From the NCBI GenBank assembly GCA_020632715.1, contig JACKFA010000010.1, forward strand, positions 15,328 to 79,327: DNA of 64,000 bases, in the 5' to 3' direction. Of the stretch, positions 1-64,000 are shown in pieces; the stretch's first letter is position 1; the number at the start of each line of letters is the position of its first letter. The position numbers were made by a program, and so were the translations under genes. The DNA comes from Deltaproteobacteria bacterium (lineage in GTDB: Bacteria > Myxococcota_A > UBA9042 > PHBI01). Below the pieces are notes generated by a model. The model ran no database searches. It was not told where the DNA came from and saw nothing but the letters and a program-made list of their open reading frames with translations.

Positions 1-2
1 TC

Positions 3-512
3 ATCGGCGGGATCCTCGAGATCATCAACGAGCTCTCGGAGCAGACGAACATCCTCGCCATCAACGCGACCATCGAGGCCGCGGGCGCCGGGGAGGCGGG
101 GCGGCGCTTCGGCGTCGTGGCCGACGAGATCCGGAAGCTCGCCGACCGCGTCGCGGGCTCGACGCGCGAGATCCGCGTGCTCGTCGACGACATCCGCGCC
201 GCGGTGAACACGACCGTGATGGTCAGCGAGGGCGGCGCCAAGGCGGTCGACGGCGGGGCGCAGCAGATGGGCAGCCTCGCGGCGAGCTTCTCGCGGATCC
301 TCGGCCTCGTCGGCACCACGACCGAGGCGTCGCGCGAGATCGAGCTCAGCACGAAGCAGCAGGCGACGGCGGTCGAGCAGGTGAAGGTCGCGGTCGCCAA
401 CGTGGCGCAGGCGACGCGGGAGACCGAGGCGAGCTCCTCGCAGACGCTCCAGACCGCGGGCCAGCTGACGTCCCTCTCGACGGAGCTCCGGCGGCTCATC
501 CAGCGAGGCTGA
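3..512 (+). CDS. Methyl-accepting chemotaxis protein, C-terminal fragment (5' end outside window)
   Basis: The frame is open from the window edge. The translation [50 protein letters not shown] is the conserved MCP signalling-hairpin tip. Stop at 510-512. Confidence 0.9.
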
Positions 513-523
513 CGACCACGACC

Positions 524-2638
<2,115 letters not shown>

Positions 2639-2642
<4 letters not shown>

Positions 2643-3712
2643 CGAACGGCCGACTCCGCGTCCTCGTCGCCGAGGACTCCGCGACCGTCCGCGCGCGCCT
2701 CGTGGAGGTGCTCCGCGCCGACGCCGGCATCGAGGTCGTCGGCGAGGCCCGCGACGGGCGCGAGGCCGTGGCCCTCTGCAGCGCGCTCCGCCCCGACGTC
2801 CTCACCGTCGACATGATGATGCCCATCATGACCGGGCTCGCCGCCACCGAGCACATCATGGCGTACTGCCCGACGCCCATCCTCGTCGTCTCGTCCTCGA
2901 TCAACCGCGCCGAGCTCTTCGAGACCTACGAGGCCCTCGCCGCGGGCGCCGTCGACGTGCTCGAGAAGCCGACCGGCGAGGAGCCCGTCGGCGAGTGGGA
3001 GACGCGCTTCCTCGCCGCTGTGCGGATGGTCGCGCGCATCAAGGTCATCACCCACCCGCGCGCCCGCCTCCGCGACGTCGGGGGACCGCCGCCGACCGCG
3101 CCTTTCCCGCGCCCCGGGGCGAGCCCGCGCGCCGCCATCGCCATCGGCGCCTCGACCGGCGGGCCGGGCGCCGTGCTCGAGGTCCTCCGCGGCCTCGGCC
3201 CCGACTTCCCGCTGCCCATCCTGCTCGTCATCCACATCGGCGCCCCCTTCGGCGCCGCCTTCGCCGACTGGCTCGACGGCCTCTCGCCGCTCCGCGTCCG
3301 CACCCCGGTCGAGGGCGAGGCCCTCCCGCCGCGCGGTCGCGGCGTGGTCTTCCTCGCCCCGCCCGAGCAGCACCTCGTGCTCCGCGGGGGCCGCCTCGGC
3401 CTCACCGACGCCCCGCCGCGCCACTCCTGCCGGCCGTCGGTCGACGTCCTCTTCGAGTCGGTGGCCGGCGAGCTCGGCGCGAGCGCGGTCGGCTGCCTCC
3501 TGACGGGCATGGGCAACGACGGCGCCGCCGGGCTCCTCGCGATGCGCGCGGCCGGCGCCACGACCATCGCGCAGGACGAGGCCACGAGCGCCGTCTACGG
3601 CATGCCGCGCGAGGCGGCGCGGATCGGCGCGGCCTCGCGGATCCTCGCCCTCGAGGCCATCCCCCCCGCGCTCGCGCGGCTCGCGGCGAGCTCGACGTCG
3701 GAGGTGGCCTGA
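2639..3712 (+). CDS. cheB: Chemotaxis response regulator protein-glutamate methylesterase CheB (REC plus CheB methylesterase)
   Basis: N-terminal REC (RVLVAEDSATVR...DVLTVDMMMPIMTG). The esterase motifs GASTGGP and LTGMGNDGA are present. Its ATG overlaps the cheA stop (ATGA at 2639). Confidence 0.9.
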
Positions 3713-5796
3713 TGGCGGTGCGCGTGCTGGTCGCCGACGACAGCCTCACGGTGCGCATGGCGCTCGTGGACACGCTCGCCGACGCGGGCTTCGAGGTCGT
3801 TGCCGCCGACAGCGTCGCCGCGGCGCGCGCGGCCATCGCGGGCGACGGCTTCGACCTGCTCCTCCTCGACGTGATCTTCCCCGACGGCGACGGCGTCGCG
3901 CTCCTCGAGGAGGTGCGCGCCGATCCGCGCCACCGGAAGACCCCGGTCATGCTGCTCTCCGGCGAGGACGACGTCAGCGACCGCGTCCGCGGCCTCTCGC
4001 GCGGCGCCGACGAGTACCTCGGGAAGCCGTTCGACCCGGCCGTCGTCGTAGCCCGCGCGCGGCAGCTCACGGGCGCCGTGTTCGCCTCGACGGCGCCCGA
4101 GGGCGCCCGCCGCGTGCTGCTCATCGACGACAGCCCCACCTGGCTCACGGCGCTCCGCGACGCCTTCGAGGCGGCCGGCTTCGCGCCCATCACCGCGCCC
4201 GACGGCGAGGCCGGGCTGCGCCTCGCCGCGGACCTGCGCCCCGAGGCCATCGTCGTCGACGGGCACCTCCCCGGCATCGACGGCGCCGAGGTGATCCGCC
4301 GCGTCCGCTTCGACGCCGCGCTCCGCCGCACGCCGTGCCTCCTCCTGACCGCCGCCGGCACGCGCGCCGACGAGCTCCGCGCCTTCGAGGCCGGCGCGGA
4401 CGCGTTCGTCAGCAAGGACAACGACGTCGACGTCGTGCTCGCCCGCGTGAACGCCCTCCTGCGCGCCCAGGGCGCCGGCGACGCCGCCGCGCCCGAGGCG
4501 ATCACGCCCAGCGCCCTCGCGCCGAAGCGCGTCCTCGCGGTCGACGACAGCCTCACCTACCGCGAGCTCGTGGGGCAGTGGCTGCGGGAGGACGGCTACG
4601 AGGTCGTCCTCGCCGCGTCGGGCGCGGAGGCCCTCGAGCTGCTCGCGGTGCAGCCCGTGGACTGCGTGCTCCTCGACGTCATGATGCCCGGGCTCAGCGG
4701 CCCCGAGACCTGCGCGGCCATCCGCGCGTCGCCCGCGCTGCGCGACATCCCGGTCATCATGCTCACCGGGCGCGAGGACCGCGCCTCGATGATCGAGGGC
4801 ATGAACGCAGGCGCCGACGACTACGTCGCGAAGTCCGCCGACAACGACGTCATCGCGGCGCGCCTGCGGGCGCAGATCCGGCGGAAGCAGTTCGAGGACG
4901 AGTCGCGCCTCATCCGCGAGCAGCTCCAGCGGAAGGAGCTCGAGGCCGCCGAGGCCCGCGCCGCGGTCGCCCTCGCCGACACGCGCGCGCGCCTCCTCGC
5001 CGACCTCGAGGTGACGAACGAGGAGCTCGCCGCCGCGAACGCGGAGCTCGCGCGCGCGAAGGAGCGCGCCGAGCGCGAGAGCCGCTTCAAGTCGCGCTTC
5101 CTCGCGAACATGTCGCACGAGCTGCGGACGCCGCTGAACGCCATCCTCGGCTTCGGCGAGCTGCTCGAGCTCGGCTCCGACGGCGCCCTCAACCCCACGC
5201 AGCAGGAGTACGTCGGCTACGTGCTCACGAGCGCGCGCCACCTGACGAGCCTCGTCCAGGACATCCTCGATCTCTCGAAGATCGAGGCCGGCAAGGTCGA
5301 CCTGAACCCCGTCACCGTCTCGCTCGCCGACGCCGTCAAGAACGTGCGCGGCGTGCTGCAGGGGCACATCTACAAGCAGGGCGTCCGCGTCGACGTCGAC
5401 GTCGCGCCGGACGCCGCCGCCGTCCACGCCGACCCCGTGCGCCTCCGGCAGGTGCTCTACAACCTGCTGTCGAACGCCATCAAGTTCACCGACCGGGGCG
5501 GCCGGGTCCGCCTCGAGACGCGCCGCGCCGGCGCCTTCGTCGCCATCTCGGTCGCGGACACCGGCATCGGCATCCGCCCCGAGGACCTGCCGCGCCTCTT
5601 CCAGGAGTTCGAGCGCATCAAGCCCGTCGACGGCCCCGAGCGCGAGGGCACAGGCCTCGGGCTCGCCCTCACGAAGCGCCTCGTCGAGCTCCACGGTGGC
5701 ACCATCACCGTCGCGAGCGAGCCGGGCGTCGGCACGACCTTCATCGCGCGCCTCCCAGCGGACGAGGCGTCCTTCCCGGAGTCCCCCCCGTCATGA
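3712..5796 (+). CDS. Hybrid sensor kinase: REC-REC-REC, coiled coil, HisKA, HATPase_c
   Basis: Three receiver-like blocks (VLVADDSLTVR, VLLIDDSPTW, VLAVDDSLTYR). H-box FLANMSHELRTPLNAILGF and G-box GTGLGLALTKRLVELHGG are present. The start overlaps the cheB stop (TGATG). Confidence 0.85.
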   Translation: MAVRVLVADDSLTVRMALVDTLADAGFEVVAADSVAAARAAIAGDGFDLLLLDVIFPDGDGVALLEEVRADPRHRKTPVMLLSGEDDVSDRVRGLSRGADEYLGKPFDPAVVVARARQLTGAVFASTAPEGARRVLLIDDSPTWLTALRDAFEAAGFAPITAPDGEAGLRLAADLRPEAIVVDGHLPGIDGAEVIRRVRFDAALRRTPCLLLTAAGTRADELRAFEAGADAFVSKDNDVDVVLARVNALLRAQGAGDAAAPEAITPSALAPKRVLAVDDSLTYRELVGQWLREDGYEVVLAASGAEALELLAVQPVDCVLLDVMMPGLSGPETCAAIRASPALRDIPVIMLTGREDRASMIEGMNAGADDYVAKSADNDVIAARLRAQIRRKQFEDESRLIREQLQRKELEAAEARAAVALADTRARLLADLEVTNEELAAANAELARAKERAERESRFKSRFLANMSHELRTPLNAILGFGELLELGSDGALNPTQQEYVGYVLTSARHLTSLVQDILDLSKIEAGKVDLNPVTVSLADAVKNVRGVLQGHIYKQGVRVDVDVAPDAAAVHADPVRLRQVLYNLLSNAIKFTDRGGRVRLETRRAGAFVAISVADTGIGIRPEDLPRLFQEFERIKPVDGPEREGTGLGLALTKRLVELHGGTITVASEPGVGTTFIARLPADEASFPESPPS

Positions 5797-8717
5797 GCCC
5801 ACTCTCCGTCCTGGTCGTCGAGGACAACGGCGCCACGCGCCGCGTCCTGCGCGACGCCCTCGCCAGCACCGGCCTCATCGTGCTCGAAGCGCGCGACGGC
5901 ACCTCCGCGCTCGACCTCTTCGAGAGCCACGCCGTCAACCTCGTCCTCGTCGACCTGCTCCTCCCCGACATGGACGGGTTCGAGCTCGCGAAGCGCCTGC
6001 GCGCCATGCCGAACGGCAACGGGATCCCCATCGTCGCGGTGAGCGGCCTCCTCTCGCCCGCCGACGAGCACCGCCTCGCCGAGGCCGGCTTCACGGACCT
6101 CCTCCTGAAGCCCATCGCGCCGTCGACGCTCCTCCCCGCGGTCGACTCCTTCCTCTCGCTGAGCCACGCGCGCCCGCAGGCGGCCGGCGAGGGGCGCCGC
6201 GTCCTCGTGGTCGACGACGACCAGATCCAGCTGCGCCTCGGCTCGCTCCGCCTGAGCGCGCTCGGCTACGAGGTCACGACGGCGTCGGACGGGCGCGCCG
6301 CGCTCGAGCTCGCCCGCCAGAGCCCGCCGGACGCGATCGTCAGCGACGTCCTCATGCCGGAGCTCGACGGCTTCGGGCTCTGCGTGGAGGTGCGCCGCGA
6401 TCCGGCGCTCGCCGACGTGCCCGTCGTGCTCGTCTCCTCCCACTACCTCGACGAGTCCGACCGCGCGCTCGGGCTCCGCGCCGGCGCCAACGCGTACGTC
6501 GCCCGCACGCCGACCCTCGACGCCGCGGTCGAGGCGCTCCACGAGGCGCTCACCGCGCAGGCGCCGCGGTCGGCCCCCGCCGCCGAGGGGATCGCCGAGG
6601 AGCACGCGGGGCGCGTCGTGCGGCAGCTCGAGAAGCAGGTGGCGCTCAACTCGCGCCTCGCGCACCGCGCGGCGCTCCAGGCGACCGAGCTCGCGCTCCT
6701 CGGCGCGATGTCGACCGCGCTCACGCGCGACCTCGACATCCGGGAGAGCCTCGACGAGGTGCTCGCGGCCTGCCTCGACGCGGGCGGGATCTCGCGCGGC
6801 GCGATGCTCCTGCGCGAGCCGGGCGGCGAGCTCGTCGTGCACGCGTACGGCGGCTTCGCGCCCAACGGCGGCGCCGCCCTCGCCGACTTCTTCGGCCACC
6901 CGCAGCTCCTGTCGGAGGCGCTCGACAGCGGTCAGCTCCTGAAGATCCCGGGCCCGCAGCTCCCGAGCGACGTCGCGCGCGAGATCCTCGCGCGGGCCAA
7001 CGCGCTCTCGCTCCTCATCGCCCCCATCGTGAGCGCCGACGAGCCGCTCGGGGCGCTGCTCTTCATCTCCAGCTCGCGCGACCTCACGCAGACGGACCGC
7101 TGCGCGTTCGCGCGGACCGTCGCCGGGCAGGTCGGGCAGGCCATCGCGCTCGCGCGGGCGTTCGGGCGGGTCGCCGCGAGCGAGGAGCGCTTCCGGAGCC
7201 TGGTCGCGGCGATGGAGGAGGTCGTGTTCGAGGTCGACCACGACGGCGTCGTCGTGGACGTGCACGGGGTCCGGCTCGAGCGAGAGGGGCTGGACCCGGG
7301 CCAGTACCGGGGGCGCCACCTGCTCGCCGCGCTCTCGCCCGCGGCGCGCGCCGCCCACGAGCCCGCCCTCGCCCGGGCGCTCGCCGGGGAGACCGTGGTC
7401 TTCGACTGGTCGACGGACCGCGTGAAGTCGGGGCTCCTCCACTTCCAGACCTCGCTCTCGCCGCGGCGCGGGCCCTCTGGCGACGTGGTCTCCGTCGTCG
7501 GCGTCGCGCGCGACGTGACGGACCTCCGCCGCGCGCAGGCCGCGGCGAGCGCGTCGGAGCGGATGGCGACGCTCGGCATGCTCGCGGCCGGCGTCGCGCA
7601 CGAGCTCAACAACCCGCTCACGTCGGTGATCTCGAACGTGGACTACGCGCGGCGCGAGCTCGCGCGGATCCGGCGCGCGACGCCGCCGCAGGAGCCCGAG
7701 GACCTGCCGCTCTTCCTCGCGATGCTCGGGACGGAGGTCGGCGAGCCCCTCGCCGACGCGGAGGCGGCCGCGGAGCGCGTGCGGACCATCGTCCGCGACA
7801 TGCGCGTCTTCTCGCGGGCCGACGAGGAGGCGACCGTGCCGGTGGACGTGCGGCGCGCCGTCGAGTCGTCGCTCCGCCTCGCGTGGAACGAGATCCGGCA
7901 CCGCGCGCGGCTCGTGAAGCAGTACGAGGCGGTGCCCCCGGTCGAGGCGACCGAGGGGCGGCTCGGGCAGGTGATCCTCAACATCCTCGTGAACGCCGCG
8001 CAGGCCCTCCCTGAGGGGCACGCCGAGCACAACGAGATCAGCGTGCGGACCCGCCTCCTCGGCGACGACGCCGTCGCGATCGACGTCATCGACACGGGGC
8101 CGGGCATCCCGCCAGCGACGCTCGAGCGGATCTTCGACCCGTTCTTCACGACGAAGCCGTCGGGCGTCGGGACGGGCCTCGGGCTCGTGATCTGCCAGCG
8201 CATCGTGACCACCTTCGGCGGGCGGATCCTCGTGGACAGCGAGGTCGGGCGCGGGACGACCTTCACGATCGTGCTGCCGATCGCCGAAGAGGAGCGCGCC
8301 GCGCCCGCCGCGGCGGCGTCGAAGGCTCCGGCGCCGGCGCCCGCCCCGCGCCGCGGCCGCATCCTCTGCATCGACGACGAGCCCACCATCTCGATGACGC
8401 TGAAGCGCCTCCTCCAGGGCGAGCACGACGTGACGACCTGCAGCGGCGGCGAGGAGGCGCTCGCGCTGATCGCCGCGGGGGAGCGCTACGACGTGGTCCT
8501 CTGCGACCTCATGATGCCGACCATGACCGGCATGGAGGTCCACACCGCCGTCGAGGCGTTCGATCCGGAGCTCGCGTCGCGCTTCGTCTTCCTGACCGGC
8601 GGCGCGTTCACCCAGGCCGGGCTCGAGTTCATGGCGCGGGTGCCCAATCTACGGCTCGAGAAGCCCTTCAATCATCAGGCGTTGCGGGTGGTCATCAACA
8701 ACATCCTGCAGCGCTGA
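5793..8717 (+). CDS. Hybrid sensor kinase: REC-REC-GAF-PAS-HisKA-HATPase_c-REC
   Basis: Receiver blocks VLVVEDNGATRR, VLVVDDDQIQL and ILCIDDEPTIS. H-box LAAGVAHELNNPL and G-box GVGTGLGLVICQRIV are present. The start overlaps the upstream stop (ATGA). Confidence 0.85.
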   Translation: MSPLSVLVVEDNGATRRVLRDALASTGLIVLEARDGTSALDLFESHAVNLVLVDLLLPDMDGFELAKRLRAMPNGNGIPIVAVSGLLSPADEHRLAEAGFTDLLLKPIAPSTLLPAVDSFLSLSHARPQAAGEGRRVLVVDDDQIQLRLGSLRLSALGYEVTTASDGRAALELARQSPPDAIVSDVLMPELDGFGLCVEVRRDPALADVPVVLVSSHYLDESDRALGLRAGANAYVARTPTLDAAVEALHEALTAQAPRSAPAAEGIAEEHAGRVVRQLEKQVALNSRLAHRAALQATELALLGAMSTALTRDLDIRESLDEVLAACLDAGGISRGAMLLREPGGELVVHAYGGFAPNGGAALADFFGHPQLLSEALDSGQLLKIPGPQLPSDVAREILARANALSLLIAPIVSADEPLGALLFISSSRDLTQTDRCAFARTVAGQVGQAIALARAFGRVAASEERFRSLVAAMEEVVFEVDHDGVVVDVHGVRLEREGLDPGQYRGRHLLAALSPAARAAHEPALARALAGETVVFDWSTDRVKSGLLHFQTSLSPRRGPSGDVVSVVGVARDVTDLRRAQAAASASERMATLGMLAAGVAHELNNPLTSVISNVDYARRELARIRRATPPQEPEDLPLFLAMLGTEVGEPLADAEAAAERVRTIVRDMRVFSRADEEATVPVDVRRAVESSLRLAWNEIRHRARLVKQYEAVPPVEATEGRLGQVILNILVNAAQALPEGHAEHNEISVRTRLLGDDAVAIDVIDTGPGIPPATLERIFDPFFTTKPSGVGTGLGLVICQRIVTTFGGRILVDSEVGRGTTFTIVLPIAEEERAAPAAAASKAPAPAPAPRRGRILCIDDEPTISMTLKRLLQGEHDVTTCSGGEEALALIAAGERYDVVLCDLMMPTMTGMEVHTAVEAFDPELASRFVFLTGGAFTQAGLEFMARVPNLRLEKPFNHQALRVVINNILQR

Positions 8718-8830
8718 GCGCTCGCCACACGAGAATTTGGCTCCAGAGGGGACAAATTTGGCACCTGTTGCTTGACCCGGCCACGGCGGTCTGGTTCCCT
8801 GGGATCGCACCACGTGACCTGGAGGCCCGG

Positions 8831-10198
8831 ATGCGTGCCTGGATCTTCGTTCTCCCGACCCTGCTCCTCACCGCGCTCGCGGCCTGCGACGCGGCCGGCC
8901 CGACGCCCGGCGACACCGCGGCCGACCTCGGCGCCGACCTCCCTGCGGACCCGGCCCCCGCGGACGAGGCGCCGCTCCCCGTGATCGCGGCGACCCCCGT
9001 CTTCACCGGGCGCGCCCCGATGGCTGGCGTCGACGCGCCACCGCTCGCGAACGCCACCTGCGAGGAGGCCGTCCTCATCGGCGCCGGCGGGATCCAGGGC
9101 GTCCCGGTCACGGGCGGCACGCTCGGCGGCCCGTGCTCGTCGCCGACGTACGCGTCGCGCTGGTACCGCGTGGTCGTCCCGCCGCACCAGTCGGCGCGCG
9201 TCACCGCCACGGGCCCGGTCGCCGACGCGGGCGGCCTCTGGCTCCAGGTCGCGCCTTCGTGCAAGGCCTCGGCGGACGTGTGCAACGCGCAGGACGGCTG
9301 GACCTGGCTCGACAACGGTGTCGTCATCGCGAACCCGGGCGGGCGCTTCCTCGAGCGCCGCGTCGCGGTCGTGATGTACGACCCGCCGGCCGGGGCGACG
9401 ACCTACGACGTCGCCGTGCGCTTCGACGACCTCGCGCCGAACGCCACCTGCGACGCGCCGACGCCGCTCGCGGGGCCGCTCCACGGGGCGTCCTTCGCCG
9501 GCGCGGGGATCGTCGCCAGCAGCGGCTGCGGGCTCCGGCAGGCCCTCTGGTACCGCGTGACCATCCCGGCGTGGACGCGCCTCGAGCCGTCGATCACGAC
9601 CGAGTCCTGGGGCCTCAACGCCTTCTGGTTCGAGGACGCCTGCCCCGGGCCGGGCGCCGCGCCGGGGCTCCTCCCGCAGTCGGTCATGGCGAACGCGAGC
9701 GACGCGCCGAAGGAGGCGCTCCTCGCGGTCGGGACCTTCTTCGGGGAGCAGGACGCGTTCGATCTCGACTTCGAGTCGAGCGCCATCGACCCCGGCGCGA
9801 CCTGCGCGAACGCCGCGCGCCTCGGCGTCGGGGACGCGGTCGTCGCGAAGGTCGACGGGGGCCCACCTGGCCCCGCGGTGTGCTGGTGCTCCTCGCCGGA
9901 CCGCGTCGCCTTCGTGGACGTGGACGTGCCGGCCGGGACGACGGTTGACGTGCGCGGCGTGATCGCCAACGACGACGGGAACGCGCAGCTCCAGATCGTC
10001 GAGCTCGCGTCCGCCTGCGCCGACGAGTGCGGCACGAACGCGGCCTTCGGCGGCAGCACGTTCCCTGCCACGCTTCGGCTCGACAACGCGGGCGAGACGC
10101 GCGAAACGCACCACCTCATCGTGTTGAGCCAGGCCGGCTGGGACGCCGAGGATCCGGCCGCCCCGCCCGTCCGTGTCGAGGTCGTGGAAGCCAATTGA
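8831..10198 (+). CDS. Hypothetical lipoprotein with three internal repeats resembling pre-peptidase C-terminal (PPC)-like domains
   Basis: Signal/lipobox MRAWIFVLPTLLLTALAAC. Thrice-repeated pattern (A/N)ATC..A..L ... WYRV. GC3-rich codon usage. Start chosen at the internal ATG of ORF 8768..10198. Confidence 0.65.
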   Translation: MRAWIFVLPTLLLTALAACDAAGPTPGDTAADLGADLPADPAPADEAPLPVIAATPVFTGRAPMAGVDAPPLANATCEEAVLIGAGGIQGVPVTGGTLGGPCSSPTYASRWYRVVVPPHQSARVTATGPVADAGGLWLQVAPSCKASADVCNAQDGWTWLDNGVVIANPGGRFLERRVAVVMYDPPAGATTYDVAVRFDDLAPNATCDAPTPLAGPLHGASFAGAGIVASSGCGLRQALWYRVTIPAWTRLEPSITTESWGLNAFWFEDACPGPGAAPGLLPQSVMANASDAPKEALLAVGTFFGEQDAFDLDFESSAIDPGATCANAARLGVGDAVVAKVDGGPPGPAVCWCSSPDRVAFVDVDVPAGTTVDVRGVIANDDGNAQLQIVELASACADECGTNAAFGGSTFPATLRLDNAGETRETHHLIVLSQAGWDAEDPAAPPVRVEVVEAN

Positions 10199-11025
10199 CC
10201 GATCGCGAAGCCCAGGACATCGACCAGCGCGAGCTCGAGCGCCGCCTCGTGCACGCGCTGGCGCGCCTCGTGACCCGCTTCTCGGGCGCGTTCGGCGTGC
10301 CGCTCGCCGACCTCGTCGACCTCGTCCAGGGCGCGCAGCTCCAGGTGCTCCGCGAGCGCGGCCTCACGCTCGCGGAGATCGGGCGCCGCATGAACGTGAG
10401 CGAGCGGCACACCAAGCGCCTCCTGAAGCAGCTCCGCGAGAGCTTCCTCGACACCGAGCGCGAGTACGATCTCCCCGTGCGCATCGAGTTCATGCTGTGG
10501 GCGCAGCCCGTGTCGCGCGCCCGGCTGAAGCAGGTCCTGCAGGACGAGCCGGCCGCCATCGACGCCGCCGTGGAGCGGCTCCTCGCGGACGGTCGCGTCG
10601 TCGAGGACACGTCGGGGCGGACGCCGCGCCTGCGCCCGACGACCGCGCGCCAGAGCCTCGTGCGCGACACCTGGATGATGCGGATCGGCGCCCTCAACAG
10701 CTTCCTCGGGAACCTCGGGGACGCCGTCTACGGGCGCTTCATCGACGGCACGCCCGACGCCTTCGCGCGCACGCTCAACTTCCTCGTGCGCCCGGAGGAC
10801 GTCCCCGCGCTCCAGCGCTTCTTCGACGAGCAGCTCGTGCCCTTCGCGACGGGCCTCGACGAGGCCGCGCACGAGCGCGCCGCCGGCGCGGACGCCGACG
10901 CGGACGCCGAGCGCCCCGCGGACGACGCGCGCTCCTACCGCATGTCGATCTGCTGGGCCCCCTACGAGTGGATGACGCGGGCGCTCGACCGCCCGCCCGA
11001 CGACCCCGAGGACGCCTCATCATGA
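10195..11025 (+). CDS. Putative HTH transcriptional regulator (family not recognised)
   Basis: HTH-like segment GLTLAEIGRRMNVSERHTKRLLKQLRE. The candidate TTG start overlaps the upstream stop (TTGA), and its stop overlaps the next ATG (ATGA). The start codon is uncertain. Confidence 0.55.
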   Translation: MTDREAQDIDQRELERRLVHALARLVTRFSGAFGVPLADLVDLVQGAQLQVLRERGLTLAEIGRRMNVSERHTKRLLKQLRESFLDTEREYDLPVRIEFMLWAQPVSRARLKQVLQDEPAAIDAAVERLLADGRVVEDTSGRTPRLRPTTARQSLVRDTWMMRIGALNSFLGNLGDAVYGRFIDGTPDAFARTLNFLVRPEDVPALQRFFDEQLVPFATGLDEAAHERAAGADADADAERPADDARSYRMSICWAPYEWMTRALDRPPDDPEDASS

Positions 11026-12326
11026 CGAAGCCTACGCCAGAGACCGCGCCCCGCGCGGCGCGAGCGGCCACCCGGGCGGCTGCGACCGTGCTCCTCGCCG
11101 CCGCCCTCGCCGGCGGCTGCCTCGACAGCGGCGGCAAGGGGACGGGGAGCGACCCCTGCGGCGCCGGCGACGCGTTCAGCGCGGAGGGCGTCGGCTACTG
11201 CATCTTCACGGCTGCCATCATCATCGAGGGCTTCGACTGCCCGGCCGCCGCCCCCTTCCGCTTCGAGGGCAGCGACGGGACGGTCGTCTGCAGCCCGAGC
11301 GAGGCGCCGCCGACGGGCGGCGTGGACGGGCTCATCGACGACTGGCGCGAGCAGACGGGGCAGCCGAAGCCGGACACGGTCGGCGGCGACACGCTCTCGC
11401 CGGGCGACACGGCGGGCGACACCGACACGACGCCGCCGGGGCCGCTCTCCGCGTGCGAGCAGGGGCTCGCCGACGCCGGCGTGGGCAGCGCCTTCACGGC
11501 GCCGGACCACAGCGGCTGCACGGTGGCGCGCGCGTGCGCCGAGGGCGCCGTCGGGGCGCTGCTCACCTGCGCGGACGGCGGCGTCTACTGCGACTGCGAG
11601 CACGGGGAGCTCCGCTGCGTGGCGCTCGCCGGCGGCAGCTGCCCCGCGCGCGGCGGCGGGACCGGGACGGCCTGCCTCCCGGCGCTCGGGGCGAGCGCGT
11701 GCGGCGGCGGCCTCTGGTGCGAGGACGGCGTGTGCGCGGCGCCACCGGCGCTCTGCGCGGGCGGCTGCTACCGCGCGGTGGACTGCGGGGCCGGGAGCGC
11801 GTGCGTCGGCGGCGAGGCCGGGACGGGCACCATCGGGGCCTGCCGCGCGGCGGTGGCGACCGGCGCGTGCTGGAGCGCGGCGGACTGCGCGAGCGGCTTC
11901 GCGTGCCAGGGGGCGACGAGCTGCGTCGGCTGCGAGGCGTGCCCCGGGGCGACGCCTGGGGCGTGCCAGGCGGGCGGCGGGACGACGCTCGGCGTGGTGG
12001 CGGGCGACGGCTTCGCGGTGGACGTGTGGTGGCAGGTGGGCGACGCGTACGCGGGGCTCCCGTGCCCGGCGTTCGCGCTCGAGGTGCGGGACGAGGCGAC
12101 GGGAGAGTGGGTGGCGGGGCCGAGCGACGCGACGTGCACGGCGGGTGCGGCGGCCTTCGGGCTCGACGTGCGCAGCGCCGGCGCGGTCACGCCGACCGAG
12201 GGCTTCGACTACGCCTGGGTCCGCGCGCGGGGGAGCTACTACACGGGCTGCTTCGGGGCGGTGCCCGAGAGCTGCACGGGCGAGCCGGTGGAGCTCGTGT
12301 CGGAGCCGGTGCTCGTCGCGCCCTGA
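11022..12326 (+). CDS. Cysteine-rich hypothetical lipoprotein
   Basis: Signal/lipobox AATVLLAAALAGGC. More than 30 Cys in Gly/Ala-rich spacing (CGAGSACVGG, CASGFACQGATSCVGCEAC). Read in the frame of ORF 10173..12326. Confidence 0.65.
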   Translation: MTKPTPETAPRAARAATRAAATVLLAAALAGGCLDSGGKGTGSDPCGAGDAFSAEGVGYCIFTAAIIIEGFDCPAAAPFRFEGSDGTVVCSPSEAPPTGGVDGLIDDWREQTGQPKPDTVGGDTLSPGDTAGDTDTTPPGPLSACEQGLADAGVGSAFTAPDHSGCTVARACAEGAVGALLTCADGGVYCDCEHGELRCVALAGGSCPARGGGTGTACLPALGASACGGGLWCEDGVCAAPPALCAGGCYRAVDCGAGSACVGGEAGTGTIGACRAAVATGACWSAADCASGFACQGATSCVGCEACPGATPGACQAGGGTTLGVVAGDGFAVDVWWQVGDAYAGLPCPAFALEVRDEATGEWVAGPSDATCTAGAAAFGLDVRSAGAVTPTEGFDYAWVRARGSYYTGCFGAVPESCTGEPVELVSEPVLVAP

Positions 12327-12468
12327 TCATGAGAAGTGATCGCGGCGGGGCGGCGGGCCTGGGGGACGCCGGCGCGGCGCGGCGCCGTCGGCGCGGGGAT
12401 TCCGGCCGTCGGTTTGGGCGCCCCCGGAGACGCGCGCATGCTCTGGTGAAATCCAGAGGGGGCTCGCC

Positions 12469-13674
12469 ATGGGGCGTCGTTCGGCGTGTCGGACCGCGTG
12501 TGTGGTGGTGTTGCTGGGGCTCGGCGGCGCGTGCGCCGACGGGGGCGGCGGGGCGGCGGACGACGCCGCGGACGCGGCGGTCACCGACACGGCGGTCGCT
12601 GGGAGCGACGCCGGCGAGGTGAGCGACGGGACGTCCCCCGAGGACGTCGCAGACACCGCGGCGAGCGACGTCGACGTCGCCGACGCGGCGGACGGGGTCG
12701 ACACGGCCGACACGGCCGACACCGCGGACATCGCGGAGGACGCCGCCGACGTCGCGGAGGTCGACGACGCGGAGGACGCCGCCGCCGACGTCGCGGAGGT
12801 GGACGCCGCGGAGGACGCCGCCGACGTCGCGGAGGTGGACGACGCGGAGGACGCCGCCGCCGACGTCGCGGAGGTGGACGACGCGGAGGACGCCGCGGAC
12901 ACCGAGGTCGGCGAGGAGCAGCTCGTCGTGACGACCGGCCCACAGGGGCGCGTCCGGCTGTACGAGGACGCCGCGCTCGCCGAGTTCATCTCCGAGGTCA
13001 CGGTGGTCCGGGCGCCCTCGAAGTCGGAGTGCGTGCTCTTCGTGCACGCGCAGGGGCCGTCCTTCGCGGTCGCCGGCACGGTGACCGTCGGCGGCGCCGT
13101 CGTGGCGGGCCCGGGCGGCCTGTCGTCCGCGGTCTCGATCCCGCGTGAGAACGGGTCGAACCAGTACTTCTACTTCGGCGCGGTCTTCCCCAAGAACGAC
13201 ACCTACACCGTCGATCTCACGATCTCGGGGAACGGGACGTTCGCGGCGCTCCCGACGCGCACCTACCGACCGCCGGCCGCCGCGACGGTCGCGATCACCT
13301 CGCCGACGCCGCCCACGGGGGGCGACCCCGCCACGCTCGCGGCGTCCGAGGACCTCGCGATCACCTGGCAGATCCCCTCGGGCGACCTCACGGACCACCA
13401 CATCCTGTTCGCCCTGTCGTTCGTGCAAGGCGACCTCGGGACGGAGGGGGAGCTCTACTGCAACTTCCCGCTCGCGGCCGGCGCCGCGACCGTGCCTGAG
13501 GTGCTGCTCTCGGAGCTCGCGCGGCGCACGGGCGCCCCGGCGGGCGGGCTCCTCGACATCGCCGCGGGGGACGGCGACATCCTGTTCGTCGGCAACACGC
13601 TCTACGTCGTCCTGGTCACGCGGCCTCCCGACAGCGCGAGCTACCCCGCGAGCACCTGGGCGACGCTGCAATAG
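12469..13674 (+). CDS. Hypothetical lipoprotein with an acidic tandem-repeat linker
   Basis: Lipobox VVVLLGLGGAC. (EDAA(A)DVAEVD(D/A)A)x4 repeat. Non-repetitive, beta-rich C-terminal half. Confidence 0.7.
   Translation: MGRRSACRTACVVVLLGLGGACADGGGGAADDAADAAVTDTAVAGSDAGEVSDGTSPEDVADTAASDVDVADAADGVDTADTADTADIAEDAADVAEVDDAEDAAADVAEVDAAEDAADVAEVDDAEDAAADVAEVDDAEDAADTEVGEEQLVVTTGPQGRVRLYEDAALAEFISEVTVVRAPSKSECVLFVHAQGPSFAVAGTVTVGGAVVAGPGGLSSAVSIPRENGSNQYFYFGAVFPKNDTYTVDLTISGNGTFAALPTRTYRPPAAATVAITSPTPPTGGDPATLAASEDLAITWQIPSGDLTDHHILFALSFVQGDLGTEGELYCNFPLAAGAATVPEVLLSELARRTGAPAGGLLDIAAGDGDILFVGNTLYVVLVTRPPDSASYPASTWATLQ
12736..12900 (+). repeat. 36/39-bp coding tandem repeat, four full units and one partial unit
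   Basis: The unit gaggacgccgcc(gcc)gacgtcgcggaggtSgacgMcgcg repeats head to tail. Units 1+2 are nearly identical to units 3+4. Confidence 0.9.
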
Positions 13675-13689
13675 AGATAGCGCCGGAGA

Positions 13690-16600
13690 TCACGCCGCCG
13701 CCGCGCGCTGACGGCGCCGCCGCCACAGGAGGAGCGCGAGACCGAGCGCGAGCCACGCGAGCTCGCCGCCCGCGCCGCCGCCCGCCGCGCAGCCCCCGCC
13801 GCCCTCGAGGTTCGGCTCGTCGTCGACCTCGCAGGCGGCGCTGCAGCCCTCGCCCCCGTCGCACGCCTCGCCCGGGTCGACCACCCCGTCGCCGCAGCTC
13901 GCGACCTCGCAGCTCGTCCGGCACGCGCCCGCCTCGGTGTCGCTGTTCCCAGCGCCATCGTCGCACGCCTCCCCCGCGTCGACCACGCCGTCGCCGCAGC
14001 CCGCGGTCTCACAGCTCGTGCGGCACGCGCCCGCCTCGGTGTCGCTGTTGCCCGCGCCGTCGTCGCACGCCTCGCCGGCGTCGACGACGCCGTCGCCGCA
14101 CGTCGCGAGCTCGCACGTCGTCCGGCACGCCCCCGACGCGCTGTCGCTGTTCCCGGCGCCGTCGTCGCACGCCTCCCCCGCGTCGACGACCCCGTCGCCG
14201 CAGCCCGCGGCCTCGCACGTCGTCCGGCACGCGTCGGCCGCGCTGTCGCTGTTGTCACCGCCGTCGTCGCACGCCTCCCCCGCGTCCACGACGCCGTCGC
14301 CGCAGCCCGCGGCCACGCAGCTCGTCCGGCACGCGTCGGCCGCGCTGTCGCTGTTGTCTGCCCCGTCGTCGCAGGCCTCGCCGCCATCGACGACGCCGTC
14401 GCCGCACGTCGCCACCTCGCAGCTCGTCCGGCACGCGTCCGCCGCGCTGTCGCTGTTGTCCGCGCCGTCGTCGCAGGCCTCGCCCGAATCCAGCACGCCA
14501 TCGCCGCAGCCCGCGGCCGCGCAGCTCGTCCGGCACGCGTCGGCCGCGGTGTCGCTGTTGTCCGCGCCGTCGTCGCACGCCTCGCCCGAATCCAGCACGC
14601 CATCGCCGCAGCCCGCGGCCTCGCAGCTCGTCCGGCACGCGTCGGCCGCGCTGTCGCTGTTGTCCGCGCCGTCGTCGCACGCCTCGCCGGTGTCCGTGAC
14701 CCCGTCGCCGCAGCGCGGCGCCACGCACCCGACACGGCACGCGTCCGCCGCGGTGTCGCTGTTCCCGGCCCCGTCGTCGCAGGCCTCCCCCGTGTCGACG
14801 GCGCCGTCCCCGCAGCGCGCCGCCGTGCAGTCCGTGCGGCACGCGTCCGCGTCCGTGTCGCTGTTCGCGAAGCCGTCGTCGCATGCCTCGCCCGCGTCGA
14901 TCACGTCGTCGCCGCAGCCCGCGGCCTCGCACGTCGTCCGGCACGCGTCCGCCGCGGTGTCGCTGTTCCCCGCGCCGTCGTCGCACGCCTCGCCCGTGTC
15001 GACGACGCCGTCGCCGCAGCCCGCGGCCGCGCAGTCCGTGCGGCACGCGTCCGGCTCGCTGTCGCTGTTCCCCGCCACGAGCCACACGCCGTCGAGCGTC
15101 CGCCCCAGGTTCCGCGCGCCGTACGCGAGCGTCGCCCCGGCCGCCACCTTCGTGAAGGTGATCCCCGCCGACAGCTTCCCGTAGGAGAGGCCGGTCACCG
15201 CGTCGTAGCGCGCGATGCCGTTGCCGAACGCCGCCACGTAGAGGAGCCCGTCCGGCCCGACCGCCATGTCGTCCGTCCCCGCGGACGCCACGATGGCCCC
15301 GATCGGCGACCCCGTCGTCCCGCTGTAGCAGCGCACCGTGCCGGTCGTCGCGTCGAGCACGAGCAACACCCCGTCGGGCGCCATCGCCACCGCCGCGGCC
15401 CGCGTCAGGCTCCCGCTCCCGAGCGCCACGAACGTGCTCTCGGCCCCCGTCGTCCCGTCGTAGCGCAGCACCGTCCCCGCGTCGCCGTCGACCCCGAACA
15501 CGTCGCCCGTGAAGCCCACCGTCAGGCTCACGAGCCGCGCCCCGCCGGCCGGCGCGAGCGTCCGCACCACGGTCCCGTCGAACGGCACGAGCTCCACGAG
15601 CCCGACGGTCGCGCCCCAGCCGTACACCACCCCGTTCGAGGCCGTCGTGACCGCCGTCACGGGCGTCGCCCACGCGACCGGCGCCGGCTGCCCGTCCGGG
15701 CCGTCGAGGAGCCGCACGCCGCTCTCCGTGGCGACCACGACGAGCGTGCCCGCCGCGGTCACGTCGGTCACGACGTCGCCGATCGCCCGCGAGAACGCCG
15801 TCACCCCGGCCGCCCCGTCGTCGCACGCCTCGCCCGCCGCCGCGTTCGCGTACCCGTCGCCGCACACGACGTCGCTGCAGTCGCCGTCGCAGGCCGCCGT
15901 CTCGCCGCCGCCGTCGCACCCCTCGCCCGCGGTCGCGTTCCAGACCCCGTCGCCGCACGCGGCGTCGCTGCAGTCCGCGTTGCAGACGAGGCTCTCGCCG
16001 CCGTCGTCGCAGGTCTCGCCGGGATCGGTGACGCCGTCGCCGCAGGTCGCGGCCACGCAGTCCGTCCGGCACGCGCCGGGGCGCGTGTCGCTGTTCCCCT
16101 CGAGGCGGTAGGCGTCGACGATCCCGCCGTACGCCTGCAGCGCGAGCAGCGTCGCGTCGTCCCGCAGCGCGAGCGCGTGGTACCAGCCCGCGAGGTCCGC
16201 CGGCCGCGCCAGCGTCGCGTCCACCGTCGCCGTCGCGAGGTCCATCCGCACGACCGGCCCGTCGAACGACGCGAGCCACACGCGCCCGTCGCCGTCCGGC
16301 GCGATCGCGGCGACGGGCCCCATCAGCGGATCGTACGACGCGAGGACCGCGCCCGTCCCAGCGTCGAGCCGCACGAGCCCGCCGCTGATGAACGTCACCA
16401 GCGGCTCGCCGCCCGACGAGAACCCGAGCCCGATGGCGTAGCCGTCGAGCGGCGTCGCCTCGACGACCTCGCCGGTGCCGTCGAAGCGCAGGAGCTCGCG
16501 CTCGGCGGCGGCGTAGAGATCCCCGTCCGGCCCGAACGCGAGCGCGCTCCACAGCCTGTTCTCCCCGCTGAACATGCCGAGGAACGCGCCCGTGACGGTG

Positions 16601-19215
16601 TCGAAGCGGTAGAGCCCGCCGTCGGTCGCCGCGACGATCACCGACCCGCCGTCGGGCGAGACCGCGAGGACGCTCGCGCGCGCGAGGTCCCGGTAGCAGA
16701 GGGCGGTGTCCTTGCAGTCGGCGTCCGCGCAGTCGATCAGGCCGTCGCCGTCGTCGTCGTCGAAGTTGTCGCAGACCTCGCCGCCGGTCGCGCACGCGGC
16801 CGTCCCGGCGCAGTCGCTGTCCGCGCAGCCGGCGTCGCCGTCGCGGTCCTCGTCGTCGGTCGTCGCGCAGTCCTCGAAGGCCGGGACGGAGTCCGGCGCG
16901 ACGAGCGTCCCGAGCGGCTCGCCCGTCTGCGCGTCGGCGAGGGTGACGCCGGCCTGGTCGTTGGCGACGAGGAGGTCGCCGCCCGCGAGCGCCAGGTCGT
17001 TCGAGTCGGCGACCGCGAGGCGGGGCGTCAGGGTCATGAGGAGCGCGTACGCGACGCCGTCGTCGCAGGTCTCGCCGGCGGTCGCGTTGACCGTGCCGTC
17101 GCCGCACGCCGCCTCGGTGCACGTCGCGTCGCAGGTGGCGCTCTCGCCGCCGTCGTCGCAGGTCTCGCGGGCGGCCGCGTTGATCGTCCCGTCGCCGCAC
17201 TCGGCCGGCGTGCAGTCGCTGTCGCAGGCGGCGGTCTCGTGCGCGATCGCGGTCGAGAGCACGCGCACGTGCATGTCGGTGTCGGCGTACTCGCGGAAGT
17301 TCTCGGGATCGGAGTTCGTGGTCGTCCACCACGACCCGCCCGGGTACGGGTCGTCGCTCGACGCGCGCGGGCCGCAACCGTCGACGTCGCGGAGGTCGAG
17401 GACGACGGCGTACGACCCGGCGTCGAGCGCCGCGGCGAAGGGCGCGCGGAGCCACGTCCCCTTGAGTTGGCTCTGGCCGGGGGTGATGGCGCCCGTCGCG
17501 AGGACGGCGGCGCGATCCGGCGCCCCGTCGACCGTGAGGGCGGTGATCGCGATGGCGACGCCCTCGCAGGCGCCGCCCCCCGTCTCGAGGTCGATCGCGG
17601 CGACGTCGACGGGCGCCGCCAGCGTGAAGACCTGCGCCCGGACCAGGGTGCTGCCGAGGGTCGACTGGCCATTGCCGCCGACGCTCGTGTCGACGGCGAT
17701 CCCGGGCCCCGGGTCGCAGAGCTCGCCGAGCTCGGCGTCGACGACGCCGTCGCCGCAGATGCCGACGGGCCTACAGGTCGGGGCGCAGTCGTCGGAGACG
17801 ACGCCGGTCGCGTTCGGAAGGAGCTGGACGTGCAGATCGACCCCGGGCTCGGCGACGAGCGTCTGCGGATCGCCCTGGCCGAGCCAGGACACGCCGCCGG
17901 CGTAGGGGTCGTCGGTCGACAGCTGGAGCACGCAGAAGCCGTTGCCGGCCACCGGCTTCAGGACGACGGCGTACTGCCCGGCCGGGAGCAGGAGCTCGAA
18001 CGGGACGCGCACGGTCGTCGTGCTCCCGAAGGGCGGCGCGTCGGCGCCGATGGTGGCGCTCGCGAGGACGCTCGCGACGTCGGGCGCGCCCCCGACGGTG
18101 CCGACGAGCTCCACGACCATCCCCGTGCACCCGCCGGCCTCGGCGCGGACGGGGAGCTGCACGCCGCCGACGAAGGTCTCGGCGCCGAGGGTGAAGGTCT
18201 CCGCGCGCCACGCGCTCCCCGACGACGAGGACTGGCCGTTGTCGCCGCCCGCGCCCGTGTCGAGGAGCACGGTCTGGCCGGGGTCGCAGGACTCGCCCGC
18301 GGTGGCGTTCACGACGCCGTCGCCGCAGGTCGCGGCGCGGCAGTCGGCGTTGCAGGTCGCCGACTCGCCGCCGTCGTCGCAGGCCTCGCCCGCGAAGGCG
18401 TTCACGAGGCCGTCGCCGCAGACGGCCTCGGTGCAGTCGGTGTCACAGGTCGAGGCGTTGTCCTCGGTCTGCTCGCAGACCTCACCGACGCCGACCACGC
18501 CGTCGCCGCAGCGCGAGGTGGTGACGGTGAAGGCGCCGAGGCCGAGCTCGTCGCGGGAGCCGCTGCCGGCGGCGTCGTCGGTGTCGAAGCGGAGGAGGAA
18601 GGTCGCGCCGGGCGGCACGGCGAGGCCGCCGGCGGCCCCGACGAGCGGCGTGTCGACCCAGATGGCCGGGGCCATCGCGGTGACCGTCGTCGTGAGGACG
18701 TCGCCGAAGGGGACCCAGGTGGCGCCGTCGTCGTCGGACCAGGACATCGCCCAGGTCGAGCTCCGGCCCTGGTCGTTGAACACCCAGAGCGTGCCGGTGA
18801 CGGCGAGGCCGGTGACGGCGGCGCCGGTGTCGTTCCGGAGCTTCAGGACGAGGGCGCCCGGGGTGACGTCGCTGCCGCCGGGCTGGAAGCCGAGGGCGAT
18901 CTCGGTGCCGGTGTCGAAGGCGTAGACGCCGCCCGTGCTGACGCCGCCGGAGGACGCGCCCCGGGCGAGGTCGCCGGAGGTCGCGGTGCCGCCGAAGGCG
19001 AGGTCGCCGTCGGACATGCCGAGGACGCTCCAGGCGTCGGAGTCGAGCGCGCCGGCGGCGGGGTCCGGGGCGAAGCCGGCGCCGGTGAAGGCGGCGAAGT
19101 CGATCGTCGCGCTGCCGCTGCCGTCGACGGCCACCTGGGCGCGCGCGGGCGCGGCGGCGGCGGCGATCGCGCCAGCGAGGACGAGGGCGGCGAGGCGAGT
19201 CGCGACGCGCTGCAT
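13690..19215 (-). CDS. Giant secreted adhesin-like protein: N-terminal domain, beta-propeller-like regions, many Myxococcus-type Cys-rich repeats, MYXO-CTERM-like tail
   Basis: Signal peptide MQRVATRLAALVLAGAIAAAAAPARAQ. More than 20 copies of CGDGVxDxGEACDDG..NSD....ACRT.C. C-terminus GGGGCAAGGGAGGELAWLALGLALLLWRRRRQRAAAA (Gly/Cys motif, TM helix, Arg cluster). Confidence 0.85.
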   Translation of the reverse strand: MQRVATRLAALVLAGAIAAAAAPARAQVAVDGSGSATIDFAAFTGAGFAPDPAAGALDSDAWSVLGMSDGDLAFGGTATSGDLARGASSGGVSTGGVYAFDTGTEIALGFQPGGSDVTPGALVLKLRNDTGAAVTGLAVTGTLWVFNDQGRSSTWAMSWSDDDGATWVPFGDVLTTTVTAMAPAIWVDTPLVGAAGGLAVPPGATFLLRFDTDDAAGSGSRDELGLGAFTVTTSRCGDGVVGVGEVCEQTEDNASTCDTDCTEAVCGDGLVNAFAGEACDDGGESATCNADCRAATCGDGVVNATAGESCDPGQTVLLDTGAGGDNGQSSSSGSAWRAETFTLGAETFVGGVQLPVRAEAGGCTGMVVELVGTVGGAPDVASVLASATIGADAPPFGSTTTVRVPFELLLPAGQYAVVLKPVAGNGFCVLQLSTDDPYAGGVSWLGQGDPQTLVAEPGVDLHVQLLPNATGVVSDDCAPTCRPVGICGDGVVDAELGELCDPGPGIAVDTSVGGNGQSTLGSTLVRAQVFTLAAPVDVAAIDLETGGGACEGVAIAITALTVDGAPDRAAVLATGAITPGQSQLKGTWLRAPFAAALDAGSYAVVLDLRDVDGCGPRASSDDPYPGGSWWTTTNSDPENFREYADTDMHVRVLSTAIAHETAACDSDCTPAECGDGTINAAARETCDDGGESATCDATCTEAACGDGTVNATAGETCDDGVAYALLMTLTPRLAVADSNDLALAGGDLLVANDQAGVTLADAQTGEPLGTLVAPDSVPAFEDCATTDDEDRDGDAGCADSDCAGTAACATGGEVCDNFDDDDGDGLIDCADADCKDTALCYRDLARASVLAVSPDGGSVIVAATDGGLYRFDTVTGAFLGMFSGENRLWSALAFGPDGDLYAAAERELLRFDGTGEVVEATPLDGYAIGLGFSSGGEPLVTFISGGLVRLDAGTGAVLASYDPLMGPVAAIAPDGDGRVWLASFDGPVVRMDLATATVDATLARPADLAGWYHALALRDDATLLALQAYGGIVDAYRLEGNSDTRPGACRTDCVAATCGDGVTDPGETCDDGGESLVCNADCSDAACGDGVWNATAGEGCDGGGETAACDGDCSDVVCGDGYANAAAGEACDDGAAGVTAFSRAIGDVVTDVTAAGTLVVVATESGVRLLDGPDGQPAPVAWATPVTAVTTASNGVVYGWGATVGLVELVPFDGTVVRTLAPAGGARLVSLTVGFTGDVFGVDGDAGTVLRYDGTTGAESTFVALGSGSLTRAAAVAMAPDGVLLVLDATTGTVRCYSGTTGSPIGAIVASAGTDDMAVGPDGLLYVAAFGNGIARYDAVTGLSYGKLSAGITFTKVAAGATLAYGARNLGRTLDGVWLVAGNSDSEPDACRTDCAAAGCGDGVVDTGEACDDGAGNSDTAADACRTTCEAAGCGDDVIDAGEACDDGFANSDTDADACRTDCTAARCGDGAVDTGEACDDGAGNSDTAADACRVGCVAPRCGDGVTDTGEACDDGADNSDSAADACRTSCEAAGCGDGVLDSGEACDDGADNSDTAADACRTSCAAAGCGDGVLDSGEACDDGADNSDSAADACRTSCEVATCGDGVVDGGEACDDGADNSDSAADACRTSCVAAGCGDGVVDAGEACDDGGDNSDSAADACRTTCEAAGCGDGVVDAGEACDDGAGNSDSASGACRTTCELATCGDGVVDAGEACDDGAGNSDTEAGACRTSCETAGCGDGVVDAGEACDDGAGNSDTEAGACRTSCEVASCGDGVVDPGEACDGGEGCSAACEVDDEPNLEGGGGCAAGGGAGGELAWLALGLALLLWRRRRQRAAAA
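13850..15070 (-). repeat. About 120-bp (40-aa) coding tandem array, 11 full units and one partial unit
   Basis: Consecutive CGDGV(V/L)D.GEACDDGA.NSD.AADACRT.C.AAG units at the 3' end of the 13690..19215 gene. Neighbouring units are near-identical at the DNA level. Confidence 0.85.
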
Positions 19216-19368
19216 GGGAGCTCCGTGGGGCTGGGGCCGGGTCGAGCCTGTTCCCTACGGCATACTCGCCATGGCGCCTTGCTACAACCGCGGGGGGCGC
19301 GTCGCCCCCGAGAGGCACGGCGTCCCCGGCCGCGGACGCGCCGCGACCGGGGACCCGGCGTCAGGTCC

Positions 19369-21516
19369 TCACGGGTTCCAGGGGCGGAGGAGCAGGAAGC
19401 CGAAGCGGTTCCCGCCGACCTCGGCGCCGGCCTCGAAGAGCGCCGGCACGGTCGCCGGGCTCCGGACGAGGAGGCGCAGCGCGTTCCCGACGATGGCGCT
19501 GTGCGGCGCCGGGAAGGCGTCCGCGAAGGCGTCCGCGAGCTGCGCCGAGGGGGAGCCGCCGAGGCTCACCGGATCGTCGTCGATCTCGAGCGGCGGGAAG
19601 TCGAGCGTGTCGACGCCCACGTCGAAGAGCCCGGTGACGTCGTTGTCGCGCACGACCGCCGGCGTCCCGGCCGCGTTGATGCCGGCCGAGAAGTTCCCGA
19701 CCAGGTGGTTCCGCGACACCTCGAGCGGCACGACCGCGTCGCTCCAGACGAGGCTCCAGGCCGAGATCCCGACGGGCTTCTCGCCGCTCGGATCGCCGAG
19801 CTCGGCCGCGCCGATGGTGTTGCCGCGGATGATGAACGGGTGGTCGACCTCACCGCCGATGGCCGCGCCCTGCGCCGCCTCGACGAGGCGGAAGCCGCCC
19901 GCGCGCCCCGCCGAGATCCCGGCCACGCCGTCGGGCGGGAGCGCGATGGTGTTGCCCTCGACGACCACCGACGCCGAGAGGGCGCAGTCCGCGCGCACGC
20001 CGTAGCGCGCGCCGAGGAGTGTGTTGTCCGCGATCGTCGTGAGGTCGTCGCCCGCGGCGATCGAGACGCCCGGCGCGTAGAGCGACTCCCCGAACGCGTA
20101 GATCCCGAAGCTGCCTGCGTCGGACTCGCCGTGCATCACGACGACGTTGTCGTGCGCGCTCGGAGCCCCGCTCTGGATCGCGAGCACGATGCCCGCGTGC
20201 GCCGTGAACGTGCCGTCGCTCACGACGCCCTCCGCGATGTCGACGACGTTGTGGTGCACGTCCACGTGGGCGCCGCCGCCCGAGACGACGAAGCCCGCGA
20301 AGCGCGCGTGGACCACGTTGCGCGCGATCTCGTTCGGGAGCGCGGCGGTCCCGGCGCCGAGCCGACCCTGGTCCACCGCGACCGCGACGAAGCCCTCGCC
20401 GGCCGTGGCGGCGTTGTCGGTCACCGTGAGCCCGCCGTAGGAGACGCCCACGAAGCCGACCGCGCCGGACCCGTCCGCCGCGTCGACCGTCACGCGGTTG
20501 CCGCGGATGAGCACGGGTCCGCCGCCGCCGTCGGCCGTCTGCGGCTCGGAGCCGACCGCCACGAAGCCCGCCGGGGAGAGGCCGAGCTCCGCCTGCGTCA
20601 CGGAGACGACGTTCCCCGTGATCTCGACGCCGTCGACGGTGTCGACGACGAAGCCCGGGCCGGCCGAGGCGGCGACGCGGTTGTCCGCCACGACCGCCCC
20701 CGCGCCGCCCGCCATGATGAAGCCCTGGCCGGCCGCGGTGATGTCGCAGCCGCGCACCTCGAGGCCGCGCACGGCCTCGAAGTAGCCGCCCTGGTCGTCA
20801 TCGGCGAGCACCAGGTCCACGAACGCGAGGTCCTTGACCCCGCTCGCGGAGAAGAGCGGGGCGCCGTCCGCCGGGCCCTGGAAGACGGGGCGCTTGCGCG
20901 CGTTCTTCGCGACGAGGCGGACGTGCGAGCGGTCGAGCACCACGGTCCCGCCGAGCTCGTAGGTGCCGGGCCTCACGATGACCGTGAGCGGGCGCGACGG
21001 CTCCGCGGAGACGATGGCCTGGAGGTCGGCCGCGTCGGCCGGACCGATGACGACCTCGCGCGGCGGCCCGAGGACGTCCGTGCGCGTCATCGAGAAGGCC
21101 AGGGTCCCCGGCGGGTCGATGGCGACCACGAGGAAGGCGTAGGTCACGCCGCCCGTGAGCGAGACGTCGAGGGCGTCGACGTTGCCGTCGACGAGCGAGG
21201 CGTCCTCGGGGGGCGCGACGAACGCGGCGACGCCGGTGAGGCCGTCGCTGCCCGAGACGTCCACGCGCACGTCCATGTCCTCGGACGGCGTGAAGACGTA
21301 CCAGACCGTCGGGAAGGCGCCGTAGACGGTGGCGTCGGCGGGGTCGCCGGTCGCCTCGCTGATGTCGCGGACGTCGTCGTAGGGGAGGGCGCCGATGACC
21401 TCGGCGCCGGCGTAGTCGTCGTTGGACGGGGCGGCGGCGCGCGCGGAGGGCGCTGCGACCGTCGCGCCCGCGACGCAGAGGGCGAGCGCCCCGAGCGCCC
21501 GGATAGGCACGTTCAT
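19369..21516 (-). CDS. Secreted right-handed beta-helix (pectate-lyase-fold-like) protein with an N-terminal PPC-like domain
   Basis: Signal peptide MNVPIRALGALALCVAGATVAAPSARA. N-terminal NDDYAGAEVIG...VWYVF module. Repeated GN.V/.DN.. beta-helix-type turns (ITGNVVS, IRGNRVT, VTDNAAT, IRGNTIG). Confidence 0.7.
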   Translation of the reverse strand: MNVPIRALGALALCVAGATVAAPSARAAAPSNDDYAGAEVIGALPYDDVRDISEATGDPADATVYGAFPTVWYVFTPSEDMDVRVDVSGSDGLTGVAAFVAPPEDASLVDGNVDALDVSLTGGVTYAFLVVAIDPPGTLAFSMTRTDVLGPPREVVIGPADAADLQAIVSAEPSRPLTVIVRPGTYELGGTVVLDRSHVRLVAKNARKRPVFQGPADGAPLFSASGVKDLAFVDLVLADDDQGGYFEAVRGLEVRGCDITAAGQGFIMAGGAGAVVADNRVAASAGPGFVVDTVDGVEITGNVVSVTQAELGLSPAGFVAVGSEPQTADGGGGPVLIRGNRVTVDAADGSGAVGFVGVSYGGLTVTDNAATAGEGFVAVAVDQGRLGAGTAALPNEIARNVVHARFAGFVVSGGGAHVDVHHNVVDIAEGVVSDGTFTAHAGIVLAIQSGAPSAHDNVVVMHGESDAGSFGIYAFGESLYAPGVSIAAGDDLTTIADNTLLGARYGVRADCALSASVVVEGNTIALPPDGVAGISAGRAGGFRLVEAAQGAAIGGEVDHPFIIRGNTIGAAELGDPSGEKPVGISAWSLVWSDAVVPLEVSRNHLVGNFSAGINAAGTPAVVRDNDVTGLFDVGVDTLDFPPLEIDDDPVSLGGSPSAQLADAFADAFPAPHSAIVGNALRLLVRSPATVPALFEAGAEVGGNRFGFLLLRPWNP

Positions 21517-21780
21517 GCGGAGACTCCTGGTTTGTCGTGGAAGGCTGACGACCTGGGGACACGCGCCGTCGCCGCCGTCCCACGAGGCGCTGACAACTTT
21601 TTACGTTTCGGTCATCTCGGCCTCCGACGCCGATCACAGCGCGCTCGGCGCGGTCGGGCGCCGCCGCGCTCCGACGCGCCCGGAGATCTGCCCGGGAGAT
21701 AACCGCGGGCAGCGCGTGCTAGGTTCGACTCGCTCCCATGTGCGCGGGGCCCCTCCTCCTCCCGCGCCTTCGAGCTCCCG

Positions 21781-23349
21781 ATGCCCCAGCTGAACCCCAG
21801 CGATCCGCTCGCGAAGGACGTCGAGGCCGTGGCGCGCCTCGCGGTCGTCCCGACGCTCCTGCGCGTCGTCGCGGAGTCGACCGGCCTCCGGTTCACCGCC
21901 GTCGCCCGGGTGACGCGCGAGCAGTGGGTCGCCTGCGCCGTCCACGACGAGCTCGGCCTCGGCCTCGCGCCCGGCGACACGCTCGACGTCGCGACGACGC
22001 TCTGCGCCCAGGTCAGAGACCTCCGCGCGCCCATCGCCATCGACCACGCGAGCGCGGACCCGGTCTATTGCGGCCACCCGTCGCCGAGGCGCCTCGGCTT
22101 CGAGAGCTACGTGGCGGTCCCGATCTTCCTGTCCGATGGCGCCTGGTTCGGCACCATCTTCGGCCTGGACACCGAGCCGAAGGCCGTCGACCGGCCGCCG
22201 GTCATCGCGCAGGTCCAGCTCCACGCGGAGCTCGTCGCGTGCGCGCTCGACCTCGGCGGGCGCGAGAGCCTGGCGCGCGCCGGGCAGCGCCGCCTCGAGT
22301 CGTTCGTGAAGGGCGCGCCGCTCGCCATCGCCGTGTTCCGCGGGCCCGACCTCGTCTACGACATGGTGAACGACAGCTACGCCGAGCTCATCGGGCACCG
22401 CGAGGTCGTCGGGCGCGCGGGGCGCGAGGTCTTCCCCGACCTGCGGCACGCCATCTGGGACGAGCTCGACCGCGTGTACGCCACGGGCGAGCCGCGCTAC
22501 GCGCCGGCGACCCCGTCGGAGGCCGCGGCGCGCCAGAACCCGGCCGCGCCCACGCGCTACTTCGACTGGGTGGCGCAGCCGACGCGCGGGGCCGACGGCG
22601 CCATCGACGGCGTGATCTTCTTCGCGACGGACGTGACCGACAAGGTCGAGGCGCACCGCGCGCTCGAGCGCCGGAACCGCGAGCTCGACGGCTTCGCGGC
22701 GATCGCGTCGCACGACCTGAAGACGCCGCTGCGCGGGATCATGCACCTCGCGCAGTGGGTCCGGGAGGACCTCGGCGACGCCGTGAGCGCGGAGGTCGCG
22801 GGGCACCTCGAGCAGATGCGCGAGCGCGCCGCGCAGATGAGCGCGCTCATCGACGGCCTCCTCGAGTACGCCCGCGCCGGCGACGTCCGCGAGACGCTCG
22901 CCGACATCGACGTGGGCGCGCTCCTCGGCGAGGTGGTCGCGCTCTTGCCGATCCCGGCCGAGGCGCGGGTCGAGGTGGGGCCGATGCCCACGCTCCACGG
23001 CTCGCCGGTCGCGCTGCAGCAGGTCTTCCACAACCTCGTCGGCAACGCGCTCGTCCACGCCGGGAGGCCTGACCCGACCATCGCCGTCACGGCCGAGGAG
23101 GACGCTGGCGCCTGGATCTTCGCGGTCGAGGACGACGGGCGCGGCGTGCCGGTCGAGCACCGGGAGCGGATCTGGAAGCTCTTCGAGTCGCTCGCCGCGA
23201 AGGAGCGCGGGAACACCGGCCTCGGGCTCGCCATCGTGCGGAAGGTGGTCGAGGTCCGCGGGGGGCGGGTGTCGGTCGAGACGGGCGCCCGCGGGGGCGC
23301 CCGCTTCGCGTTCAGCTGGCCGAAGCGCGAGCCGCGGTCGGAGGGCTGA
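21781..23349 (+). CDS. Cytoplasmic sensor histidine kinase (GAF-PAS-HisKA-HATPase_c)
   Basis: H-box FAAIASHDLKTPLRGI, N-box FHNLVGNALVH and G-box NTGLGLAIVRKVVEVRGG. N-terminal GAF-like and PAS-like segments. No TM segment seen. Confidence 0.85.
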   Translation: MPQLNPSDPLAKDVEAVARLAVVPTLLRVVAESTGLRFTAVARVTREQWVACAVHDELGLGLAPGDTLDVATTLCAQVRDLRAPIAIDHASADPVYCGHPSPRRLGFESYVAVPIFLSDGAWFGTIFGLDTEPKAVDRPPVIAQVQLHAELVACALDLGGRESLARAGQRRLESFVKGAPLAIAVFRGPDLVYDMVNDSYAELIGHREVVGRAGREVFPDLRHAIWDELDRVYATGEPRYAPATPSEAAARQNPAAPTRYFDWVAQPTRGADGAIDGVIFFATDVTDKVEAHRALERRNRELDGFAAIASHDLKTPLRGIMHLAQWVREDLGDAVSAEVAGHLEQMRERAAQMSALIDGLLEYARAGDVRETLADIDVGALLGEVVALLPIPAEARVEVGPMPTLHGSPVALQQVFHNLVGNALVHAGRPDPTIAVTAEEDAGAWIFAVEDDGRGVPVEHRERIWKLFESLAAKERGNTGLGLAIVRKVVEVRGGRVSVETGARGGARFAFSWPKREPRSEG

Positions 23350-23373
23350 CCGCGGCCCGGCGGCGCGTCGGCG

Positions 23374-25548
23374 TCACATCCCGTAGACCCGCTCCGCGGC
23401 GTGCCACACGCAGACCGGCTTCGGGAGGGCCGCCCACGCGGCCGGCGCGGGGGCGCCGCCGGCCATCGGCGGGCCGTTCGGGTTCACGTGGCCTACGGCG
23501 AGGTCGTCGACGTCGTGGATCCCGCCCGTCGGCCCCCACCAGGTCATCGCCGTGTTCGTGCGGTCGACGCACGGCCACTGCTCGGGCGGCGCGAACGTGG
23601 CGAGCGGGCGCCCGCAGCGGCCACAGGGGCCGGCGAGGCTGTTGTAGAACGCGGGCGTCGCGGCGCGCACCGGGTTCGCGCGGCAGGCGCCGAAGTGCGC
23701 GAGCTCGGAGTCGGCGTCGGTGTTCGAGTTGTGGCCGTACATGCCGGTGATCCGGCGCGTCCGCGCGCCGGTGTCGAGGAACGACGCCTGGGTCGGGTAG
23801 GGCGCGGTGGGCGCGTAGCAGTGGGTGAAGGGGTCGCTCCAGTTGCCGAGCGCCCAGGACATCCAGTTCAGGTAGCTGCTGCCGCCCACGTAGCGGACGG
23901 CGAGCGCGCCCTCGGCGTTGACCCAGCCGTTGCGCGGCTGCGGGCGCATCGGGGCCCCGGCCCAGGTGCGCACCATCTGCCCGGGTGCGGTCTGACCGCC
24001 GGGCTCGGCGGGGGCGAAGGCGCCGCCGGCGCCGGCCGAGGGGATGACGTAGCTGCAGTTGCCGCAGACGGCGTCGCAGTAGCCGTCCTTGGCGACGTTG
24101 AGGCAGGTGCCGGCGTCGCGCCCCGTCTGGAGGGCGCTGTCGCGCGGGCGCGAGGGGAGGGCGCCGCCCTGGGGCGGAGCGTGAACCTCGTTCACGGCGA
24201 GGAGGCGCATCGGGATGAGGCCGCGGCGGCGGTACCAGCCGTCGGTCGGGACGCGCTCGGCGAGGGTGCGGCCGTGGTTGAAGAAGCGCTGGTTCAGGAG
24301 CGCCGCGGGGCCGCCGCAGAGAGCGGCGGAGTCGATGGCGTGGGCGATGGAGACGGGCTCGTCGGCGGTGGTCTCACCGCCCGGGTTGCTCGTGCGCATG
24401 TTGAACTGCGCGGGCTCGGTGACGCGGGCGCCGACGGCCCAGAGGTCGCCGCGGGCGTCGCGCCAGGGGCGCGCGGCGAGGGCGGGGCGGAGGTTCCCGG
24501 GGGCGGCGGGCTTCGGGACGCCGTTCGGCCAGAAGCGGGCGTCCCAGTCGTAGGCGTAGCCGATGACGCCGATGCCCTGGTGCTCGCCCCAGCCGAAGGT
24601 GCCGCCGACGTTGTACTGGGTGACCCAGAAGCTGTAGCGGTCGGTGTGGTCGGTGCACCAGGGGTGGCAGGCGCCGAGGACGAAGGCGCGGCCGCCGGCG
24701 CGGCGCGCGGCGCAGGGCGGGGCCGCGGGCGGGCAGGGGCAGCGGACGCGGGTGCCGCAGTCGGCGTCGCCGTCGCCGACCCAGGTGTAGCCCATGCCGG
24801 GGTGGCGGGCGCAGAAGCTCGCGACGGAGCTGTCGCTGCGGAGATCGGGCCAGTCCTCGGCGCCGGGGTCGAAGCCGGGGGCGTGGCAGTCGGCGGCGCC
24901 GCCGGGCGTGCAGACGCCGCGGTCGTTGCACGCGCCGCCGAGGACGCAGTCCGCGTCGACGACGCAGGCGATCTGATCGTCGAGGGCGACCGACGGGGGA
25001 CCCTCGCTCGGGCCGACGCAGCCAGCGTCGGCGTCCGTGACATCCGGGACGTCGTCACAGGTGTCACAGGCGTCGTCGGCGTCGTCGGTGGTGTCTTCGG
25101 CGACGTCTTGGGCGTCGTCGTCGGTGTCTTCGGCGACGTCGGCGTCGTCGTCGGTGTCCGTGTCGGCGTCGGCGTCGTCGTCGGTGTCGACGTCGGCGTC
25201 GGCGTCGTCGCCGCCGTCCACGTCCTCCCAGACGTCCTCCGCGTCGCCGTCGTCGACGGTGTCGACCGCGGTCTCGTTGGCGTCGACGTCGTCGGCGACG
25301 TCCGCCCGCACGTCGGCGGGCACGGTGTCGCCGGGGTTCGCGTCCCACGGGCCGGTGTCGTCGTCGAGGGTGGCGTCGGCGCTCATCGCGTCGACCGGCA
25401 GTGACAGCCCGGCCGACGAGCGCTCGAGGCGCCCGGGCTCCTCGAGCTCGCCGCAGGCCCCCCCGAGCCCGAGCGCGAACACTGCCACAGCGAGCGACGC
25501 GCCCCTCAATGTCAGCGCGCCGCGAGATAGCGAGTCGATCCCCATGTG
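23374..25548 (-). CDS. Hypothetical lipoprotein: poly-acidic linker plus a large Cys/Trp-rich domain of unknown function
   Basis: Lipobox AVAVFALGLGGAC (start taken at the internal ATG of ORF 23374..25599). Asp-rich stretch DVDTDDDADADTDTDDDADVAEDTDDDAQD. About 500-aa C-terminal domain with many conserved-looking Cys and Trp. Confidence 0.65.
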   Translation of the reverse strand, partial: HMGIDSLSRGALTLRGASLAVAVFALGLGGACGELEEPGRLERSSAGLSLPVDAMSADATLDDDTGPWDANPGDTVPADVRADVADDVDANETAVDTVDDGDAEDVWEDVDGGDDADADVDTDDDADADTDTDDDADVAEDTDDDAQDVAEDTTDDADDACDTCDDVPDVTDADAGCVGPSEGPPSVALDDQIACVVDADCVLGGACNDRGVCTPGGAADCHAPGFDPGAEDWPDLRSDSSVASFCARHPGMGYTWVGDGDADCGTRVRCPCPPAAPPCAARRAGGRAFVLGACHPWCTDHTDRYSFWVTQYNVGGTFGWGEHQGIGVIGYAYDWDARFWPNGVPKPAAPGNLRPALAARPWRDARGDLWAVGARVTEPAQFNMRTSNPGGETTADEPVSIAHAIDSAALCGGPAALLNQRFFNHGRTLAERVPTDGWYRRRGLIPMRLLAVNEVHAPPQGGALPSRPRDSALQTGRDAGTCLNVAKDGYCDAVCGNCSYVIPSAGAGGAFAPAEPGGQTAPGQMVRTWAGAPMRPQPRNGWVNAEGALAVRYVGGSSYLNWMSWALGNWSDPFTHCYAPTAPYPTQASFLDTGARTRRITGMYGHNSNTDADSELAHFGACRANPVRAATPAFYNSLAGPCGRCGRPLATFAPPEQWPCVDRTNTAMTWWGPTGGIHDVDDLAVGHVNPNGPPMAGGAPAPAAWAALPKPVCVWHAAERVYGM

Positions 25549-25657
25549 TCTCCCCCTGACCGAGCGTGGAGTCGACCGGGACTTCACGCCGCGTGCCACC
25601 GCGCGCGATACGCCTCGCGACGGCCCGGAGAGCGGTCGAGAGCGCGACTCACCGCGC

Positions 25658-25680
25658 CGAATTCCAGTCGCCGGAATTCG
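25658..25680. promoter_or_regulatory. AT-containing palindrome CGAATTCC-N7-GGAATTCG in a divergent promoter region
   Basis: Perfect 8-bp arms read directly from the sequence. It lies about 125 nt upstream of the beta-ureidopropionase ATG and stands out against the GC-rich background. Confidence 0.4.
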
Positions 25681-25803
25681 CTCGCTGTCCCGATGTCACA
25701 CCGCGGCGCGCGCGCTTGCCGCTGACGACGCGCGAATCGTCCGGTAGGATGCTCGACGCGAGCGACCGCTACGCGCCGGACCACCCGAACGACGAGACGC
25801 GCC

Positions 25804-27090
25804 ATGGCTGAGAAGACCGAGCTCGAGAGCCTCGAGAGCCTCCTCCGCAAGCTCCCGAAGGAAGACCAGGCCGAGGCCTTCCGGATCCTCTACGGGAACC
25901 TCCCGGACGAGCTGCCCGTGACGCCCGCGGCCGCCGCCCTCGCCGAGCAGCACGACTTCGACGTCGCCGCCTACCGCTTCAAGTCGACCCCCGAGCAGCG
26001 CCGCGCGGCGCGCATCGTGCGGATCGGCGTCATCCAGACGCAGATCGTCGAGTCCACGTCGGCCCCGGTCGACGACCAGTTCCGCGCGATCTGCGAGCGC
26101 ACCGAGAAGCTCGTCCACGCGGCCGGTGCCATGGGGGTCAACGTCCTCGGCCTCCAGGAGGCGTGGACGATGCCCTTCGCCTTCTGCACGCGCGAGAAGG
26201 AGCCCTGGCTCGAGTTCGCCGAGCCCGTCGACGGCCCGTCGACCCGCTTCCTCGCCCGCCTCGCGCGCCAGTACGACATGGTCATCGTCTCGCCGATCCT
26301 CGAGCGCGACGAGGCCCACGGCGGCACGATCCACAACACCGCCGTCGTCATCGGCAACCGCGGGAACATCATCGGCTTCCACCGGAAGAACCACATCCCG
26401 CGCGTCGGCGACTTCAACGAGTCGACCTACTACATGGAGGGCAACACCGGGCACCCGGTGTTCGCCACGCAGTACGGCAAGGTCGGCGTCAACATCTGCT
26501 ACGGCCGGCACCATCCGCTGAACTGGCTCATGTTCGGCCTGAACGGGGCGGAGATCGTGTTCAACCCGTCGGCCACCGTCGGCGCCCTGTCGGAGCCGCT
26601 CTGGCCCATCGAGGCGCGCTGCGCGGCCATCGCGAACAACTACTTCGCCGCCGGCATCAACCGCATCGGCACGGAGTCGTTCCCGAACGCCTTCACCTCG
26701 GGCGACGGCAAGAAGGCCCACCACGACTTCGGGCACTTCTACGGCTCGAGCTACGTGACGGCGCCCGACGGCTCGCGCACCCCGGGCCTCTCGCGCACGC
26801 GCGACGGGCTCCTCGTGAGCGAGATCGACCTGAACCACTGCCGGCAGGTGCGCGACAAGTGGGGCTTCCAGATGACCTCCCGCCTCGCCGAGTACGCCGA
26901 GGACCTGACGCGCGCCGCCGCGCACGACTTCCGCCCGCAGGTGATCTCCGACACTGGCCTCCAGTGGGAGCAGGACCCCATCGCGGTGCGCCACGAGTCG
27001 TCGCCGCGCCTGTCCGCGCCGGCGCCGAGCGTGGAGTTCGCCGGCAAGAGCGCGCCGTCCGAGGCGAAGTCGGGCAAGAAGAACAAGTAG
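25804..27090 (+). CDS. Beta-ureidopropionase / beta-alanine synthase, eukaryotic (UPB1-like) nitrilase-superfamily type
   Basis: Motifs [81 protein letters not shown] and [22 protein letters not shown]. Confidence 0.85.
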
Positions 27091-27163
27091 GGGCCAGGGT
27101 CGGCGCGGGCCGGGCGAGCTTTTACCGCGGTAAATGCTCGCGCCGGAGCGCCGCGGGTGTCGC

Positions 27164-28084
27164 ATGACGAAGTCCTGGAGCCCCTACACCGACATCGCGC
27201 GCGCCGAGTGGGCGCCGCTCGCGACCTGGGACACGCGGCCGCTGGCGGACCGCGAGATCGCGGCGCTCGGCGGCGTCATCGAGACGCTGACCCTCGCCGA
27301 GGTCGAGGAGATCTACCTCCCCCTCGCGCGGCTCATCCGGCTGCGGGTGAACGCGGCGCGGGCGCTGTCGAACGCGCAGAACGACTTCCTCGGGCGGCCG
27401 CGCGGGCGGGTGCCGTTCGTCATCGGGCTCGCGGGGAGCGTCGCGGCCGGGAAGTCGACGACGGCGCGCGCGCTCGAGGCGCTCCTGACGCGGGCGGCGC
27501 CGAAGCTCTCGGTCGCGCGCGTGACGACCGACGGCTTCCTGTGGCCGAACGCGGAGCTCGAGCGGCGCGGGATCATGCGCAAGAAGGGGTTCCCGGAGAG
27601 CTACGACGTGCGCGCGCTGCTCGCGTTCGTGACGGAGCTGAAGTCGGGAGCGCCCGAGGTGGCGTGCCCGGTCTACTCGCACCAGCACTACGACATCACC
27701 GAGGAGCGGGTGGTGCTGAGGCAGCCGGACGTCGCGATCATCGAGGGGCTGAACGTCCTCCAGACCGGCCAGAGCGGCGTCTTCGTGTCGGACTACTTCG
27801 ACTTCAGCGTGTACGTCGACGCGGACGAGGTCGACCTGCGCGCGTGGTACCTCGAGCGCTTCGAGCGCCTGCGGGCGACCGCCTTCCGCGACGCCGAGAA
27901 CTACTTCCACCGCTACGCGCGGCTCGACGAGGCGGAGGCGCGGCGGGTGGCCGTCGGGTTCTGGGAGGACATCAACCTCTTGAACCTGAACGAGAACATC
28001 ATCCACACGCGGGAGCGGGCGGACCTCATCCTCGAGAAGGGGCGCGACCACCGGATCCGCAAGGTGCGCCTCCGGAAGGCGTGA
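27164..28084 (+). CDS. coaA: Type I pantothenate kinase
   Basis: P-loop [15 protein letters not shown] plus [36 protein letters not shown] and FSVYVDA, collinear with E. coli CoaA. An alternative ATG lies at 27134. Confidence 0.9.
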
Positions 28085-28350
28085 ACCCGGAGAGCGCCCC
28101 GCTGGCCGCGGTGTCTCGCGAGGTCAGGGGCAAAGAAGGCCGCGCCGGGAGCACCTCTCGTCGATCCTACACCCCGCAGATGCCGCTGAATGGCCGGCCT
28201 CGCGCTGGCGTATGGTCATGCGCGTAGGCCACTCCGGGGGGCATCGACCTCCGGCGCCTGCGTCGACCTCCTGCCAGCTTCTCCACGAAACCCAGACCTT
28301 CGCCACCCGCCCGGCGACCTCGATCGGGTCGACTCGAGCAAGGAGTCTCT

Positions 28351-30429
28351 ATGCGCTTCGTCCCGCTGACCGCGGCCTCCCTCGTGACCGCGTCGCTTCT
28401 CCTCGCGCCCGCGGCCGAGGCCGCCAACCGCCCGCGCTGGACCCATGTGGTGCTCACCCACGGGCGCGACCTCGCGACGCGCCTGAACGTCACCTACGTC
28501 ACCGACACGGCCGGGGAGGCGAGCTCGGCGACGGCCAGGTTCCTCGCGCCCTTCGACGGGCCGAGCCCGTACGCGTCGACCGTCGCGCTGACGCCGGCGG
28601 CGACCTTCATCGCGGTCGCGCGCACCCGCATCGGGTTCAGCGCCGACGCGACCGGCTTCACCTACCCGCTCTCGGTGGTGGTGCGCGACGGCTTGGGCGG
28701 CGCGACGACGCTCCGCCTCGACGCCACCGTGCGCGCCGCGGGCGGCGAGGACGAGGCCGACGCCGCCGCCGCCGACAGCGCGTCGGGCGCGGAGATCGTC
28801 GCCCTCGCGGACGAGGACGGCGACGGGACGCCCGACTCCTACCGCCTGACGCTGACGGTCTCCGGCGACACCGGGGTCGCCCTGAAGGACGTGTCGGTCG
28901 CGTTCCTCGACGACCACGAGGGCCCGGCACCCCACGCGAGGTCGCTCACGATGCCGTTCAAGGCGTTCAAGCAGGACTTCGCGAGCGCGGCGCTCTACTT
29001 CGACGGCGACCCGTCGCGCTACGTCTACGCGCTCGCGCTCACGCCGAACGACGCCGACGGCGCGGCCTCCGGCGAGACGACGTCGTTCAGCGTGAAGGTG
29101 AAGGCGGAGCTCGGGCCCGCGAGCGTCGGGACGGTCGCCGTGCGCACCGCGCCCGTGGCGGAGATCTGCGCCGGGGGGCCCGAGGAGGGCGCGGGCGAGG
29201 CCATCCGCTGCTCGGACGACGAGCTCGCGCTGCTCGTGGAGCGCCTCGCCGACCTCCACGAGATCGCGGCGCTCGCCGAGGCCGCGGCGGCCGAGGCCGA
29301 GGCGAGGGCCGCCTACCTCGCGGGCAAGGACCCGATGGCGTGGACGACCGCGGCGGCCGACATGGAGGCGCTGCTCACGGCCGCGGCCGCGGCGGAGGCG
29401 CGCGCGCAGATCGCCGGCGACGTCGTCGCGGACGCGCTCGCGGGCCTGTCGGCGGAGGAGCTCGTGCGCGTGGGGCAGCTCGTGGACGCGCTCCATCCCG
29501 AGGCGCAGGAGACGATGACGGCGTACGAGGCCGGCCAGGCGCTCGGCGGCGGCTTCTTCCTGTCGGGGGTGACGCCCGTGCCGGTCGCGGAGGGCGAGGT
29601 GGTGTTCGACCACCAGATCGTCGTGGACGGCTTCGCCTTCGACCCGCGCGAGGTGCTCGACGCCCTCCGGAGCGGCGCGTCGGTGCGCACGCAGAAGACC
29701 CACCCGACCGGGCTCCGCCTCGGGATCAGCAAGGGCTGGGAGAAGTGCCAGGTCGTCTGGGACAGCCTGGCGACGACCCCGGAGGCCGAGCTGGCGCTCC
29801 ACCCGGCGTTCGAGGGCGCGAGCGTCGCGGTCGTCGTCGGCCTCCCGCAGAACGACGCGATCGCGGTCCGCGCCGCGGCGGCCGCCGCGTACGGGCGGCT
29901 CCTCGACGGCGCGGCCGCGAGCCTCGCGGCGCGGAACGGCGGCGGCACGTGGACGAGCGATCCGGTGGTCCTGCGCCACCGCTACGACGCGCAGGCCGGG
30001 CAGGCGCTCTCGCTGCCGGGGGTGTTGAACGTGTTGAACGGCGACGCCGGGGCGCTCACGGTGAGCCTCGTCGACGGCGCGACGGCGTTCATCGCGGGCG
30101 ACGGCGTGGCCTACGACGCCGACGCGGTGTCCGCGCACGTGAACGGCGGTGGCCTCACGGGCGCGTGGACCTTCGACGACCTCGCGGCGCAGGACGCGTC
30201 GGTCGCGTGGCGCCTCGGCGCGCCGGCGGCGAGCGTCGACGACGCCGCGGCCGCGACGCAGCTCGCGGCCCGGAGCGCGGCCAAGGAGGCCGGGATCGTC
30301 GCGGCGCTGCGGCAGCAGATCGCCGGCGCGAGCGACGCGATCCAGGCGCTGCAAGACGGCCCCACCCGCATCCGCCGCCGCGACAAGGGCGGCTTCGTCG
30401 TCGACATCGACGGCATCACGGCGCCCTGA
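28351..30429 (+). CDS. Secreted hypothetical protein (692 aa)
   Basis: Signal peptide MRFVPLTAASLVTASLLLAPAAEAA. SD-like aaggag lies 7 nt upstream. GC3-rich codons. No recognisable domain. Confidence 0.65.
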   Translation: MRFVPLTAASLVTASLLLAPAAEAANRPRWTHVVLTHGRDLATRLNVTYVTDTAGEASSATARFLAPFDGPSPYASTVALTPAATFIAVARTRIGFSADATGFTYPLSVVVRDGLGGATTLRLDATVRAAGGEDEADAAAADSASGAEIVALADEDGDGTPDSYRLTLTVSGDTGVALKDVSVAFLDDHEGPAPHARSLTMPFKAFKQDFASAALYFDGDPSRYVYALALTPNDADGAASGETTSFSVKVKAELGPASVGTVAVRTAPVAEICAGGPEEGAGEAIRCSDDELALLVERLADLHEIAALAEAAAAEAEARAAYLAGKDPMAWTTAAADMEALLTAAAAAEARAQIAGDVVADALAGLSAEELVRVGQLVDALHPEAQETMTAYEAGQALGGGFFLSGVTPVPVAEGEVVFDHQIVVDGFAFDPREVLDALRSGASVRTQKTHPTGLRLGISKGWEKCQVVWDSLATTPEAELALHPAFEGASVAVVVGLPQNDAIAVRAAAAAAYGRLLDGAAASLAARNGGGTWTSDPVVLRHRYDAQAGQALSLPGVLNVLNGDAGALTVSLVDGATAFIAGDGVAYDADAVSAHVNGGGLTGAWTFDDLAAQDASVAWRLGAPAASVDDAAAATQLAARSAAKEAGIVAALRQQIAGASDAIQALQDGPTRIRRRDKGGFVVDIDGITAP

Positions 30430-30548
30430 CGACCTCCGGGCCGGGTGCCGGCGCGCGCCATCGCGGGTGCGCGCCGGCGCCGCGGTCCTCGGCGCGACGT
30501 CGACGCGGATGTGACGCGGTCGAGGCTCGTGTGGCATCCTCCATCTGA

Positions 30549-30905
30549 ATGGACGACCGCTTCCACAGCTACATCGAGGGCTTTCGCGCCCGCCGCGCGG
30601 CCGCGGAGCGCGACGACCGGGCCCGGACGGAGGCCGCGCTCGCGCGCTTGCCTGCGGCCGCCCGTATGCTGCGCGAGGAGTACGGCGCGACACGCGTCGG
30701 GGCGTTCGGCTCGCTCGTGGGCGCCGGTCTCCGGGACGGCTCGGACGTCGACCTCTATGTCGACGCGATCCGTCACCCGCGCTTCTTCCAGGCCGTCGCG
30801 CGGCTGACGGAGCTGTTCGGTCACCCGGTCGACCTCATCGAGCTCGAGGGCGCGCCGCGCTCGCTCCGGGACGTCATCGAGGCAGAGGGCGTCGATGTCC
30901 CCTGA
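30549..30905 (+). CDS. Minimal nucleotidyltransferase (MNT/MntA-like antitoxin-family) protein
   Basis: Pol-beta-type NTase motif GAFGSLVGAGLRDGSDVDLYV in a 118-aa protein. Confidence 0.7.
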   Translation: MDDRFHSYIEGFRARRAAAERDDRARTEAALARLPAAARMLREEYGATRVGAFGSLVGAGLRDGSDVDLYVDAIRHPRFFQAVARLTELFGHPVDLIELEGAPRSLRDVIEAEGVDVP

Positions 30906-31026
30906 TCCCCGCGCGCTCACCCGCCTCGCCGCCGAGGTACGCCGGGACGCCGCGGCGGCGGCCGCGCTCCACGACCTCGCGCGCGAAGGCGCCGAGCGGC
31001 TCTCCGCCGAGCTCGACGCCTTCCTC

Positions 31027-31086
31027 GCGTTCCTCTGGCGCGCTCGCGCGCGCCCGGCGTTCCTCTGGCGCGCTCGCGCGCACCTG
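31027..31086 (+). repeat. 30-bp tandem duplication (2 copies, 28/30 identical)
   Basis: gcgttcctctggcgcgctcgcgcgcgcccg is followed directly by gcgttcctctggcgcgctcgcgcgcacctg. Confidence 0.9.
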
Positions 31087-31091
31087 ACGCG

Positions 31092-32378
31092 CTACTCGAC
31101 GACCCCGCCGCCGCTCTCGCAGCACGTCCCCGGCGCGCCGATCACCGCGCCCGGCAGCTGATAGGGCTGGCTCGGCACCCCGTCGAGCGAGACCACGACG
31201 CCCTCGTCGGCGAACCCGACCACCACGTCGTCCACGCCCTCGCACGCGCGGCCGACCAGCCGCGGCTCGGGGGCCTCGCCGCGCTTGCACCCCATCTCGA
31301 ACGGGAAGCGCGCCTCGCCCGCCGTGTACTGCGTCGTCACCTCGGCCGACAGGTCGAGCCCGTGCCGCCCACACGCGAGCGAACCCTCCTCGATCACCGT
31401 CGCGCTCCAGCTCACGAACGGGTACCAGTGCTCGCTCGGCGACAACCCCTCCTCCCACGCGCCCATGCTCGCCGTCGCGCGCCCGGAGAGCGTGCAGGTG
31501 GCGCCCGCGAGCGCCGCCACGTCGAGGTCGAGCCCGACCGCGTGGTTCCAGTAGCAGACGTTGGCGTCCGTGTAGCTCTCGCGCCCCTGGTAGCTCGCGT
31601 ACTCGAAGACCAGCGGCCCGCGGGCCCCCGTCTGACCCCCCGCCGCGTTGGGCGAGAGCCACACGGTCCCAGCGTCTCCGCAGTCGAGCTTCAGCGCCGA
31701 CGCGTGCAGCACCGTCGGCTGCCCCGTGCCCGCCGTGCAGGCGAGCCCGATCACGATCGTCGTGTCGCGCACGCCGTCGTGGTGGAGGAGCTCGATCGGC
31801 TCGTTCCGGTCGTTCAGGCAGTCGAGCTTCGCCGAGCAGAAGATGTCCTCGAAGTTCACCGCGACGTCGAAGAAGCCCTGGTTCGCCGGCCGCGCGAGCG
31901 TGATGTCGAAGCTCACGGACGTGTCCGCGTTCGCCTTGCAGTCCGCGTCGCGCCACACCGGCGTCGGGTTCGGCAGCGAGTCGCCCGGGATCGTGACGTC
32001 GTCCTCGTCCACGAGCCAGTCGATGACCACCGTCACCCGGTTCTTCGCGAACGACGCGTCGCACGGCCCGACGTAGCTGATCGCGCCCGCGCCGTCGCCG
32101 TAGACCGACGAGGTGATCTCCTTCGTCCACACCGTCTGCGGGTCACCGCCCTCGACCCCGGGCGTCGTGACCGTCACGGTGTAGTGGACGTCCTTGATGC
32201 CGGCGAGCCGCAGCGGCGCGACACCGATGGCGATCCGCGCCCCCACGACCCCGTCGCGCGGGGCGTCGGCGCCCTCGTCGCAGCCGGGCGCGGCCGCGGC
32301 GAGCGCGAGCACGAGCAGGATGGTCCAGGAGAGCCGCGCGGAGCGCTGGGCTCTCGCGTTCGCGTTCGTCGTCGTCAT
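31092..32378 (-). CDS. Hypothetical lipoprotein (428 aa)
   Basis: Lipobox LLVLALAAAAPGC after the internal ATG of ORF 31092..32471. Cys-containing, beta-rich sequence with GC3-rich codons. Confidence 0.65.
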   Translation of the reverse strand: MTTTNANARAQRSARLSWTILLVLALAAAAPGCDEGADAPRDGVVGARIAIGVAPLRLAGIKDVHYTVTVTTPGVEGGDPQTVWTKEITSSVYGDGAGAISYVGPCDASFAKNRVTVVIDWLVDEDDVTIPGDSLPNPTPVWRDADCKANADTSVSFDITLARPANQGFFDVAVNFEDIFCSAKLDCLNDRNEPIELLHHDGVRDTTIVIGLACTAGTGQPTVLHASALKLDCGDAGTVWLSPNAAGGQTGARGPLVFEYASYQGRESYTDANVCYWNHAVGLDLDVAALAGATCTLSGRATASMGAWEEGLSPSEHWYPFVSWSATVIEEGSLACGRHGLDLSAEVTTQYTAGEARFPFEMGCKRGEAPEPRLVGRACEGVDDVVVGFADEGVVVSLDGVPSQPYQLPGAVIGAPGTCCESGGGVVE

Positions 32379-32449
32379 GGCGGGACCCTCCTCGGGGCCG
32401 GCGGGCGGGTTGGTCTGGCGCTGGGAGGCGGTCGTGGCGGTGCGGCGGC

Positions 32450-33940
32450 TCATTTGTCCTCCATCGGGCACATGAGCGGCTCGGGGACGAGCACCCCGCC
32501 CTCGTTGTTGCAGACCGTCTGCGCCGGGACCGGGTGCCAGCAGCGGATCGACATGGGCGTGGGCGAGTCCCCGCCCTGGTCGACGAGGACCGTGCCGAAG
32601 ACGTAGTCCACGTCCGGATCCTCGGAGGCGAAGTCGACGCGGCCGAGGCTCCCGTCGGCGAGCCGGATCTCGAGCCCGTCGATGAGCCCGTCGAAGCCGT
32701 TCCAGCCGCTGTCCGTGTGCACGCTCAGCATCTCGACGAGCTCACTCCCGTAGCTCGCGATCGCCTCGTTGAGCGTCTGCGCCGTGCCCGAGGCCGGCTT
32801 GAACGTCATCTTCGCGGGCCCGTCGGTCCCCCAGCGATGCCACGCGCCGTCGCCCGCGCCGTGGCTCTGGTAGTCGCTCGTCACGCGCCGGTGGTACCAG
32901 CTCGCCGCGTCACCGCTCCCCGTGGGGCGCGTGTAGAGCTGGAGCCACCAGTCGCGCGTCGCCGGGATCTCCGCGGCCCGGCTCGTCCAGTAGCTGATCG
33001 CCGCGATGTCCCTCACACGAAGCGTCGCCGCCTGCGCCGGGAAGAGCGCCGAGAGGGCGTCGCCGTTCTGCAGGTAGCGCGCGTGCCAGTTGGTCTTCCC
33101 GGCGGCGGGCCCCTGCCAGGCGTCCGGCCCGAAGCCGTCCGGCGCCGCGCCCCACGCGACGCGCGGGTGGCGCTCGTCGGGCACGTCCCACGGGCTCACG
33201 AGGACGGTCCGCGTGCTGGTCGGCGCGCCGGCGAAGTCGACCCGGCCGACGCTCCCGTCCTTCAGCACGATCTCGAGGCCGTCGACGAGGCCGTCGAAGC
33301 CGTTCCAGCCGCTGTCCGTGTGGACGCTGATCATCTCGACGAGGTCGCTGCCGTCGGTCCCGGCCTGCGCGGCGAGCCCGGCGAGGTCCTTCCCGGCGAA
33401 GACCATGCCAGCGTCGGTCGAGTAGCGCACCCACTCGCCGGTGACCGTGTGGGTGCCGTAATCGCTGCGGTAGGTCTTGTGGTACCAGCTCGCGGCGTTG
33501 CCGGTCGCGACCGGCCGCGTGTAGATCTGCACCCACCAGTCGTCGCCGTCGGGCGTCCCCTCCGGGCGCATCGTCCAGTAGCCGATCGACGCGATGTCGC
33601 CGACCTTCAGCGTCGCCGCCTGCGTTGGGAACAGCACGCTCAGCCGGTCGCCGTCGCCCTTCCAGCGCGCGTGCCAGTTCGTCTTGGCCTTCCGCTCCCC
33701 CTCGGGCGCCGCCACCGGCCCCTGCCAGGAGTCGCCCCCGAAGCCGTCCGGCGCGTCCCTCACGACGCGGGGTAGGGCCTCGTCGGGCACGTCCACCGGG
33801 AGGACGACGACCGTCCGGGTCTCGGCGTGGGCCGGTGCCGGCGCGGCGGCCAGGGCGCCGACGCCGAGCGCCGCGGAGACGACGAGCCGCCGGAACCTCC
33901 CGGCGGCGTGGCGAGATGACTGAGGTGCAGCTTTCATCAT
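32450..33940 (-). CDS. Secreted hypothetical protein with two tandem ~190-aa homologous domains
   Basis: SD-like GGGAG upstream of ATGATG at 33940. Signal peptide VVSAALGVGALAAAPAPAHA. The internal duplication shows as ...KTNWHAR...AATL.V.DIA.I.YWT...DWW.Q.YTRP...ASWYH...VEM.SVHTDSGWNGFDGL.DGLEI... occurring twice. Confidence 0.7.
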   Translation of the reverse strand: MMKAAPQSSRHAAGRFRRLVVSAALGVGALAAAPAPAHAETRTVVVLPVDVPDEALPRVVRDAPDGFGGDSWQGPVAAPEGERKAKTNWHARWKGDGDRLSVLFPTQAATLKVGDIASIGYWTMRPEGTPDGDDWWVQIYTRPVATGNAASWYHKTYRSDYGTHTVTGEWVRYSTDAGMVFAGKDLAGLAAQAGTDGSDLVEMISVHTDSGWNGFDGLVDGLEIVLKDGSVGRVDFAGAPTSTRTVLVSPWDVPDERHPRVAWGAAPDGFGPDAWQGPAAGKTNWHARYLQNGDALSALFPAQAATLRVRDIAAISYWTSRAAEIPATRDWWLQLYTRPTGSGDAASWYHRRVTSDYQSHGAGDGAWHRWGTDGPAKMTFKPASGTAQTLNEAIASYGSELVEMLSVHTDSGWNGFDGLIDGLEIRLADGSLGRVDFASEDPDVDYVFGTVLVDQGGDSPTPMSIRCWHPVPAQTVCNNEGGVLVPEPLMCPMEDK

Positions 33941-34286
33941 GATGGCTCCCGCACACACGTCGGCCCCAGGGCGCACGCCACCGCCGCGGTGAACGCGCCC
34001 GCACCTGCGCGCGCCACCGTCGAACGGCCCGTCGAGCGCCGAGCGCACCGCGGCGTCGCCACCCCGGTCGCGTGAGCAGACCAGGGCGGCGGCAGGCGGC
34101 GCGTCAGCGTCGTGCCCGTGGATTCGTCGTGTGGAGTTTGGAAATGACCCGACCCGCCCCCCGCGCGAGGCGACGGCGAATTTCGGAGTCTGGAATATGC
34201 TGTAGGCTAGAGGGCGCTACGGTCGGTGTCAACGCCTAGTCGTAGTCGACTGCCGAATCATCGCGAGGCCGACCGGTCCACCCGCC

Positions 34287-35369
34287 TCAGCGCACGTTCA
34301 CCCGCTTCGTCCGCGCCCGGTACACCTGCGCGAGCACCTGCGCGACCTGCTGGAAGAGGCTCTGCGGGATGGCCTTCCCCACCTTGACCGTCGACCACAG
34401 CGCCCGCGCGAGCGACCGGTTCTCCATGATCGGCACCCCGGCGCGCCGCGCGATCGCGCGGATGTGCACCGCCACCTCGTCGACCCCCTTCGCGACGACC
34501 GTCGGCGCCCGGTCCTTCCCGGGCTCGTACCGGAGCGCCACCGCGTAGTGCGTCGGGTTCGTGATGACGACCGTCGCCTTCGGCACCTCCGCCATCATCC
34601 GGTTCATCGACAGCTCGCGGTGCTTCTGCCGCCGCCGCGCCTTGATCTCCGGCCGCCCGTCCTCCTGCTCGTTCTCCTTCTTGACCTCCTCGCGCGTCAT
34701 CCGCAGCTGCTCGTTCAGCTGCTTCCGCTGCCAGAGGAAGTCGAGGACCGCGAGCACGCCCAGCACCGCGAGCGTCACCACCAGGAGCTTCGAGAGCTGC
34801 GCTCCCGCCACGCTCGCCGCCCCCTCGAGCGTCCCGAGCCCGAGCGCCGAGATCTTCGGCAGCACCTCCGCGAGCACGAGCGTCACCGCGAACGCCGTGA
34901 GCCCGAGCTTCCCGAGCGCGAGCCCGACGCGCACGGCCGCCTTCGTGGGCGAGGCGATGTCCGCGAGGCGCGACATCGGGTTCAGCCGGTTCCACTTGAA
35001 CCCGATGAGCTTCGCCGAGAACATGAGCCGCGTCTGCGCGAAGTACGCGATCAGCGTCGAGACGAGCAGGATCCCCATCAGCGCGAGCGTCGGCCCCGTC
35101 AGCGTGTGCAGGTGCGCCGCCACGACGTCGCCCAGCTCGAGCCGCGCGCCGCCCCCCTCGCCGACGTGGTCGATCGTCCACGCGAGCGCCCCCGCGAGCC
35201 CGCCGAGCAGCGCGTTCCCGGCCATCAGGAACGCGAACATCACCCCGAGCAGCTGTGCCGCGTTCGCGAGGTCCTTCGAGACCGCGACTCGCCCCTCTTC
35301 GCGAAACTCCCGCAGGCGTTTCGCGGTGGGTTCGAAAGTCCTCTCTTCTTTGGGGGTGTCGTCGGCCAT
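34287..35369 (-). CDS. flhB: Flagellar export apparatus protein FlhB
   Basis: N-terminus EERTFEPTAKRLREFREEGRVAVSKDL, four TM segments, and the NPTH autocleavage site (VVITNPTHYAVALRY). Confidence 0.9.
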   Translation of the reverse strand: MADDTPKEERTFEPTAKRLREFREEGRVAVSKDLANAAQLLGVMFAFLMAGNALLGGLAGALAWTIDHVGEGGGARLELGDVVAAHLHTLTGPTLALMGILLVSTLIAYFAQTRLMFSAKLIGFKWNRLNPMSRLADIASPTKAAVRVGLALGKLGLTAFAVTLVLAEVLPKISALGLGTLEGAASVAGAQLSKLLVVTLAVLGVLAVLDFLWQRKQLNEQLRMTREEVKKENEQEDGRPEIKARRRQKHRELSMNRMMAEVPKATVVITNPTHYAVALRYEPGKDRAPTVVAKGVDEVAVHIRAIARRAGVPIMENRSLARALWSTVKVGKAIPQSLFQQVAQVLAQVYRARTKRVNVR

Positions 35370-35375
35370 CGCGCG

Positions 35376-36167
35376 CTACGGCCCCCCGCCCGAGAGCTCG
35401 AGCATGCGCTCCGGGAGCGCGCGCACCTCGTGGTCGACGAACATCATGAGCGTGTCGCCCGCGAGCCCGAGCACCGCGAAGCCGCCCACCATCAGGATCC
35501 CGATGCCGATGCTGAAGATGTTCACCGACGGCACCACGCGCATCACGAAGCCGATCGCGACGTTCAGGAGCAGCGCCACGACCAGCACGGGCGCCGCCAT
35601 CAGCACCGCCGCGTGCACGATGTGCGTGACCGCGCCGCCGAGCGCGTCGAGCGACGGCAGCGAGAGCTCGGCCACCCCGACCGGGAAGAGCTGGAAGTGG
35701 TGGAAGAGGGTCTCGACGACGATCAGGTGCCCGCCGAACGCGAAGAACATGAGCCCGGCGATGAGCGAGAAGAGGCGCCCCGTCGCGAGCGGCGCCTCGC
35801 CGGCGGTCGTGTCGAAGAGGGTCGCGAGCGAGAGGCCCATCGAGAGGCCGACGAGGTCGCCGGCCATCTGCGCGGTGGCGGTCACCATGCGCACGGCCGT
35901 GCCGAGCGCCGCGCCGATGACGACCTCGCGCGCCGCCGCCGTGACGATCGTGAAGGGCGACGTCGGGAGCGGCACCGTCACGAGGCCGAGGGCCGAGTCC
36001 ATCGCGATCGTCAGCGCGAGCGCGAGCACGATCCGGATCCGCCCCGGCACCTGCCCGGTCCCGAAGTCGGGCATCGTCGCGAAGCACGTCCCGAGCCTGA
36101 GCAGCATGAGGATGCCGCCGTAGACCCACGGCGCCACGAGCCCGGACCAGAGGACGAGGTCGTTCAC
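35376..36167 (-). CDS. fliR: Flagellar export gate protein FliR
   Basis: 263-aa polytopic membrane protein with a GTG start, positioned immediately upstream of flhB and typical of FliR in length and hydrophobic pattern. Confidence 0.8.
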   Translation of the reverse strand: MNDLVLWSGLVAPWVYGGILMLLRLGTCFATMPDFGTGQVPGRIRIVLALALTIAMDSALGLVTVPLPTSPFTIVTAAAREVVIGAALGTAVRMVTATAQMAGDLVGLSMGLSLATLFDTTAGEAPLATGRLFSLIAGLMFFAFGGHLIVVETLFHHFQLFPVGVAELSLPSLDALGGAVTHIVHAAVLMAAPVLVVALLLNVAIGFVMRVVPSVNIFSIGIGILMVGGFAVLGLAGDTLMMFVDHEVRALPERMLELSGGGP

Positions 36168-36171
36168 GGGT

Positions 36172-36510
36172 TCAGCGGAGGCTCCGGATCCGCTCCGTCG
36201 CCGAGAGCACGTCCGAGAGGCGCACGCCGAACTTGTCGTTGACGATGACCGCCTCGCCGCGCGCGACGAGGTGGCCGTTCACGCGCACGTCGAGCGGCTC
36301 GCCGGCGATCTTGTCGAGCTCGATGACCGAGCCCTTCGCGAGGCGCAGGAGGTCGTGGATCCGCATCTTCGTGCGCCCGAGCTCGACCGTGACGCGCAGC
36401 GGCACGTCGAGCAGGAACTCGACCGAGCGCGCCGACGCCTCCTTCGGCTGCTTCGGGACGAGGTCGTCGATGAGCCCCGCGAGATCGTCGCCGCGTTCCT
36501 TGTCAGTCAT
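36172..36510 (-). CDS. fliN: Flagellar motor switch protein FliN (SpoA domain)
   Basis: C-terminal LDVPLRVTVELGRTKMRIHDLLRLAKGSVIELDKIAGEPLDVRVNGHLVARGEAVIVNDKFGVRL. Confidence 0.9.
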   Translation of the reverse strand: MTDKERGDDLAGLIDDLVPKQPKEASARSVEFLLDVPLRVTVELGRTKMRIHDLLRLAKGSVIELDKIAGEPLDVRVNGHLVARGEAVIVNDKFGVRLSDVLSATERIRSLR

Positions 36511-37561
36511 CTTCGGTCTCCTCGGGCTGCTCGTACTCGTCGAGCCCGATCATGGCGGTCAGGTCGATGGCCACGTTGCCGCGCTGCACCGTCGGGAAGC
36601 CGCGCAGCTTCGGCTCGTCCTCGATGTAGATCACGACCGGCTCGCTCGGGTCGCTGTCGAGCCGCAGCACCTGCCCCACCTCGAGCCCGAGCAGCTCCGA
36701 GACCTTCATCTCGCAGGAGCCGAGCAGCGCCCGCACGTGCACGGGCACGGGGTACAGGCTCTGGCGCATGAGCTCCATCTCCTGCGTCTCGGCCTTCAGG
36801 TGGTCGGGCGTGGCCGTGCGCGAGAGCTGGTCGCCGAACTGCGAGAGGTGCGAGAGCGGGAGGATGAGGCGCAGGATCCCGGAGACGTCGTTCCACTCGC
36901 ACTTCACCGAGGCGTCGACCATCGCCTCGCCGGGGGAGTAGAGCGCCGCGTGGCGCGGGTCGGTCGCGACGCGCACGACCTGCAGCGAGATCGGCGCGAC
37001 GTCGCTCCAGGCGTTCGAGAGCGCGCGCGAGAAGATGGCCGTCAGGTGGTGGATGACCCCCTGCTCGGTCGGCGTGAAGCCGCGCACGGCGAGGCCGCCG
37101 CGGATGGCGACCATGCCGCCCTGGCCGCCCATCAGGAGGTCGAGGAAGTGGAGCATCAGGTGCGGCTCCATCTCCACGATGATGGAGCAGCCGACGCCCA
37201 CGAGGTTCGCGATGATGAGCGCGGTCGGGACGTTCAGGTTCGCGTAGATCTCGGCGAAGCGCGTGTAGAGCACGGGCTCGGCGGCGAAGTAGCCCTCCTG
37301 GCCGACGGCGCGCCGGAACTCGCTCACGAGGTCGTGCGCGAAGCGCTCGTGGATGAGCTGGAGGCCGGGGAGGTCGTCCGTGCGGCGGCTCGTGCCGGCG
37401 ACGAGGTCGTAGCGCAGCACGATCGGATCGGCGTTCCCGCGCACCTCGGGCCCGTGGATCGACGCGCCGCGCTCGGGCACCCCCATGCGCAACATCTCCG
37501 CGATCGCCTCGGTCTCCTCGGCGGTCAAGCGGGTGTCGTAATCGGATCCGTCGCTGCTCAC
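36503..37561 (-). CDS. fliM: Flagellar motor switch protein FliM (start re-assigned to GTG 37561)
   Basis: FliM middle domain plus C-terminal SpoA-like VHVRALLGSCEMKVSELLGLEVGQVLRLD. N-terminal LTAEETEAIAEML resembles the CheY-P binding peptide. GGAGG lies 10 nt upstream of GTG 37561. The track's ATG at 37600 falls inside a sigma54 promoter. Confidence 0.85.
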   Translation of the reverse strand: MSSDGSDYDTRLTAEETEAIAEMLRMGVPERGASIHGPEVRGNADPIVLRYDLVAGTSRRTDDLPGLQLIHERFAHDLVSEFRRAVGQEGYFAAEPVLYTRFAEIYANLNVPTALIIANLVGVGCSIIVEMEPHLMLHFLDLLMGGQGGMVAIRGGLAVRGFTPTEQGVIHHLTAIFSRALSNAWSDVAPISLQVVRVATDPRHAALYSPGEAMVDASVKCEWNDVSGILRLILPLSHLSQFGDQLSRTATPDHLKAETQEMELMRQSLYPVPVHVRALLGSCEMKVSELLGLEVGQVLRLDSDPSEPVVIYIEDEPKLRGFPTVQRGNVAIDLTAMIGLDEYEQPEETEDD

Positions 37562-37589
37562 GTTCTCGGCGCCTCCTCGTGGCGTCCCG

Positions 37590-37604
37590 GCAACTTCCAT
37601 GCCA
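37590..37604 (-). promoter_or_regulatory. Sigma54 -24/-12 promoter TGGCATGGAAGTTGC for fliM-fliN-fliR-flhB
   Basis: The reverse complement of 37590-37604 matches TGGCACG-N4-TTGC at 14 of 15 defined positions with the correct GG-N10-GC spacing. It is followed by GGAGG and GTG 37561. Confidence 0.75.
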
Positions 37605-37667
37605 GCGCGGCTCGGGCCGCCCGGTCAAGATCGCGGCCCGCCCGGCCTCCGGCGCGTCGGGTCGGGA

Positions 37668-38723
37668 TCAGGCGTCGCCGCCGAGCGACGCCGCCTCGTA
37701 GGCCTCCTCCGTGAAGTCGCCGGTGATCGGCCGCCGCCGCAGCTTCTCGACGAGGGTCGTGCGGTTCAGGCCGAGGAGGTTCGCGGCGCGCGAGCGGTTG
37801 CCGTTCGCGCGGCACAGGGCCTCGCGGATGAGGTCGCGCTCGAGGCGATCGAGGGTGTCCTTCAGGACGAGGCCGCTCTCGGGCAGCTCGATGACGGGCG
37901 GGCCGCTCGCGGCGCCGGCGCGCGCGGGCGGGACGGCGCCGCGCTGCGAGAGCTTCCAGCGCACGTCGTCGCGGTCGATGAAGCCCTCCTCGCGGAGGAC
38001 GAGCACGCTCTGCACGACGTTCTCGAGCTCGCGGACGTTGCCGGGCCAGGTGTAGCGCTCGAGCTCGGCCATCGCCTCGTCGGTGAAGCCGTCGGCGTCG
38101 GAGTGGTTGGGGCCCGCGTGGAGCGCGAGGAAGTGGCGTGCGAGGGGCGCGATGTCCATCGGGCGGTCGCGCAGCGCCGGGAGCTCGATGCGGATGACGT
38201 CGAGGCGGAAGAAGAGGTCCTCGCGGAAGCGGCCGGCCTCGACGGCGGCGGGGAGATCGACGTTCGTCGCGGCGATGACGCGGAAGTTGGCGCGCTTCGG
38301 CTGCGAGCCGCCGAGCGGGGTGAAGGTCTTCTCCTGGAGGACGCGCAGGAGCTTCGGCTGGAGCTCGATCGGGAGCTCGCCGATCTCGTCGAGGAAGAGG
38401 GTGCCGCCGTCGGCGGCCTCGAGGCGGCCGACGCGGGTGCGGTCGGCGCCGGTGAAGGCGCCGCGGACGTGGCCGAAGAGCTCGCTCTCGAGGAGGTTCG
38501 CGGGGATGGCGCCGCAGTTGATGGCGACGAGGGGCCCGTCCGACCAGGGGCCGAGCGCGTGGATCCGGTGGACCACGTTCTCCTTGCCGGTGCCGCTCTC
38601 GCCGACGATGAGCGCCGGGACCGGGCTCCGGGCGACGCGCTCGAGGGAGCGCAGCACGGCCTGGAGCGGCGAGTCGGGGGCGCACACGATGTCGCGCAGC
38701 GGCGCGTCGAGTGGATGCGTCAT
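37668..38723 (-). CDS. Sigma54-dependent transcriptional activator (AAA+ plus Fis-type HTH), no N-terminal receiver or sensory domain
   Basis: Walker A GESGTGKE, GAFTGA loop ELFGHVRGAFTGA, Walker B LFLDEIGE, WPGNVRELEN, and C-terminal HTH NRSRAANLLGLNRTTLVEKL. The AAA+ core begins around residue 15. Confidence 0.9.
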   Translation of the reverse strand: MTHPLDAPLRDIVCAPDSPLQAVLRSLERVARSPVPALIVGESGTGKENVVHRIHALGPWSDGPLVAINCGAIPANLLESELFGHVRGAFTGADRTRVGRLEAADGGTLFLDEIGELPIELQPKLLRVLQEKTFTPLGGSQPKRANFRVIAATNVDLPAAVEAGRFREDLFFRLDVIRIELPALRDRPMDIAPLARHFLALHAGPNHSDADGFTDEAMAELERYTWPGNVRELENVVQSVLVLREEGFIDRDDVRWKLSQRGAVPPARAGAASGPPVIELPESGLVLKDTLDRLERDLIREALCRANGNRSRAANLLGLNRTTLVEKLRRRPITGDFTEEAYEAASLGGDA

Positions 38724-38875
38724 GGGGCGTCCGTCACGGGGGTCGAAGGGCCGCCGATCCGCATGGGCGGGGCGACAGCGATCGCTCGCATCGTTTCCGC
38801 GATCAGCCGCACCGTCAAAAATCGAGATCGGGTGTCAGGAAACCGGCACCCCGGGGCCGACTCGCGATCGTCAAC

Positions 38876-38928
38876 GCGCTGACGCCGGCTTCCCAGGCTC
38901 GTCAGCGCGTTGACGATCCGCGGGATAC
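38876..38928. promoter_or_regulatory. Perfect 19-bp inverted repeat GATCGTCAACGCGCTGACG-N15-CGTCAGCGCGTTGACGATC between the two divergent activator genes
   Basis: Read directly from the sequence. Both flanking genes diverge from it, so it is not a terminator. It lies 75-130 nt upstream of the sigma54-like element at 39003. Confidence 0.6.
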
Positions 38929-38983
38929 AAAAAGGCGATTACAGAACTTAACAAACCCTCAAGCCCTCACGTCGGCGCGCCGA

Positions 38984-40048
38984 ATGACGTCTCTCGGGGC
39001 CTTGGCACGCAACGTGCTCAGCGCACCCCTCGGACCTATGCGCCCAGAGCTCTCCCAGCGCCTCCCCGGAGGCAACGACACCGCAGAGGACGTGCTTCTC
39101 GATCCGCGAAGCGCCGCCATGCGGACCGTCATGCACCTCGCCCGCGAGGTCGCGAAGGGCGGCACGTCCGTCCTCCTCACGGGCGAGACCGGCACCGGCA
39201 AGGAGGTCCTCGCCCGCTACGTCCACGCCTGCTCGCCGCGCGCGAAGCGGCCGTTCGTCGCGCTCAACTGCGGCGCGCTGCCTGCGCAGCTCGTCGAGAG
39301 CGAGCTCTTCGGCCACGAGCGCGGCGCCTTCTCGGGCGCCATCGAGCGGCGCGTCGGCTACTTCGAGGCGGCGCACACGGGCACGCTCCTCCTCGACGAG
39401 GTGAGCGAGCTCCCGCAGGCGCTCCAGACGCGGCTCCTGCGCGTCCTCCAGGAGCGGCAGATCCAGCGCGTCGGCGCGAGCCGCCCGATCGACGTCGACG
39501 TGCGCGTCGTCGCCACGACGAACCGCGATCTGCGCGCCATGGTCGAGGCCGGCGAGTTCCGGAAGGACCTCTTCTATCGCCTGAACGTCTTCCCGATCGA
39601 GGTCCCGCCGCTGCGCGCGCGCAAGGACGACCTCGACGACCTCGTCGCGACCCTCCTCGGGCGCCTGCGACCGGGCCAGGATCCGCTCCCGGACCTCACC
39701 CTCGCGGCCCGCGAGCGCCTCCGTCGCCACGACTTCCCGGGCAACGTGCGCGAGCTCGCCAACCTCCTCGAGCGCGCGCTGATCCTCACGGGGGGCGACG
39801 GCCCGATCGACGCCGCGCACCTCCTGCTCGAGCCGCTCGCCGCCCCGGAGGACGCCGCGCCGCACGCCGGCGCGACCCTCGAGCACCTCGAGCGGCGGCA
39901 GATCCTCCGCGTCCTGTCGGACTGCGGCGGCAACCGCACCCACGCGTCGCGGCGGCTCGGGATCAGCCTCCGCACGCTCCGGAACAAGCTCCGCGACTAC
40001 CGCCACCACGGCGTCCCGATCCCCGAGGCCGCCGGCTCCGCGCGCTGA
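38984..40048 (+). CDS. Second sigma54-dependent activator (AAA+ plus HTH), no receiver domain; the start may be ATG 39038
   Basis: Walker A GETGTGKE, ELFGHERGAFSGA, LLLDEVSE, FPGNVRELAN, and HTH NRTHASRRLGISLRTLRNKL. Only about 30-45 residues precede the AAA+ core. Confidence 0.85.
   Translation: MTSLGALARNVLSAPLGPMRPELSQRLPGGNDTAEDVLLDPRSAAMRTVMHLAREVAKGGTSVLLTGETGTGKEVLARYVHACSPRAKRPFVALNCGALPAQLVESELFGHERGAFSGAIERRVGYFEAAHTGTLLLDEVSELPQALQTRLLRVLQERQIQRVGASRPIDVDVRVVATTNRDLRAMVEAGEFRKDLFYRLNVFPIEVPPLRARKDDLDDLVATLLGRLRPGQDPLPDLTLAARERLRRHDFPGNVRELANLLERALILTGGDGPIDAAHLLLEPLAAPEDAAPHAGATLEHLERRQILRVLSDCGGNRTHASRRLGISLRTLRNKLRDYRHHGVPIPEAAGSAR
39003..39017 (+). promoter_or_regulatory. Candidate sigma54 promoter TGGCACGCAACGTGC
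   Basis: Perfect -24 TGGCACG and correct GG-N10-GC spacing, with -12 GTGC rather than TTGC. It lies inside the 5' end of the longest ORF of the downstream activator, 21 nt before the in-frame ATG 39038. Confidence 0.35.
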
Positions 40049-40088
40049 CGCGCGGCGCCGGGAACAGAGAGAGAGAGAAGAGGCCGTC

Positions 40089-40535
40089 ATGTCCCTGACC
40101 AGCGACAACATCAACCTGACGCTCAAGGCCGCGCTCGACGTGCGCTACCAGCGTCAGGAGGTGCTCGCGAACAACGTCGCGAACGCCGACACCCCGGGCT
40201 TCCGCCCGGAGGACCTGGAGTTCGACGGGGTGCTGCAGCGCGAGATCGGCGGCCCCTCGCCCCTCGGCCACACCGACGGCGCCCACCTCGACGAGACGGG
40301 GCACCTCGGGATGGGGGCGCGCGCGAGCTTCGTCGGCGGCGCGGACGCCGGCGTCGCGCAGCAGGATCTGCGCGAGCGCCCCGATCGCCTCGACACGCTC
40401 GACGGCAACGGCGTCGACATGGACCGCGAGATGGCCCGGGTGGCCGACAACGCCATGCAATACAAGGCCGCGATGGAGGTCATGCGCCGTCGCGTCGGGA
40501 TCCTGAAGCTCGCCATCACGGACATGAGCCGCTGA
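40089..40535 (+). CDS. flgB: Flagellar proximal rod protein FlgB
   Basis: N-terminus RQEVLANNVANADTPGFRP and C-terminus DGNGVDMDREMARVADNAMQYKAAMEV. Purine-rich SD upstream. Confidence 0.9.
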   Translation: MSLTSDNINLTLKAALDVRYQRQEVLANNVANADTPGFRPEDLEFDGVLQREIGGPSPLGHTDGAHLDETGHLGMGARASFVGGADAGVAQQDLRERPDRLDTLDGNGVDMDREMARVADNAMQYKAAMEVMRRRVGILKLAITDMSR

Positions 40536-40568
40536 AGGTGACCGGGGACGCGAGGAGGAGGTGACGAC

Positions 40569-40976
40569 ATGTCGATGATCAAAGGTTTCGGGATCCTGTC
40601 GACCGGGATGAGCGCGCAGCGGACGCGCCTCGACGTCGTCAGCTCGAACCTCGCGAACGCGAACACGACGCGCACCGCCGAGGGCGGGCCGTACAAGCGG
40701 CAGATCCCCGTGTTCGAGAGCGTCGGCGAGGACCCGGACGGCGTCGGGCTCGGCGTGCAGGTCCAGAGCGTCGAGACCGACCCCACCGAGGGGCCCATCG
40801 TCTACGACCCCGGTCACCCCGACGCGGACGCGCAGGGCTACGTCCACCTGCCGAACGTGAACGTGGTCGAGGAGATGGTCGACATGATGACGGCCGCGCG
40901 CTCCTTCGAGGCGAACACGCAGGCGTTCCAGACGCTCCGCGACATGATCCAGCAGGCCATCAACCTCGGGAGGTAG
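40569..40976 (+). CDS. flgC: Flagellar proximal rod protein FlgC
   Basis: RLDVVSSNLANANTTRT and YVHLPNVNVVEEMVDMMTAARSFEANTQAF. Confidence 0.92.
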   Translation: MSMIKGFGILSTGMSAQRTRLDVVSSNLANANTTRTAEGGPYKRQIPVFESVGEDPDGVGLGVQVQSVETDPTEGPIVYDPGHPDADAQGYVHLPNVNVVEEMVDMMTAARSFEANTQAFQTLRDMIQQAINLGR

Positions 40977-40982
40977 GCGCTC

Positions 40983-41339
40983 ATGGCGACCATCGACGCA
41001 GTGACGAGCATGCTCGGGCGAGGCGCCGGCATCGACCCGAGCCAGGGCAAGCCCCCGGTCGACCAGGGGCGCGCCATCGCGGCGCCGGGGCTCACGCTCC
41101 CCGACGACGCCAAGGGCGACGGCGGCTTCGCGGGGGTGCTGGCGAAGGCGCTCGACGGCGTGAACGCCGTTCACGGGACGGCGGACGTGAAGGCCATGGA
41201 CATGGTCCAGGGCAAGGACGTGCCGATCCACGACGTGATGGCGGCGGTGAGCGAGGCGGAGATCGCCGTGCAGCTCACGACCGCGATCGCCTCGAAGGCG
41301 ATCGCCGCCTACCAGGAGATCTGGCGGATGGATGTGTAA
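40983..41339 (+). CDS. fliE: Flagellar hook-basal body protein FliE
   Basis: C-terminus IHDVMAAVSEAEIAVQLTTAIASKAIAAYQEIWRMDV. Size and position (after flgC) fit FliE. Confidence 0.88.
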   Translation: MATIDAVTSMLGRGAGIDPSQGKPPVDQGRAIAAPGLTLPDDAKGDGGFAGVLAKALDGVNAVHGTADVKAMDMVQGKDVPIHDVMAAVSEAEIAVQLTTAIASKAIAAYQEIWRMDV

Positions 41340-41375
41340 CGATGAGGCGAGACTTCGGGATGGTTCGATCCCGCC

Positions 41376-41452
41376 GCGGAGGCGCGGCGGCGCGGAGGGA
41401 CCGCGGAGAGGCCAAGGTCCTCCGTGCTCCTCCGTGTCTCCGTGTCTCCGTG
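41376..41452 (+). promoter_or_regulatory. fliE-fliF intergenic repeats: 3x GCGGAG(R)G followed by 4x CTCCGTG (mutually complementary cores)
   Basis: GCGGAGG at 41376, GCGGAGGG at 41392 and GCGGAGAGG at 41403. CTCCGTG at 41420, 41430, 41438 and 41446. The fliF SD GGAGAG is at about 41483. Confidence 0.5.
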
Positions 41453-41494
41453 GTTACCGACGAGATCAGCTGAGCTAGGCCCGACGGAGAGACC

Positions 41495-43174
41495 ATGGCC
41501 GACGAGCCCACACAGAACGCGAACCCCACGCCCGAAGGCGGCGACCGCCCCGGCGGGATCGCCGGCCTGCGCCAGGCCTTCATGCGCCTCCCGCGCGAGC
41601 GGCGCTGGCTCATCGCGGGCGTCGCCGCGGCCGCGCTCGCCGGGCTCCTCTTCATCGTGATGGCCGGCGGGGGCGACGAGTACAAGACCGTCGCGCGCGG
41701 GCTCACCGCCGAGGACCTCGACGCCGCCACGAAGACCCTCGACGCGAAGAAGATCCCCTACAAGCTCGAGGACCAGAACGCCATCGCCGTCCCGCCCGAG
41801 CAGATCCACGAGGCGCGCCTCGCGCTCGCCGTCGGCACCATGCCGAGCGGCCACGTCGTCGGCTTCGAGATCTTCGACGAGGCGGAGATGGGCCGCAGCG
41901 CCTTCTCCGAGAAGGTGAACTACCACCGCGCGCTCGAGGGCGAGCTCGCGCGCACCATCCGCACCATCGAGGGCATCGATCGCGCGCGCGTCCACCTCGT
42001 CATCCCGGCGCAGCGCGTCTTCCGCGAGCTCGACGTCGAGCCGAGCGCCTCGGTCATCGTCTCGATGCACCCGGGCTTCGAGCTGAACCCGCGCCAGGCC
42101 GCCGCCATCCGCCAGCTCGTCGCCGGCGCCGTCGAGCGCCTGAAGCCGAACCAGGTCGCGATCGTGGACCAGTACGGCTCGATGCTCGCGCGCCCCGAGT
42201 CGGCCGACATGCTCGGCAACGCCAACTTCGAGCAGCAGTCCGACCTCGAGCGCCAGACCGAGCAGCGCGTCGTCTCGCTCCTCGAGCCGGTCGTCGGCGC
42301 GGGCAAGGTCCGCGCGCGCGTCGCCATCACGATGGACTACGCGCACGTCATCGAGACCAAGGAGACCTACAACCCCGACGGGCAGGTCGTCCGCAGCGAG
42401 CGCGAGCAGACCGAGAAGAGCGAGAACCTCGACGCCGGCGCCGGCCAGGGCGCGCCAGGCACCGCCTCGAACCTGCCGGCGCGCCCCGGCGCCCGGGGCA
42501 ACAACGCCGGCGGGAACCGCGCCTCCAAGGAGGCGACCGACACCATCCGCAACTACGACATCGACAAGAGCGTCGTCCGCCGCGAGAACCCGCTCCCGCG
42601 GGTCGAGAAGATGTCGGTCGCCGTGCTCGTGGACCAGGCCCCCGACGGCGCCGGCGGCGTGCGCCCGCGCACCGAGGAGGAGATCGCGCAGTACCAGGCC
42701 CTCGTGTCGCGCGCGGTCGGCATCGACGCGGCCCGCGGCGACCAGATCGAGGTCGTCTCCGTGGCCTTCGCGGCGCCCGAGAGCTTCGAGGAGCCCACGA
42801 CCGAGCCCGAGACGCCGGCGCCCTTCTACGAGAACCCGCTCATCCTCGCGATCGCGGGCGGCGGGCTCCTGCTCCTCATCCTGCTCGTGACGGTGCTCCT
42901 GTGGCTCCGCCGCCGGAAGAAGCGCCGCCAGGAGATCGCCGCCGCGTCGAAGGGCCTCGACCTCGTCATCGACGAGCCGATCGACCTCGACCCGTCGCAG
43001 GACGTGCTCGACCGTCGGAAGCGCATCACGGCGCTCCGCGAGCGCGCCGTGGAGCTCGCCAACGAGGACATCCGCCGCCTCGGCGTGGTCTTCGAGCACT
43101 GGTTCGAGCAGGCGCGCGTGGAGGCCGAGGAGGCCGCCGAGGCTGAGGAGAAGGAGCAGGAGGAGGCCGCCTGA
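41495..43174 (+). CDS. fliF: Flagellar MS-ring protein FliF
   Basis: N-terminal TM segment, then LDAKKIPYKLEDQNAIAVPPEQIHEARLALA, FSEKVNYHRALEGELARTI and RVHLVIP. Second TM segment and acidic C-terminus. Confidence 0.92.
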   Translation: MADEPTQNANPTPEGGDRPGGIAGLRQAFMRLPRERRWLIAGVAAAALAGLLFIVMAGGGDEYKTVARGLTAEDLDAATKTLDAKKIPYKLEDQNAIAVPPEQIHEARLALAVGTMPSGHVVGFEIFDEAEMGRSAFSEKVNYHRALEGELARTIRTIEGIDRARVHLVIPAQRVFRELDVEPSASVIVSMHPGFELNPRQAAAIRQLVAGAVERLKPNQVAIVDQYGSMLARPESADMLGNANFEQQSDLERQTEQRVVSLLEPVVGAGKVRARVAITMDYAHVIETKETYNPDGQVVRSEREQTEKSENLDAGAGQGAPGTASNLPARPGARGNNAGGNRASKEATDTIRNYDIDKSVVRRENPLPRVEKMSVAVLVDQAPDGAGGVRPRTEEEIAQYQALVSRAVGIDAARGDQIEVVSVAFAAPESFEEPTTEPETPAPFYENPLILAIAGGGLLLLILLVTVLLWLRRRKKRRQEIAAASKGLDLVIDEPIDLDPSQDVLDRRKRITALRERAVELANEDIRRLGVVFEHWFEQARVEAEEAAEAEEKEQEEAA

Positions 43175-44295
43175 TGAGCGCGAACCCCGCCCCGCAGAAG
43201 GAGCCGGCCGGCGACAAGGGCGCCGCGGCCGGCGGCGACAAGGGCGCCTCGGCCGCCGGGATCCCGGGGATGCCGTCGAAGGCGACGTCGTCCACCGAGC
43301 CCGAGGCGAAGGTCGAGATCCCGCCGATGCGGCGCGCGGCCATCGCGGTGCTGCTCCTCGGCGACGAGCTCGCGAAGAAGCTCTTCCGCCAGTTCCAGGC
43401 GACCGACGTGCGGAACCTGCTGCAGGCGGCGAACCGCCTGCGCGGCGTCACCGAGGACGAGGTGCTGACGGTCCTCGAGGACCTCGTGAACGAGCTCGAG
43501 GAGGGCGTCCCCGGCGTCTCCGGGCACGGGCACCGCATCGAGGAGGCGGCGGTCAGCGTCTTCGGCGCCGACCTCATCCGCGCCGTCGCGACGAAGGAGG
43601 TCGCCGGCATCGCGATGCACATCCACAACATCGCGAGCGAGAAGCCGGACCTCTTCGCGCGGACGCTCGCGAAGGAGCACCCGCAGACGGTCGCGGTCAT
43701 CCTCACGATGCTCCCGCCGGACGTCGGCGCGCGGGTGCTGCGCCACCTCCCGAAGGACATCAAGGTCGACGTGGTGCGCCGCGTCGCGCAGCTGCGGTCG
43801 GTGTCGTCGGCGGTGCTCGCCGACGTCACGGAGACCGTCGGGAAGGAGTTCAAGTCGCCCGAGAAGCACGGCCCCATCAACATCGACGGCATGGACATGG
43901 CCGTGAAGCTCCTGAAGGGGGTCGGGGCGGCCGACGAGCAGCGGATCCTCGAGGGGCTGTCCGAGGTCGACGGCGACATGACCGAGTCGATCAAGGCGAA
44001 GCTCTTCACGTTCGAGGACCTGAAGCTCCTCCACGACCGCGAGATCCAGACCCTCATGCGCGAGATCGACCAGCGCGTGCTGCCGGTCGCGCTCAAGAAC
44101 GCCTCGCCCGAGGTGCAGGCCAAGCTCCTCAACAACGTGTCCAAGCGCGCGGCGCAGATGCTCAAGGACGACATCGCCGCCATGGGGCCGACGACGCTCG
44201 CCCAGGTCGAGGCCGCGCAGGCGCAGATCATCGCGCAGGTCATGGCGCTGGCCGCCGAGGGCAAGGTCAACCCGCGGCCGGGTGACACCGTATGA
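43174..44295 (+). CDS. fliG: Flagellar motor switch protein FliG (with a ~50-aa Gly/Ala/Lys-rich N-terminal extension)
   Basis: RRAAIAVLLLGDELAKKLF, KEHPQTVAVILTMLPP, and C-terminal FTFEDLKLLHDREIQTLMREID...LKNASPEVQAKLLNNVSKRAAQMLKDDI. Confidence 0.92.
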   Translation: MSANPAPQKEPAGDKGAAAGGDKGASAAGIPGMPSKATSSTEPEAKVEIPPMRRAAIAVLLLGDELAKKLFRQFQATDVRNLLQAANRLRGVTEDEVLTVLEDLVNELEEGVPGVSGHGHRIEEAAVSVFGADLIRAVATKEVAGIAMHIHNIASEKPDLFARTLAKEHPQTVAVILTMLPPDVGARVLRHLPKDIKVDVVRRVAQLRSVSSAVLADVTETVGKEFKSPEKHGPINIDGMDMAVKLLKGVGAADEQRILEGLSEVDGDMTESIKAKLFTFEDLKLLHDREIQTLMREIDQRVLPVALKNASPEVQAKLLNNVSKRAAQMLKDDIAAMGPTTLAQVEAAQAQIIAQVMALAAEGKVNPRPGDTV

Positions 44296-45170
44296 CGAAG
44301 CCCTCGCCGACCCTCGACGTGAAGCCCTGGAGCTTCGGACAGCACGCGCCGTCCGAGCAGAAGCCGGGGTTCATGCGCGGGGGGAACCGCGAGCGCGTCG
44401 TCACCTGGGTGCCGGGCGGCGAGGTCACCGAGTCGCCGCCGCCCCCGCCCGCCGCGAAGGCCCCCGCGAAGCCGGCCGCCGCCGCGACCGGGAAGGGCGC
44501 CGCGCCCCCGCCGCCGGGTGGCGGCGCGAAGAGCGAGGCGCCAAAGCACTCGCCGGCCCCCGAGCCGCCCGAGGAGGAGGACGCCGCGCCGGTCGTCCCG
44601 CCGGGGTCGCTCATCGTCAGCGAGGCGGACCTCGAGGCGCGCGAGCAGGAGCTCGTGGACGTGCTGCGGGAGCCGTATCGCGCGGCCGCGCGCGACCTCA
44701 AGGGCGCGATCATCGAGCTCCAGCAGCGGCTCCACGAGGACCTCGTCGACCTCGCGGGGCGCTTCGCGCAGGCGCTCATCTACCGCGAGGTGCGCCTCGA
44801 CCGGGGCATCATGCTCGACATCGCGCACCGCGCGCTGCGCATGGCCGGCACGATGGAGCGCGTCGTCATCAAGTGCAGCGAGGAGGACGCGCCGGTCCTC
44901 CGCGAGGAGCTCGGCGACCTCGCGCGGAGCGAGGCGGGGCAGGCCGTCGAGGTCGTGGTGCGGCCGTCGGACGACATCGACGTCGGCGGGTGCCTGCTCA
45001 CGTTCGAGGGCGGGATCGTCGACGCGCGCAACGAGAAGCGCCTCGAGCGCCTGATGGAGGTCGTGAAGGCCGCCGTCTCCGACGCGCCGGTGGCCGAGGC
45101 CCACGGGAGCACGCACCCGCCGGCGCCGGCGCCGCCCGCCGCCGAGGAGCGCGAGGAGGGGCCGACGTGA
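44292..45170 (+). CDS. fliH: Flagellar assembly protein FliH (Pro/Ala-rich insert)
   Basis: Position between fliG and fliI with coupled starts (ATGA at the 5' end, GTGA at the 3' end). The C-terminal half LVDLAGRFAQALIYREV...VVVRPSDDIDVGGCLLTFEGGIVDA is typical of FliH. Confidence 0.8.
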   Translation: MTKPSPTLDVKPWSFGQHAPSEQKPGFMRGGNRERVVTWVPGGEVTESPPPPPAAKAPAKPAAAATGKGAAPPPPGGGAKSEAPKHSPAPEPPEEEDAAPVVPPGSLIVSEADLEAREQELVDVLREPYRAAARDLKGAIIELQQRLHEDLVDLAGRFAQALIYREVRLDRGIMLDIAHRALRMAGTMERVVIKCSEEDAPVLREELGDLARSEAGQAVEVVVRPSDDIDVGGCLLTFEGGIVDARNEKRLERLMEVVKAAVSDAPVAEAHGSTHPPAPAPPAAEEREEGPT

Positions 45171-46549
45171 GCTTGCCGTGGGCCCACATCGACCAGGCGC
45201 TGAGCGAGGTGCAGCCCATCTCGCTCTCCGGCCGCGTCGTGCGCGTGAGCGGGCTCGTGGTCGAGGGGACGCTGCCGCGCGCGCGCCTCGGGATGCTCTG
45301 CCGCCTCATGGTGCGGGGGGACGACGAGGGCGTGCCGGCCGAGGTCGTGGCGCTGCGCGAGGACACGTGCTCGCTGATGCCGCTGCGGTCGGTGTCGGGG
45401 ATCACGGCGGGGACGCCCATCGAGCCGCTCGAGACGTCGCCGGCGGTGCCGGTGAGCTACCAGCTCATCGGGCGCGTCGTCGACGCCTGGGGGAACCCGA
45501 TCGATGGCGGGAAGCGGATCCGCGCGCTCCGGCGCTACCCGCTCCAGCCGGGGCCGCTGAACCCGATGGAGCGCACGATGGTGGAGCGGCCGCTGCCGAT
45601 GGGGATCACCGCCATCGACACGCTGCTCACGTGCGGCGAGGGGCAGCGCATCGTCATCATGGCGGGCGCGGGCGTCGGCAAGAGCACGCTCCTCGGCATG
45701 CTCGCGAAGAACAGCGACGCGGACGTCACGATCATCGCGCTCATCGGCGAGCGCTCGCGCGAGGTGAAGCGCTTCGTCGTGAAGGAGCTCGGGCCGCGCG
45801 GGCTCGAGAAGGCCGTGGTCGTGAGCGCGACGAGCGACACGGCCGTGGCGCTCCGGATCCGCGCCGCCTACGCGGCGACCGCGCTCGCCGAGTACTTCCG
45901 CGACGAGGGCAAGCGGGTGCTCCTGCTGATGGACTCGCTCACGCGCGTCTGCATGGCGCAGCGCGAGCTCGGGCTCGCGACGGGGGAGCCGCCGACGACG
46001 CGCGGCTACCCGCCGTCGGCGTTCGCGATCATCCCGCGGCTCCTCGAGCGCGCGGGGCAGGGGACGGGCGAGGGGTCGATCACGGCGTTCTACACGGCTT
46101 TGTTGGAAGGCGACGACACGAACGACCCCATCGGCGACGCGGTTCGCGCGGTGACCGACGGCCACATCGTGCTCTCGCGCTCGCTCGCCGAGCGCGGGCA
46201 CTTCCCGGCGATCGACGTGCTCGCGTCGACGAGCCGCGTGATGCCGGACGTGGTCGACGCGGCGCACCGGCGCGCGGCGGCGACCGTGCGGCGGACGCTC
46301 GCGGACCTGCGCGAGGCGCAGGAGCTCGTGTCGTTCGGCGCGTACCGGCAGGGGGAGGTCGCGCGCTTCGACCGCGCGCTCGGGGCCGACGAGGAGCTCC
46401 GGGACCTGCTGACGCAGGCGAGCGAGGGGGAGCGGCGCCCGCTCGAGGCGGAGCGGCAGAAGATCATCCAGCTCGCGCAGAAGCTCGAGCCGGGGCGCGG
46501 CGCGGGCGGCGGGGGCCGGCGCGCCGGGGAGGGGGCCGATGCGGCGTGA
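45167..46549 (+). CDS. fliI: Flagellum-specific ATPase FliI
   Basis: Walker A GAGVGKSTLLGM and Walker B RVLLLMDSLTR, plus GEPPTTRGYPPSAF and GSITAFYTALLEGDD. The GTG start overlaps the fliH stop. Confidence 0.93.
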   Translation: MSLPWAHIDQALSEVQPISLSGRVVRVSGLVVEGTLPRARLGMLCRLMVRGDDEGVPAEVVALREDTCSLMPLRSVSGITAGTPIEPLETSPAVPVSYQLIGRVVDAWGNPIDGGKRIRALRRYPLQPGPLNPMERTMVERPLPMGITAIDTLLTCGEGQRIVIMAGAGVGKSTLLGMLAKNSDADVTIIALIGERSREVKRFVVKELGPRGLEKAVVVSATSDTAVALRIRAAYAATALAEYFRDEGKRVLLLMDSLTRVCMAQRELGLATGEPPTTRGYPPSAFAIIPRLLERAGQGTGEGSITAFYTALLEGDDTNDPIGDAVRAVTDGHIVLSRSLAERGHFPAIDVLASTSRVMPDVVDAAHRRAAATVRRTLADLREAQELVSFGAYRQGEVARFDRALGADEELRDLLTQASEGERRPLEAERQKIIQLAQKLEPGRGAGGGGRRAGEGADAA

Positions 46550-47363
46550 GGATCGCGGATGGTGGGTGGCGCTCGTCGCGGTGGCGATCCTCGCCGGCGG
46601 CGTGTTCGCCGCGTCGCGGCTCGCGTTCGGCGAGGGGCCGAAGGACGGGCGGCCGGAGACGCCGCCGGTCATCGACAAGACGCCGACCGCGTCGGCGCCG
46701 GGCGCGAAGGCGGGCGGGGCGGCGACGACCGCGGCCGCGCCTGCGCCGCCGGGGCCCGTGACGCCGTCGGGCGCGGCGGTGGCGGCGGCGGTGGCGGACG
46801 ACAACGCGACGCCCGCGACGGCGGCGGCGCCGCCCGCGGTGCCGCTCGAGCAGAAGGCGGGGCCGACCAGGCTCTGGGCGCTCGACCTCGTGGAGCGCGA
46901 GGCGGCGCTGGCTGGTGAGAAGGAGGCGCTCGCGAAGGAGCAGGAGGCGCTCGCGGCGCGGGTCGCGGCGCTCGAGCTGCAGAACCGCGACCTCGAGGCG
47001 CGGAAGGCGCAGGTCGCGGACCTCGCGAAGGCGGTGGGGGCGCAGTGGGACGCGCAGGCGGCGCGGCTCACGACGCCGGACCCGAACGCGATCGTGCTCC
47101 CGGCGAACACGGTCGAGGCGAACGCGCAGCTCGACCTCGTCGCGAGCATCATCAAGAAGATGAAGCCGAAGGCGGCGGCGGAGCTCATGCAGACGTGGAA
47201 GGACCCGCTGCAGGTCGACATCCTCGGGCGGCTCCAGCCGCGCGTGTCGTCGGCCATCCTGAACGTCTACGACCCGACCATCGGCGGGCGCGTCACGACC
47301 GAGCTCGCGCGGCTCGGCCTGCCGACGCCCATCCCGGCGGTCGCGAAGGAGGGAGCGAAGTGA
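46539..47363 (+). CDS. MotE/YlxF/FlbB-family flagellar protein (TM, coiled coil, MgtE_N-like domain)
   Basis: N-terminal TM WWVALVAVAILAGGVFAA, coiled coil EREAALAGEKEALAKEQEALAARVAALELQNRDLEARKAQV, and C-terminal IIKKMKPKAAAELMQTW...ILGRLQPRVSSAIL. Its position between fliI and fliK matches B. subtilis ylxF. Confidence 0.6.
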   Translation: MRREDRGWWVALVAVAILAGGVFAASRLAFGEGPKDGRPETPPVIDKTPTASAPGAKAGGAATTAAAPAPPGPVTPSGAAVAAAVADDNATPATAAAPPAVPLEQKAGPTRLWALDLVEREAALAGEKEALAKEQEALAARVAALELQNRDLEARKAQVADLAKAVGAQWDAQAARLTTPDPNAIVLPANTVEANAQLDLVASIIKKMKPKAAAELMQTWKDPLQVDILGRLQPRVSSAILNVYDPTIGGRVTTELARLGLPTPIPAVAKEGAK

Positions 47364-48676
47364 TCCGAGGCGTTGGCCCCTTCTCCTCGATCCCGAAGGT
47401 CGACGTGGCGCTCCCCGAGCCGGTCTCGGCGCTCGGTGAGGCGTTCACGCTGCCCGACGACGCGCTCGACCCGCGCCCGGACGACGGCGACCGGCGCGAT
47501 CCCGACGGATCCCTGCTCGCGGGCGCGGCGCTCGGGCGACACGACGCCCAGGACGCGGCGCGGGCGGCGCGGCGCGACGGTCACGACGGCGTGGACGCGT
47601 CCGGCGGGCACCGGCGGCGCGGCGGGCGCGAGATGATCGCGCGGCCAGCCGAGGGCAGCGGCGATCCGGACGACGCGGCGCTGGCCGCGAAGAACGCGGC
47701 CGACAAGGCCACGCAGACGGTCGTCGCCGACGACGGCCTCGGCGGCGCCTTCGTGAGCGACGACGCGGCCCCGCCGCCGGCCCCGGAGGCGCCCGCGCGG
47801 GACGCGCGCGCGGCGGACGGCGAAGACCGCGCCGAGGCGCGGGGCGAGGGGCACAAGGTGGCGCACGGGGCGGCCGAGCGGCCGGTCCAGGCGCCGCCGG
47901 CCGAGGCGAAGGGCGACGGGAAGGGCGGCGACGGGCAAGGGCAGGCGCAGGCGCAGGCGCAGGGCAAGGACGCGGCCGCGGTCGACGCGGCGAAGAACGC
48001 GGGGACCGGCCCGCAGCAAGCGCAGTCGCAGGCGCAGGGCGGCACGGCGGGCGCGGCGCAGGCCGGGGCGCTGGGCGTTCCGGACGCCGGGAGCCTGCTC
48101 AGGCTCGCGGGCGCGGGCGGGAAGCCCGCGGGCGCGGGCGACGCGGCGTCGCGGCTCGTGGGGGTCGGCGAGATCGACCCGCTGCTCGGGCCGGACGCGA
48201 TGGGGAGCGCGGCGGCGCGGGGCGCGGCGGCGCAGAAGGTGGTCCCGGTGACGCCGGGGCAGCCGCTCGCGGATCAGCTCGCGGACGCCGTGCGCGACAT
48301 GGTGAACGGCGACGCGGGCGGGGACCTCATCCGCTTCGAGGCGAAGGACATCGGGCGCTTCACGGCGCTCGTGCAGCACGACGGGCGCGAGCTCCTCGTG
48401 CACCTGCGGGCCGACGACGCCGCGACGCGCGCGCTCCTCGAGCAGCGTCTGCCCGACGTGAAGGCGGCGCTCGAGCGGGCGGGGCTCGCGTCGGGCGGGG
48501 TCGACGTGCGGGCCGACGGCGGCGCGGGCGGCGGAAGTGAACGGCATTCACAGGGGCCGTCCGACGGCGCGGCGGGCGTCGCGGGGGCGCCCGGGGCGCG
48601 GCGCGGCGGGGCGCGGCACGCGGTGGTCGACGGGGCGAGCGGGGCGGAGCCGGGGCGGCTCCACATCATCGCGTAG
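47360..48676 (+). CDS. fliK: Flagellar hook-length control protein FliK
   Basis: Low-complexity Ala/Gly/Gln/Asp-rich N-terminal two-thirds. C-terminal Flg_hook-like LIRFEAKDIGRFTALVQHDGRELLVHLRADDAATRALLEQRLPDVKAALERAGL. The GTG start overlaps the upstream stop. Confidence 0.75.
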   Translation: MIRGVGPFSSIPKVDVALPEPVSALGEAFTLPDDALDPRPDDGDRRDPDGSLLAGAALGRHDAQDAARAARRDGHDGVDASGGHRRRGGREMIARPAEGSGDPDDAALAAKNAADKATQTVVADDGLGGAFVSDDAAPPPAPEAPARDARAADGEDRAEARGEGHKVAHGAAERPVQAPPAEAKGDGKGGDGQGQAQAQAQGKDAAAVDAAKNAGTGPQQAQSQAQGGTAGAAQAGALGVPDAGSLLRLAGAGGKPAGAGDAASRLVGVGEIDPLLGPDAMGSAAARGAAAQKVVPVTPGQPLADQLADAVRDMVNGDAGGDLIRFEAKDIGRFTALVQHDGRELLVHLRADDAATRALLEQRLPDVKAALERAGLASGGVDVRADGGAGGGSERHSQGPSDGAAGVAGAPGARRGGARHAVVDGASGAEPGRLHIIA

Positions 48677-48706
48677 GCGAGAGACACGGAGAGGGGAGGG
48701 GACGAC

Positions 48707-49501
48707 ATGGCGGACATCAGCAGCGTGGCGCAGTCGCCGTACGCGCCGTCGACGACGACGCAGACGACGTCGACGCCGAACGGCACGATCGGCAAGGACG
48801 ACTTCATGAAGCTGCTCGTGGCGCAGCTCTCGCACCAGGACCCGCTCGAGCCGAGCGACCCGTCCCAGTTCGTGAGCCAGCTCTCGCAGTTCAGCTCGCT
48901 CGAGCAGCTCGTGAACATGAAGGAGGGGCTCGACCTCCTCGCGATCACGGAGACGGCCGGCACGAGCGCGCAGATGGTGTCGTTCATCGGCAAGACCGTC
49001 GAGTTCGACGGCGTGGGCGTGCCCTGGAAGGAGGGCGGGACGCCGGCGGTCGTGAACTGGGAGACGACGAAGGACGCCGCGAAGGTCACGGTGACGGTGA
49101 CCGACAGCAAGGGCAGCGTCGTGCGGAAGGACGTGCTCGGCGAGGCGAACGCCGGGGCGCACTCGTACCAGTTCGACGGGCTCGACGATCAGCGGAAGGC
49201 GCTCCCGGACGGCACCTACAGCGTGACGATCACGGCCGAGACCGTCGATGGGGACGCGATCCCGGTCACGCAGAAGAGCACGGGCGTCGTGACCGGCGTC
49301 ACGTTCGCGAACGGCTACCCGCAGCTGATGCTCGCGGACGGCCGCACCATCGGGCTCGCGCAGGTCATCCAGATCCTCGACGGCGCGCTGGCCGCGGCGG
49401 CCGCGCAGCCGGCGGCGGAGGCGGAGCCCGTGGCGGAGCCGGCCGCGAACCCCGAGCCGCACTCGGGCGCGAGCGCGGAGGAGCCGTTCGAGCGCCTGTG
49501 A
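48707..49501 (+). CDS. flgD: Flagellar hook capping/assembly protein FlgD
   Basis: IGKDDFMKLLVAQLSHQDPLEPSDPSQFVSQLSQFSSLEQLVNM, followed by a FlgD Ig-like C-terminal part. Confidence 0.92.
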   Translation: MADISSVAQSPYAPSTTTQTTSTPNGTIGKDDFMKLLVAQLSHQDPLEPSDPSQFVSQLSQFSSLEQLVNMKEGLDLLAITETAGTSAQMVSFIGKTVEFDGVGVPWKEGGTPAVVNWETTKDAAKVTVTVTDSKGSVVRKDVLGEANAGAHSYQFDGLDDQRKALPDGTYSVTITAETVDGDAIPVTQKSTGVVTGVTFANGYPQLMLADGRTIGLAQVIQILDGALAAAAAQPAAEAEPVAEPAANPEPHSGASAEEPFERL

Positions 49502-49616
49502 GCGTGGGCGTCGCGCCCGCGCGGATCGAGTCACACACACACATCGCTAGAAGAGCCGCAAAGCACACTCACCGTCCGCTAATCGGACCGCATCGCAGCA
49601 CCCAGGGGGGGACCTC

Positions 49617-50897
49617 ATGAGCATCTTCTCGTCGCTCTACGTCGGCATGTCGGGCATGCGCACCAACGAAGGCGCGATCAGCGTCATCGGCAACAACATC
49701 GCCAACGTGAACACGGTCGGCTTCAAGGCGAGCCGCGCGGTCTTCGCGGACATCCTGAGCCAGACGATCCTCGGCTCGGCCGGCGCGACGCAGCAGGGGC
49801 AGGGCGCCGCGCTCGCCGCGGTGCAGCGCCTGGTCACCCAGGGGGCGCTGCTCGGGACGAACGTCACGACGGACCTCGCCATCAACGGCGACGGCTACTT
49901 CATCGTCGGCGAGGACCCGGGCGGCCACCAGTACACGCGCAACGGGCAGCTCCAGATCGACGAGAACGGCTACCTGACGACGGTCGAGGGGCTGCGCCTC
50001 CAGGGGTACGCGGCGACGGACGGCGTGCTCGCGACGCGCCTCTCGAGCCTCGAGGTCAACAGTATCCAGGCGCCGCCGCTCGCGACGACCGAGATCGCGA
50101 TGGACGTGCAGCTGAACCGCGCCGACTTCGAGCCGCTGAACGCCGTCTTCGACGTCAACGACCCCGAGGGGACCTCGCAGTACCAGCAGTCGATCACGGT
50201 CTACGACTCGCTCGGCGAGGCGCATCAGGTCGAGGTCTACTTCACGCAGACGTCGCCCGGTCAGTGGGAGTGGAACGCGGTGGTCCCGCAGGGCGACATC
50301 GACGGGACCGACACCCGGGACGGCACGGTGGTCGCGGCCGGGTCGCTGGTCTTCGACGAGCAGGGGAACCTGCAGACGGAGAACCAGAGCCAGTCGACGG
50401 TGCAGTTCTTCGGCGCGGCGCCGCAGGACCTCACGTTCGACTTCGGCGAGGCCATCGACGACGGCGGCGACGGCTCGGGCTCCTCGTCCTACGCGGCCAC
50501 GAGCTCGCTCAACTTCGTGAACCAGAACGGCTACGGGGTGGGCACGCTCAGCTACCTCGAGATCGACCCCGACGGGAACATCACGGGGACGTTCACGAAC
50601 GGCCGCGAGCAGCTCCTCGGGCGCCTCGCGCTCGCGCGCTTCCAGGCGCCGGACCAGCTGAACGCCCTCGGCGACAACCTCTTCGCGGAGAGCGAGATGA
50701 GCGGCGAGCCGATCATCGGCGTCGCCAACACGGGCGGGCGCGGGGAGATCTTCAGCGGCGCCCTCGAGCAGAGCACCGTCGACCTCACGAACGAGTTCAC
50801 GCAGCTCATCACGGCGCAGCGCGGCTTCCAGGCGGCGAGCCGCACGATCACGACGGCCGACGAGATGCTCGTCGAGGTCGTGAACTTGAAGCGGTAG
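49617..50897 (+). CDS. flgE: Flagellar hook protein FlgE
   Basis: N-terminus MSIFSSLYVGMSGMRTNEGAISVIGNNIANVNTVGFK and C-terminus LEQSTVDLTNEFTQLITAQRGFQAASRTITTADEML. Confidence 0.93.
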   Translation: MSIFSSLYVGMSGMRTNEGAISVIGNNIANVNTVGFKASRAVFADILSQTILGSAGATQQGQGAALAAVQRLVTQGALLGTNVTTDLAINGDGYFIVGEDPGGHQYTRNGQLQIDENGYLTTVEGLRLQGYAATDGVLATRLSSLEVNSIQAPPLATTEIAMDVQLNRADFEPLNAVFDVNDPEGTSQYQQSITVYDSLGEAHQVEVYFTQTSPGQWEWNAVVPQGDIDGTDTRDGTVVAAGSLVFDEQGNLQTENQSQSTVQFFGAAPQDLTFDFGEAIDDGGDGSGSSSYAATSSLNFVNQNGYGVGTLSYLEIDPDGNITGTFTNGREQLLGRLALARFQAPDQLNALGDNLFAESEMSGEPIIGVANTGGRGEIFSGALEQSTVDLTNEFTQLITAQRGFQAASRTITTADEMLVEVVNLKR

Positions 50898-51162
50898 TCG
50901 CGGTCGGGGGCGCGACGGCGCGGCTCCGTGACGCGAGGCGGGCGGCGGCCCGCCCGCGCCGTCCGCGGCCCGCGCGCCGGAGGACGCCATGAACCCCGAT
51001 CAGTTCGTCGCGCTCTTGCTCGCCGAGGTTCCGGAGCTCGCCCCCACCGCGCGCGAGCACCTGAACGACTACGACGGGGGCTCGGCGCCCGCGCTCCGCG
51101 CTCGACATCCGCGCCGCCCGAGGGCATTCTCATGGCACGTCGGTCCGAAGGGAGTGTCCTCG

Positions 51163-51717
51163 ATGAGTCACAACGAGAGAGTTGCGCCTTCCCAGCGCGC
51201 CGCGCAGGCCCCTGCGGCCGCGGCCTCCGACGTCGCCCCGAGCGCGGGCGTCCAGCTCAAGCGCTCCATGGCGGGCATGGACTTCGCGGCGCAGGAGGCG
51301 GCGCTCGCGCCCGTCCAGCGCCACGGCGGCGGCGACGGCACCGCGGGCGTGCACGAGGCGGCCGCGGCCGGCATCGCCTCGGGCGGCGGCGCGATGCCGC
51401 ACGCGGACACGATCCAGAAGGCCTTCGGCTCGCACGACATCTCGGGCGTCCAGGCCCACACGGGGAGCCAGGCGTCCGAGGCCAGCAAGGCCATGGGCGC
51501 CGAGGCGTACGCGACCGGCAACCACGTCGTCTTCGGCAGCGCCCCCGACCTCCACACCGCGGCGCACGAGGCCGCGCACGTCGTGCAGCAGCGCGACGGC
51601 GTCTCGCTCGCGGGCGGCGTCGGCAAGGCGGGCGACTCCTACGAGCAGCACGCCGACAAGGTCGCCGACGCGGTCGTCGCCGGGAAGTCCGCCGAGGGCC
51701 TCCTCTCGCAGAAGTAG
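51163..51717 (+). CDS. DUF4157-family protein (HExxH-containing domain often found at the N-termini of toxins or eCIS-associated proteins)
   Basis: [43 protein letters not shown]...[16 protein letters not shown]-like GAAGGGAG lies upstream of ATG 51163, which is internal to ORF 50989..51717. Confidence 0.75.
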
Positions 51718-52101
51718 CGCCCGCGCGCGTAGCCGGGGGCGGGTTGCTCCACGGAACCCGCCGTGCCCCGTACCTCCCTGGTCGTCCCGTCTCGGGCCTC
51801 GACCCCGCGGCGACCGACCGAGCACCCGACGCGGTGCCGCGCGGTCGCGACGCCGTGGTGCGCGCGGAAGTTGCTGAGATCACGGGGCAACCGCCCCGCG
51901 CAGCGCGATCGTCAGGGCGTGACGCCACCTGTACCGGGGCGCATCGCCCCACCCCCTGAGCGGATCGCCCCCCGCTGCCCCACCGTCGGGTCGGACCCCG
52001 CCACCGATCCGTGAGCGCGCGCCCGCTCGCGCGCGTCGCGTGCGCCTCGGGGGCCCTTCGTGGGCGAGCGCGGAAACCCTTTTGTATCCGAGGGGCTCGC
52101 G

Positions 52102-52116
52102 TGGAATGGAGGTTGC
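52102..52116 (+). promoter_or_regulatory. Sigma54-type promoter TGGAATGGAGGTTGC
   Basis: Correct GG-N10-GC spacing and a TTGC -12 element. It lies 134 nt upstream of ATG 52250. Its core closely resembles the fliM promoter (TGGCATGGAAGTTGC). Confidence 0.55.
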
Positions 52117-52249
52117 AGCCGAGGGGCGCGGTCGCCGCGGAGCTCTCCGCGTCGGCTCTCACCCTGCCCCTGGGGCGACGTCGCGTGCGGCTTTGGCGAG
52201 CGGACACGCGGCACCACCGCTCCCAAACCTGCATCAAGCGAGGAAACCC

Positions 52250-53614
52250 ATGCGAAGCATTCGCCTTGGCACATCCGTCGTGTCGGCCGCGGCCATTCTG
52301 GCCTGTGGCGCGCTCGCGAGCTGTGCGAACGACGCCACACCGAACGACCCCACCACCACCGACCAGCCCGCCGTCGTACCTGACGTGACCTCCCTCGGGC
52401 TCCGCTTCGACGTCGTCGGCGACACCGAGACCTCGTGCGGCAACGCTGCGGGCGTCCACGTCTCCATCGCGATGGGCGAGGACACGCAGGAGTGCACGGC
52501 CATGTGGGCCGACGCCACCATCAGCGACCCGTACACCGGGGACGCGGCGGACGACGGCGCTCACCACGTCGCCGACTGCTTCTTCGTGCTCTCACCCGGC
52601 GAGTGGAGCATCACCGACGTGAGCGCCATCGGCGACGATGGCGAGCCGCTCGAGTGCTGCGAGAGCGACTGGCCGTCGAAGGCCCTCGTCAGCGAGGGGA
52701 GCACGCGCGAGATCGGCGTGCCGATCTCCTGCGACGTCGTCGGTAGCGGCGCGCTCGACATCTACGGCTGGCTCAACCTGCCGCCCTACATCACGAACCT
52801 GACCATCAGCCCGTCGAAGTTCGTGACCCCCTGCTACCCGATCGCGCTCGATGTCGAGGCGACGGACGTCGAGGGTGACGCGCTCAGCTACGACTGGATG
52901 GTCACCGACTCCCCGGACGGCGCGGACTACCTCCTCGACGAGGACGGCGCCCACGCCGACTTCGCCGCCGACACCGAGGGCGACTACACGCTCGCCGTCA
53001 CCGTCACCGACGGCCCGCACGGCGAGGTCGCGAGCCTCGAGTTCCCGATCCACGTGAGCGGCGAGCCCGACCCGCAGTGCGACCTCGGCGGCCCGCTCGC
53101 GGCGCTCCAGGTGCAGATGGTCGACGACGCCGATCCCGTCACGGCCGGCGCCGACGTCCACATGAGCTCGATCCTCTACAACGAGGACGACTCCGGTGAG
53201 TCCCTGACCGACATCGCCGTCGACTTCAGCTTCGGCGCGCCGGTCGTCACCCCGCCCATGAGCGGCTTCTTCACGCCGGCGGACACCGAGGTCCTCTACG
53301 ACCCCGATCCGAACGTCAACACGACGACCGGCCAGGTGACCGGTACGCCCAGCGGCAGCGCCTACGCGCTCGTCGAGGGCACCGACTACGACGTCGTCGC
53401 GACGAGCACCGGCATGCAGCAGCTCGCGTTCCACGTCGATCTCGCGGCCGACGCCGCGATCATCGTGAACCACACGCTCGACACGGGCTCGGCGACCCCG
53501 CCCGACGACTACGACAGCTCCGCCGTCTGGACCGCCAACGGGATGGACACCGGTGAGGCGTACAGCGCGCTCACCGGCGAGAGCACGACCGTGGAGGTGG
53601 AGGCCCCGTTCTGA
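52250..53614 (+). CDS. Lipoprotein, paralog 1: Cys-rich N-domain, Ig/PKD-like domain, and a ~190-aa C-terminal extension
   Basis: SD GAGGAA. Lipobox AAAILACGALASC. About 55-60 % identical by eye to the 54188 product over about 250 aa, including 7 conserved Cys and ISPSKF...DYTLAVTVTD. Confidence 0.75.
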   Translation: MRSIRLGTSVVSAAAILACGALASCANDATPNDPTTTDQPAVVPDVTSLGLRFDVVGDTETSCGNAAGVHVSIAMGEDTQECTAMWADATISDPYTGDAADDGAHHVADCFFVLSPGEWSITDVSAIGDDGEPLECCESDWPSKALVSEGSTREIGVPISCDVVGSGALDIYGWLNLPPYITNLTISPSKFVTPCYPIALDVEATDVEGDALSYDWMVTDSPDGADYLLDEDGAHADFAADTEGDYTLAVTVTDGPHGEVASLEFPIHVSGEPDPQCDLGGPLAALQVQMVDDADPVTAGADVHMSSILYNEDDSGESLTDIAVDFSFGAPVVTPPMSGFFTPADTEVLYDPDPNVNTTTGQVTGTPSGSAYALVEGTDYDVVATSTGMQQLAFHVDLAADAAIIVNHTLDTGSATPPDDYDSSAVWTANGMDTGEAYSALTGESTTVEVEAPF

Positions 53615-53952
53615 TCCGACAGCGGGACGGAGCGGACGCACCACCGCGTGCTGGCGGCCCAGGCCGCCGGCGACGTGGTGGGCGATGAAGAAGGAGCGCG
53701 GACCGGCCACGACTTTTGGCGAGCGGATGACCGGCCCGCGCCCCTGGTTGCATCAAGCAAACCCACGACGAGTATAATGACGAAGCCCATCTTTGGTTAC
53801 CAATTTGTCTCCGGCGCGAAGGCGATGATGTCACTCGACATCGCGCCCGACGCGGAGAATGCCTGGCATATCGGCGCGGCGCTCGACGCCGCGGCGACGC
53901 CCGCTCGGCGTCACGGCTCCGCTTCCGCTGCGGACTCGACGCCGGTGGCGAG

Positions 53953-54006
53953 CCAGGTCTCGCGACGAATCGCCCCAGGCCAGGTCGATCGCGACGATTC
54001 GCCCCA
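53953..54006 (+). repeat. Direct repeat CCAGGTC(N1-3)TCGCGACGAWTCGCCCCA x2 (27-bp period); a third TCGCGACGGA copy at 54027
   Basis: Read directly from the sequence. It lies 40-110 nt upstream of the sigma54 promoter at 54064. Confidence 0.7.
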
Positions 54007-54063
54007 CCTCCTCGCGCGCCCCGAGTGTCGCGACGGAAGTGCCACGCGGGCGTCTGCGGCACA

Positions 54064-54078
54064 TGGCACGGCGATTGC
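54064..54078 (+). promoter_or_regulatory. Consensus sigma54 promoter TGGCACGGCGATTGC
   Basis: Exact match to TGGCACG-N4-TTGC. It lies 110 nt upstream of GTG 54188. Confidence 0.75.
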
Positions 54079-54187
54079 GACACGGGAATTGGTCGCCGGA
54101 CAGGCGACGGGAGCGACGACGGGGACTTTGGCGAGTGGCCCGACGACGCTCCGGACAGCATCAACGAACCCAACAGGAGAACTCTCA

Positions 54188-55084
54188 GTGAACACCACGG
54201 GATTGAAAAAGACACTTCTCGGCCTCGGCGCCCTCGCGCTGGCCACCCCGTTCTTCGGCGCCTGCGCGGACGCGGTCGCCAACGACCCCTCGACCACCGA
54301 CCTCACACCCGACAGCTCCGTGATGGCGCTCCGCTTCGAGTCCATCGGTGAGACCCAGACCGCGTGCGGCGAGGCCGCGGGCATCCGTGTGGAGATCGCC
54401 CCCGCCGACGACGCGTCGGCGACCCAGAGCTGTGAGGCCTACTGGGCCCCCGCCACGGTGAGCGACCCCTACACGGGCGACGCCGCGGATGACGGCGAGC
54501 ACATGGTCGCCGACTGCTTCTTCGTGCTCGAGCCGGGCACCTACGACATCCAGTCCGTCGAGGTCATCGGCAACGAGGGCGACGCGCTCGAGTGCTGCGA
54601 CGCCGACTACCCGGCCACGGCCGACGTGACGGAGGGCGAGACGACCGAGTTCGGCGCCGAGCTCTCGTGTGACGTGATCGGCAGCGGCGCGCTCGACGTG
54701 TACGGGTGGCTGAACCGCGCCCCGGTGGTCATGCAGATGACCATCTCGCCGTCGAAGTTCGCCGAGACGTGCGGCCTCATCCAGGTCGACGCCCAGGCCG
54801 AGGATCCCGAGGGTGACACGGTCATGTATGACTGGGAGGTGACCTACGCCCCGGACGGCGCGACGTACACCGCCGACAGCGACGGCAGCACCTTCTTCTT
54901 CGCCGCCACGGCGATGGGCGACTACGGGGTCACCCTGACGGTGTCGGACGAGCATGGCGAGTCGACGTCGCTCTCCTTCCCGCTCCACGTCACGAGCGAG
55001 GGTGAGGGCGACTGCACTGGCGACATCACCGGTGGGCTCGTCCAGGACGCGCTCGACGCGCTCGGCCTCGGTGACGGTGGCTGA
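54188..55084 (+). CDS. Lipoprotein, paralog 2: Cys-rich N-domain plus Ig/PKD-like domain
   Basis: SD AGGAGA lies 7 nt before GTG. Lipobox LALATPFFGAC. Collinear with paralog 1 (VADCFFVL, LECC, VIGSGALDVYGWLN, ISPSKF). Confidence 0.75.
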   Translation: MNTTGLKKTLLGLGALALATPFFGACADAVANDPSTTDLTPDSSVMALRFESIGETQTACGEAAGIRVEIAPADDASATQSCEAYWAPATVSDPYTGDAADDGEHMVADCFFVLEPGTYDIQSVEVIGNEGDALECCDADYPATADVTEGETTEFGAELSCDVIGSGALDVYGWLNRAPVVMQMTISPSKFAETCGLIQVDAQAEDPEGDTVMYDWEVTYAPDGATYTADSDGSTFFFAATAMGDYGVTLTVSDEHGESTSLSFPLHVTSEGEGDCTGDITGGLVQDALDALGLGDGG

Positions 55085-55110
55085 TGCCTGAACGATGACG
55101 ACCTCTGCAG

Positions 55111-55136
55111 GGCCTGGAGCGCGCGCGCTCCGGGCC
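55111..55136 (+). terminator. GC-rich hairpin (13-bp arms, one G-U pair) followed by TTGCTCGTT
   Basis: GGCCTGGAGCGCG/CGCGCTCCGGGCC palindrome 27 nt after the paralog-2 stop. Confidence 0.45.
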
Positions 55137-55197
55137 TTGCTCGTTCCGGAGCCCGACGACCGGACACCCCGCGCGCGCAGAACGACCGGAGCCCCAC

Positions 55198-55650
55198 GTG
55201 ACCGAATCCAACCTGAACCGCCGCACCCTCCTCGTGCTCGCAGCCGCGGCGGCGAGCTTCCTCATCCTCTCGGGCCTCGCCTTCGGCGACGCGGGCGGCC
55301 CGCTCGCGGCGCCGCCGGCCGACGAGCCCGCCCCGCCGCGCATCGTCGACGTGGACATCGCGCCGTCGAAGTTCACGCGGGCCTGCCAGGTCGTGACGCT
55401 GACGGCGCGCGCGACGGATCCGAACGGCGACGACGTCGCGTACGCCTGGGCGGTCGTGCCGGCGGCGGGCGCGGCGCTCGGCGCGGACGGGGCGCGCGTG
55501 CGCTTCGCGGCCGATCGCGCCGGGGACTACACGGTCCGCGTGACGACGCGCGACGACGGCGGGCGCAGCGCGTCGCTCGCGATCCCGCTCCACGTGACGG
55601 GGCCGGCGGGCGCGTGCGACCCGGCGGCGCTCGTCGGCGACGAGGACTGA
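55198..55650 (+). CDS. Secreted protein, paralog 3: the Ig/PKD-like domain only
   Basis: GTG start. Hydrophobic N-terminus LLVLAAAAASFLILSGLAFG. IAPSKFTRACQVVTLTARATDPNGDDVAYAW...GDYTVRVTTRDDGGRSASLAIPLHV matches the Ig-like module of paralogs 1 and 2. Confidence 0.6.
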   Translation: MTESNLNRRTLLVLAAAAASFLILSGLAFGDAGGPLAAPPADEPAPPRIVDVDIAPSKFTRACQVVTLTARATDPNGDDVAYAWAVVPAAGAALGADGARVRFAADRAGDYTVRVTTRDDGGRSASLAIPLHVTGPAGACDPAALVGDED

Positions 55651-55689
55651 CGACCGCCGCGCCGCTCCGGGCCCCAACTACGGTGCGCT

Positions 55690-55711
55690 TCATCCTCCAT
55701 TTGGAGGATGA
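55690..55711 (+). terminator. Hairpin TCATCCTCCA-TT-TGGAGGATGA
   Basis: Perfect 10-bp inverted repeat 40 nt after the stop at 55650. There is no U-tract. Confidence 0.35.
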
Positions 55712-55920
55712 CCGCTCGAGCGTAGCGGCGAAGATGGTGGCGTGCGGTGACGCACCCAGTCCGGGGCATCGGCTGCGCACACTGCGCAAGTGCATGGCCG
55801 ATGCCCTGGGCCCGCGTCGCAGGGCGCACCGAACGCGGGGCGAGGGCGGGCCGACTGCGGCGACCGGGCGCGAGCCTCTCGCGGGCCGTCACGAGCCGAG
55901 CGTCGGCGACGTTTCCACGA

Positions 55921-55935
55921 CGGGCCGGACGTTGC
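55921..55935 (+). promoter_or_regulatory. Weak sigma54-like element CGGGCCGGACGTTGC(AT)
   Basis: GG and TTGC are at the correct spacing, but the -24 region is degenerate. It lies 45 nt upstream of ATG 55980. Confidence 0.25.
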
Positions 55936-55979
55936 ATACTCGACCGCAGGCGGCGCAGGACGGCCGCGGCGGAGGGGCG

Positions 55980-56324
55980 ATGACGGCGCGGTTCTTCCTG
56001 GGCGCGATGGCGGTGGTGGCGGGGCTCGTGGCGGCGGCGTGCGGCACGGCGGGCAGCGCGGGCGGCGGCGGGGCCGGCGAGCGGACGCTCACCGACGCCG
56101 AGCTCGACAGCGTCTGCTGGGAGGCGGCGACGCGCGCGAACTGCGCGATCACGACGTCCGCCGAGGGCGATCACACGAAGTCGTGCGAGTGCGCCGGGGT
56201 CGCGCGCGGCGACAACGCGCTGATGACGCTCAGCGGGACGTCGGCCGTCGGGCAGCCCATCGAGGAGCCCTTCGATCTGCGCTGGGACGGCACGGCGTGG
56301 CAGCTCGTCGAGCCTCAGGAGTAG
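55980..56324 (+). CDS. Small hypothetical lipoprotein (114 aa)
   Basis: SD GGAGGGG. Lipobox AVVAGLVAAAC. GC3-rich codons. Confidence 0.6.
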   Translation: MTARFFLGAMAVVAGLVAAACGTAGSAGGGGAGERTLTDAELDSVCWEAATRANCAITTSAEGDHTKSCECAGVARGDNALMTLSGTSAVGQPIEEPFDLRWDGTAWQLVEPQE

Positions 56325-56344
56325 CGCACACGGCGTCGCGCGGG

Positions 56345-57080
56345 CCACGCCGCGAGAGCGCACCGAGCGCCGTAGCGACCGCCTCCGACCAGCTCGCGAT
56401 GTCGCTCGCGTGGCCGGGCGTCGCCGCCGCGATCGCCGCGAGGAGCCGCTCCGCGCCGACGGCCTCGCGCGCCTCCCAGAGCGCGCCGCTCACGACCTGC
56501 GCGTCGGCGTGGGCGTCGCCCTGGAGCGCGTCCGGGCACGCGCCGCCGCCGGCGATGGAGCGCGCGTCGTCGGTGGTCGCGGAGGCCGTCAGGATCGGCG
56601 TCTCGAGCCGCGCCGCCGCGATGAAGTCGGCGACGCCCTCCTGGAGCATCGCGGCCTGCCCGTCGGCGTGGCCGTCGACGAGGCGCCAGCGTGGGCTCGC
56701 GTCGCCGGCCGCCCGGAGCGAGGCGTGGACGAGCTCGTGCGTGAGCACCGCGTCCCCGTCGGCCCCCGGCGCGAGCAGGACGCCCGCGCGCCCCGCCGAG
56801 GCCGGCGCCGCCGGATGACGTCGAAGCGCTCGCCGTCGAAGCGCGCGAGGCCGTCGTAGGTGGCGACCCAGATGAAGCCGGCGTCGTCGCGGGCGAGGTC
56901 GGTGACGTGGTCGAGCGGGAGGCCGTCCTCGAGGTGGCTCCAGTGGTCGACGAGGAGGTCGTCGACGAGGGCCGGGGCGGTCTCGCGGGCGCGGGCCGGC
57001 GCGGCGCTCGCGAGCGTGGCGAGCGCGAGCGTGGCGGCGGCGAGCGCCGAGGTCAGGCGGGAGAGGTGGCGGGCGTTCAC
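56345..57080 (-). pseudogene. Mosaic or frameshifted remnant: a signal peptide and one Reg_prop-like blade (frame A) joined out of frame to an HExxH metalloprotease C-terminal fragment (frame B)
   Basis: Frame A reads VNARHLSRLTSALAAATLALATLASAAPARA...DHVTDLARDDAGFIWVATYDGLARFDGERFDV. After about 56820, protein-like sequence continues only in another frame: AGVLLAPGADGDAVLTHELVHASL...MLQEGVADFIAA...GDAHADAQVVSGALWEA. Both pieces are far shorter than their families. Confidence 0.45.
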
Positions 57081-57318
57081 GGGCCAGGGCGGCTCGCCGC
57101 GGGGCGTTCGTGCGGGTCGGCGCGATCGTCGGGCGACCCGGCGTCGGCGCCGAGGCCCACGCCTTTCAGCGCGAACGTCGACTCGATGGCGCGTCACGCG
57201 CGCACGCCTGCGGAAGGCTCATGTCGTCCTACCGCGCGACGGGCGCCGCTGTTTGCGGGCCCGGGGACGCGTGTGTAGTCTCGTCGTCCAGGCGCCGTCC
57301 GCGCAGGCCGCGAGGAAC

Positions 57319-58719
57319 ATGATGTCGTCGATGACGTCCCTGAAGAGGGCCTTCTCCTGGACCGTGCTCGCGTTGGCTCTCGGCGCGTGCGCGGACGACA
57401 CCTCACCCGCCGACGCGGGTGGAGACAGCGACACCACCGCGGTGCCGGACACCGCGCCCGAGCTGGACACCACGGTCGAGGCCGACCTCGGCGAGGACAC
57501 CGCAGCGGATGCCCCCACCGAGGTCGAGGCGGATGGCGAGCCCGACGTCGACACGCTCGACCTGGAACCGGACGGGGCGGACGGCGCGAGCGACACCGAC
57601 ATCGGACCGGACGCGGACACCGAGGTCACGCCCGCCCCGGTCGTCTTCGTCCGCGGTCGCCACGACGGGCCGCAGGACGGCCTCACCTGGGAGACCGCCT
57701 TTGTCGGCCTGGGACCGGCGCTCGAAGCGGGGCGCGACGGCACGATCTATGTCAGCGGGGAGTGTTGCGGCTTCGACGAGATGGTCAACGGCTCGAGCCT
57801 GGACGTCGTGGGGGCTTCGACCCGCATCATGGGCGGTCGGGTGGGGGTGGACGGGCCGCTCACGGGCACCGACCCCGGGATCAACGGCCCCTTCGCGCGG
57901 AGCCTCATCCAAGGCAACGGCACCTTCTACATCTACGGCGATGGCCACATCGAGGGGCTCGAGTTCGGCCTGCAGGCGCGGGTCATCGCGCTGGGCCACC
58001 CGACTGTCTCGGACATCCTGGGTTCCCGAGTGAACTCAGGCCTCTTCTGTGGCGGTCTCACCTCGTTCGGACCGGACTCGACGGGCGGTGGCGTCCACTT
58101 TGCCGAGATCCGTCTCGGGAACTGCGACAACTACGCGCTCCGTCCCAACGGCCCGGCGGGCCCCGAGTCGGTGGCGTGGAGGGCCTACGACACGATGAAC
58201 CGGCCGCTGGGCAGGAAGTTGGCCTTCCTCACTTGCGTCGACGGCGAGTGTGGCCCGTCGCGCGTGGAGATCGGCTACGTCGACGGCTTCATCGAGAACC
58301 CCAAGCTCGTGGGCCTCATCATCGACCCGGACGAGGCCGCCTGGCTGACCTTCAGGCCCAAGAGCGACGACCTCGCCTTCCACCACTACGTCCTCGAGGC
58401 GTCCGACCCCATGGGGCCGTGGACCGTCATCTACCGCAGCGTCGACGCGGACGTCGACGACGGCATCTCCGGGGCCGTGCATCTGCCGGACCCCGACAAG
58501 TTCTATGTGCTCGGCTGGGGACACGACGGCGCACAGCCCAACCGCCGCTCCGATCTCGGCACCCCCGGCCAGCTCATCGAGGGGCTCGGGACGACCGTGG
58601 GGCTCATCGTCGCGCCGGCCGGCAACTACGCGGTCGGGACGACCATCGTCACCGACCTCGTCCTGCTCGACCGCGTGCCGGCGATGACCATCCAGGTCCT
58701 CTACCCGCCCGCCGAGTAG
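57319..58719 (+). CDS. Hypothetical lipoprotein with an acidic Asp/Thr/Glu linker
   Basis: SD GAGGAA. Lipobox WTVLALALGAC. Linker DTTAVPDTAPELDTTVEADLGEDTAADAPTEVEADGEPDVDTLD, followed by a ~380-aa domain of unknown function. Confidence 0.7.
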   Translation: MMSSMTSLKRAFSWTVLALALGACADDTSPADAGGDSDTTAVPDTAPELDTTVEADLGEDTAADAPTEVEADGEPDVDTLDLEPDGADGASDTDIGPDADTEVTPAPVVFVRGRHDGPQDGLTWETAFVGLGPALEAGRDGTIYVSGECCGFDEMVNGSSLDVVGASTRIMGGRVGVDGPLTGTDPGINGPFARSLIQGNGTFYIYGDGHIEGLEFGLQARVIALGHPTVSDILGSRVNSGLFCGGLTSFGPDSTGGGVHFAEIRLGNCDNYALRPNGPAGPESVAWRAYDTMNRPLGRKLAFLTCVDGECGPSRVEIGYVDGFIENPKLVGLIIDPDEAAWLTFRPKSDDLAFHHYVLEASDPMGPWTVIYRSVDADVDDGISGAVHLPDPDKFYVLGWGHDGAQPNRRSDLGTPGQLIEGLGTTVGLIVAPAGNYAVGTTIVTDLVLLDRVPAMTIQVLYPPAE

Positions 58720-59005
58720 CGCCGCTGGCGACGACGGACATCTCGAGAGACGAGCTCTCGACGTTCGAGAGACATCCTGATCGCGCTCGCAGCGACTATC
58801 CGCTTCGGCGGAGTCATTACGGCGCGGATGCAGCTGGAGCCGTTCACCGCCGGCCTCCTCACCGCCTGCCGTCGTCGTCGATGCTCGGCGCACCTATGGG
58901 TGCCCGGGGGCTGCGCCCCCGCGCCCCGCGTGGAGCCTCGGCAGACGGCGAGGATGCTCGGCGGCGACCGGGCTCCAGCCACTTGCGCACCGTAATCAGC
59001 CGTCG

Positions 59006-62000
59006 TCAGGGGCGGACGACCGCGGCGGGATCGGCCTCGCGGTCGGTCTTGACCGTGGCGAACGCGGCGCCGCCGATCACGACGAGCGACGTGCCCTCCA
59101 TCCGGTGCGCGGTCTCGGGGTCCGCGCTCGTCTCCTCGCGGAGCCGGAGCGTGACGCCGTGGCGGACGCGGAAGGTGGCGTCGACGGTGACGGAGCGGAT
59201 CTCGTAGGGGGCCGCGACCCCGTCGACCGTGACGCTGCCGGTGTTGCCGCTGACGGCGACCCAGGAGATGGCGACGTTCTCGAGCGGGGTGTCGGTGGCG
59301 GCGTCCTCCTCGCGGTCGCCGCGCGCGTCGAAGCCGTCGCGCGTGATGTCGACGACGCGCCCGGCGACCGCCGCGTCGTCGCCCACGCTGCCTAGCAGCA
59401 CCTCCGGCTTCTTCTCGAGGCGCGGGGTCCCGAAGGAGATCGTCGAGGCCGCGCCGGTCGCGGCCAGCAGGCCCGCGCCGGCGGCCCAGACGCTCCCGTC
59501 GCGGCGCTGGAAGCGGCCCGTCTCCATCGCCAGGAACGTCACGGTCTCCGCCCCGTGAGCGCCCAGGGACGCAGGCCATGACTGGATCCGCGCCTCGAAG
59601 CCGCCCCCCGAGACGCCGCTCACCTGCACGATCGCCGGCGTCGGGTCCGTGCTCGTCGGGAGCCCGGGGATGATGACCGGCGCCGCGAGAGCGTGGGGAA
59701 GGGCGATGGGCCGCCACGTGCTGTCGACGACGGCGGTGACGAGCTGGATCCCGCTCCCGACCACGGTGACCGTCTCGGTGTGGGTGGCGACGGTGCCGTC
59801 GCCGTCGGTGACGGTGCCGGTCACGCTCCACGCGCCCGGGTACGGGAAGACCACCGTCGCCGTCGGCCCGGTGAGCGACCCCGGGAGCCCGGCGATGGTC
59901 CAGACGACGCTCGTGACGCCGTCGTAGGCGGTCGAGGCGTCGGAGAGGTCGAGCTCCAGGTCGTAGCCGTTGCCGGCGCTCGTGAACGCGACGGCGGGGC
60001 CGGTGTCCGCGACGGTGACGACGTGCGTCGCCGTCGCGACGTGGCTCGCCGCGTCGGTGACCGTGAGCGTGGCGGTGTAGGTGCCGTGGCTCGCGTAGAT
60101 GTGCGACGCGACGGCCCCGGTCGCGCTCCCGCCGTCCCCGAAGTCCCAGACGTACGTCAGCGCCCCCGGCGTGCCGCTCGTCCCGGCGCCCCAGAACGCG
60201 AGGGCGACCCCCTCGGCGACGCCCGCGGCCGCCGTGATGGCGGCGGTCGGCGGGGCGACGGGGCGGTCGCGGACCTCGACCGTGCGCGCGTCCGTCGAGT
60301 CGACTCCGTTGCACGTGTCGTGCGCCGTCAGCGTCACGTGGTACGTCCCGGGCGCCGCCGCGACCACCTCGATGAAGAAGGCGCTCACGTCGTAGTCGAC
60401 GGCGAGCCCGTCGAGGCCCCACGTCACCTCGAAGCAGGCATTGTCGAAGGCGTCCGACCCCGCCGCGGTCGTCGTGAGCCCGAACGCGAGCCTGTCCCCC
60501 GTGAACGCGCGCACGTGGTGGTGTGGAGGCCGCATCACCGCGAGGAGCTCGTCCGCGCACGCGTCGCCGACGCCGTCGCCGTCCTCGTCGAGCTGGTCCG
60601 GGTTCGCGGCGGCGAGGCAGTTGTCGACCCCGTCGACGACGCCGTCGCCGTCGCTGTCGAGCCCGAAGGACGTCGCCGGCCAGCACCCGTCCGTGGCGTC
60701 CCTCGGGCACGGGTCCGCGCCGTCGAGCTCGCCGTCGTCGTCCGTGTCGCCGTCGAGCGGATCGGTCGCGCGCGCCGCCGGCCCCGCGAGCTCCACCCGC
60801 TGCGCCGCGCCGTCGCCGTCCACGTCCCCCGCCGGGTCGAGCAGCGCGTCCCAGGTCGCCCCCGGGATTTGTGCGATGCGAAGCGCGCCAAAGTAAGCAA
60901 CCAGGCGCCCGGCGAGGCGCGAGGTCTCCAGATTGCTGCGTTGCAACAAGCGCAGCGCGAGCTCCACGTCGTAGGTCGCGGCCGGGAGCGGCGTCTGCGC
61001 TCCCCATGCCGTCGCGCCAGCGAGCGCGGCCGCCTCGAGCGCAGCCGCCTCCGCCCGGAGCCCGGCGAGCGCCGCGTCGCTCGTGTTCCCGAGCAGGAGC
61101 GCGAGCTCGTCGGCGAGGTCGCCCAGGCCCTCCCAGCCCGCGCGCGGCGACGCCCCGGCGGCCGTCGTCTTGCGCGTGTAGTCGTCGGCGAGCGCGCGGA
61201 ACGCGTCGCGGCTCTGCGCGCCGCTGCCCTCGGGCGTCATGGCGACCGCGCCGTCCTCCCCGGCGTACCAGGCCGCGAGCGCGTCGAGCTCCGCCAGCGC
61301 CGCCGTCGACGCCGGCGAGACCGTGATCTCCCGCGCCACCGACAGCCGCTCCGCGAAGAGCGCCCGCGCGCCGCTGAGCCACTCCTGAGCCGTCCCGTGC
61401 GCGCGCCCGGTCGCGACGAGCGCGGCCGTCACGTCCTCCGGGCGGAAGCTCGGCACGATGCGGGTCATCCCGGACACCGTCCACGGCGCGCTCGTCCAGC
61501 CGCCGGCGCCGAGCGCCCCGCTCCGGACGCGCACCACCACCGGCGACTCCGCCGCGAACCGCGCCCCCATCGCTTCCGAGAGCGTGAACGCCGCCACCGT
61601 CGCGGACGACGACGCGTTCACCGCGCCCACCGGCGCCAGGCCGTAGCTATCACGCGCCACGACGAAGGCGCCGCCGAGGTCGCGTACCTCGAGCGCCCCC
61701 TCGCCCGCGGGGACGCCGCTCGCCGCGAGCCCCGTGCGCGCGGTGACGGCGGCGATGAGCTCGCCACCGTAGCGCGATCCGGCGGCCGGGAAGCTCTCCG
61801 CGTCCTCCTCGTCCGTGTGGCGCCAGAACTCGTCCTCGTCGGCCCAGCCGTCGCCGTCCATGTCGCGCGGCACGCAGACCCGCTGGTCCGTGTTCCGGGG
61901 ATCCACCGTGCAGCTGCACTTGGGCCACGAGCTCACCTCGGCGGGCCCGACCGCCGTCACCGGGCAGCCGCGCAGGAGCTCGTCGATGTTGGGCCAGCCG

Positions 62001-62779
62001 TCGCCGTCGGTGTCGGTGAGCGCGTCCTGGCGGTCGGGGTCGAGCCCCGCGAGCGCCTCGACCGGGTCCGGGATCCCGTCGCCGTCGCGGTCGGCGAGCT
62101 CGTCCGGGAGGTGGAGCGTGTAGGTGACCGTCGCCGTGGTGGAGTCGGGGTTCGTGCTCCCCGCCTGGCCGCGCGCGGCCCAGACGAAGACCTCGATGGC
62201 CTGGGTCTTGGCGGCGCCGTTCAGGAGCACGCGCCGCTCGCGCACCGGCGTCGGCGCGCTCCCGACGCCGTCGACCACGACCTGGAGCCCGACGGCGCCG
62301 CCCGTCCCGCCCGTCGCGCGCACCGTGATCTCGAGCGGCCCGGTGTAGTCGCCGGGGGGCGGGTCGAAGACGATCGCGAGCGGCTCGATCGCGGTGGGAT
62401 TGGGGTCCGTGGGCAAGTCGAGCGGCACGACCGAGAACGCCGGCACCTTTGCGCCCGACGGCGTCGGCCAGCTCCCGAGCCCGCGCTCGACGAGCACCAT
62501 CGCCGTCGTCGGCACGCCCGCGAGCGCCGTGAACGTCGCGCTCGCGACCTCCCCCCAGCCGACCTGGAGCGCGTCGAGGTCCTGTCGGACCACGAGCGTC
62601 CGCGACCCGTCGCCCACGCGCCACGTCGTCGTGACGACGCCCTCCGTGCCGACGACGTTGGCGTTCGCGTGGTCGAGCACGGGGTTCGGCTCGCCGTCGG
62701 CGCGCGCGACGCCGCCCGCGCCGAGCGCCAGGGCCAGGACCAGGGCGACGCCGCCCATCAACGCGTTGCGTCCGTTCAT
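59006..62779 (-). CDS. Large secreted surface protein with thrombospondin type-3-like Ca-binding repeats and PKD domains
   Basis: Signal peptide GGVALVLALALGAGGVARA. TSP3-like DRDGDGIPDPVE, DTDGDGWPNIDE, DMDGDGWADEDE and DSDGDGVVDGVDNCLAAANPDQLDEDGDGVGDAC. PKD signature YVWDFGDGGSATGAVASHIYASHGTYTATLTVTD. Confidence 0.8.
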   Translation of the reverse strand: MNGRNALMGGVALVLALALGAGGVARADGEPNPVLDHANANVVGTEGVVTTTWRVGDGSRTLVVRQDLDALQVGWGEVASATFTALAGVPTTAMVLVERGLGSWPTPSGAKVPAFSVVPLDLPTDPNPTAIEPLAIVFDPPPGDYTGPLEITVRATGGTGGAVGLQVVVDGVGSAPTPVRERRVLLNGAAKTQAIEVFVWAARGQAGSTNPDSTTATVTYTLHLPDELADRDGDGIPDPVEALAGLDPDRQDALTDTDGDGWPNIDELLRGCPVTAVGPAEVSSWPKCSCTVDPRNTDQRVCVPRDMDGDGWADEDEFWRHTDEEDAESFPAAGSRYGGELIAAVTARTGLAASGVPAGEGALEVRDLGGAFVVARDSYGLAPVGAVNASSSATVAAFTLSEAMGARFAAESPVVVRVRSGALGAGGWTSAPWTVSGMTRIVPSFRPEDVTAALVATGRAHGTAQEWLSGARALFAERLSVAREITVSPASTAALAELDALAAWYAGEDGAVAMTPEGSGAQSRDAFRALADDYTRKTTAAGASPRAGWEGLGDLADELALLLGNTSDAALAGLRAEAAALEAAALAGATAWGAQTPLPAATYDVELALRLLQRSNLETSRLAGRLVAYFGALRIAQIPGATWDALLDPAGDVDGDGAAQRVELAGPAARATDPLDGDTDDDGELDGADPCPRDATDGCWPATSFGLDSDGDGVVDGVDNCLAAANPDQLDEDGDGVGDACADELLAVMRPPHHHVRAFTGDRLAFGLTTTAAGSDAFDNACFEVTWGLDGLAVDYDVSAFFIEVVAAAPGTYHVTLTAHDTCNGVDSTDARTVEVRDRPVAPPTAAITAAAGVAEGVALAFWGAGTSGTPGALTYVWDFGDGGSATGAVASHIYASHGTYTATLTVTDAASHVATATHVVTVADTGPAVAFTSAGNGYDLELDLSDASTAYDGVTSVVWTIAGLPGSLTGPTATVVFPYPGAWSVTGTVTDGDGTVATHTETVTVVGSGIQLVTAVVDSTWRPIALPHALAAPVIIPGLPTSTDPTPAIVQVSGVSGGGFEARIQSWPASLGAHGAETVTFLAMETGRFQRRDGSVWAAGAGLLAATGAASTISFGTPRLEKKPEVLLGSVGDDAAVAGRVVDITRDGFDARGDREEDAATDTPLENVAISWVAVSGNTGSVTVDGVAAPYEIRSVTVDATFRVRHGVTLRLREETSADPETAHRMEGTSLVVIGGAAFATVKTDREADPAAVVRP

Positions 62780-62792
62780 CGAGGCGTCTCCA

Positions 62793-64000
62793 TCACTGAG
62801 CCGCCCACGCGGCGGGCATGTGGTCGTCGGCGGGGGCCGTGAACCAGTTGGTCTCGCGGTAGCTCGCGGGCTCGCCGCGACCGTCGAAGTACACGAGCTG
62901 ATAGCGGTATTGTCGCCCGCCGGCGTGCGGGACGCGGTCGAGCCAGGTGAGCTCCCAGCGCGCCGGGTCCGTCGCGAGGCCGCCCTCGGGGATCCGCGGC
63001 ACGAGCTTGAAGTAGGGGTCGTCGACGCGCCCGTCGAAGCTCGCGCCGCGCGGCACGAACCCGCAGAACGGGCCCGCGAGGAGCGGCGTCACCTGCACGT
63101 ACGGCCCCGGCGCGTCGCCCGCGGACTCGCGCGACTGCCGGTAGGCGACGAAGGCGCCGCGGTCGCCGAGAGCCGTCGACACGTCGCGGCAGAGGGTGCA
63201 CCCGAAGCTCGCCCGCGGCCCGACGACGTCCTGGTCGGCGACGCACACGACGGCGCCGCTCGTGTCGTCGTCGCAGCGGACCCCGTCGTCGCAGCCGCAC
63301 AGGTTGCAGAGCCCCTCGCCGTCCGCGCCGAGGTCCCACGTGCCGGGCGCGATCTCGCCGAGGACGATGGCCGGCACCGCCATCCGCTCGTGGCGGCCGG
63401 CCTCCCCGGGGATCACGAGGTACTCGACGTCGAGCAGCGCGTCGACCCGCGGCACCTTCGCCCGCGGCGGCCACGGGAGGTACCCCGGGTCGGTCGGCGC
63501 CGCCTCCTGCCGGACCCCGCACATCGTGCCGGACCACTCCGACATCGCCCCGCCCAGGTCGGCGGGCGTCGACGCGGACAGGCTCCGCGCGCGGACGCAC
63601 CACGTCTCGGTCGCGCCGGTCGGCAGCGCCGCGCCGAGGTCGACCCCGGTCGCGACGTGCTCCGCGGCGGCGCCGTGGAGCCCCTCCGCCGGGAAGAAGC
63701 CGCTCTGGCGCGCGTCCGAGCCCTGCCGCCACCACTCGGCGACGACGCCGGCGATGGCCTCCTCGGGGCCGTACCAGCTGAAGCTCCCGAGGCTGCACGC
63801 GACGGCCGGCGCGCCGCACGTCCCGTTCGTCGCCGGCGGCAGCGTGAGCGCGCCGACCCGCGGCGGGCTCGGCGCGACCTGGGCCTTCTTCGTCTTGAAG
63901 CACGGCAGCGGCAGCGGCGCCGACGGGGTGCCGCCCTTCCGGGACTGCTTCGTGATGGTCGGGCACGTGAGCGTCGGTCCCGCCTGCGGCACCGGGAAGG
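62793..64000 (-). CDS. Cys-rich hypothetical protein, 5' end probably beyond the window edge
   Basis: The frame is open to nt 64000. The stop lies 13 nt before the start of the downstream 59006..62779 gene on the same strand. GC3-rich codons. No domain recognised. Confidence 0.55.
   Translation of the reverse strand, partial: FPVPQAGPTLTCPTITKQSRKGGTPSAPLPLPCFKTKKAQVAPSPPRVGALTLPPATNGTCGAPAVACSLGSFSWYGPEEAIAGVVAEWWRQGSDARQSGFFPAEGLHGAAAEHVATGVDLGAALPTGATETWCVRARSLSASTPADLGGAMSEWSGTMCGVRQEAAPTDPGYLPWPPRAKVPRVDALLDVEYLVIPGEAGRHERMAVPAIVLGEIAPGTWDLGADGEGLCNLCGCDDGVRCDDDTSGAVVCVADQDVVGPRASFGCTLCRDVSTALGDRGAFVAYRQSRESAGDAPGPYVQVTPLLAGPFCGFVPRGASFDGRVDDPYFKLVPRIPEGGLATDPARWELTWLDRVPHAGGRQYRYQLVYFDGRGEPASYRETNWFTAPADDHMPAAWAAQ

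Follow-up and report, generated by a model that had tools for sequence, protein, structure and literature searches.

Does a bacterium that carries about half of a flagellar gene set in one place build a flagellum, or is such a cluster a disabled remnant, a recent import or a machine with another role? The question is raised by positions 34287-50897 of a 64,000-nt stretch of DNA (hereafter, the window), in which an earlier note had read flagellar operons in a myxobacterial genome. The host assignment stands: the protein at 13690-19215 carries a MYXO-CTERM and a myxo cysteine-rich repeat, and all named homologues of FliI and FlhB come from Myxococcota, Myxococcales or Deltaproteobacteria MAGs. 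The host belongs to Myxococcota, is uncultured and has a very high GC content (about 74%). The accompanying premise that myxobacteria are non-flagellated is outdated. A flagellar cluster of 55.7 kb is known from Anaeromyxobacter dehalogenans 2CP-C, and strain K has been seen to swim (PMC2330069); Myxococcota MAGs from Zodletone encode flagellar assembly (10.1101/2021.07.06.451402); and a seamount study found flagellum and pilus genes, including flagellins, highly expressed across MAGs of Myxococcota and Bdellovibrionota, uncultured predatory bacteria (PMC11937823).

The flagellar genes of the window are as follows.

34287-35369, minus strand: flhB, export-gate switch protein, 360 aa (PF01312, E 5.8e-105, full length); closes the minus-strand operon
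35376-36167, minus strand: fliR, export-gate subunit, 263 aa (PF01311, E 2.8e-49)
36172-36510, minus strand: fliN, C-ring, 112 aa (PF01052, E 5e-26); overlaps fliM by 8 nt
36503-37561, minus strand: fliM, C-ring switch, 352 aa (PF02154 and PF01052); alternative ATG at 37600
40089-40535, plus strand: flgB, proximal rod (PF00460)
40569-40976, plus strand: flgC, proximal rod (PF00460 and PF06429)
40983-41339, plus strand: fliE, rod adaptor (PF02049, E 2.6e-20)
41495-43174, plus strand: fliF, MS ring, 559 aa (PF01514 and PF08345)
43174-44295, plus strand: fliG, rotor/switch, 373 aa (FliG_N, FliG_M and FliG_C all found)
44292-45170, plus strand: fliH, ATPase regulator (PF02108)
45167-46549, plus strand: fliI, export ATPase, 460 aa (PF00006, E 2e-84, and PF18269); GTG start overlapping the fliH stop
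46539-47363, plus strand: FlbB/MotE/YlxF-like gene, 274 aa, membrane-anchored, coiled-coil (weak matches only)
47360-48676, plus strand: fliK, hook-length control, 438 aa (C-terminal PF02120, E 8e-9, above cut-off)
48707-49501, plus strand: flgD, hook cap (PF03963, PF13860 and PF13861)
49617-50897, plus strand: flgE, hook, 426 aa (PF00460, PF22692, PF07559 and PF06429); the final flagellar gene of the window

The named flagellar genes are all uninterrupted reading frames with strong Pfam matches, arranged in the two divergent operons, order and strands that had been described; with the two activator genes included, 17 of 17 genes are intact. Translational coupling was likewise borne out, by overlaps of 1-11 nt at six gene pairs (fliM/fliN, fliF/fliG, fliG/fliH, fliH/fliI, fliI/motE-like and motE-like/fliK). 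FlhB has its NPTH autocleavage motif at residue 271, FliI its Walker A (AGAGVGKS) and Walker B (LLLMDS) motifs, and FliG an EHPQ motif and the charged K..DD residues of the C-terminal helix. The N-terminus of FliM, which in its 352-aa form is the gene as called in the closest relative, L090, carries LTAEETEAIAEML, which we infer to resemble a CheY-binding peptide. Among NCBIfam models, FliI lies above the cut-off of the FliI/YscN subfamily (TIGR01026), with flagellar clade 1 as its best equivalog match, and the top model for FliR is fliR itself (TIGR01400), below cut-off. A protein identical to FliF is found on NCBI MAG GCA_020430565.1. In the surroundings of the operons there is a che-type cluster at a distance of 25 kb, and genes of mobile or variable type (eCIS_core, PKD and nucleotidyltransferase) are nearby.

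The flgB-to-flgE order had been likened to the fla/che operon of Bacillus subtilis, flgB-flgC-fliE-fliF-fliG-fliH-fliI-(fliJ)-ylxF-fliK-flgD-flgE, and it agrees with that layout down to the YlxF/MotE-like gene between fliI and fliK. A separate fliJ was not found in the cluster, and the 274-aa gene occupies the fliJ-ylxF position. The FlbB/MotE/YlxF-like portion of its product is the C-terminus (MgtE_N, E 0.03; FlbB collar protein, E 9e-7, below cut-off), and orthologues stand at the same position in relatives L002, L003 and L007, that of L002 being recorded with MgtE_N. The B. subtilis operon goes on co-linearly through fliL-fliM-fliY-cheY-fliO/P/Q/R-flhB-flhA under sigma-A/sigma-D control, without sigma-54 activators, whereas that of the window stops at flgE and fliMN-fliR-flhB is divergent.

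Within the phylum, the cluster of Anaeromyxobacter 2CP-C (Adeh_1338-1397; Thomas et al. 2008, PMC2330069) likewise belongs to a very GC-rich member of Myxococcota and shares the flgB-flgC...flgD-flgE order, the lack of a recognisable fliJ and chemotaxis genes nearby. It is, however, a single co-linear cluster in which fliL-fliM-fliN-fliO-fliP-fliQ-fliR-flhB-flhA-flhF-flhG are contiguous. In the window, by contrast, fliM-fliN-fliR-flhB are set apart as a divergent operon that lacks fliL/O/P/Q and flhA, with fliR directly adjoining fliN; two receiver-less sigma-54 activators stand between the operons, and a fliK can be recognised. None of the best 120 FliI matches, the lowest at about 51% identity, is a named Anaeromyxobacter protein.

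Might these genes instead encode a non-flagellar type III secretion system (NF-T3SS), either an injectisome or the 'Myxo' kind? Such loci occur in Myxococcales (PMC3459982; PMC12248157), the 'Myxo' NF-T3SS (Abby and Rocha 2012, PMC3459982) thus being from the same phylum, and its export core is homologous to that of the window (SctU/FlhB, SctT/FliR, SctN/FliI, SctJ/FliF and SctQ/FliN), with FlhB, FliR and FliI matching Sct family models too. However, the window has genes specific to motility that the 'Myxo' system lacks, those for the rod, the hook, FliG, FliM and FliK; none of flgB, flgC, fliE, flgD, flgE, fliK, fliG and fliM is missing. With the flagellar equivalog model TIGR00206, FliF scores 257.7 bits, above the cut-off of 129.75, and its SctJ score falls far below that model's own cut-off; secretin, needle and SctD domains were not found in any gene of the window. 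Gene content therefore refutes this reading, to which we give almost no credence, and upholds the original call of a flagellum over an injectisome.

At least six uncultured relatives share this layout (L002, the complete 9.29 Mb genome OW818691.1; L003; L007; L008; L011; and L012). Across the superclusters of uncultured Myxococcota compared, the window's flagellar half, here called block 1, is matched gene for gene and in the same order, down to both activators, the FlbB/MotE-like gene and the sigma-54 promoter positions, with protein identity of 50-93%; the proteins of L003 have diverged to 35-65% identity despite the conserved layout. This bears on whether the cluster is a flagellar island recently acquired from a non-myxobacterial donor. 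The flanks of the cluster vary among relatives, and the neighbouring mobile or variable-type genes would suit such an event, but composition and ancestry point the other way. GC3 is 0.979 in the cluster and 0.973 in the flanks, codon frequencies correlate at r = 0.94, and the closest named FliI homologues (82-54% identity) all come from MAGs of Myxococcota, Myxococcales or Deltaproteobacteria, with other phyla at 53% or less. A conserved layout in relatives as diverged as L003 implies long residence in the lineage. Recent acquisition, an option that the earlier note had kept, is thus disfavoured by native composition, conserved layout and diverged sequences in a clade in which every named member belongs to Myxococcota; we regard it as very improbable.

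Between the operons lies the divergent control region, together with the genes of its presumptive regulators.

37589-37604, minus strand: candidate sigma-54 (-24/-12) promoter of the fliM operon, TGGCATGGAAGTTGCC
37668-38723, minus strand: sigma-54 enhancer-binding protein A, 351 aa (PF00158, E 5e-65; PF25601; PF02954)
38866-38918: perfect 19-nt inverted repeat, GATCGTCAACGCGCTGACG / CGTCAGCGCGTTGACGATC, with a 15-nt spacer
39003-39018, plus strand: candidate sigma-54 promoter of the plus-strand operon, TGGCACGCAACGTGCT
39038-40048, start uncertain, plus strand: sigma-54 enhancer-binding protein B, about 336 aa (PF00158, E 2e-68; PF02954); the longest reading frame starts at 38711

Where a single activator had been described, there are thus two, one per strand. 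Both consist of an AAA+ domain and a helix-turn-helix (HTH) without a receiver domain, A also being without a sensor domain; A has the GAFTGA motif and B the variant GAFSGA. Activator A keeps its position upstream of fliM in L002, L003, L008, L011 and L012. Both score below every NCBIfam equivalog cut-off, the top model for B being Caulobacter FlbD, also below cut-off and covered at model positions 123-449 only. Sigma-54 flagellar regulators include Caulobacter FlbD, Campylobacter/Helicobacter FlgR and Vibrio/Pseudomonas FlrA/FleQ, and paired receiver-less activators are exemplified by Rhodobacter FleQ/FleT and Pseudomonas syringae HrpR/HrpS. Like the known flagellar regulators, the AAA+ activators of the window, with their GAFTGA-type loops, adjoin flagellar operons with -24/-12-like sites; unlike FlbD and FlgR, whose receiver domain serves phosphorylation control, neither has a receiver. 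Pairing or hetero-oligomer formation by A and B is a conjecture.

Against the consensus TGGCAC-N5-TTGCW, the candidate promoter of the fliM operon has 2 mismatches and precedes the fliM start by 28 nt; an identical site is present in L090, and zero-mismatch sites occupy the same position in L008 and L003. That of the plus-strand operon has 1 mismatch, with comparable sites 5′ of the activator orthologue in L007, L008, L011, L012 and L003. Because sigma-54 sites are not enriched across the window (113 found versus 122 expected), the case for both candidates is one of position and conservation. The inverted repeat is possibly an activator-binding site; since conservation of its sequence was not found in the relatives, any function for it can only be inferred. 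Judged from sequence, the two receiver-less activators probably drive both operons from the -24/-12 promoters.

Is the cluster decaying? Protein identity to L090 is 87-93% for fliM, fliN, fliR, flhB and the partial activator A gene (FlhB, 87%), with pN of 0.04-0.075 and pS of 0.20-0.32; the resulting dN/dS of 0.13-0.23 (fliR, 0.13; FlhB, 0.23) pertains to minus-strand genes, because the L090 contig ends inside activator A, and is blind to very recent loss of function. By Tajima relative-rate tests, the window lineage does not evolve faster (p 0.47-0.85). The earlier note's suggestion of a decaying relic is disfavoured by these ratios and equal rates, and with intact catalytic and cleavage motifs, conserved sigma-54 promoter-like sites and native codon usage, decay is unlikely.

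What the window lacks is the rest of the flagellum. Past flgE there is a break in synteny.

50898-64000: synteny break, holding an eCIS_core/DUF4157-domain protein, PKD-domain proteins and unknown proteins

The earlier list of absent genes proved correct for the window: Pfam scans of all called genes found none of them, and tblastn of the whole window with relatives' MotA/B, FlbD, FliS, FliD, FliC, FlgL/K/N/I/A/H/F/G, FliO/P/Q, FlhA/F/G and FliA gave no orthologue, the only matches being paralogous ones of FlgF/G queries on FlgE, FlgC and FlgB. Among the superclusters compared (OW818691.1, WYBB01000200.1 'PRO4', JAXLYZ010000064.1 'STL-MYX26', and JGI and Logan contigs), L002, L003, L007 and L008 have a second block beginning directly after flgE with motB-motA-fliS-fliD-fliC; L002 and L008 have flbD-motA-motB there, as does Anaeromyxobacter. 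The related contigs L094 and L098 extend this block 2 back via flgL, flgK, flgI, flgG, flgH, fliA and flhA to fliQPO, so that its remainder, a composite seen whole in no single relative, reads fliO-fliP-fliQ-flhA-flhF-flhG-fliA-flgH-flgF-flgG-flgA-flgI-flgN-flgK-flgL-fliC-fliD. At the site of the convergent motB-motA-(flbD)-fliS-fliD-fliC block, the window instead has its eCIS_core and PKD genes, and block 2 is absent for at least 13.1 kb.

Two readings take this absence at face value. In one, block 2 was lost and block 1 is a recently disabled remnant still without lesions. The break exactly past flgE and the unrelated genes that fill at least 13 kb beyond it fit such a loss, as does the failure to retrieve a FliD attributable to the source organism, whose other assemblies are fragments of 5.9-7.7 kb. 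Yet that search was non-exhaustive and its outcome is uninformative, because it also missed proteins present in its own query. The junction itself is variable: L011 has a 5 kb insert and nevertheless retains motB, and L012 has unrelated genes past flgE, while L007 and L008, sisters of the window and of L012 respectively, keep flgE/motB adjacency. The break is therefore derived, a recurrent rearrangement and not evidence of loss. With 17 intact genes, their functional motifs, the low dN/dS and rates equal to those of the closest relative, we consider an orphaned remnant unlikely.

In the other, the cell would make a basal body and hook alone, without filament or stator, and use them to export proteins or for some purpose other than motility, as has reportedly been proposed for Buchnera. 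The absence of block 2 from the window and purifying selection on block 1 would fit a retained function of this kind, and reduced T3SS variants are known in Myxococcales (PMC3459982). But FliP, FliQ and FlhA, indispensable for flagellar-type export, are absent from the window too, so further loci must exist for any function. The torque-helix charged residues of FliG and the CheY-binding-like N-terminus of FliM are kept, the che-type cluster is 25 kb away, and filament, cap and stator genes lie directly past flgE in four relatives. On this analysis such repurposing appears improbable, well below even the orphaned remnant.

We therefore favour, as likely, the reading that block 1 is a genuine, selectively maintained flagellar half in a Myxococcota host, with block 2 most likely elsewhere and the flagellum most likely working. 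Block 1 would provide the MS ring (FliF), the C ring and switch (FliG, FliM and FliN), the proximal rod (FlgB, FlgC and FliE), part of the export gate (FliR and FlhB), the ATPase complex (FliH and FliI), and the hook with its assembly factors (FlgE, FlgD and FliK). The source organism belongs to a broad, uncultured clade of Myxococcota that shares this layout; in its own genome, an insertion or rearrangement past flgE would have split the two blocks. Flagellar genes are already documented in the phylum, and the cluster is a real new example of them, from a cell that most likely builds a working flagellum.

The flagellar core locus at 34287–50897, in an uncultured Myxococcota bacterium, is real and intact and is maintained by selection. 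Genes were called with a codon-usage caller trained on the window itself and assigned to families by Pfam scans, which together show flagellar genes following one another without a break, in DNA of about 74% G+C across the whole window:

37668–38723, minus strand: EBP-A, a sigma-54 enhancer-binding protein, first in the transcription order of its strand
36503–37561, minus strand: fliM (Pfam)
36172–36510, minus strand: fliN (Pfam)
35376–36167, minus strand: fliR (Pfam)
34287–35369, minus strand: flhB (Pfam), last in transcription order
about 39038–40048, plus strand: EBP-B, a second sigma-54 activator (Pfam)
after EBP-B, plus strand: flgB, flgC, fliE, fliF, fliG and fliH, in that order (Pfam)
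45167–46549, plus strand: fliI, whose GTG start overlaps the fliH stop
between fliI and fliK, plus strand: a 274-aa FlbB/MotE/YlxF-like protein
up to 50897, the end of flgE, plus strand: fliK, flgD and flgE (Pfam)

The earlier note's claim of an intact cluster here is borne out by the open reading frames, by Pfam matches with E-values down to 1e-105 and mostly near full length, and by overlaps of 1–11 nt at six gene junctions; its single activator has become two, EBP-A on the minus strand and EBP-B on the plus strand. The rotor and switch set is present (FliG with its N, M and C domains, plus FliM and FliN, all by Pfam), and the export proteins in the window are FliR, FlhB, FliH and FliI. Pfam scans of the called genes and tblastn gave no FliP, FliQ, FlhA or FliJ within the 64-kb window, and no recognisable fliJ was found in the cluster. 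A purine tract at 40066–40084, cagagagagagagaagagg, lies immediately 5′ of the flgB start codon and could be an extended ribosome-binding region.

Because Myxococcales are known to carry non-flagellar type III secretion loci, in reduced form (PMC3459982; PMC12248157), an injectisome identity had to be excluded. Such systems, including the 'Myxo' type, lack flgB, flgC, fliE, flgD, flgE, fliK, fliG and fliM, all of which are present here, and this assignment was rejected. All six flagellum-specific axial proteins (FlgB, FlgC, FliE, FlgE, FlgD and FliK) score above the Pfam gathering cut-off, and FliF reaches 257.7 bits on the flagellar MS-ring equivalog TIGR00206 (cut-off 129.75); on the SctJ model, by contrast, it scores 58.9 bits, where 161.95 would be needed. 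Pfam scans of the window genes detected neither a secretin nor a needle or SctD domain. With motility-specific genes, a passing FliF equivalog and none of these injectisome domains, the claim that the cluster encodes a flagellum and not an injectisome stands.

The myxobacterial host proposed in the earlier note is confirmed by a protein of 1841 aa (13690–19215, minus strand), used as a Myxococcota lineage marker, in which a MYXO-CTERM sorting signal (TIGR03901) accompanies the myxo cysteine-rich repeat (TIGR02232/DUF4215), and by the nearest named homologues of FliI and FlhB, all of them from Myxococcota, Myxococcales or Deltaproteobacteria metagenome-assembled genomes (MAGs). Among the matches listed, a FliI search of GTDB species representatives gave 3 close relatives ('Myxococcota bacterium STL-MYX26' and two 'Deltaproteobacteria bacterium' MAGs) and 77 matches from distant phyla; outside the Myxococcota group (SAR324, Desulfobacteraceae, Gemmatimonadota and others) FliI identity is at most 53%. 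No rRNA genes or ribosomal markers lie within the window. The cluster is compositionally native, since its GC3 of 0.979 matches that of the flanks and its codon frequencies correlate with those of the flanking genes at r = 0.94. Two further assemblies contain same-organism fragments inside the window, of 7.7 kb (GCA_020430565.1) and 5.9 kb (Logan SRR12358676); no literature was found under the assembly accessions.

A chemotaxis-type signalling cluster occupies positions 1–8717 on the plus strand, 25 kb from the flagellar genes:

3–512, plus strand: C-terminus of an MCP
807–2642, plus strand: CheA-CheW-receiver hybrid
2639–3712, plus strand: CheB
3712–5796 and 5793–8717, plus strand: two hybrid histidine kinases, each with three receiver domains

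It could signal either to the flagellar switch or to a pilus/gliding pathway.

The possibility that the cluster is a relic on its way to decay, one branch of the earlier note, was weighed for the minus-strand genes by Nei–Gojobori comparison with the closest relative, a locus seen in three Logan runs (L090; SRR34578564/-571/-579). FliM, FliN, FliR and FlhB are 90%, 93%, 91% and 87% identical to their L090 counterparts, with pN of 0.036–0.075, pS of 0.20–0.32 and dN/dS of 0.13–0.23, dS being if anything underestimated at a GC3 near 98%. Tajima relative-rate tests with three outgroups gave no excess of window-specific replacements (14 vs 13, 7 vs 10 and 27 vs 23; p 0.47–0.85). Comparisons with the more distant L007, L008, L011, L012 and L002 (dN/dS 0.3–1.2) were discarded as saturated, because GC3 of about 98% holds pS at a plateau of about 0.35–0.55. 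The NPTH autocleavage site of FlhB, the Walker A (AGAGVGKS) and Walker B (LLLMDS) motifs of FliI, and the EHPQ motif and charged K..DD helix of FliG are all intact. Judged from the sequence, the low dN/dS of the minus-strand genes, the rate tests and the motifs argue against a long-standing relic; a very recent loss lies beyond their reach.

Related Myxococcota loci show where the remaining flagellar genes lie in the clade. Six relatives with enough sequence (L002, a complete 9.29-Mb genome, OW818691.1; L003, a 643-kb JGI contig; L007; L008; L011; and L012) have the same genes in the same order from flhB to flgE, both activators and the FlbB/MotE-like gene among them. Four of them (L002, L003, L007 and L008) have a convergent motB-motA-(flbD)-x-fliS-fliD-fliC immediately after flgE, followed in L007 and L008 by flgL and flgK. 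Distal rod, ring and junction genes are found in two further contigs, in the order flgH-flgF-flgG-flgA-flgI-x-x-flgN-flgK-flgL-fliC-fliD in L094 and fliO-fliP-fliQ-flhA-flhF-flhG-fliA-x-flgH-flgF-flgG in L098. Pieced together from several contigs, the flagellar set of the clade appears complete, in a supercluster whose size we put at about 45 kb; none of the relatives shows the whole of it on its own.

Stator types at the same position differ among relatives: MotA with a MotA_N domain, accompanied by FlbD, versus MotA without FlbD (L002 16705–17737 and L008 15533–16606 versus L003 17068–17838, L007 12563–13330, L102 and L103). MotA is about 32% identical between the types, which suggests stator replacement within the clade. 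At 5000–7000 of L011 (JAXLYZ010000064.1, the STL-MYX26 MAG) several flagellar genes align in fragments only, for example 149 of 559 aa of FliF, for which assembly indel errors would be a likelier cause than pseudogenes.

In the window, the 13.1 kb from flgE to the end encode an eCIS_core (DUF4157) protein, several proteins with PKD domains and others of unknown kind:

50989–55650, plus strand, and 59006–62779, minus strand: eCIS_core (DUF4157)-domain protein, then several PKD-domain proteins, at the exact position of motB...fliC in relatives

The stretch where synteny breaks may represent an insertion, of variable cargo or toxin-like character. With 30-odd proteins that relatives encode beyond flgE (fliOPQ to fliA, ring, distal-rod, junction, filament, cap and stator genes) as queries, tblastn found no counterpart anywhere in the 64 kb, flagellin, FliD, FlgK/L, MotA/B, FlgF/G and FlgI/H included. 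In two relatives, too, the junction is changed: about 5 kb of unrelated genes separate flgE from motB in L011, and a response regulator and a kinase follow flgE in L012. A neighbour-joining tree of six proteins places the window sister to L007 and L012 sister to L008. Because both of these sisters keep flgE next to motB, adjacency is ancestral and the separations are independent and derived. The flgE/motB junction is recombination-prone in the clade, and the derived synteny break after flgE is the only distinctive feature of the window locus.

One reading of this break is that the basal-body, hook and export half alone has been kept under purifying selection for a non-motility role, the filament, stator and ring genes having been lost. 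If so, a free-living myxobacterium would have a Buchnera-like flagellum-derived machine with a function other than swimming, which would represent a surviving intermediate stage in the recruitment of flagella for secretion. The window genes are indeed under selection and the other half is missing from the 64 kb. FliP, FliQ and FlhA, however, are required for any flagellar-type export, so the selected genes can function only if at least some other flagellar loci exist, and we consider a retained half-flagellum very improbable. A search with a FliD profile built from four relatives gave no match traceable to the window organism, a negative that carries no weight and is not readable as absence because the same search missed the L008 and L002 FliD of its own query; the three most plausible matches (P0248, P0256 and P0255) come from other samples. 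A search with the 1257-aa PKD protein, meant to lead past the window end, found no exact record.

At the other edge of the cluster, the genes beyond flhB in relatives are unrelated and differ from one relative to the next. Three window proteins there (453, 448 and 692 aa; 31092–33796, minus strand, and 28351–30429, plus strand) match no Pfam or NCBIfam family. The 453- and 448-aa proteins are co-oriented with flhB and downstream of it, where L090 has Big_2, Big_5 and RCC1 proteins; without family matches, and with other genes in that place in L090, a flagellar role for these two was rejected.

The two activators are receiver-less paralogues arranged head to head between the flagellar operons, an arrangement conserved in L002, L003, L008, L011 and L012, and in L002 a further gene, of 184 aa, lies upstream of EBP-B. 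EBP-A carries the loop GAFTGA and EBP-B GAFSGA, and in both the AAA+ domain begins at about residue 18–24. No receiver (Response_reg) or other sensory domain was found in either protein or in the activators of relatives; lacking an N-terminal receiver, neither belongs to the response-regulator type (FlbD/FlgR/FlrC). Two candidate promoters accompany them:

37589–37604, minus strand: candidate −24/−12 site TGGCATGGAAGTTGCC, 28 nt upstream of fliM
39003–39018, plus strand: candidate −24/−12 site TGGCACGCAACGTGCT, just upstream of EBP-B

TGGCATGGAAGTTGCC is identical in L090, L008 and L003 have zero-mismatch sites at the corresponding place, and sites comparable to TGGCACGCAACGTGCT occur in L007, L008, L011, L012 and L003. 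Sigma-54 sites are not enriched across the whole window, so the promoter argument rests on position and conservation; rpoN is absent from the window. From activators with a GAFTGA-type loop and positionally conserved promoter-like sites we infer a probable sigma-54-dependent flagellar regulon. An inverted repeat at 38866–38918, with perfect 19-nt arms and a 15-nt spacer, in the divergent promoter region and about 100 nt upstream of the EBP-B candidate promoter, could be an activator-binding site; its sequence is not kept in relatives, and it was rejected as a conserved one. Paired receiver-less activators are found in FleQ/FleT and HrpR/HrpS. Conjecturally, the EBP-A/EBP-B pair may recall these, and regulation here may resemble the sigma-54-dependent flagellar hierarchies of FlbD, FlgR and FleQ.

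The premise of the earlier note that myxobacteria are non-flagellated is outdated. Anaeromyxobacter dehalogenans 2CP-C has a 55.7-kb flagellar cluster and strain K was seen swimming, from which a flagellated myxobacterial ancestor was argued (Thomas et al. 2008, PMC2330069); Myxococcota MAGs from Zodletone encode flagellar assembly (10.1101/2021.07.06.451402); and in seamount Myxococcota and Bdellovibrionota MAGs flagellum and pilus genes, flagellins included, are among the most highly expressed (PMC11937823). Textbook myxobacteria such as Myxococcus and Sorangium have probably lost their flagella. The cluster type described here is common in metagenomes, where, across JGI, ENA, Logan and NCBI assemblies, about 26 FliI clusters reach identities of at least 73% and about 31 FlhB clusters at least 52%; the best 120 FliI matches include no named Anaeromyxobacter protein.

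In Anaeromyxobacter 2CP-C, fliL-M-N-O-P-Q-R-flhB-flhA-flhF-flhG are contiguous and co-linear with flgB...flgE-flbD-motAB (Table S5), and its export-gate genes form one run (Adeh_1363–1358), whereas those of the clade are split in two blocks, fliR-flhB with fliMN (window 35376–36510) and fliO-fliP-fliQ-flhA beyond flgE (L098 583–4821). The window further differs in that fliR directly follows fliN and the fliM operon diverges from flgB. The gene organisation of the clade departs only modestly from the Anaeromyxobacter and fla/che pattern, and neither it nor the activator pair or the flgE/motB junction overturns current understanding. The export-gate split, the receiver-less sigma-54 activator pair and the recombination-prone junction may be of interest for flagellar evolution and regulation. 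A broad, mostly uncultured clade has a conserved flagellar gene system whose set looks complete once related contigs are combined, and the window locus is one more well-documented case showing flagella not to be foreign to this phylum.

Follow-up and report, generated by a model that had tools for sequence, protein, structure and literature searches.

Two lipoprotein genes, termed A and B here, stand beside a flagellar gene cluster, and each is preceded by a sequence resembling a sigma-54 (-24/-12) promoter. This arrangement raises the question of whether these sequences are genuine promoters and, if they are, whether they place A and B in the flagellar regulon, as the original prediction had proposed. 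The analysis covered the 64-kb window, i.e. the whole stretch of DNA under study, together with the family loci found in other genomes, including that of the close relative L001.

Gene A (52250..53614, + strand) encodes a protein of 454 aa with the lipobox LASC, a Cys-rich N-terminal domain (N-domain), a PKD-like domain and, at its C-terminus, a further domain of ~180 aa. Gene B (54188..55084, + strand) encodes a protein of 298 aa with the lipobox FGAC, the N-domain and a PKD domain, which is the commonest architecture in the family. The two proteins are 51% identical across these common domains, and each carries a lipobox (...ALASC in A, ...FFGAC in B) whose Cys is nearly invariant in an alignment of 38 sequences, in agreement with their earlier description as paralogous lipoproteins. 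The ortholog of A in L001 (P0003) is 80% identical at the level of coding DNA. The C-terminal domain of B was recognized by Pfam at threshold (PKD_4, 27.2 bits for a cut-off of 27; PKD, 23.5 bits for a cut-off of 23.5), and the corresponding domain of A fell under the Pfam cut-offs, yet aligns. The AlphaFold model of B (pLDDT 79) comprised two beta-sandwich domains and superposed on the PKD domains of the collagenases ColG/ColH in a Foldseek search against the PDB (TM 0.79-0.83 relative to the target). The N-domain (~140 aa) had no match in Pfam, NCBIfam or the PDB, Pfam finding the PKD domain only, and the fold search gave no significant match for it; as modelled, it is a previously undescribed Cys-rich beta-sandwich. 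Wider relatives join this domain to CARDB, MopE and PKD modules. The search for family loci returned two in the genome collection, both already found, and five in a metagenome scan. Downstream of B, gene C (55198..55650, + strand, 150 aa) combines a signal or TM segment with a PKD domain of the same type (Pfam PKD, 26.1 bits), without the N-domain. It is absent from L001 and is followed by a hairpin at 55691-55710. No separate sigma-54 motif precedes it (no weight-matrix match of at least 10 bits in 55085-55980), and it may be co-transcribed with B. ATG 53777 is in frame with B in the window and would lengthen its N-terminus, but this start was rejected, the equivalent distance in L001 being 400 nt and out of frame.

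The A motif, TGGAATGGAGGTTGC, occupies positions 52102-52116 and its -12 GC lies 134 nt from ATG 52250; the B motif, TGGCACGGCGATTGC, occupies 54064-54078 and lies 110 nt from GTG 54188, so that the positions and distances originally claimed were confirmed on the sequence. Both are intergenic, on the coding strand of the downstream gene, with GG and GC exactly 10 nt apart in TGGCAC-N5-TTGC-like boxes. The boxes of A read TGGAAT-N5-TTGCA (TGGAATGGAGGTTGCA, 52102..52117, + strand; 19.0 bits, the top score in the window), and those of B match the consensus exactly (TGGCACGGCGATTGCG, 54064..54079, + strand), being the sole exact TGGCAC-N5-TTGC in the window. The motif upstream of fliM, TGGCATGGAAGTTGC (37590..37604, - strand), was used as a comparator; it is located between the stop codon of the activator gene EBP1 and a Shine-Dalgarno sequence (GAGGAGG) followed by a GTG start near 37561. 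Judging from the position of the motifs, transcription is predicted to start near 52128 for A and near 54090 for B, with 5' UTRs of ~122 and ~98 nt, respectively. The rpoN gene is absent from the 64-kb window.

Short motifs of this kind could be chance matches in GC-rich intergenic DNA, A and B being transcribed from other promoters. The loose sigma-54 consensus (up to two mismatches) was indeed not enriched in the window (30 matches vs 36.4 expected), the -24 box of A, TGGAAT, differs from TGGCAC at two positions, and two sites of similar score were assigned to coding DNA (39003 according to the ORF listing, and 53418 in antisense orientation). An approximate self-built weight matrix returned five sites of at least 14 bits in the window vs 0.28 expected, A, fliM and B being the top three among intergenic co-oriented sites. 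A degenerate consensus, TGG[CA]A[CT]-N5-[AT]TGC, which was composed after the hits had been seen, matched these three places only in the 64-kb window. The 39003 site turned out to be intergenic once the start of EBP2 was corrected to near 39089, and the antisense match at 53418, inside coding DNA, is not kept in L001. Moreover, a scan of the region for sigma-70-like promoters found none.

The comparison with relatives speaks against chance. Intergenic promoter regions of the window and L001 are 49-58% identical, vs 80-85% for coding DNA, and both motifs are kept within this otherwise scrambled intergenic DNA. The 16-mer of the A promoter is identical at L001 7931-7946, between flanks that are just 49-57% identical, and the B promoter reads TGGCACGCGGCTTGCG in L001, with TGGCAC and TTGC kept and the spacer altered. 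A sigma-54 motif was also found 78-257 nt from the start codon in 6/7 distant Myxococcota homologues, with scores of 12.8-17.1 bits for a background of ~0.02 per 450 nt, and these six motifs are the sole degenerate-consensus matches in 276,000 strand-positions (~138 kb). TGGAAY variants precede the homologues L016 and L026, and the homologue L027 has no sigma-54 motif upstream. Conservation of the boxes in orthologues and homologues, with divergence of spacers and flanks, strongly backs the view that the A and B motifs are functional sigma-54 (-24/-12) promoters, as far as sequence can tell, and the presence of such promoters before both paralogous genes thus stands as originally proposed. Chance resemblance appears highly improbable. 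The -24/-12 promoter is probably an ancestral trait of the lipoprotein family as a whole, a small family of surface lipoproteins which itself appears to be confined to Myxococcota.

Whether these promoters belong to a flagellar programme is a separate matter. A and B could be late flagellar genes under the control of EBP1 or EBP2, their products being lipoproteins that serve the myxobacterial flagellum as accessories in the envelope or the basal body. In the window, as in the L001 lineage, both genes lie directly 3' of flgE; the order flgE-A-B was found nowhere else, and this adjacency is kept in the two genomes though both flanks differ. Their promoter class is common to fliM, the EBP2-flg operon and A/B, and there is a precedent in V. 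cholerae, in which the accessory genes flgOP and flgT are RpoN-dependent (PMC3439928). One MAG, GCA_020849745.1, carries both a family member (L014) and the same flagellar cluster (L029), on separate contigs, and is the one case outside the flgE-A-B lineage in which family and cluster occurred together, the loci being unlinked. Against this, the linkage is missing at 7/7 other family loci, which are not beside flagellar genes, have unrelated neighbourhoods and, at each of these seven unlinked loci, no sigma-54 activator within 10 kb. It is likewise missing from 2/2 other flagellated relatives (L028 and L029), where flgE is the last gene of the cluster and no lipoprotein gene follows; in L029 a histidine kinase gene takes this place. 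A 9.29 Mb chromosome that carries the family contributed no FliF among the best 120 FliF relatives, which is suggestive only. Since the promoters follow the gene family wherever it is located, they do not show membership of the flagellar programme, and the place of A and B next to flgE seems to be particular to this lineage.

The flagellar cluster has a sigma-54 promoter region of its own (38870..39018, + strand), which offers a direct comparison. It consists of two enhancer boxes, GTCAACGCGCTGAC at 38870 and GTCAGCGCGTTGAC at 38901, which resemble the FleQ box GTCaNTAAAtTGAC (PMC6120874), an AT-rich stretch with GGATACAAAAAG (38923) and a -24/-12 element, TGGCACGCAACGTGCT (39003), ahead of EBP2. 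This layout is conserved in L029; the fliM motif has no equivalent there, EBP1 and fliM overlapping. The palindrome GTCA-N6-TGAC occurs in the window at 38870, 38901 and 40086 and is present at the flagellar promoter in both the window and L029; it was found upstream of neither A, B nor any homologue, including L014 of the flagellated MAG. A degenerate box with GTCA-N5-TGAC, GTCAGGGCGTGAC (51911), lies 191 nt upstream of the A promoter and would fit flagellar control, but L001 does not conserve it, and 0-4 matches arise by chance for each spacing. Only two words, GGATACAAAA and CGCGATCGTCA, were common to the promoter regions of the flagellar cluster and the regions of A and B, the latter word being part of this GTCA-N5-TGAC variant, without conservation in L001 and within chance range. 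The AT-rich element CCTTTTGTATCC (52078..52090, + strand) directly adjoins A's -24 box; it corresponds to GGATACAAAAGG on the opposite strand and reads CTTTGTGTATCC in L001. Elsewhere in the window, GGATACAAAAGG was matched only at 38923, within the promoter region of the flagellar EBP1 and EBP2 genes (2 vs 0.15 expected, for a pattern picked post hoc), which again would favour a flagellar tie. Similar CTTTGTG islands were noticed upstream in L026 and L016.

It had also been argued that the only sigma-54 activators in the window are the two in the flagellar cluster. This was confirmed (EBP1 and EBP2, both without receiver domains), but the argument is weak because 64 kb is a fraction of a large myxobacterial genome, and 53 sigma-54 activators were reported for M. 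xanthus (PMC3162934). In addition, A and B showed no similarity to known flagellar components in Pfam, NCBIfam or Foldseek searches against the PDB. The inference that A and B belong to the flagellar regulon is weak, given the family-wide promoter, the unlinked loci and the absence of flagellar enhancer boxes, and we regard this reading as rather unlikely.

Other features of the intergenic DNA were also recorded. A GC-rich hairpin directly after the stop codon of A (53643..53658, + strand; GGCGGCC..GGCCGCC, no T-tract) may mark the end of the A transcript; the terminator scan did not pick it up, and a different hairpin occupies the equivalent place in L001. About 260 nt upstream of the B promoter, the AT-rich island TGGTTACCAATTTGT (53794..53808, + strand) is identical in L001 and unique in the window even with up to three mismatches, a similar island, TGGTTGTGGAACTTGG, being present upstream in L013; it is possibly a protein-binding or DNA-bending site. 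A second island, GCCTGGCATATCGGC (53861..53875, + strand), is identical in L001 and lies there at an equal distance from the leader-like block described below. RNAalifold gave a weak result for 53782-53900, with two sequences only. A k-mer search for a shared enhancer in the family upstream regions recovered only GC-rich low-complexity words, and the IHF consensus had no match in the promoter regions examined.

A leader hairpin with the conserved apex CUU[UGGC]GAG, overlooked in the original prediction, was observed in the region. Its core, box1, is present in three copies in the window, at this locus only and all on the + strand. Copy A (52180..52212, + strand) has the lower stem CGCGUG/CACGCG and the apex G-CUU[UGGC]GAG-C, with box1 CTTTGGCGAGCGG at 52191-52203 (+ strand); copy B (54110..54152, + strand) has the lower stems GGAGCG/CGCUCC and CGGG/CCCG and the apex A-CUU[UGGC]GAG-U, with box1 CTTTGGCGAGTGG at 54126-54138 (+ strand). 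The closing pair is thus G:C in copy A and A:U in copy B. In both leaders, the apex is followed by GCAUCAA immediately ahead of the ribosome-binding site: box2, GCATCAAG, then the Shine-Dalgarno sequence GAGGAA in gene A (52231..52249, + strand; conserved in L001 as well as in copies B and mid), and box2 GCATCAAC, then AACCCAACAGGAG with the Shine-Dalgarno sequence in gene B (54158..54187, + strand). A similar AACCCAACAACCAGGAG was noted ahead of the L016 homologue. The third copy, an orphan "mid" leader element (53680..53781, + strand), contains a hairpin at 53692-53745 with box1 TTTTGGCGAGCGG (53714-53726) and box2 GCATCAAG, ends in TATAATG, and has no sigma-54 motif upstream and no gene downstream. 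A sigma-70 reading of TTGCAT-N19-TATAAT in this block was discarded, the spacer being too long. A 30-codon ORF at 53685-53777, with conserved start and stop, was also rejected as coding: 9/9 codons that differ change the amino acid, the conserved core shows no difference at any third position, codon usage is unlike that of the genome, and the frames in which box1 and box2 would be read differ among the A, B and mid copies.

Conservation of the hairpin is high. Copy A lies within a 49-nt block 98% identical to L001 (49-58% for neutral intergenic DNA), and the mid copy is 88% identical, with a core near 100%. All six copies from the two species adopt one fold, with lower stems that differ in sequence. 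The mid copy shows one compensatory C:G to U:A change, and the lower stem of copy B forms again in L001 even with 12 substitutions over 46 nt, among them a change of A.A to C:G; this covariation is thin, because it comes from two species and three paralogous copies only. In this GC-rich DNA, folding energies were mostly no better than those of shuffled sequences (z from -0.6 to -2.0), the mid copy of L001 reaching z = -4.1. Rfam covariance models had no relevant match in 51700-56400 at E values up to 1. The hairpin would act in the RNA, as a site at which one common factor tunes translation or stability of both mRNAs.

The same boxes might instead act as DNA. Under this explanation, box1 (CTTTGGCGAG) and box2 would form an enhancer or operator downstream of the A and B sigma-54 start points, the mid copy being an upstream site for B, and a FlbD- or FlrC-like activator or repressor would bind them. 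FlbD, through its ftr elements, can exert its effect from positions 3' to the transcription start, and V. cholerae FlrC reportedly does the same; the best NCBIfam match of EBP2 is Caulobacter FlbD. A core of 10-13 nt identical in all copies is typical of a protein-binding site, and the mid copy has no obvious upstream promoter from which it would be transcribed; the hairpin after the stop codon of A may end the transcript before it. However, the box1 core is no dyad in DNA, and its stem would exist in RNA only, since it needs a U:G pair that a DNA duplex does not form. The flanking inverted repeats are unlike in sequence among copies and still complementary, compensatory changes would not be expected if the site were duplex DNA, the spacing between box1 and box2 is variable (27, 23 and 19 nt), and box1 is missing from the flagellar promoters and leaders of the window, which also speaks against a flagellar tie of A and B. 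A DNA element, with the mid copy serving B, appears to be the less convincing alternative, with perhaps one chance in four.

Taken together, these results suggest that A and B are likely to be separately transcribed, sigma-54-dependent genes of a Myxococcota-only lipoprotein family, with no specific flagellar tie. Sigma-54 RNA polymerase would be held closed at TGGAAT-N5-TTGC in front of A or TGGCAC-N5-TTGC in front of B until an enhancer-binding ATPase opened the complex, and there is no particular reason to choose the two flagellar activators for this task. The resulting mRNAs would have leaders of ~100-120 nt, whose hairpin would be read by the common factor. We infer sigma-54 dependence in vivo and the transcription start sites. 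It is a long shot that, in the flagellated members of this Myxococcota lineage, A and B were recruited as flagellar envelope accessories, with a receiver-less activator acting on the sigma-54 promoter and a hairpin-reading factor coupling translation to assembly, three hairpin copies being present, one of them an orphan or decoy.

The preferred reading, that of a family trait, adds a well-supported sigma-54 target in a phylum with dozens of activators and few known targets, and this target is an uncharacterised family of surface lipoproteins restricted to Myxococcota. The conserved family promoter provides a handle for finding the cognate activator, and the three-copy leader hairpin is a candidate for a new cis-regulatory RNA motif. 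The locus also illustrates that a gene may be assigned to the wrong regulon when it stands beside a flagellar cluster. Finally, the master promoter of the flagellar cluster in its corrected layout, with FleQ-like boxes and two receiver-less activators, is a useful starting point for work on the flagella of uncultured Myxococcota, about which little is known.

Among known systems, the Pseudomonas FleQ-FleR, Vibrio FlrA-FlrC and Caulobacter FlbD hierarchies use the same -24/-12 promoter class as A and B, which adjoin the edge of a flagellar cluster encoding two sigma-54 activators and having, at its own promoter, FleQ-like palindromic boxes (PMC6120874), an AT-rich stretch and a -24/-12 element. 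In contrast to these hierarchies, A and B lack the boxes, their family is unlinked elsewhere, and both activators of the cluster are receiver-less. Vibrio FlgO/FlgP/FlgT and MotX/Y and Campylobacter PflA/B are, like A and B, envelope proteins encoded near flagellar genes, but A and B share no sequence, domain or fold likeness with them and their linkage is unconserved. PKD-domain surface proteins are related through the C-terminal domain of B, with the difference that the Cys-rich domain preceding it is matchless. Leader-RNA control of late flagellar genes is exerted by FlbT on fljK in Caulobacter and by CsrA-FliW on hag in Bacillus. As in A and B, these genes have a structured 5' leader ahead of the ribosome-binding site and stand beside flagellar genes; the A/B hairpin is unrelated in sequence and has no GGA in its loop, and genes for FlbT, FlaF, CsrA and FliW were not found in the 64-kb window. 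A further parallel is the sigma-54 regulation of "bacterial exterior" genes, lipoproteins among them, a known theme (Francke et al. 2011, PMC3162934; Borrelia Rrp2-RpoN is cited there). Here, too, exported lipoprotein genes have predicted sigma-54 promoters, and the host belongs to an activator-rich phylum; the difference is that the promoter of A and B is conserved throughout a protein family and not along a pathway, and that this family and its N-domain are previously undescribed.

The flagellar cluster of the window (G+C 74%) comprises flhB, fliR, fliN, fliM and EBP1 (37668-38723), one of its two sigma-54 activators, on the minus strand, and the second activator, EBP2, followed by flgBC-fliE-fliFGHIJK-flgD-flgE on the plus strand, ending at 50897. 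A DUF4157/eCIS_core-domain gene (50989-51717, +) separates flgE from lipoprotein gene A (52250-53614, +), which is followed by its paralogue B (54188-55084, +), the PKD-only gene C (55198-55650, +) and gene D (55980-56324), encoding a small lipoprotein. A perfect inverted repeat 3' of gene C, CATCCTCCA-TT-TGGAGGATG (55691-55710), is possibly where a B-C transcript ends. The window also encodes a CheA-like hybrid kinase with HATPase_c, CheW and receiver domains (807-2642, +), a GAF-PAS histidine kinase (21781-23349, +) and a PKD-containing surface protein of 1257 aa (59006-62779, -). The nearest relatives are MAGs labelled Myxococcota or 'Deltaproteobacteria', and uncultured Myxococcota are reported to carry genes for flagellar assembly (bioRxiv 10.1101/2021.07.06.451402).

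The sigma-54 motifs assigned to A (52102-52116, 134 nt before the gene) and B (54064-54078, 110 nt before) were located as in the original prediction, and the site of B, claimed as an exact consensus, is the sole exact TGGCAC-N5-TTGC in the window. Loose matches to the consensus (up to 2 mismatches) were not enriched in the window (30 versus 36.4 expected). At 14 bits or more, an approximate self-made weight matrix returned 5 sites versus 0.28 expected, the top intergenic co-oriented ones being those of A (19.0 bits), fliM (16.0) and B (15.5). These three are also the only occurrences in the window of TGG[CA]A[CT]-N5-[AT]TGC, a consensus written after the hits were seen; the fliM motif is well placed, 3' of the EBP1 stop and 5' of a Shine-Dalgarno sequence and a GTG start near 37561. 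Two antisense matches, within gene A (53418-53433, -, 14.8 bits, not kept in the close relative's contig L001) and, with 1 mismatch, directly upstream of the B promoter (54030-54044, -), are probably due to chance.

A close relative was recovered from Logan assemblies (contigs L001-L010; B orthologue 81% identical), in which the order fliG...flgE-A-B is retained. The 16-mer TGGAATGGAGGTTGCA upstream of A is identical there, amid flanking DNA of about 49-57% identity, coding DNA being 80-85% identical; at the B promoter TGGCAC and TTGC are retained, with the spacer changed from GGCGA to GCGGC. A profile of the family-specific N-domain recovered 36 relatives, nearly all of about 290 aa, the named ones belonging to Myxococcota or 'Deltaproteobacteria' MAGs. 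Six of seven independent distant loci, L027 being the one without the motif, carry a strong coding-strand sigma-54 match 78-257 nt 5' of the start codon (TGGCATGGCGCATGC, TGGCATGCGCGTTGC, TGGCACGCCCGATGC, TGGAACGGCGCTTGC, TGGCACGAGCGATGC and TGGAATGGTCGATGC), with a background of about 0.02 such matches per 450 nt; across 276,000 strand-positions, the plain consensus occurs at those six sites and no others. One Myxococcota MAG, GCA_046351155.1, has two unlinked paralogues (L013 and L026), each with its own motif, TGGCATGCGCGTTGC and TGGAATGGTCGATGC respectively. The promoters proposed in front of both lipoprotein genes are, with high probability, real, being kept in the close relative and in these six loci, and we conclude that the sigma-54 promoter of the family is ancestral and conserved.

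In A/B-type proteins the lipobox is followed by a Cys-rich beta-sandwich and then a PKD domain. With the full-length predicted structure of B (pLDDT 79) as query, the matches are Ig or PKD folds of a generic kind; the N-domain by itself matches no structure significantly, and Pfam and NCBIfam returned PKD-type matches only. These searches show no similarity to flagellar parts and give no support to the suggested envelope or basal-body accessory role. The last two-thirds of the N-domain (HxVADCFF...CC...GALD...PSKF) recur in about 450 more distant representatives, including proteins P0173-P0306, which are longer and differ in length; there the domain is in some cases combined with CARDB, MopE-type metal-binding motifs or PKD, which are typical secreted-protein modules. 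The set sharing this domain looks like an undescribed domain superfamily.

The claim that A and B are co-regulated with flagellar genes is positional only, and neither family distribution, enhancer content nor protein similarity supports it. In favour of a link, the flgE-A-B adjacency is kept in two genomes despite differing flanks, since in L001 the DUF4157 gene is absent between flgE and A and unrelated genes follow B. However, flagellar genes and sigma-54 activators are absent within 10 kb of all seven distant loci, whose neighbourhoods are mutually unrelated. Co-occurrence was found in one MAG, GCA_020849745.1, but unlinked, with the family member (L014) and the flagellar cluster (L029) on separate contigs; a hybrid histidine kinase comes after flgE in L029, where the EBP1-fliM and EBP2-flg layout is as in the window, and no family gene follows flgE in L028, from another flagellated relative (FliF 61% identical). 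FliF from a 9.29 Mb chromosome carrying a family member was not among the best 120 FliF relatives listed. The window has four copies of the palindrome GTCA-N6-TGAC, two at the EBP1/EBP2 region, one at the flgB start and one inside the B coding sequence; the palindrome is absent upstream of A, B and every homologue, including L014 of the flagellated MAG. A GTCA-N5-TGAC variant does lie 191 nt upstream of the A promoter, but it is not kept in L001 and each spacing has 0-4 chance matches in the window; also in favour, GGATACAAAAGG, chosen post hoc, is confined in the window to the flank of the -24 box of A and the EBP1/EBP2 promoter region. That the two activators are the only ones in the window weighs little, because 53 activators are reported in M. 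xanthus and sigma-54 commonly governs exterior components, lipoproteins included (PMC3162934). The evidence therefore leans against A and B belonging to the flagellar regulon, and their activation by EBP1 or EBP2 appears unlikely.

The leaders of A and B share an element not noticed in the original prediction: box1, CTTTGGCGAG(C/T)GG, followed 19-27 nt on by box2, GCATCAA, directly 5' of the Shine-Dalgarno sequence. A third box1 lies in the A-B spacer, at 53714. The window has no other near-exact copies, and all three are on the plus strand and kept in L001. On folding, box1 forms a hairpin apex, N-CUU[UGGC]GAG-N', above a lower stem that differs in each copy; the closing pair of copy A is G:C and that of copy B is A:U. 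Between the window and L001, C:G is exchanged for U:A in the spacer copy, and the lower stem of B is rebuilt despite 12 substitutions across 46 nt, including A.A to C:G; the hairpin blocks are 88-98% identical versus 49-58% for neutral spacer DNA. We favour, with some reserve, an element that would act at the RNA level. Against it, folding z-scores are mostly unremarkable for GC-rich DNA and the route by which the spacer copy would be transcribed is not evident; a DNA site is the less likely alternative. No Rfam family matches the hairpin, and box1 is absent from the upstream regions of the distant homologues. A 30-codon ORF over the spacer block (53685-53777, +; L001 9509-9601), with conserved start and stop, is probably non-coding, since each of the 9 codons that differ encodes another amino acid and the conserved core shows no third-position changes. 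Two islands, TGGTTACCAATTTGT (53794-53808) and GCCTGGCATATCGGC (53861-53875), are perfectly conserved in L001 at exact spacing amid scrambled spacer DNA, and an AT-rich island of similar kind precedes the promoter of L013. A and B belong to a family of exterior lipoprotein genes that is probably sigma-54-driven, and they come with a candidate leader RNA motif of modest interest.

The flagellar cluster appears to have a sigma-54 promoter of its own. The listed EBP2 ORF is too long: its L029 orthologue has 318 aa and homology begins at 39089, near which we place the true start, so that the site at 39003 (TGGCACGCAACGTGCT) is intergenic. In the divergent EBP1/EBP2 region (38724-39095), palindromic boxes GTCAACGCGCTGAC (38870) and GTCAGCGCGTTGAC (38901) precede an AT-rich stretch and this motif, a layout kept in L029 (7522-7607), which suggests that the long EBP2-flgB...flgE operon may itself be sigma-54-dependent. 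At the other end of the L029 cluster, a DUF4157/eCIS_core homologue (2352-2669, -; 57% identity over 106 aa) adjoins flhB. Both activators (window 37668-38723, -, and 39089-40048, +; L029 6408-7460 and 7774-8730) consist of an AAA+ domain, lid and HTH only and lack a receiver or any other sensory domain at the N-terminus, and such a receiver-less pair within a single flagellar cluster is unusual. The top NCBIfam match of EBP2, under the cut-off, is Caulobacter FlbD, and the palindromic boxes of the window recall the FleQ box GTCaNTAAAtTGAC (PMC6120874).
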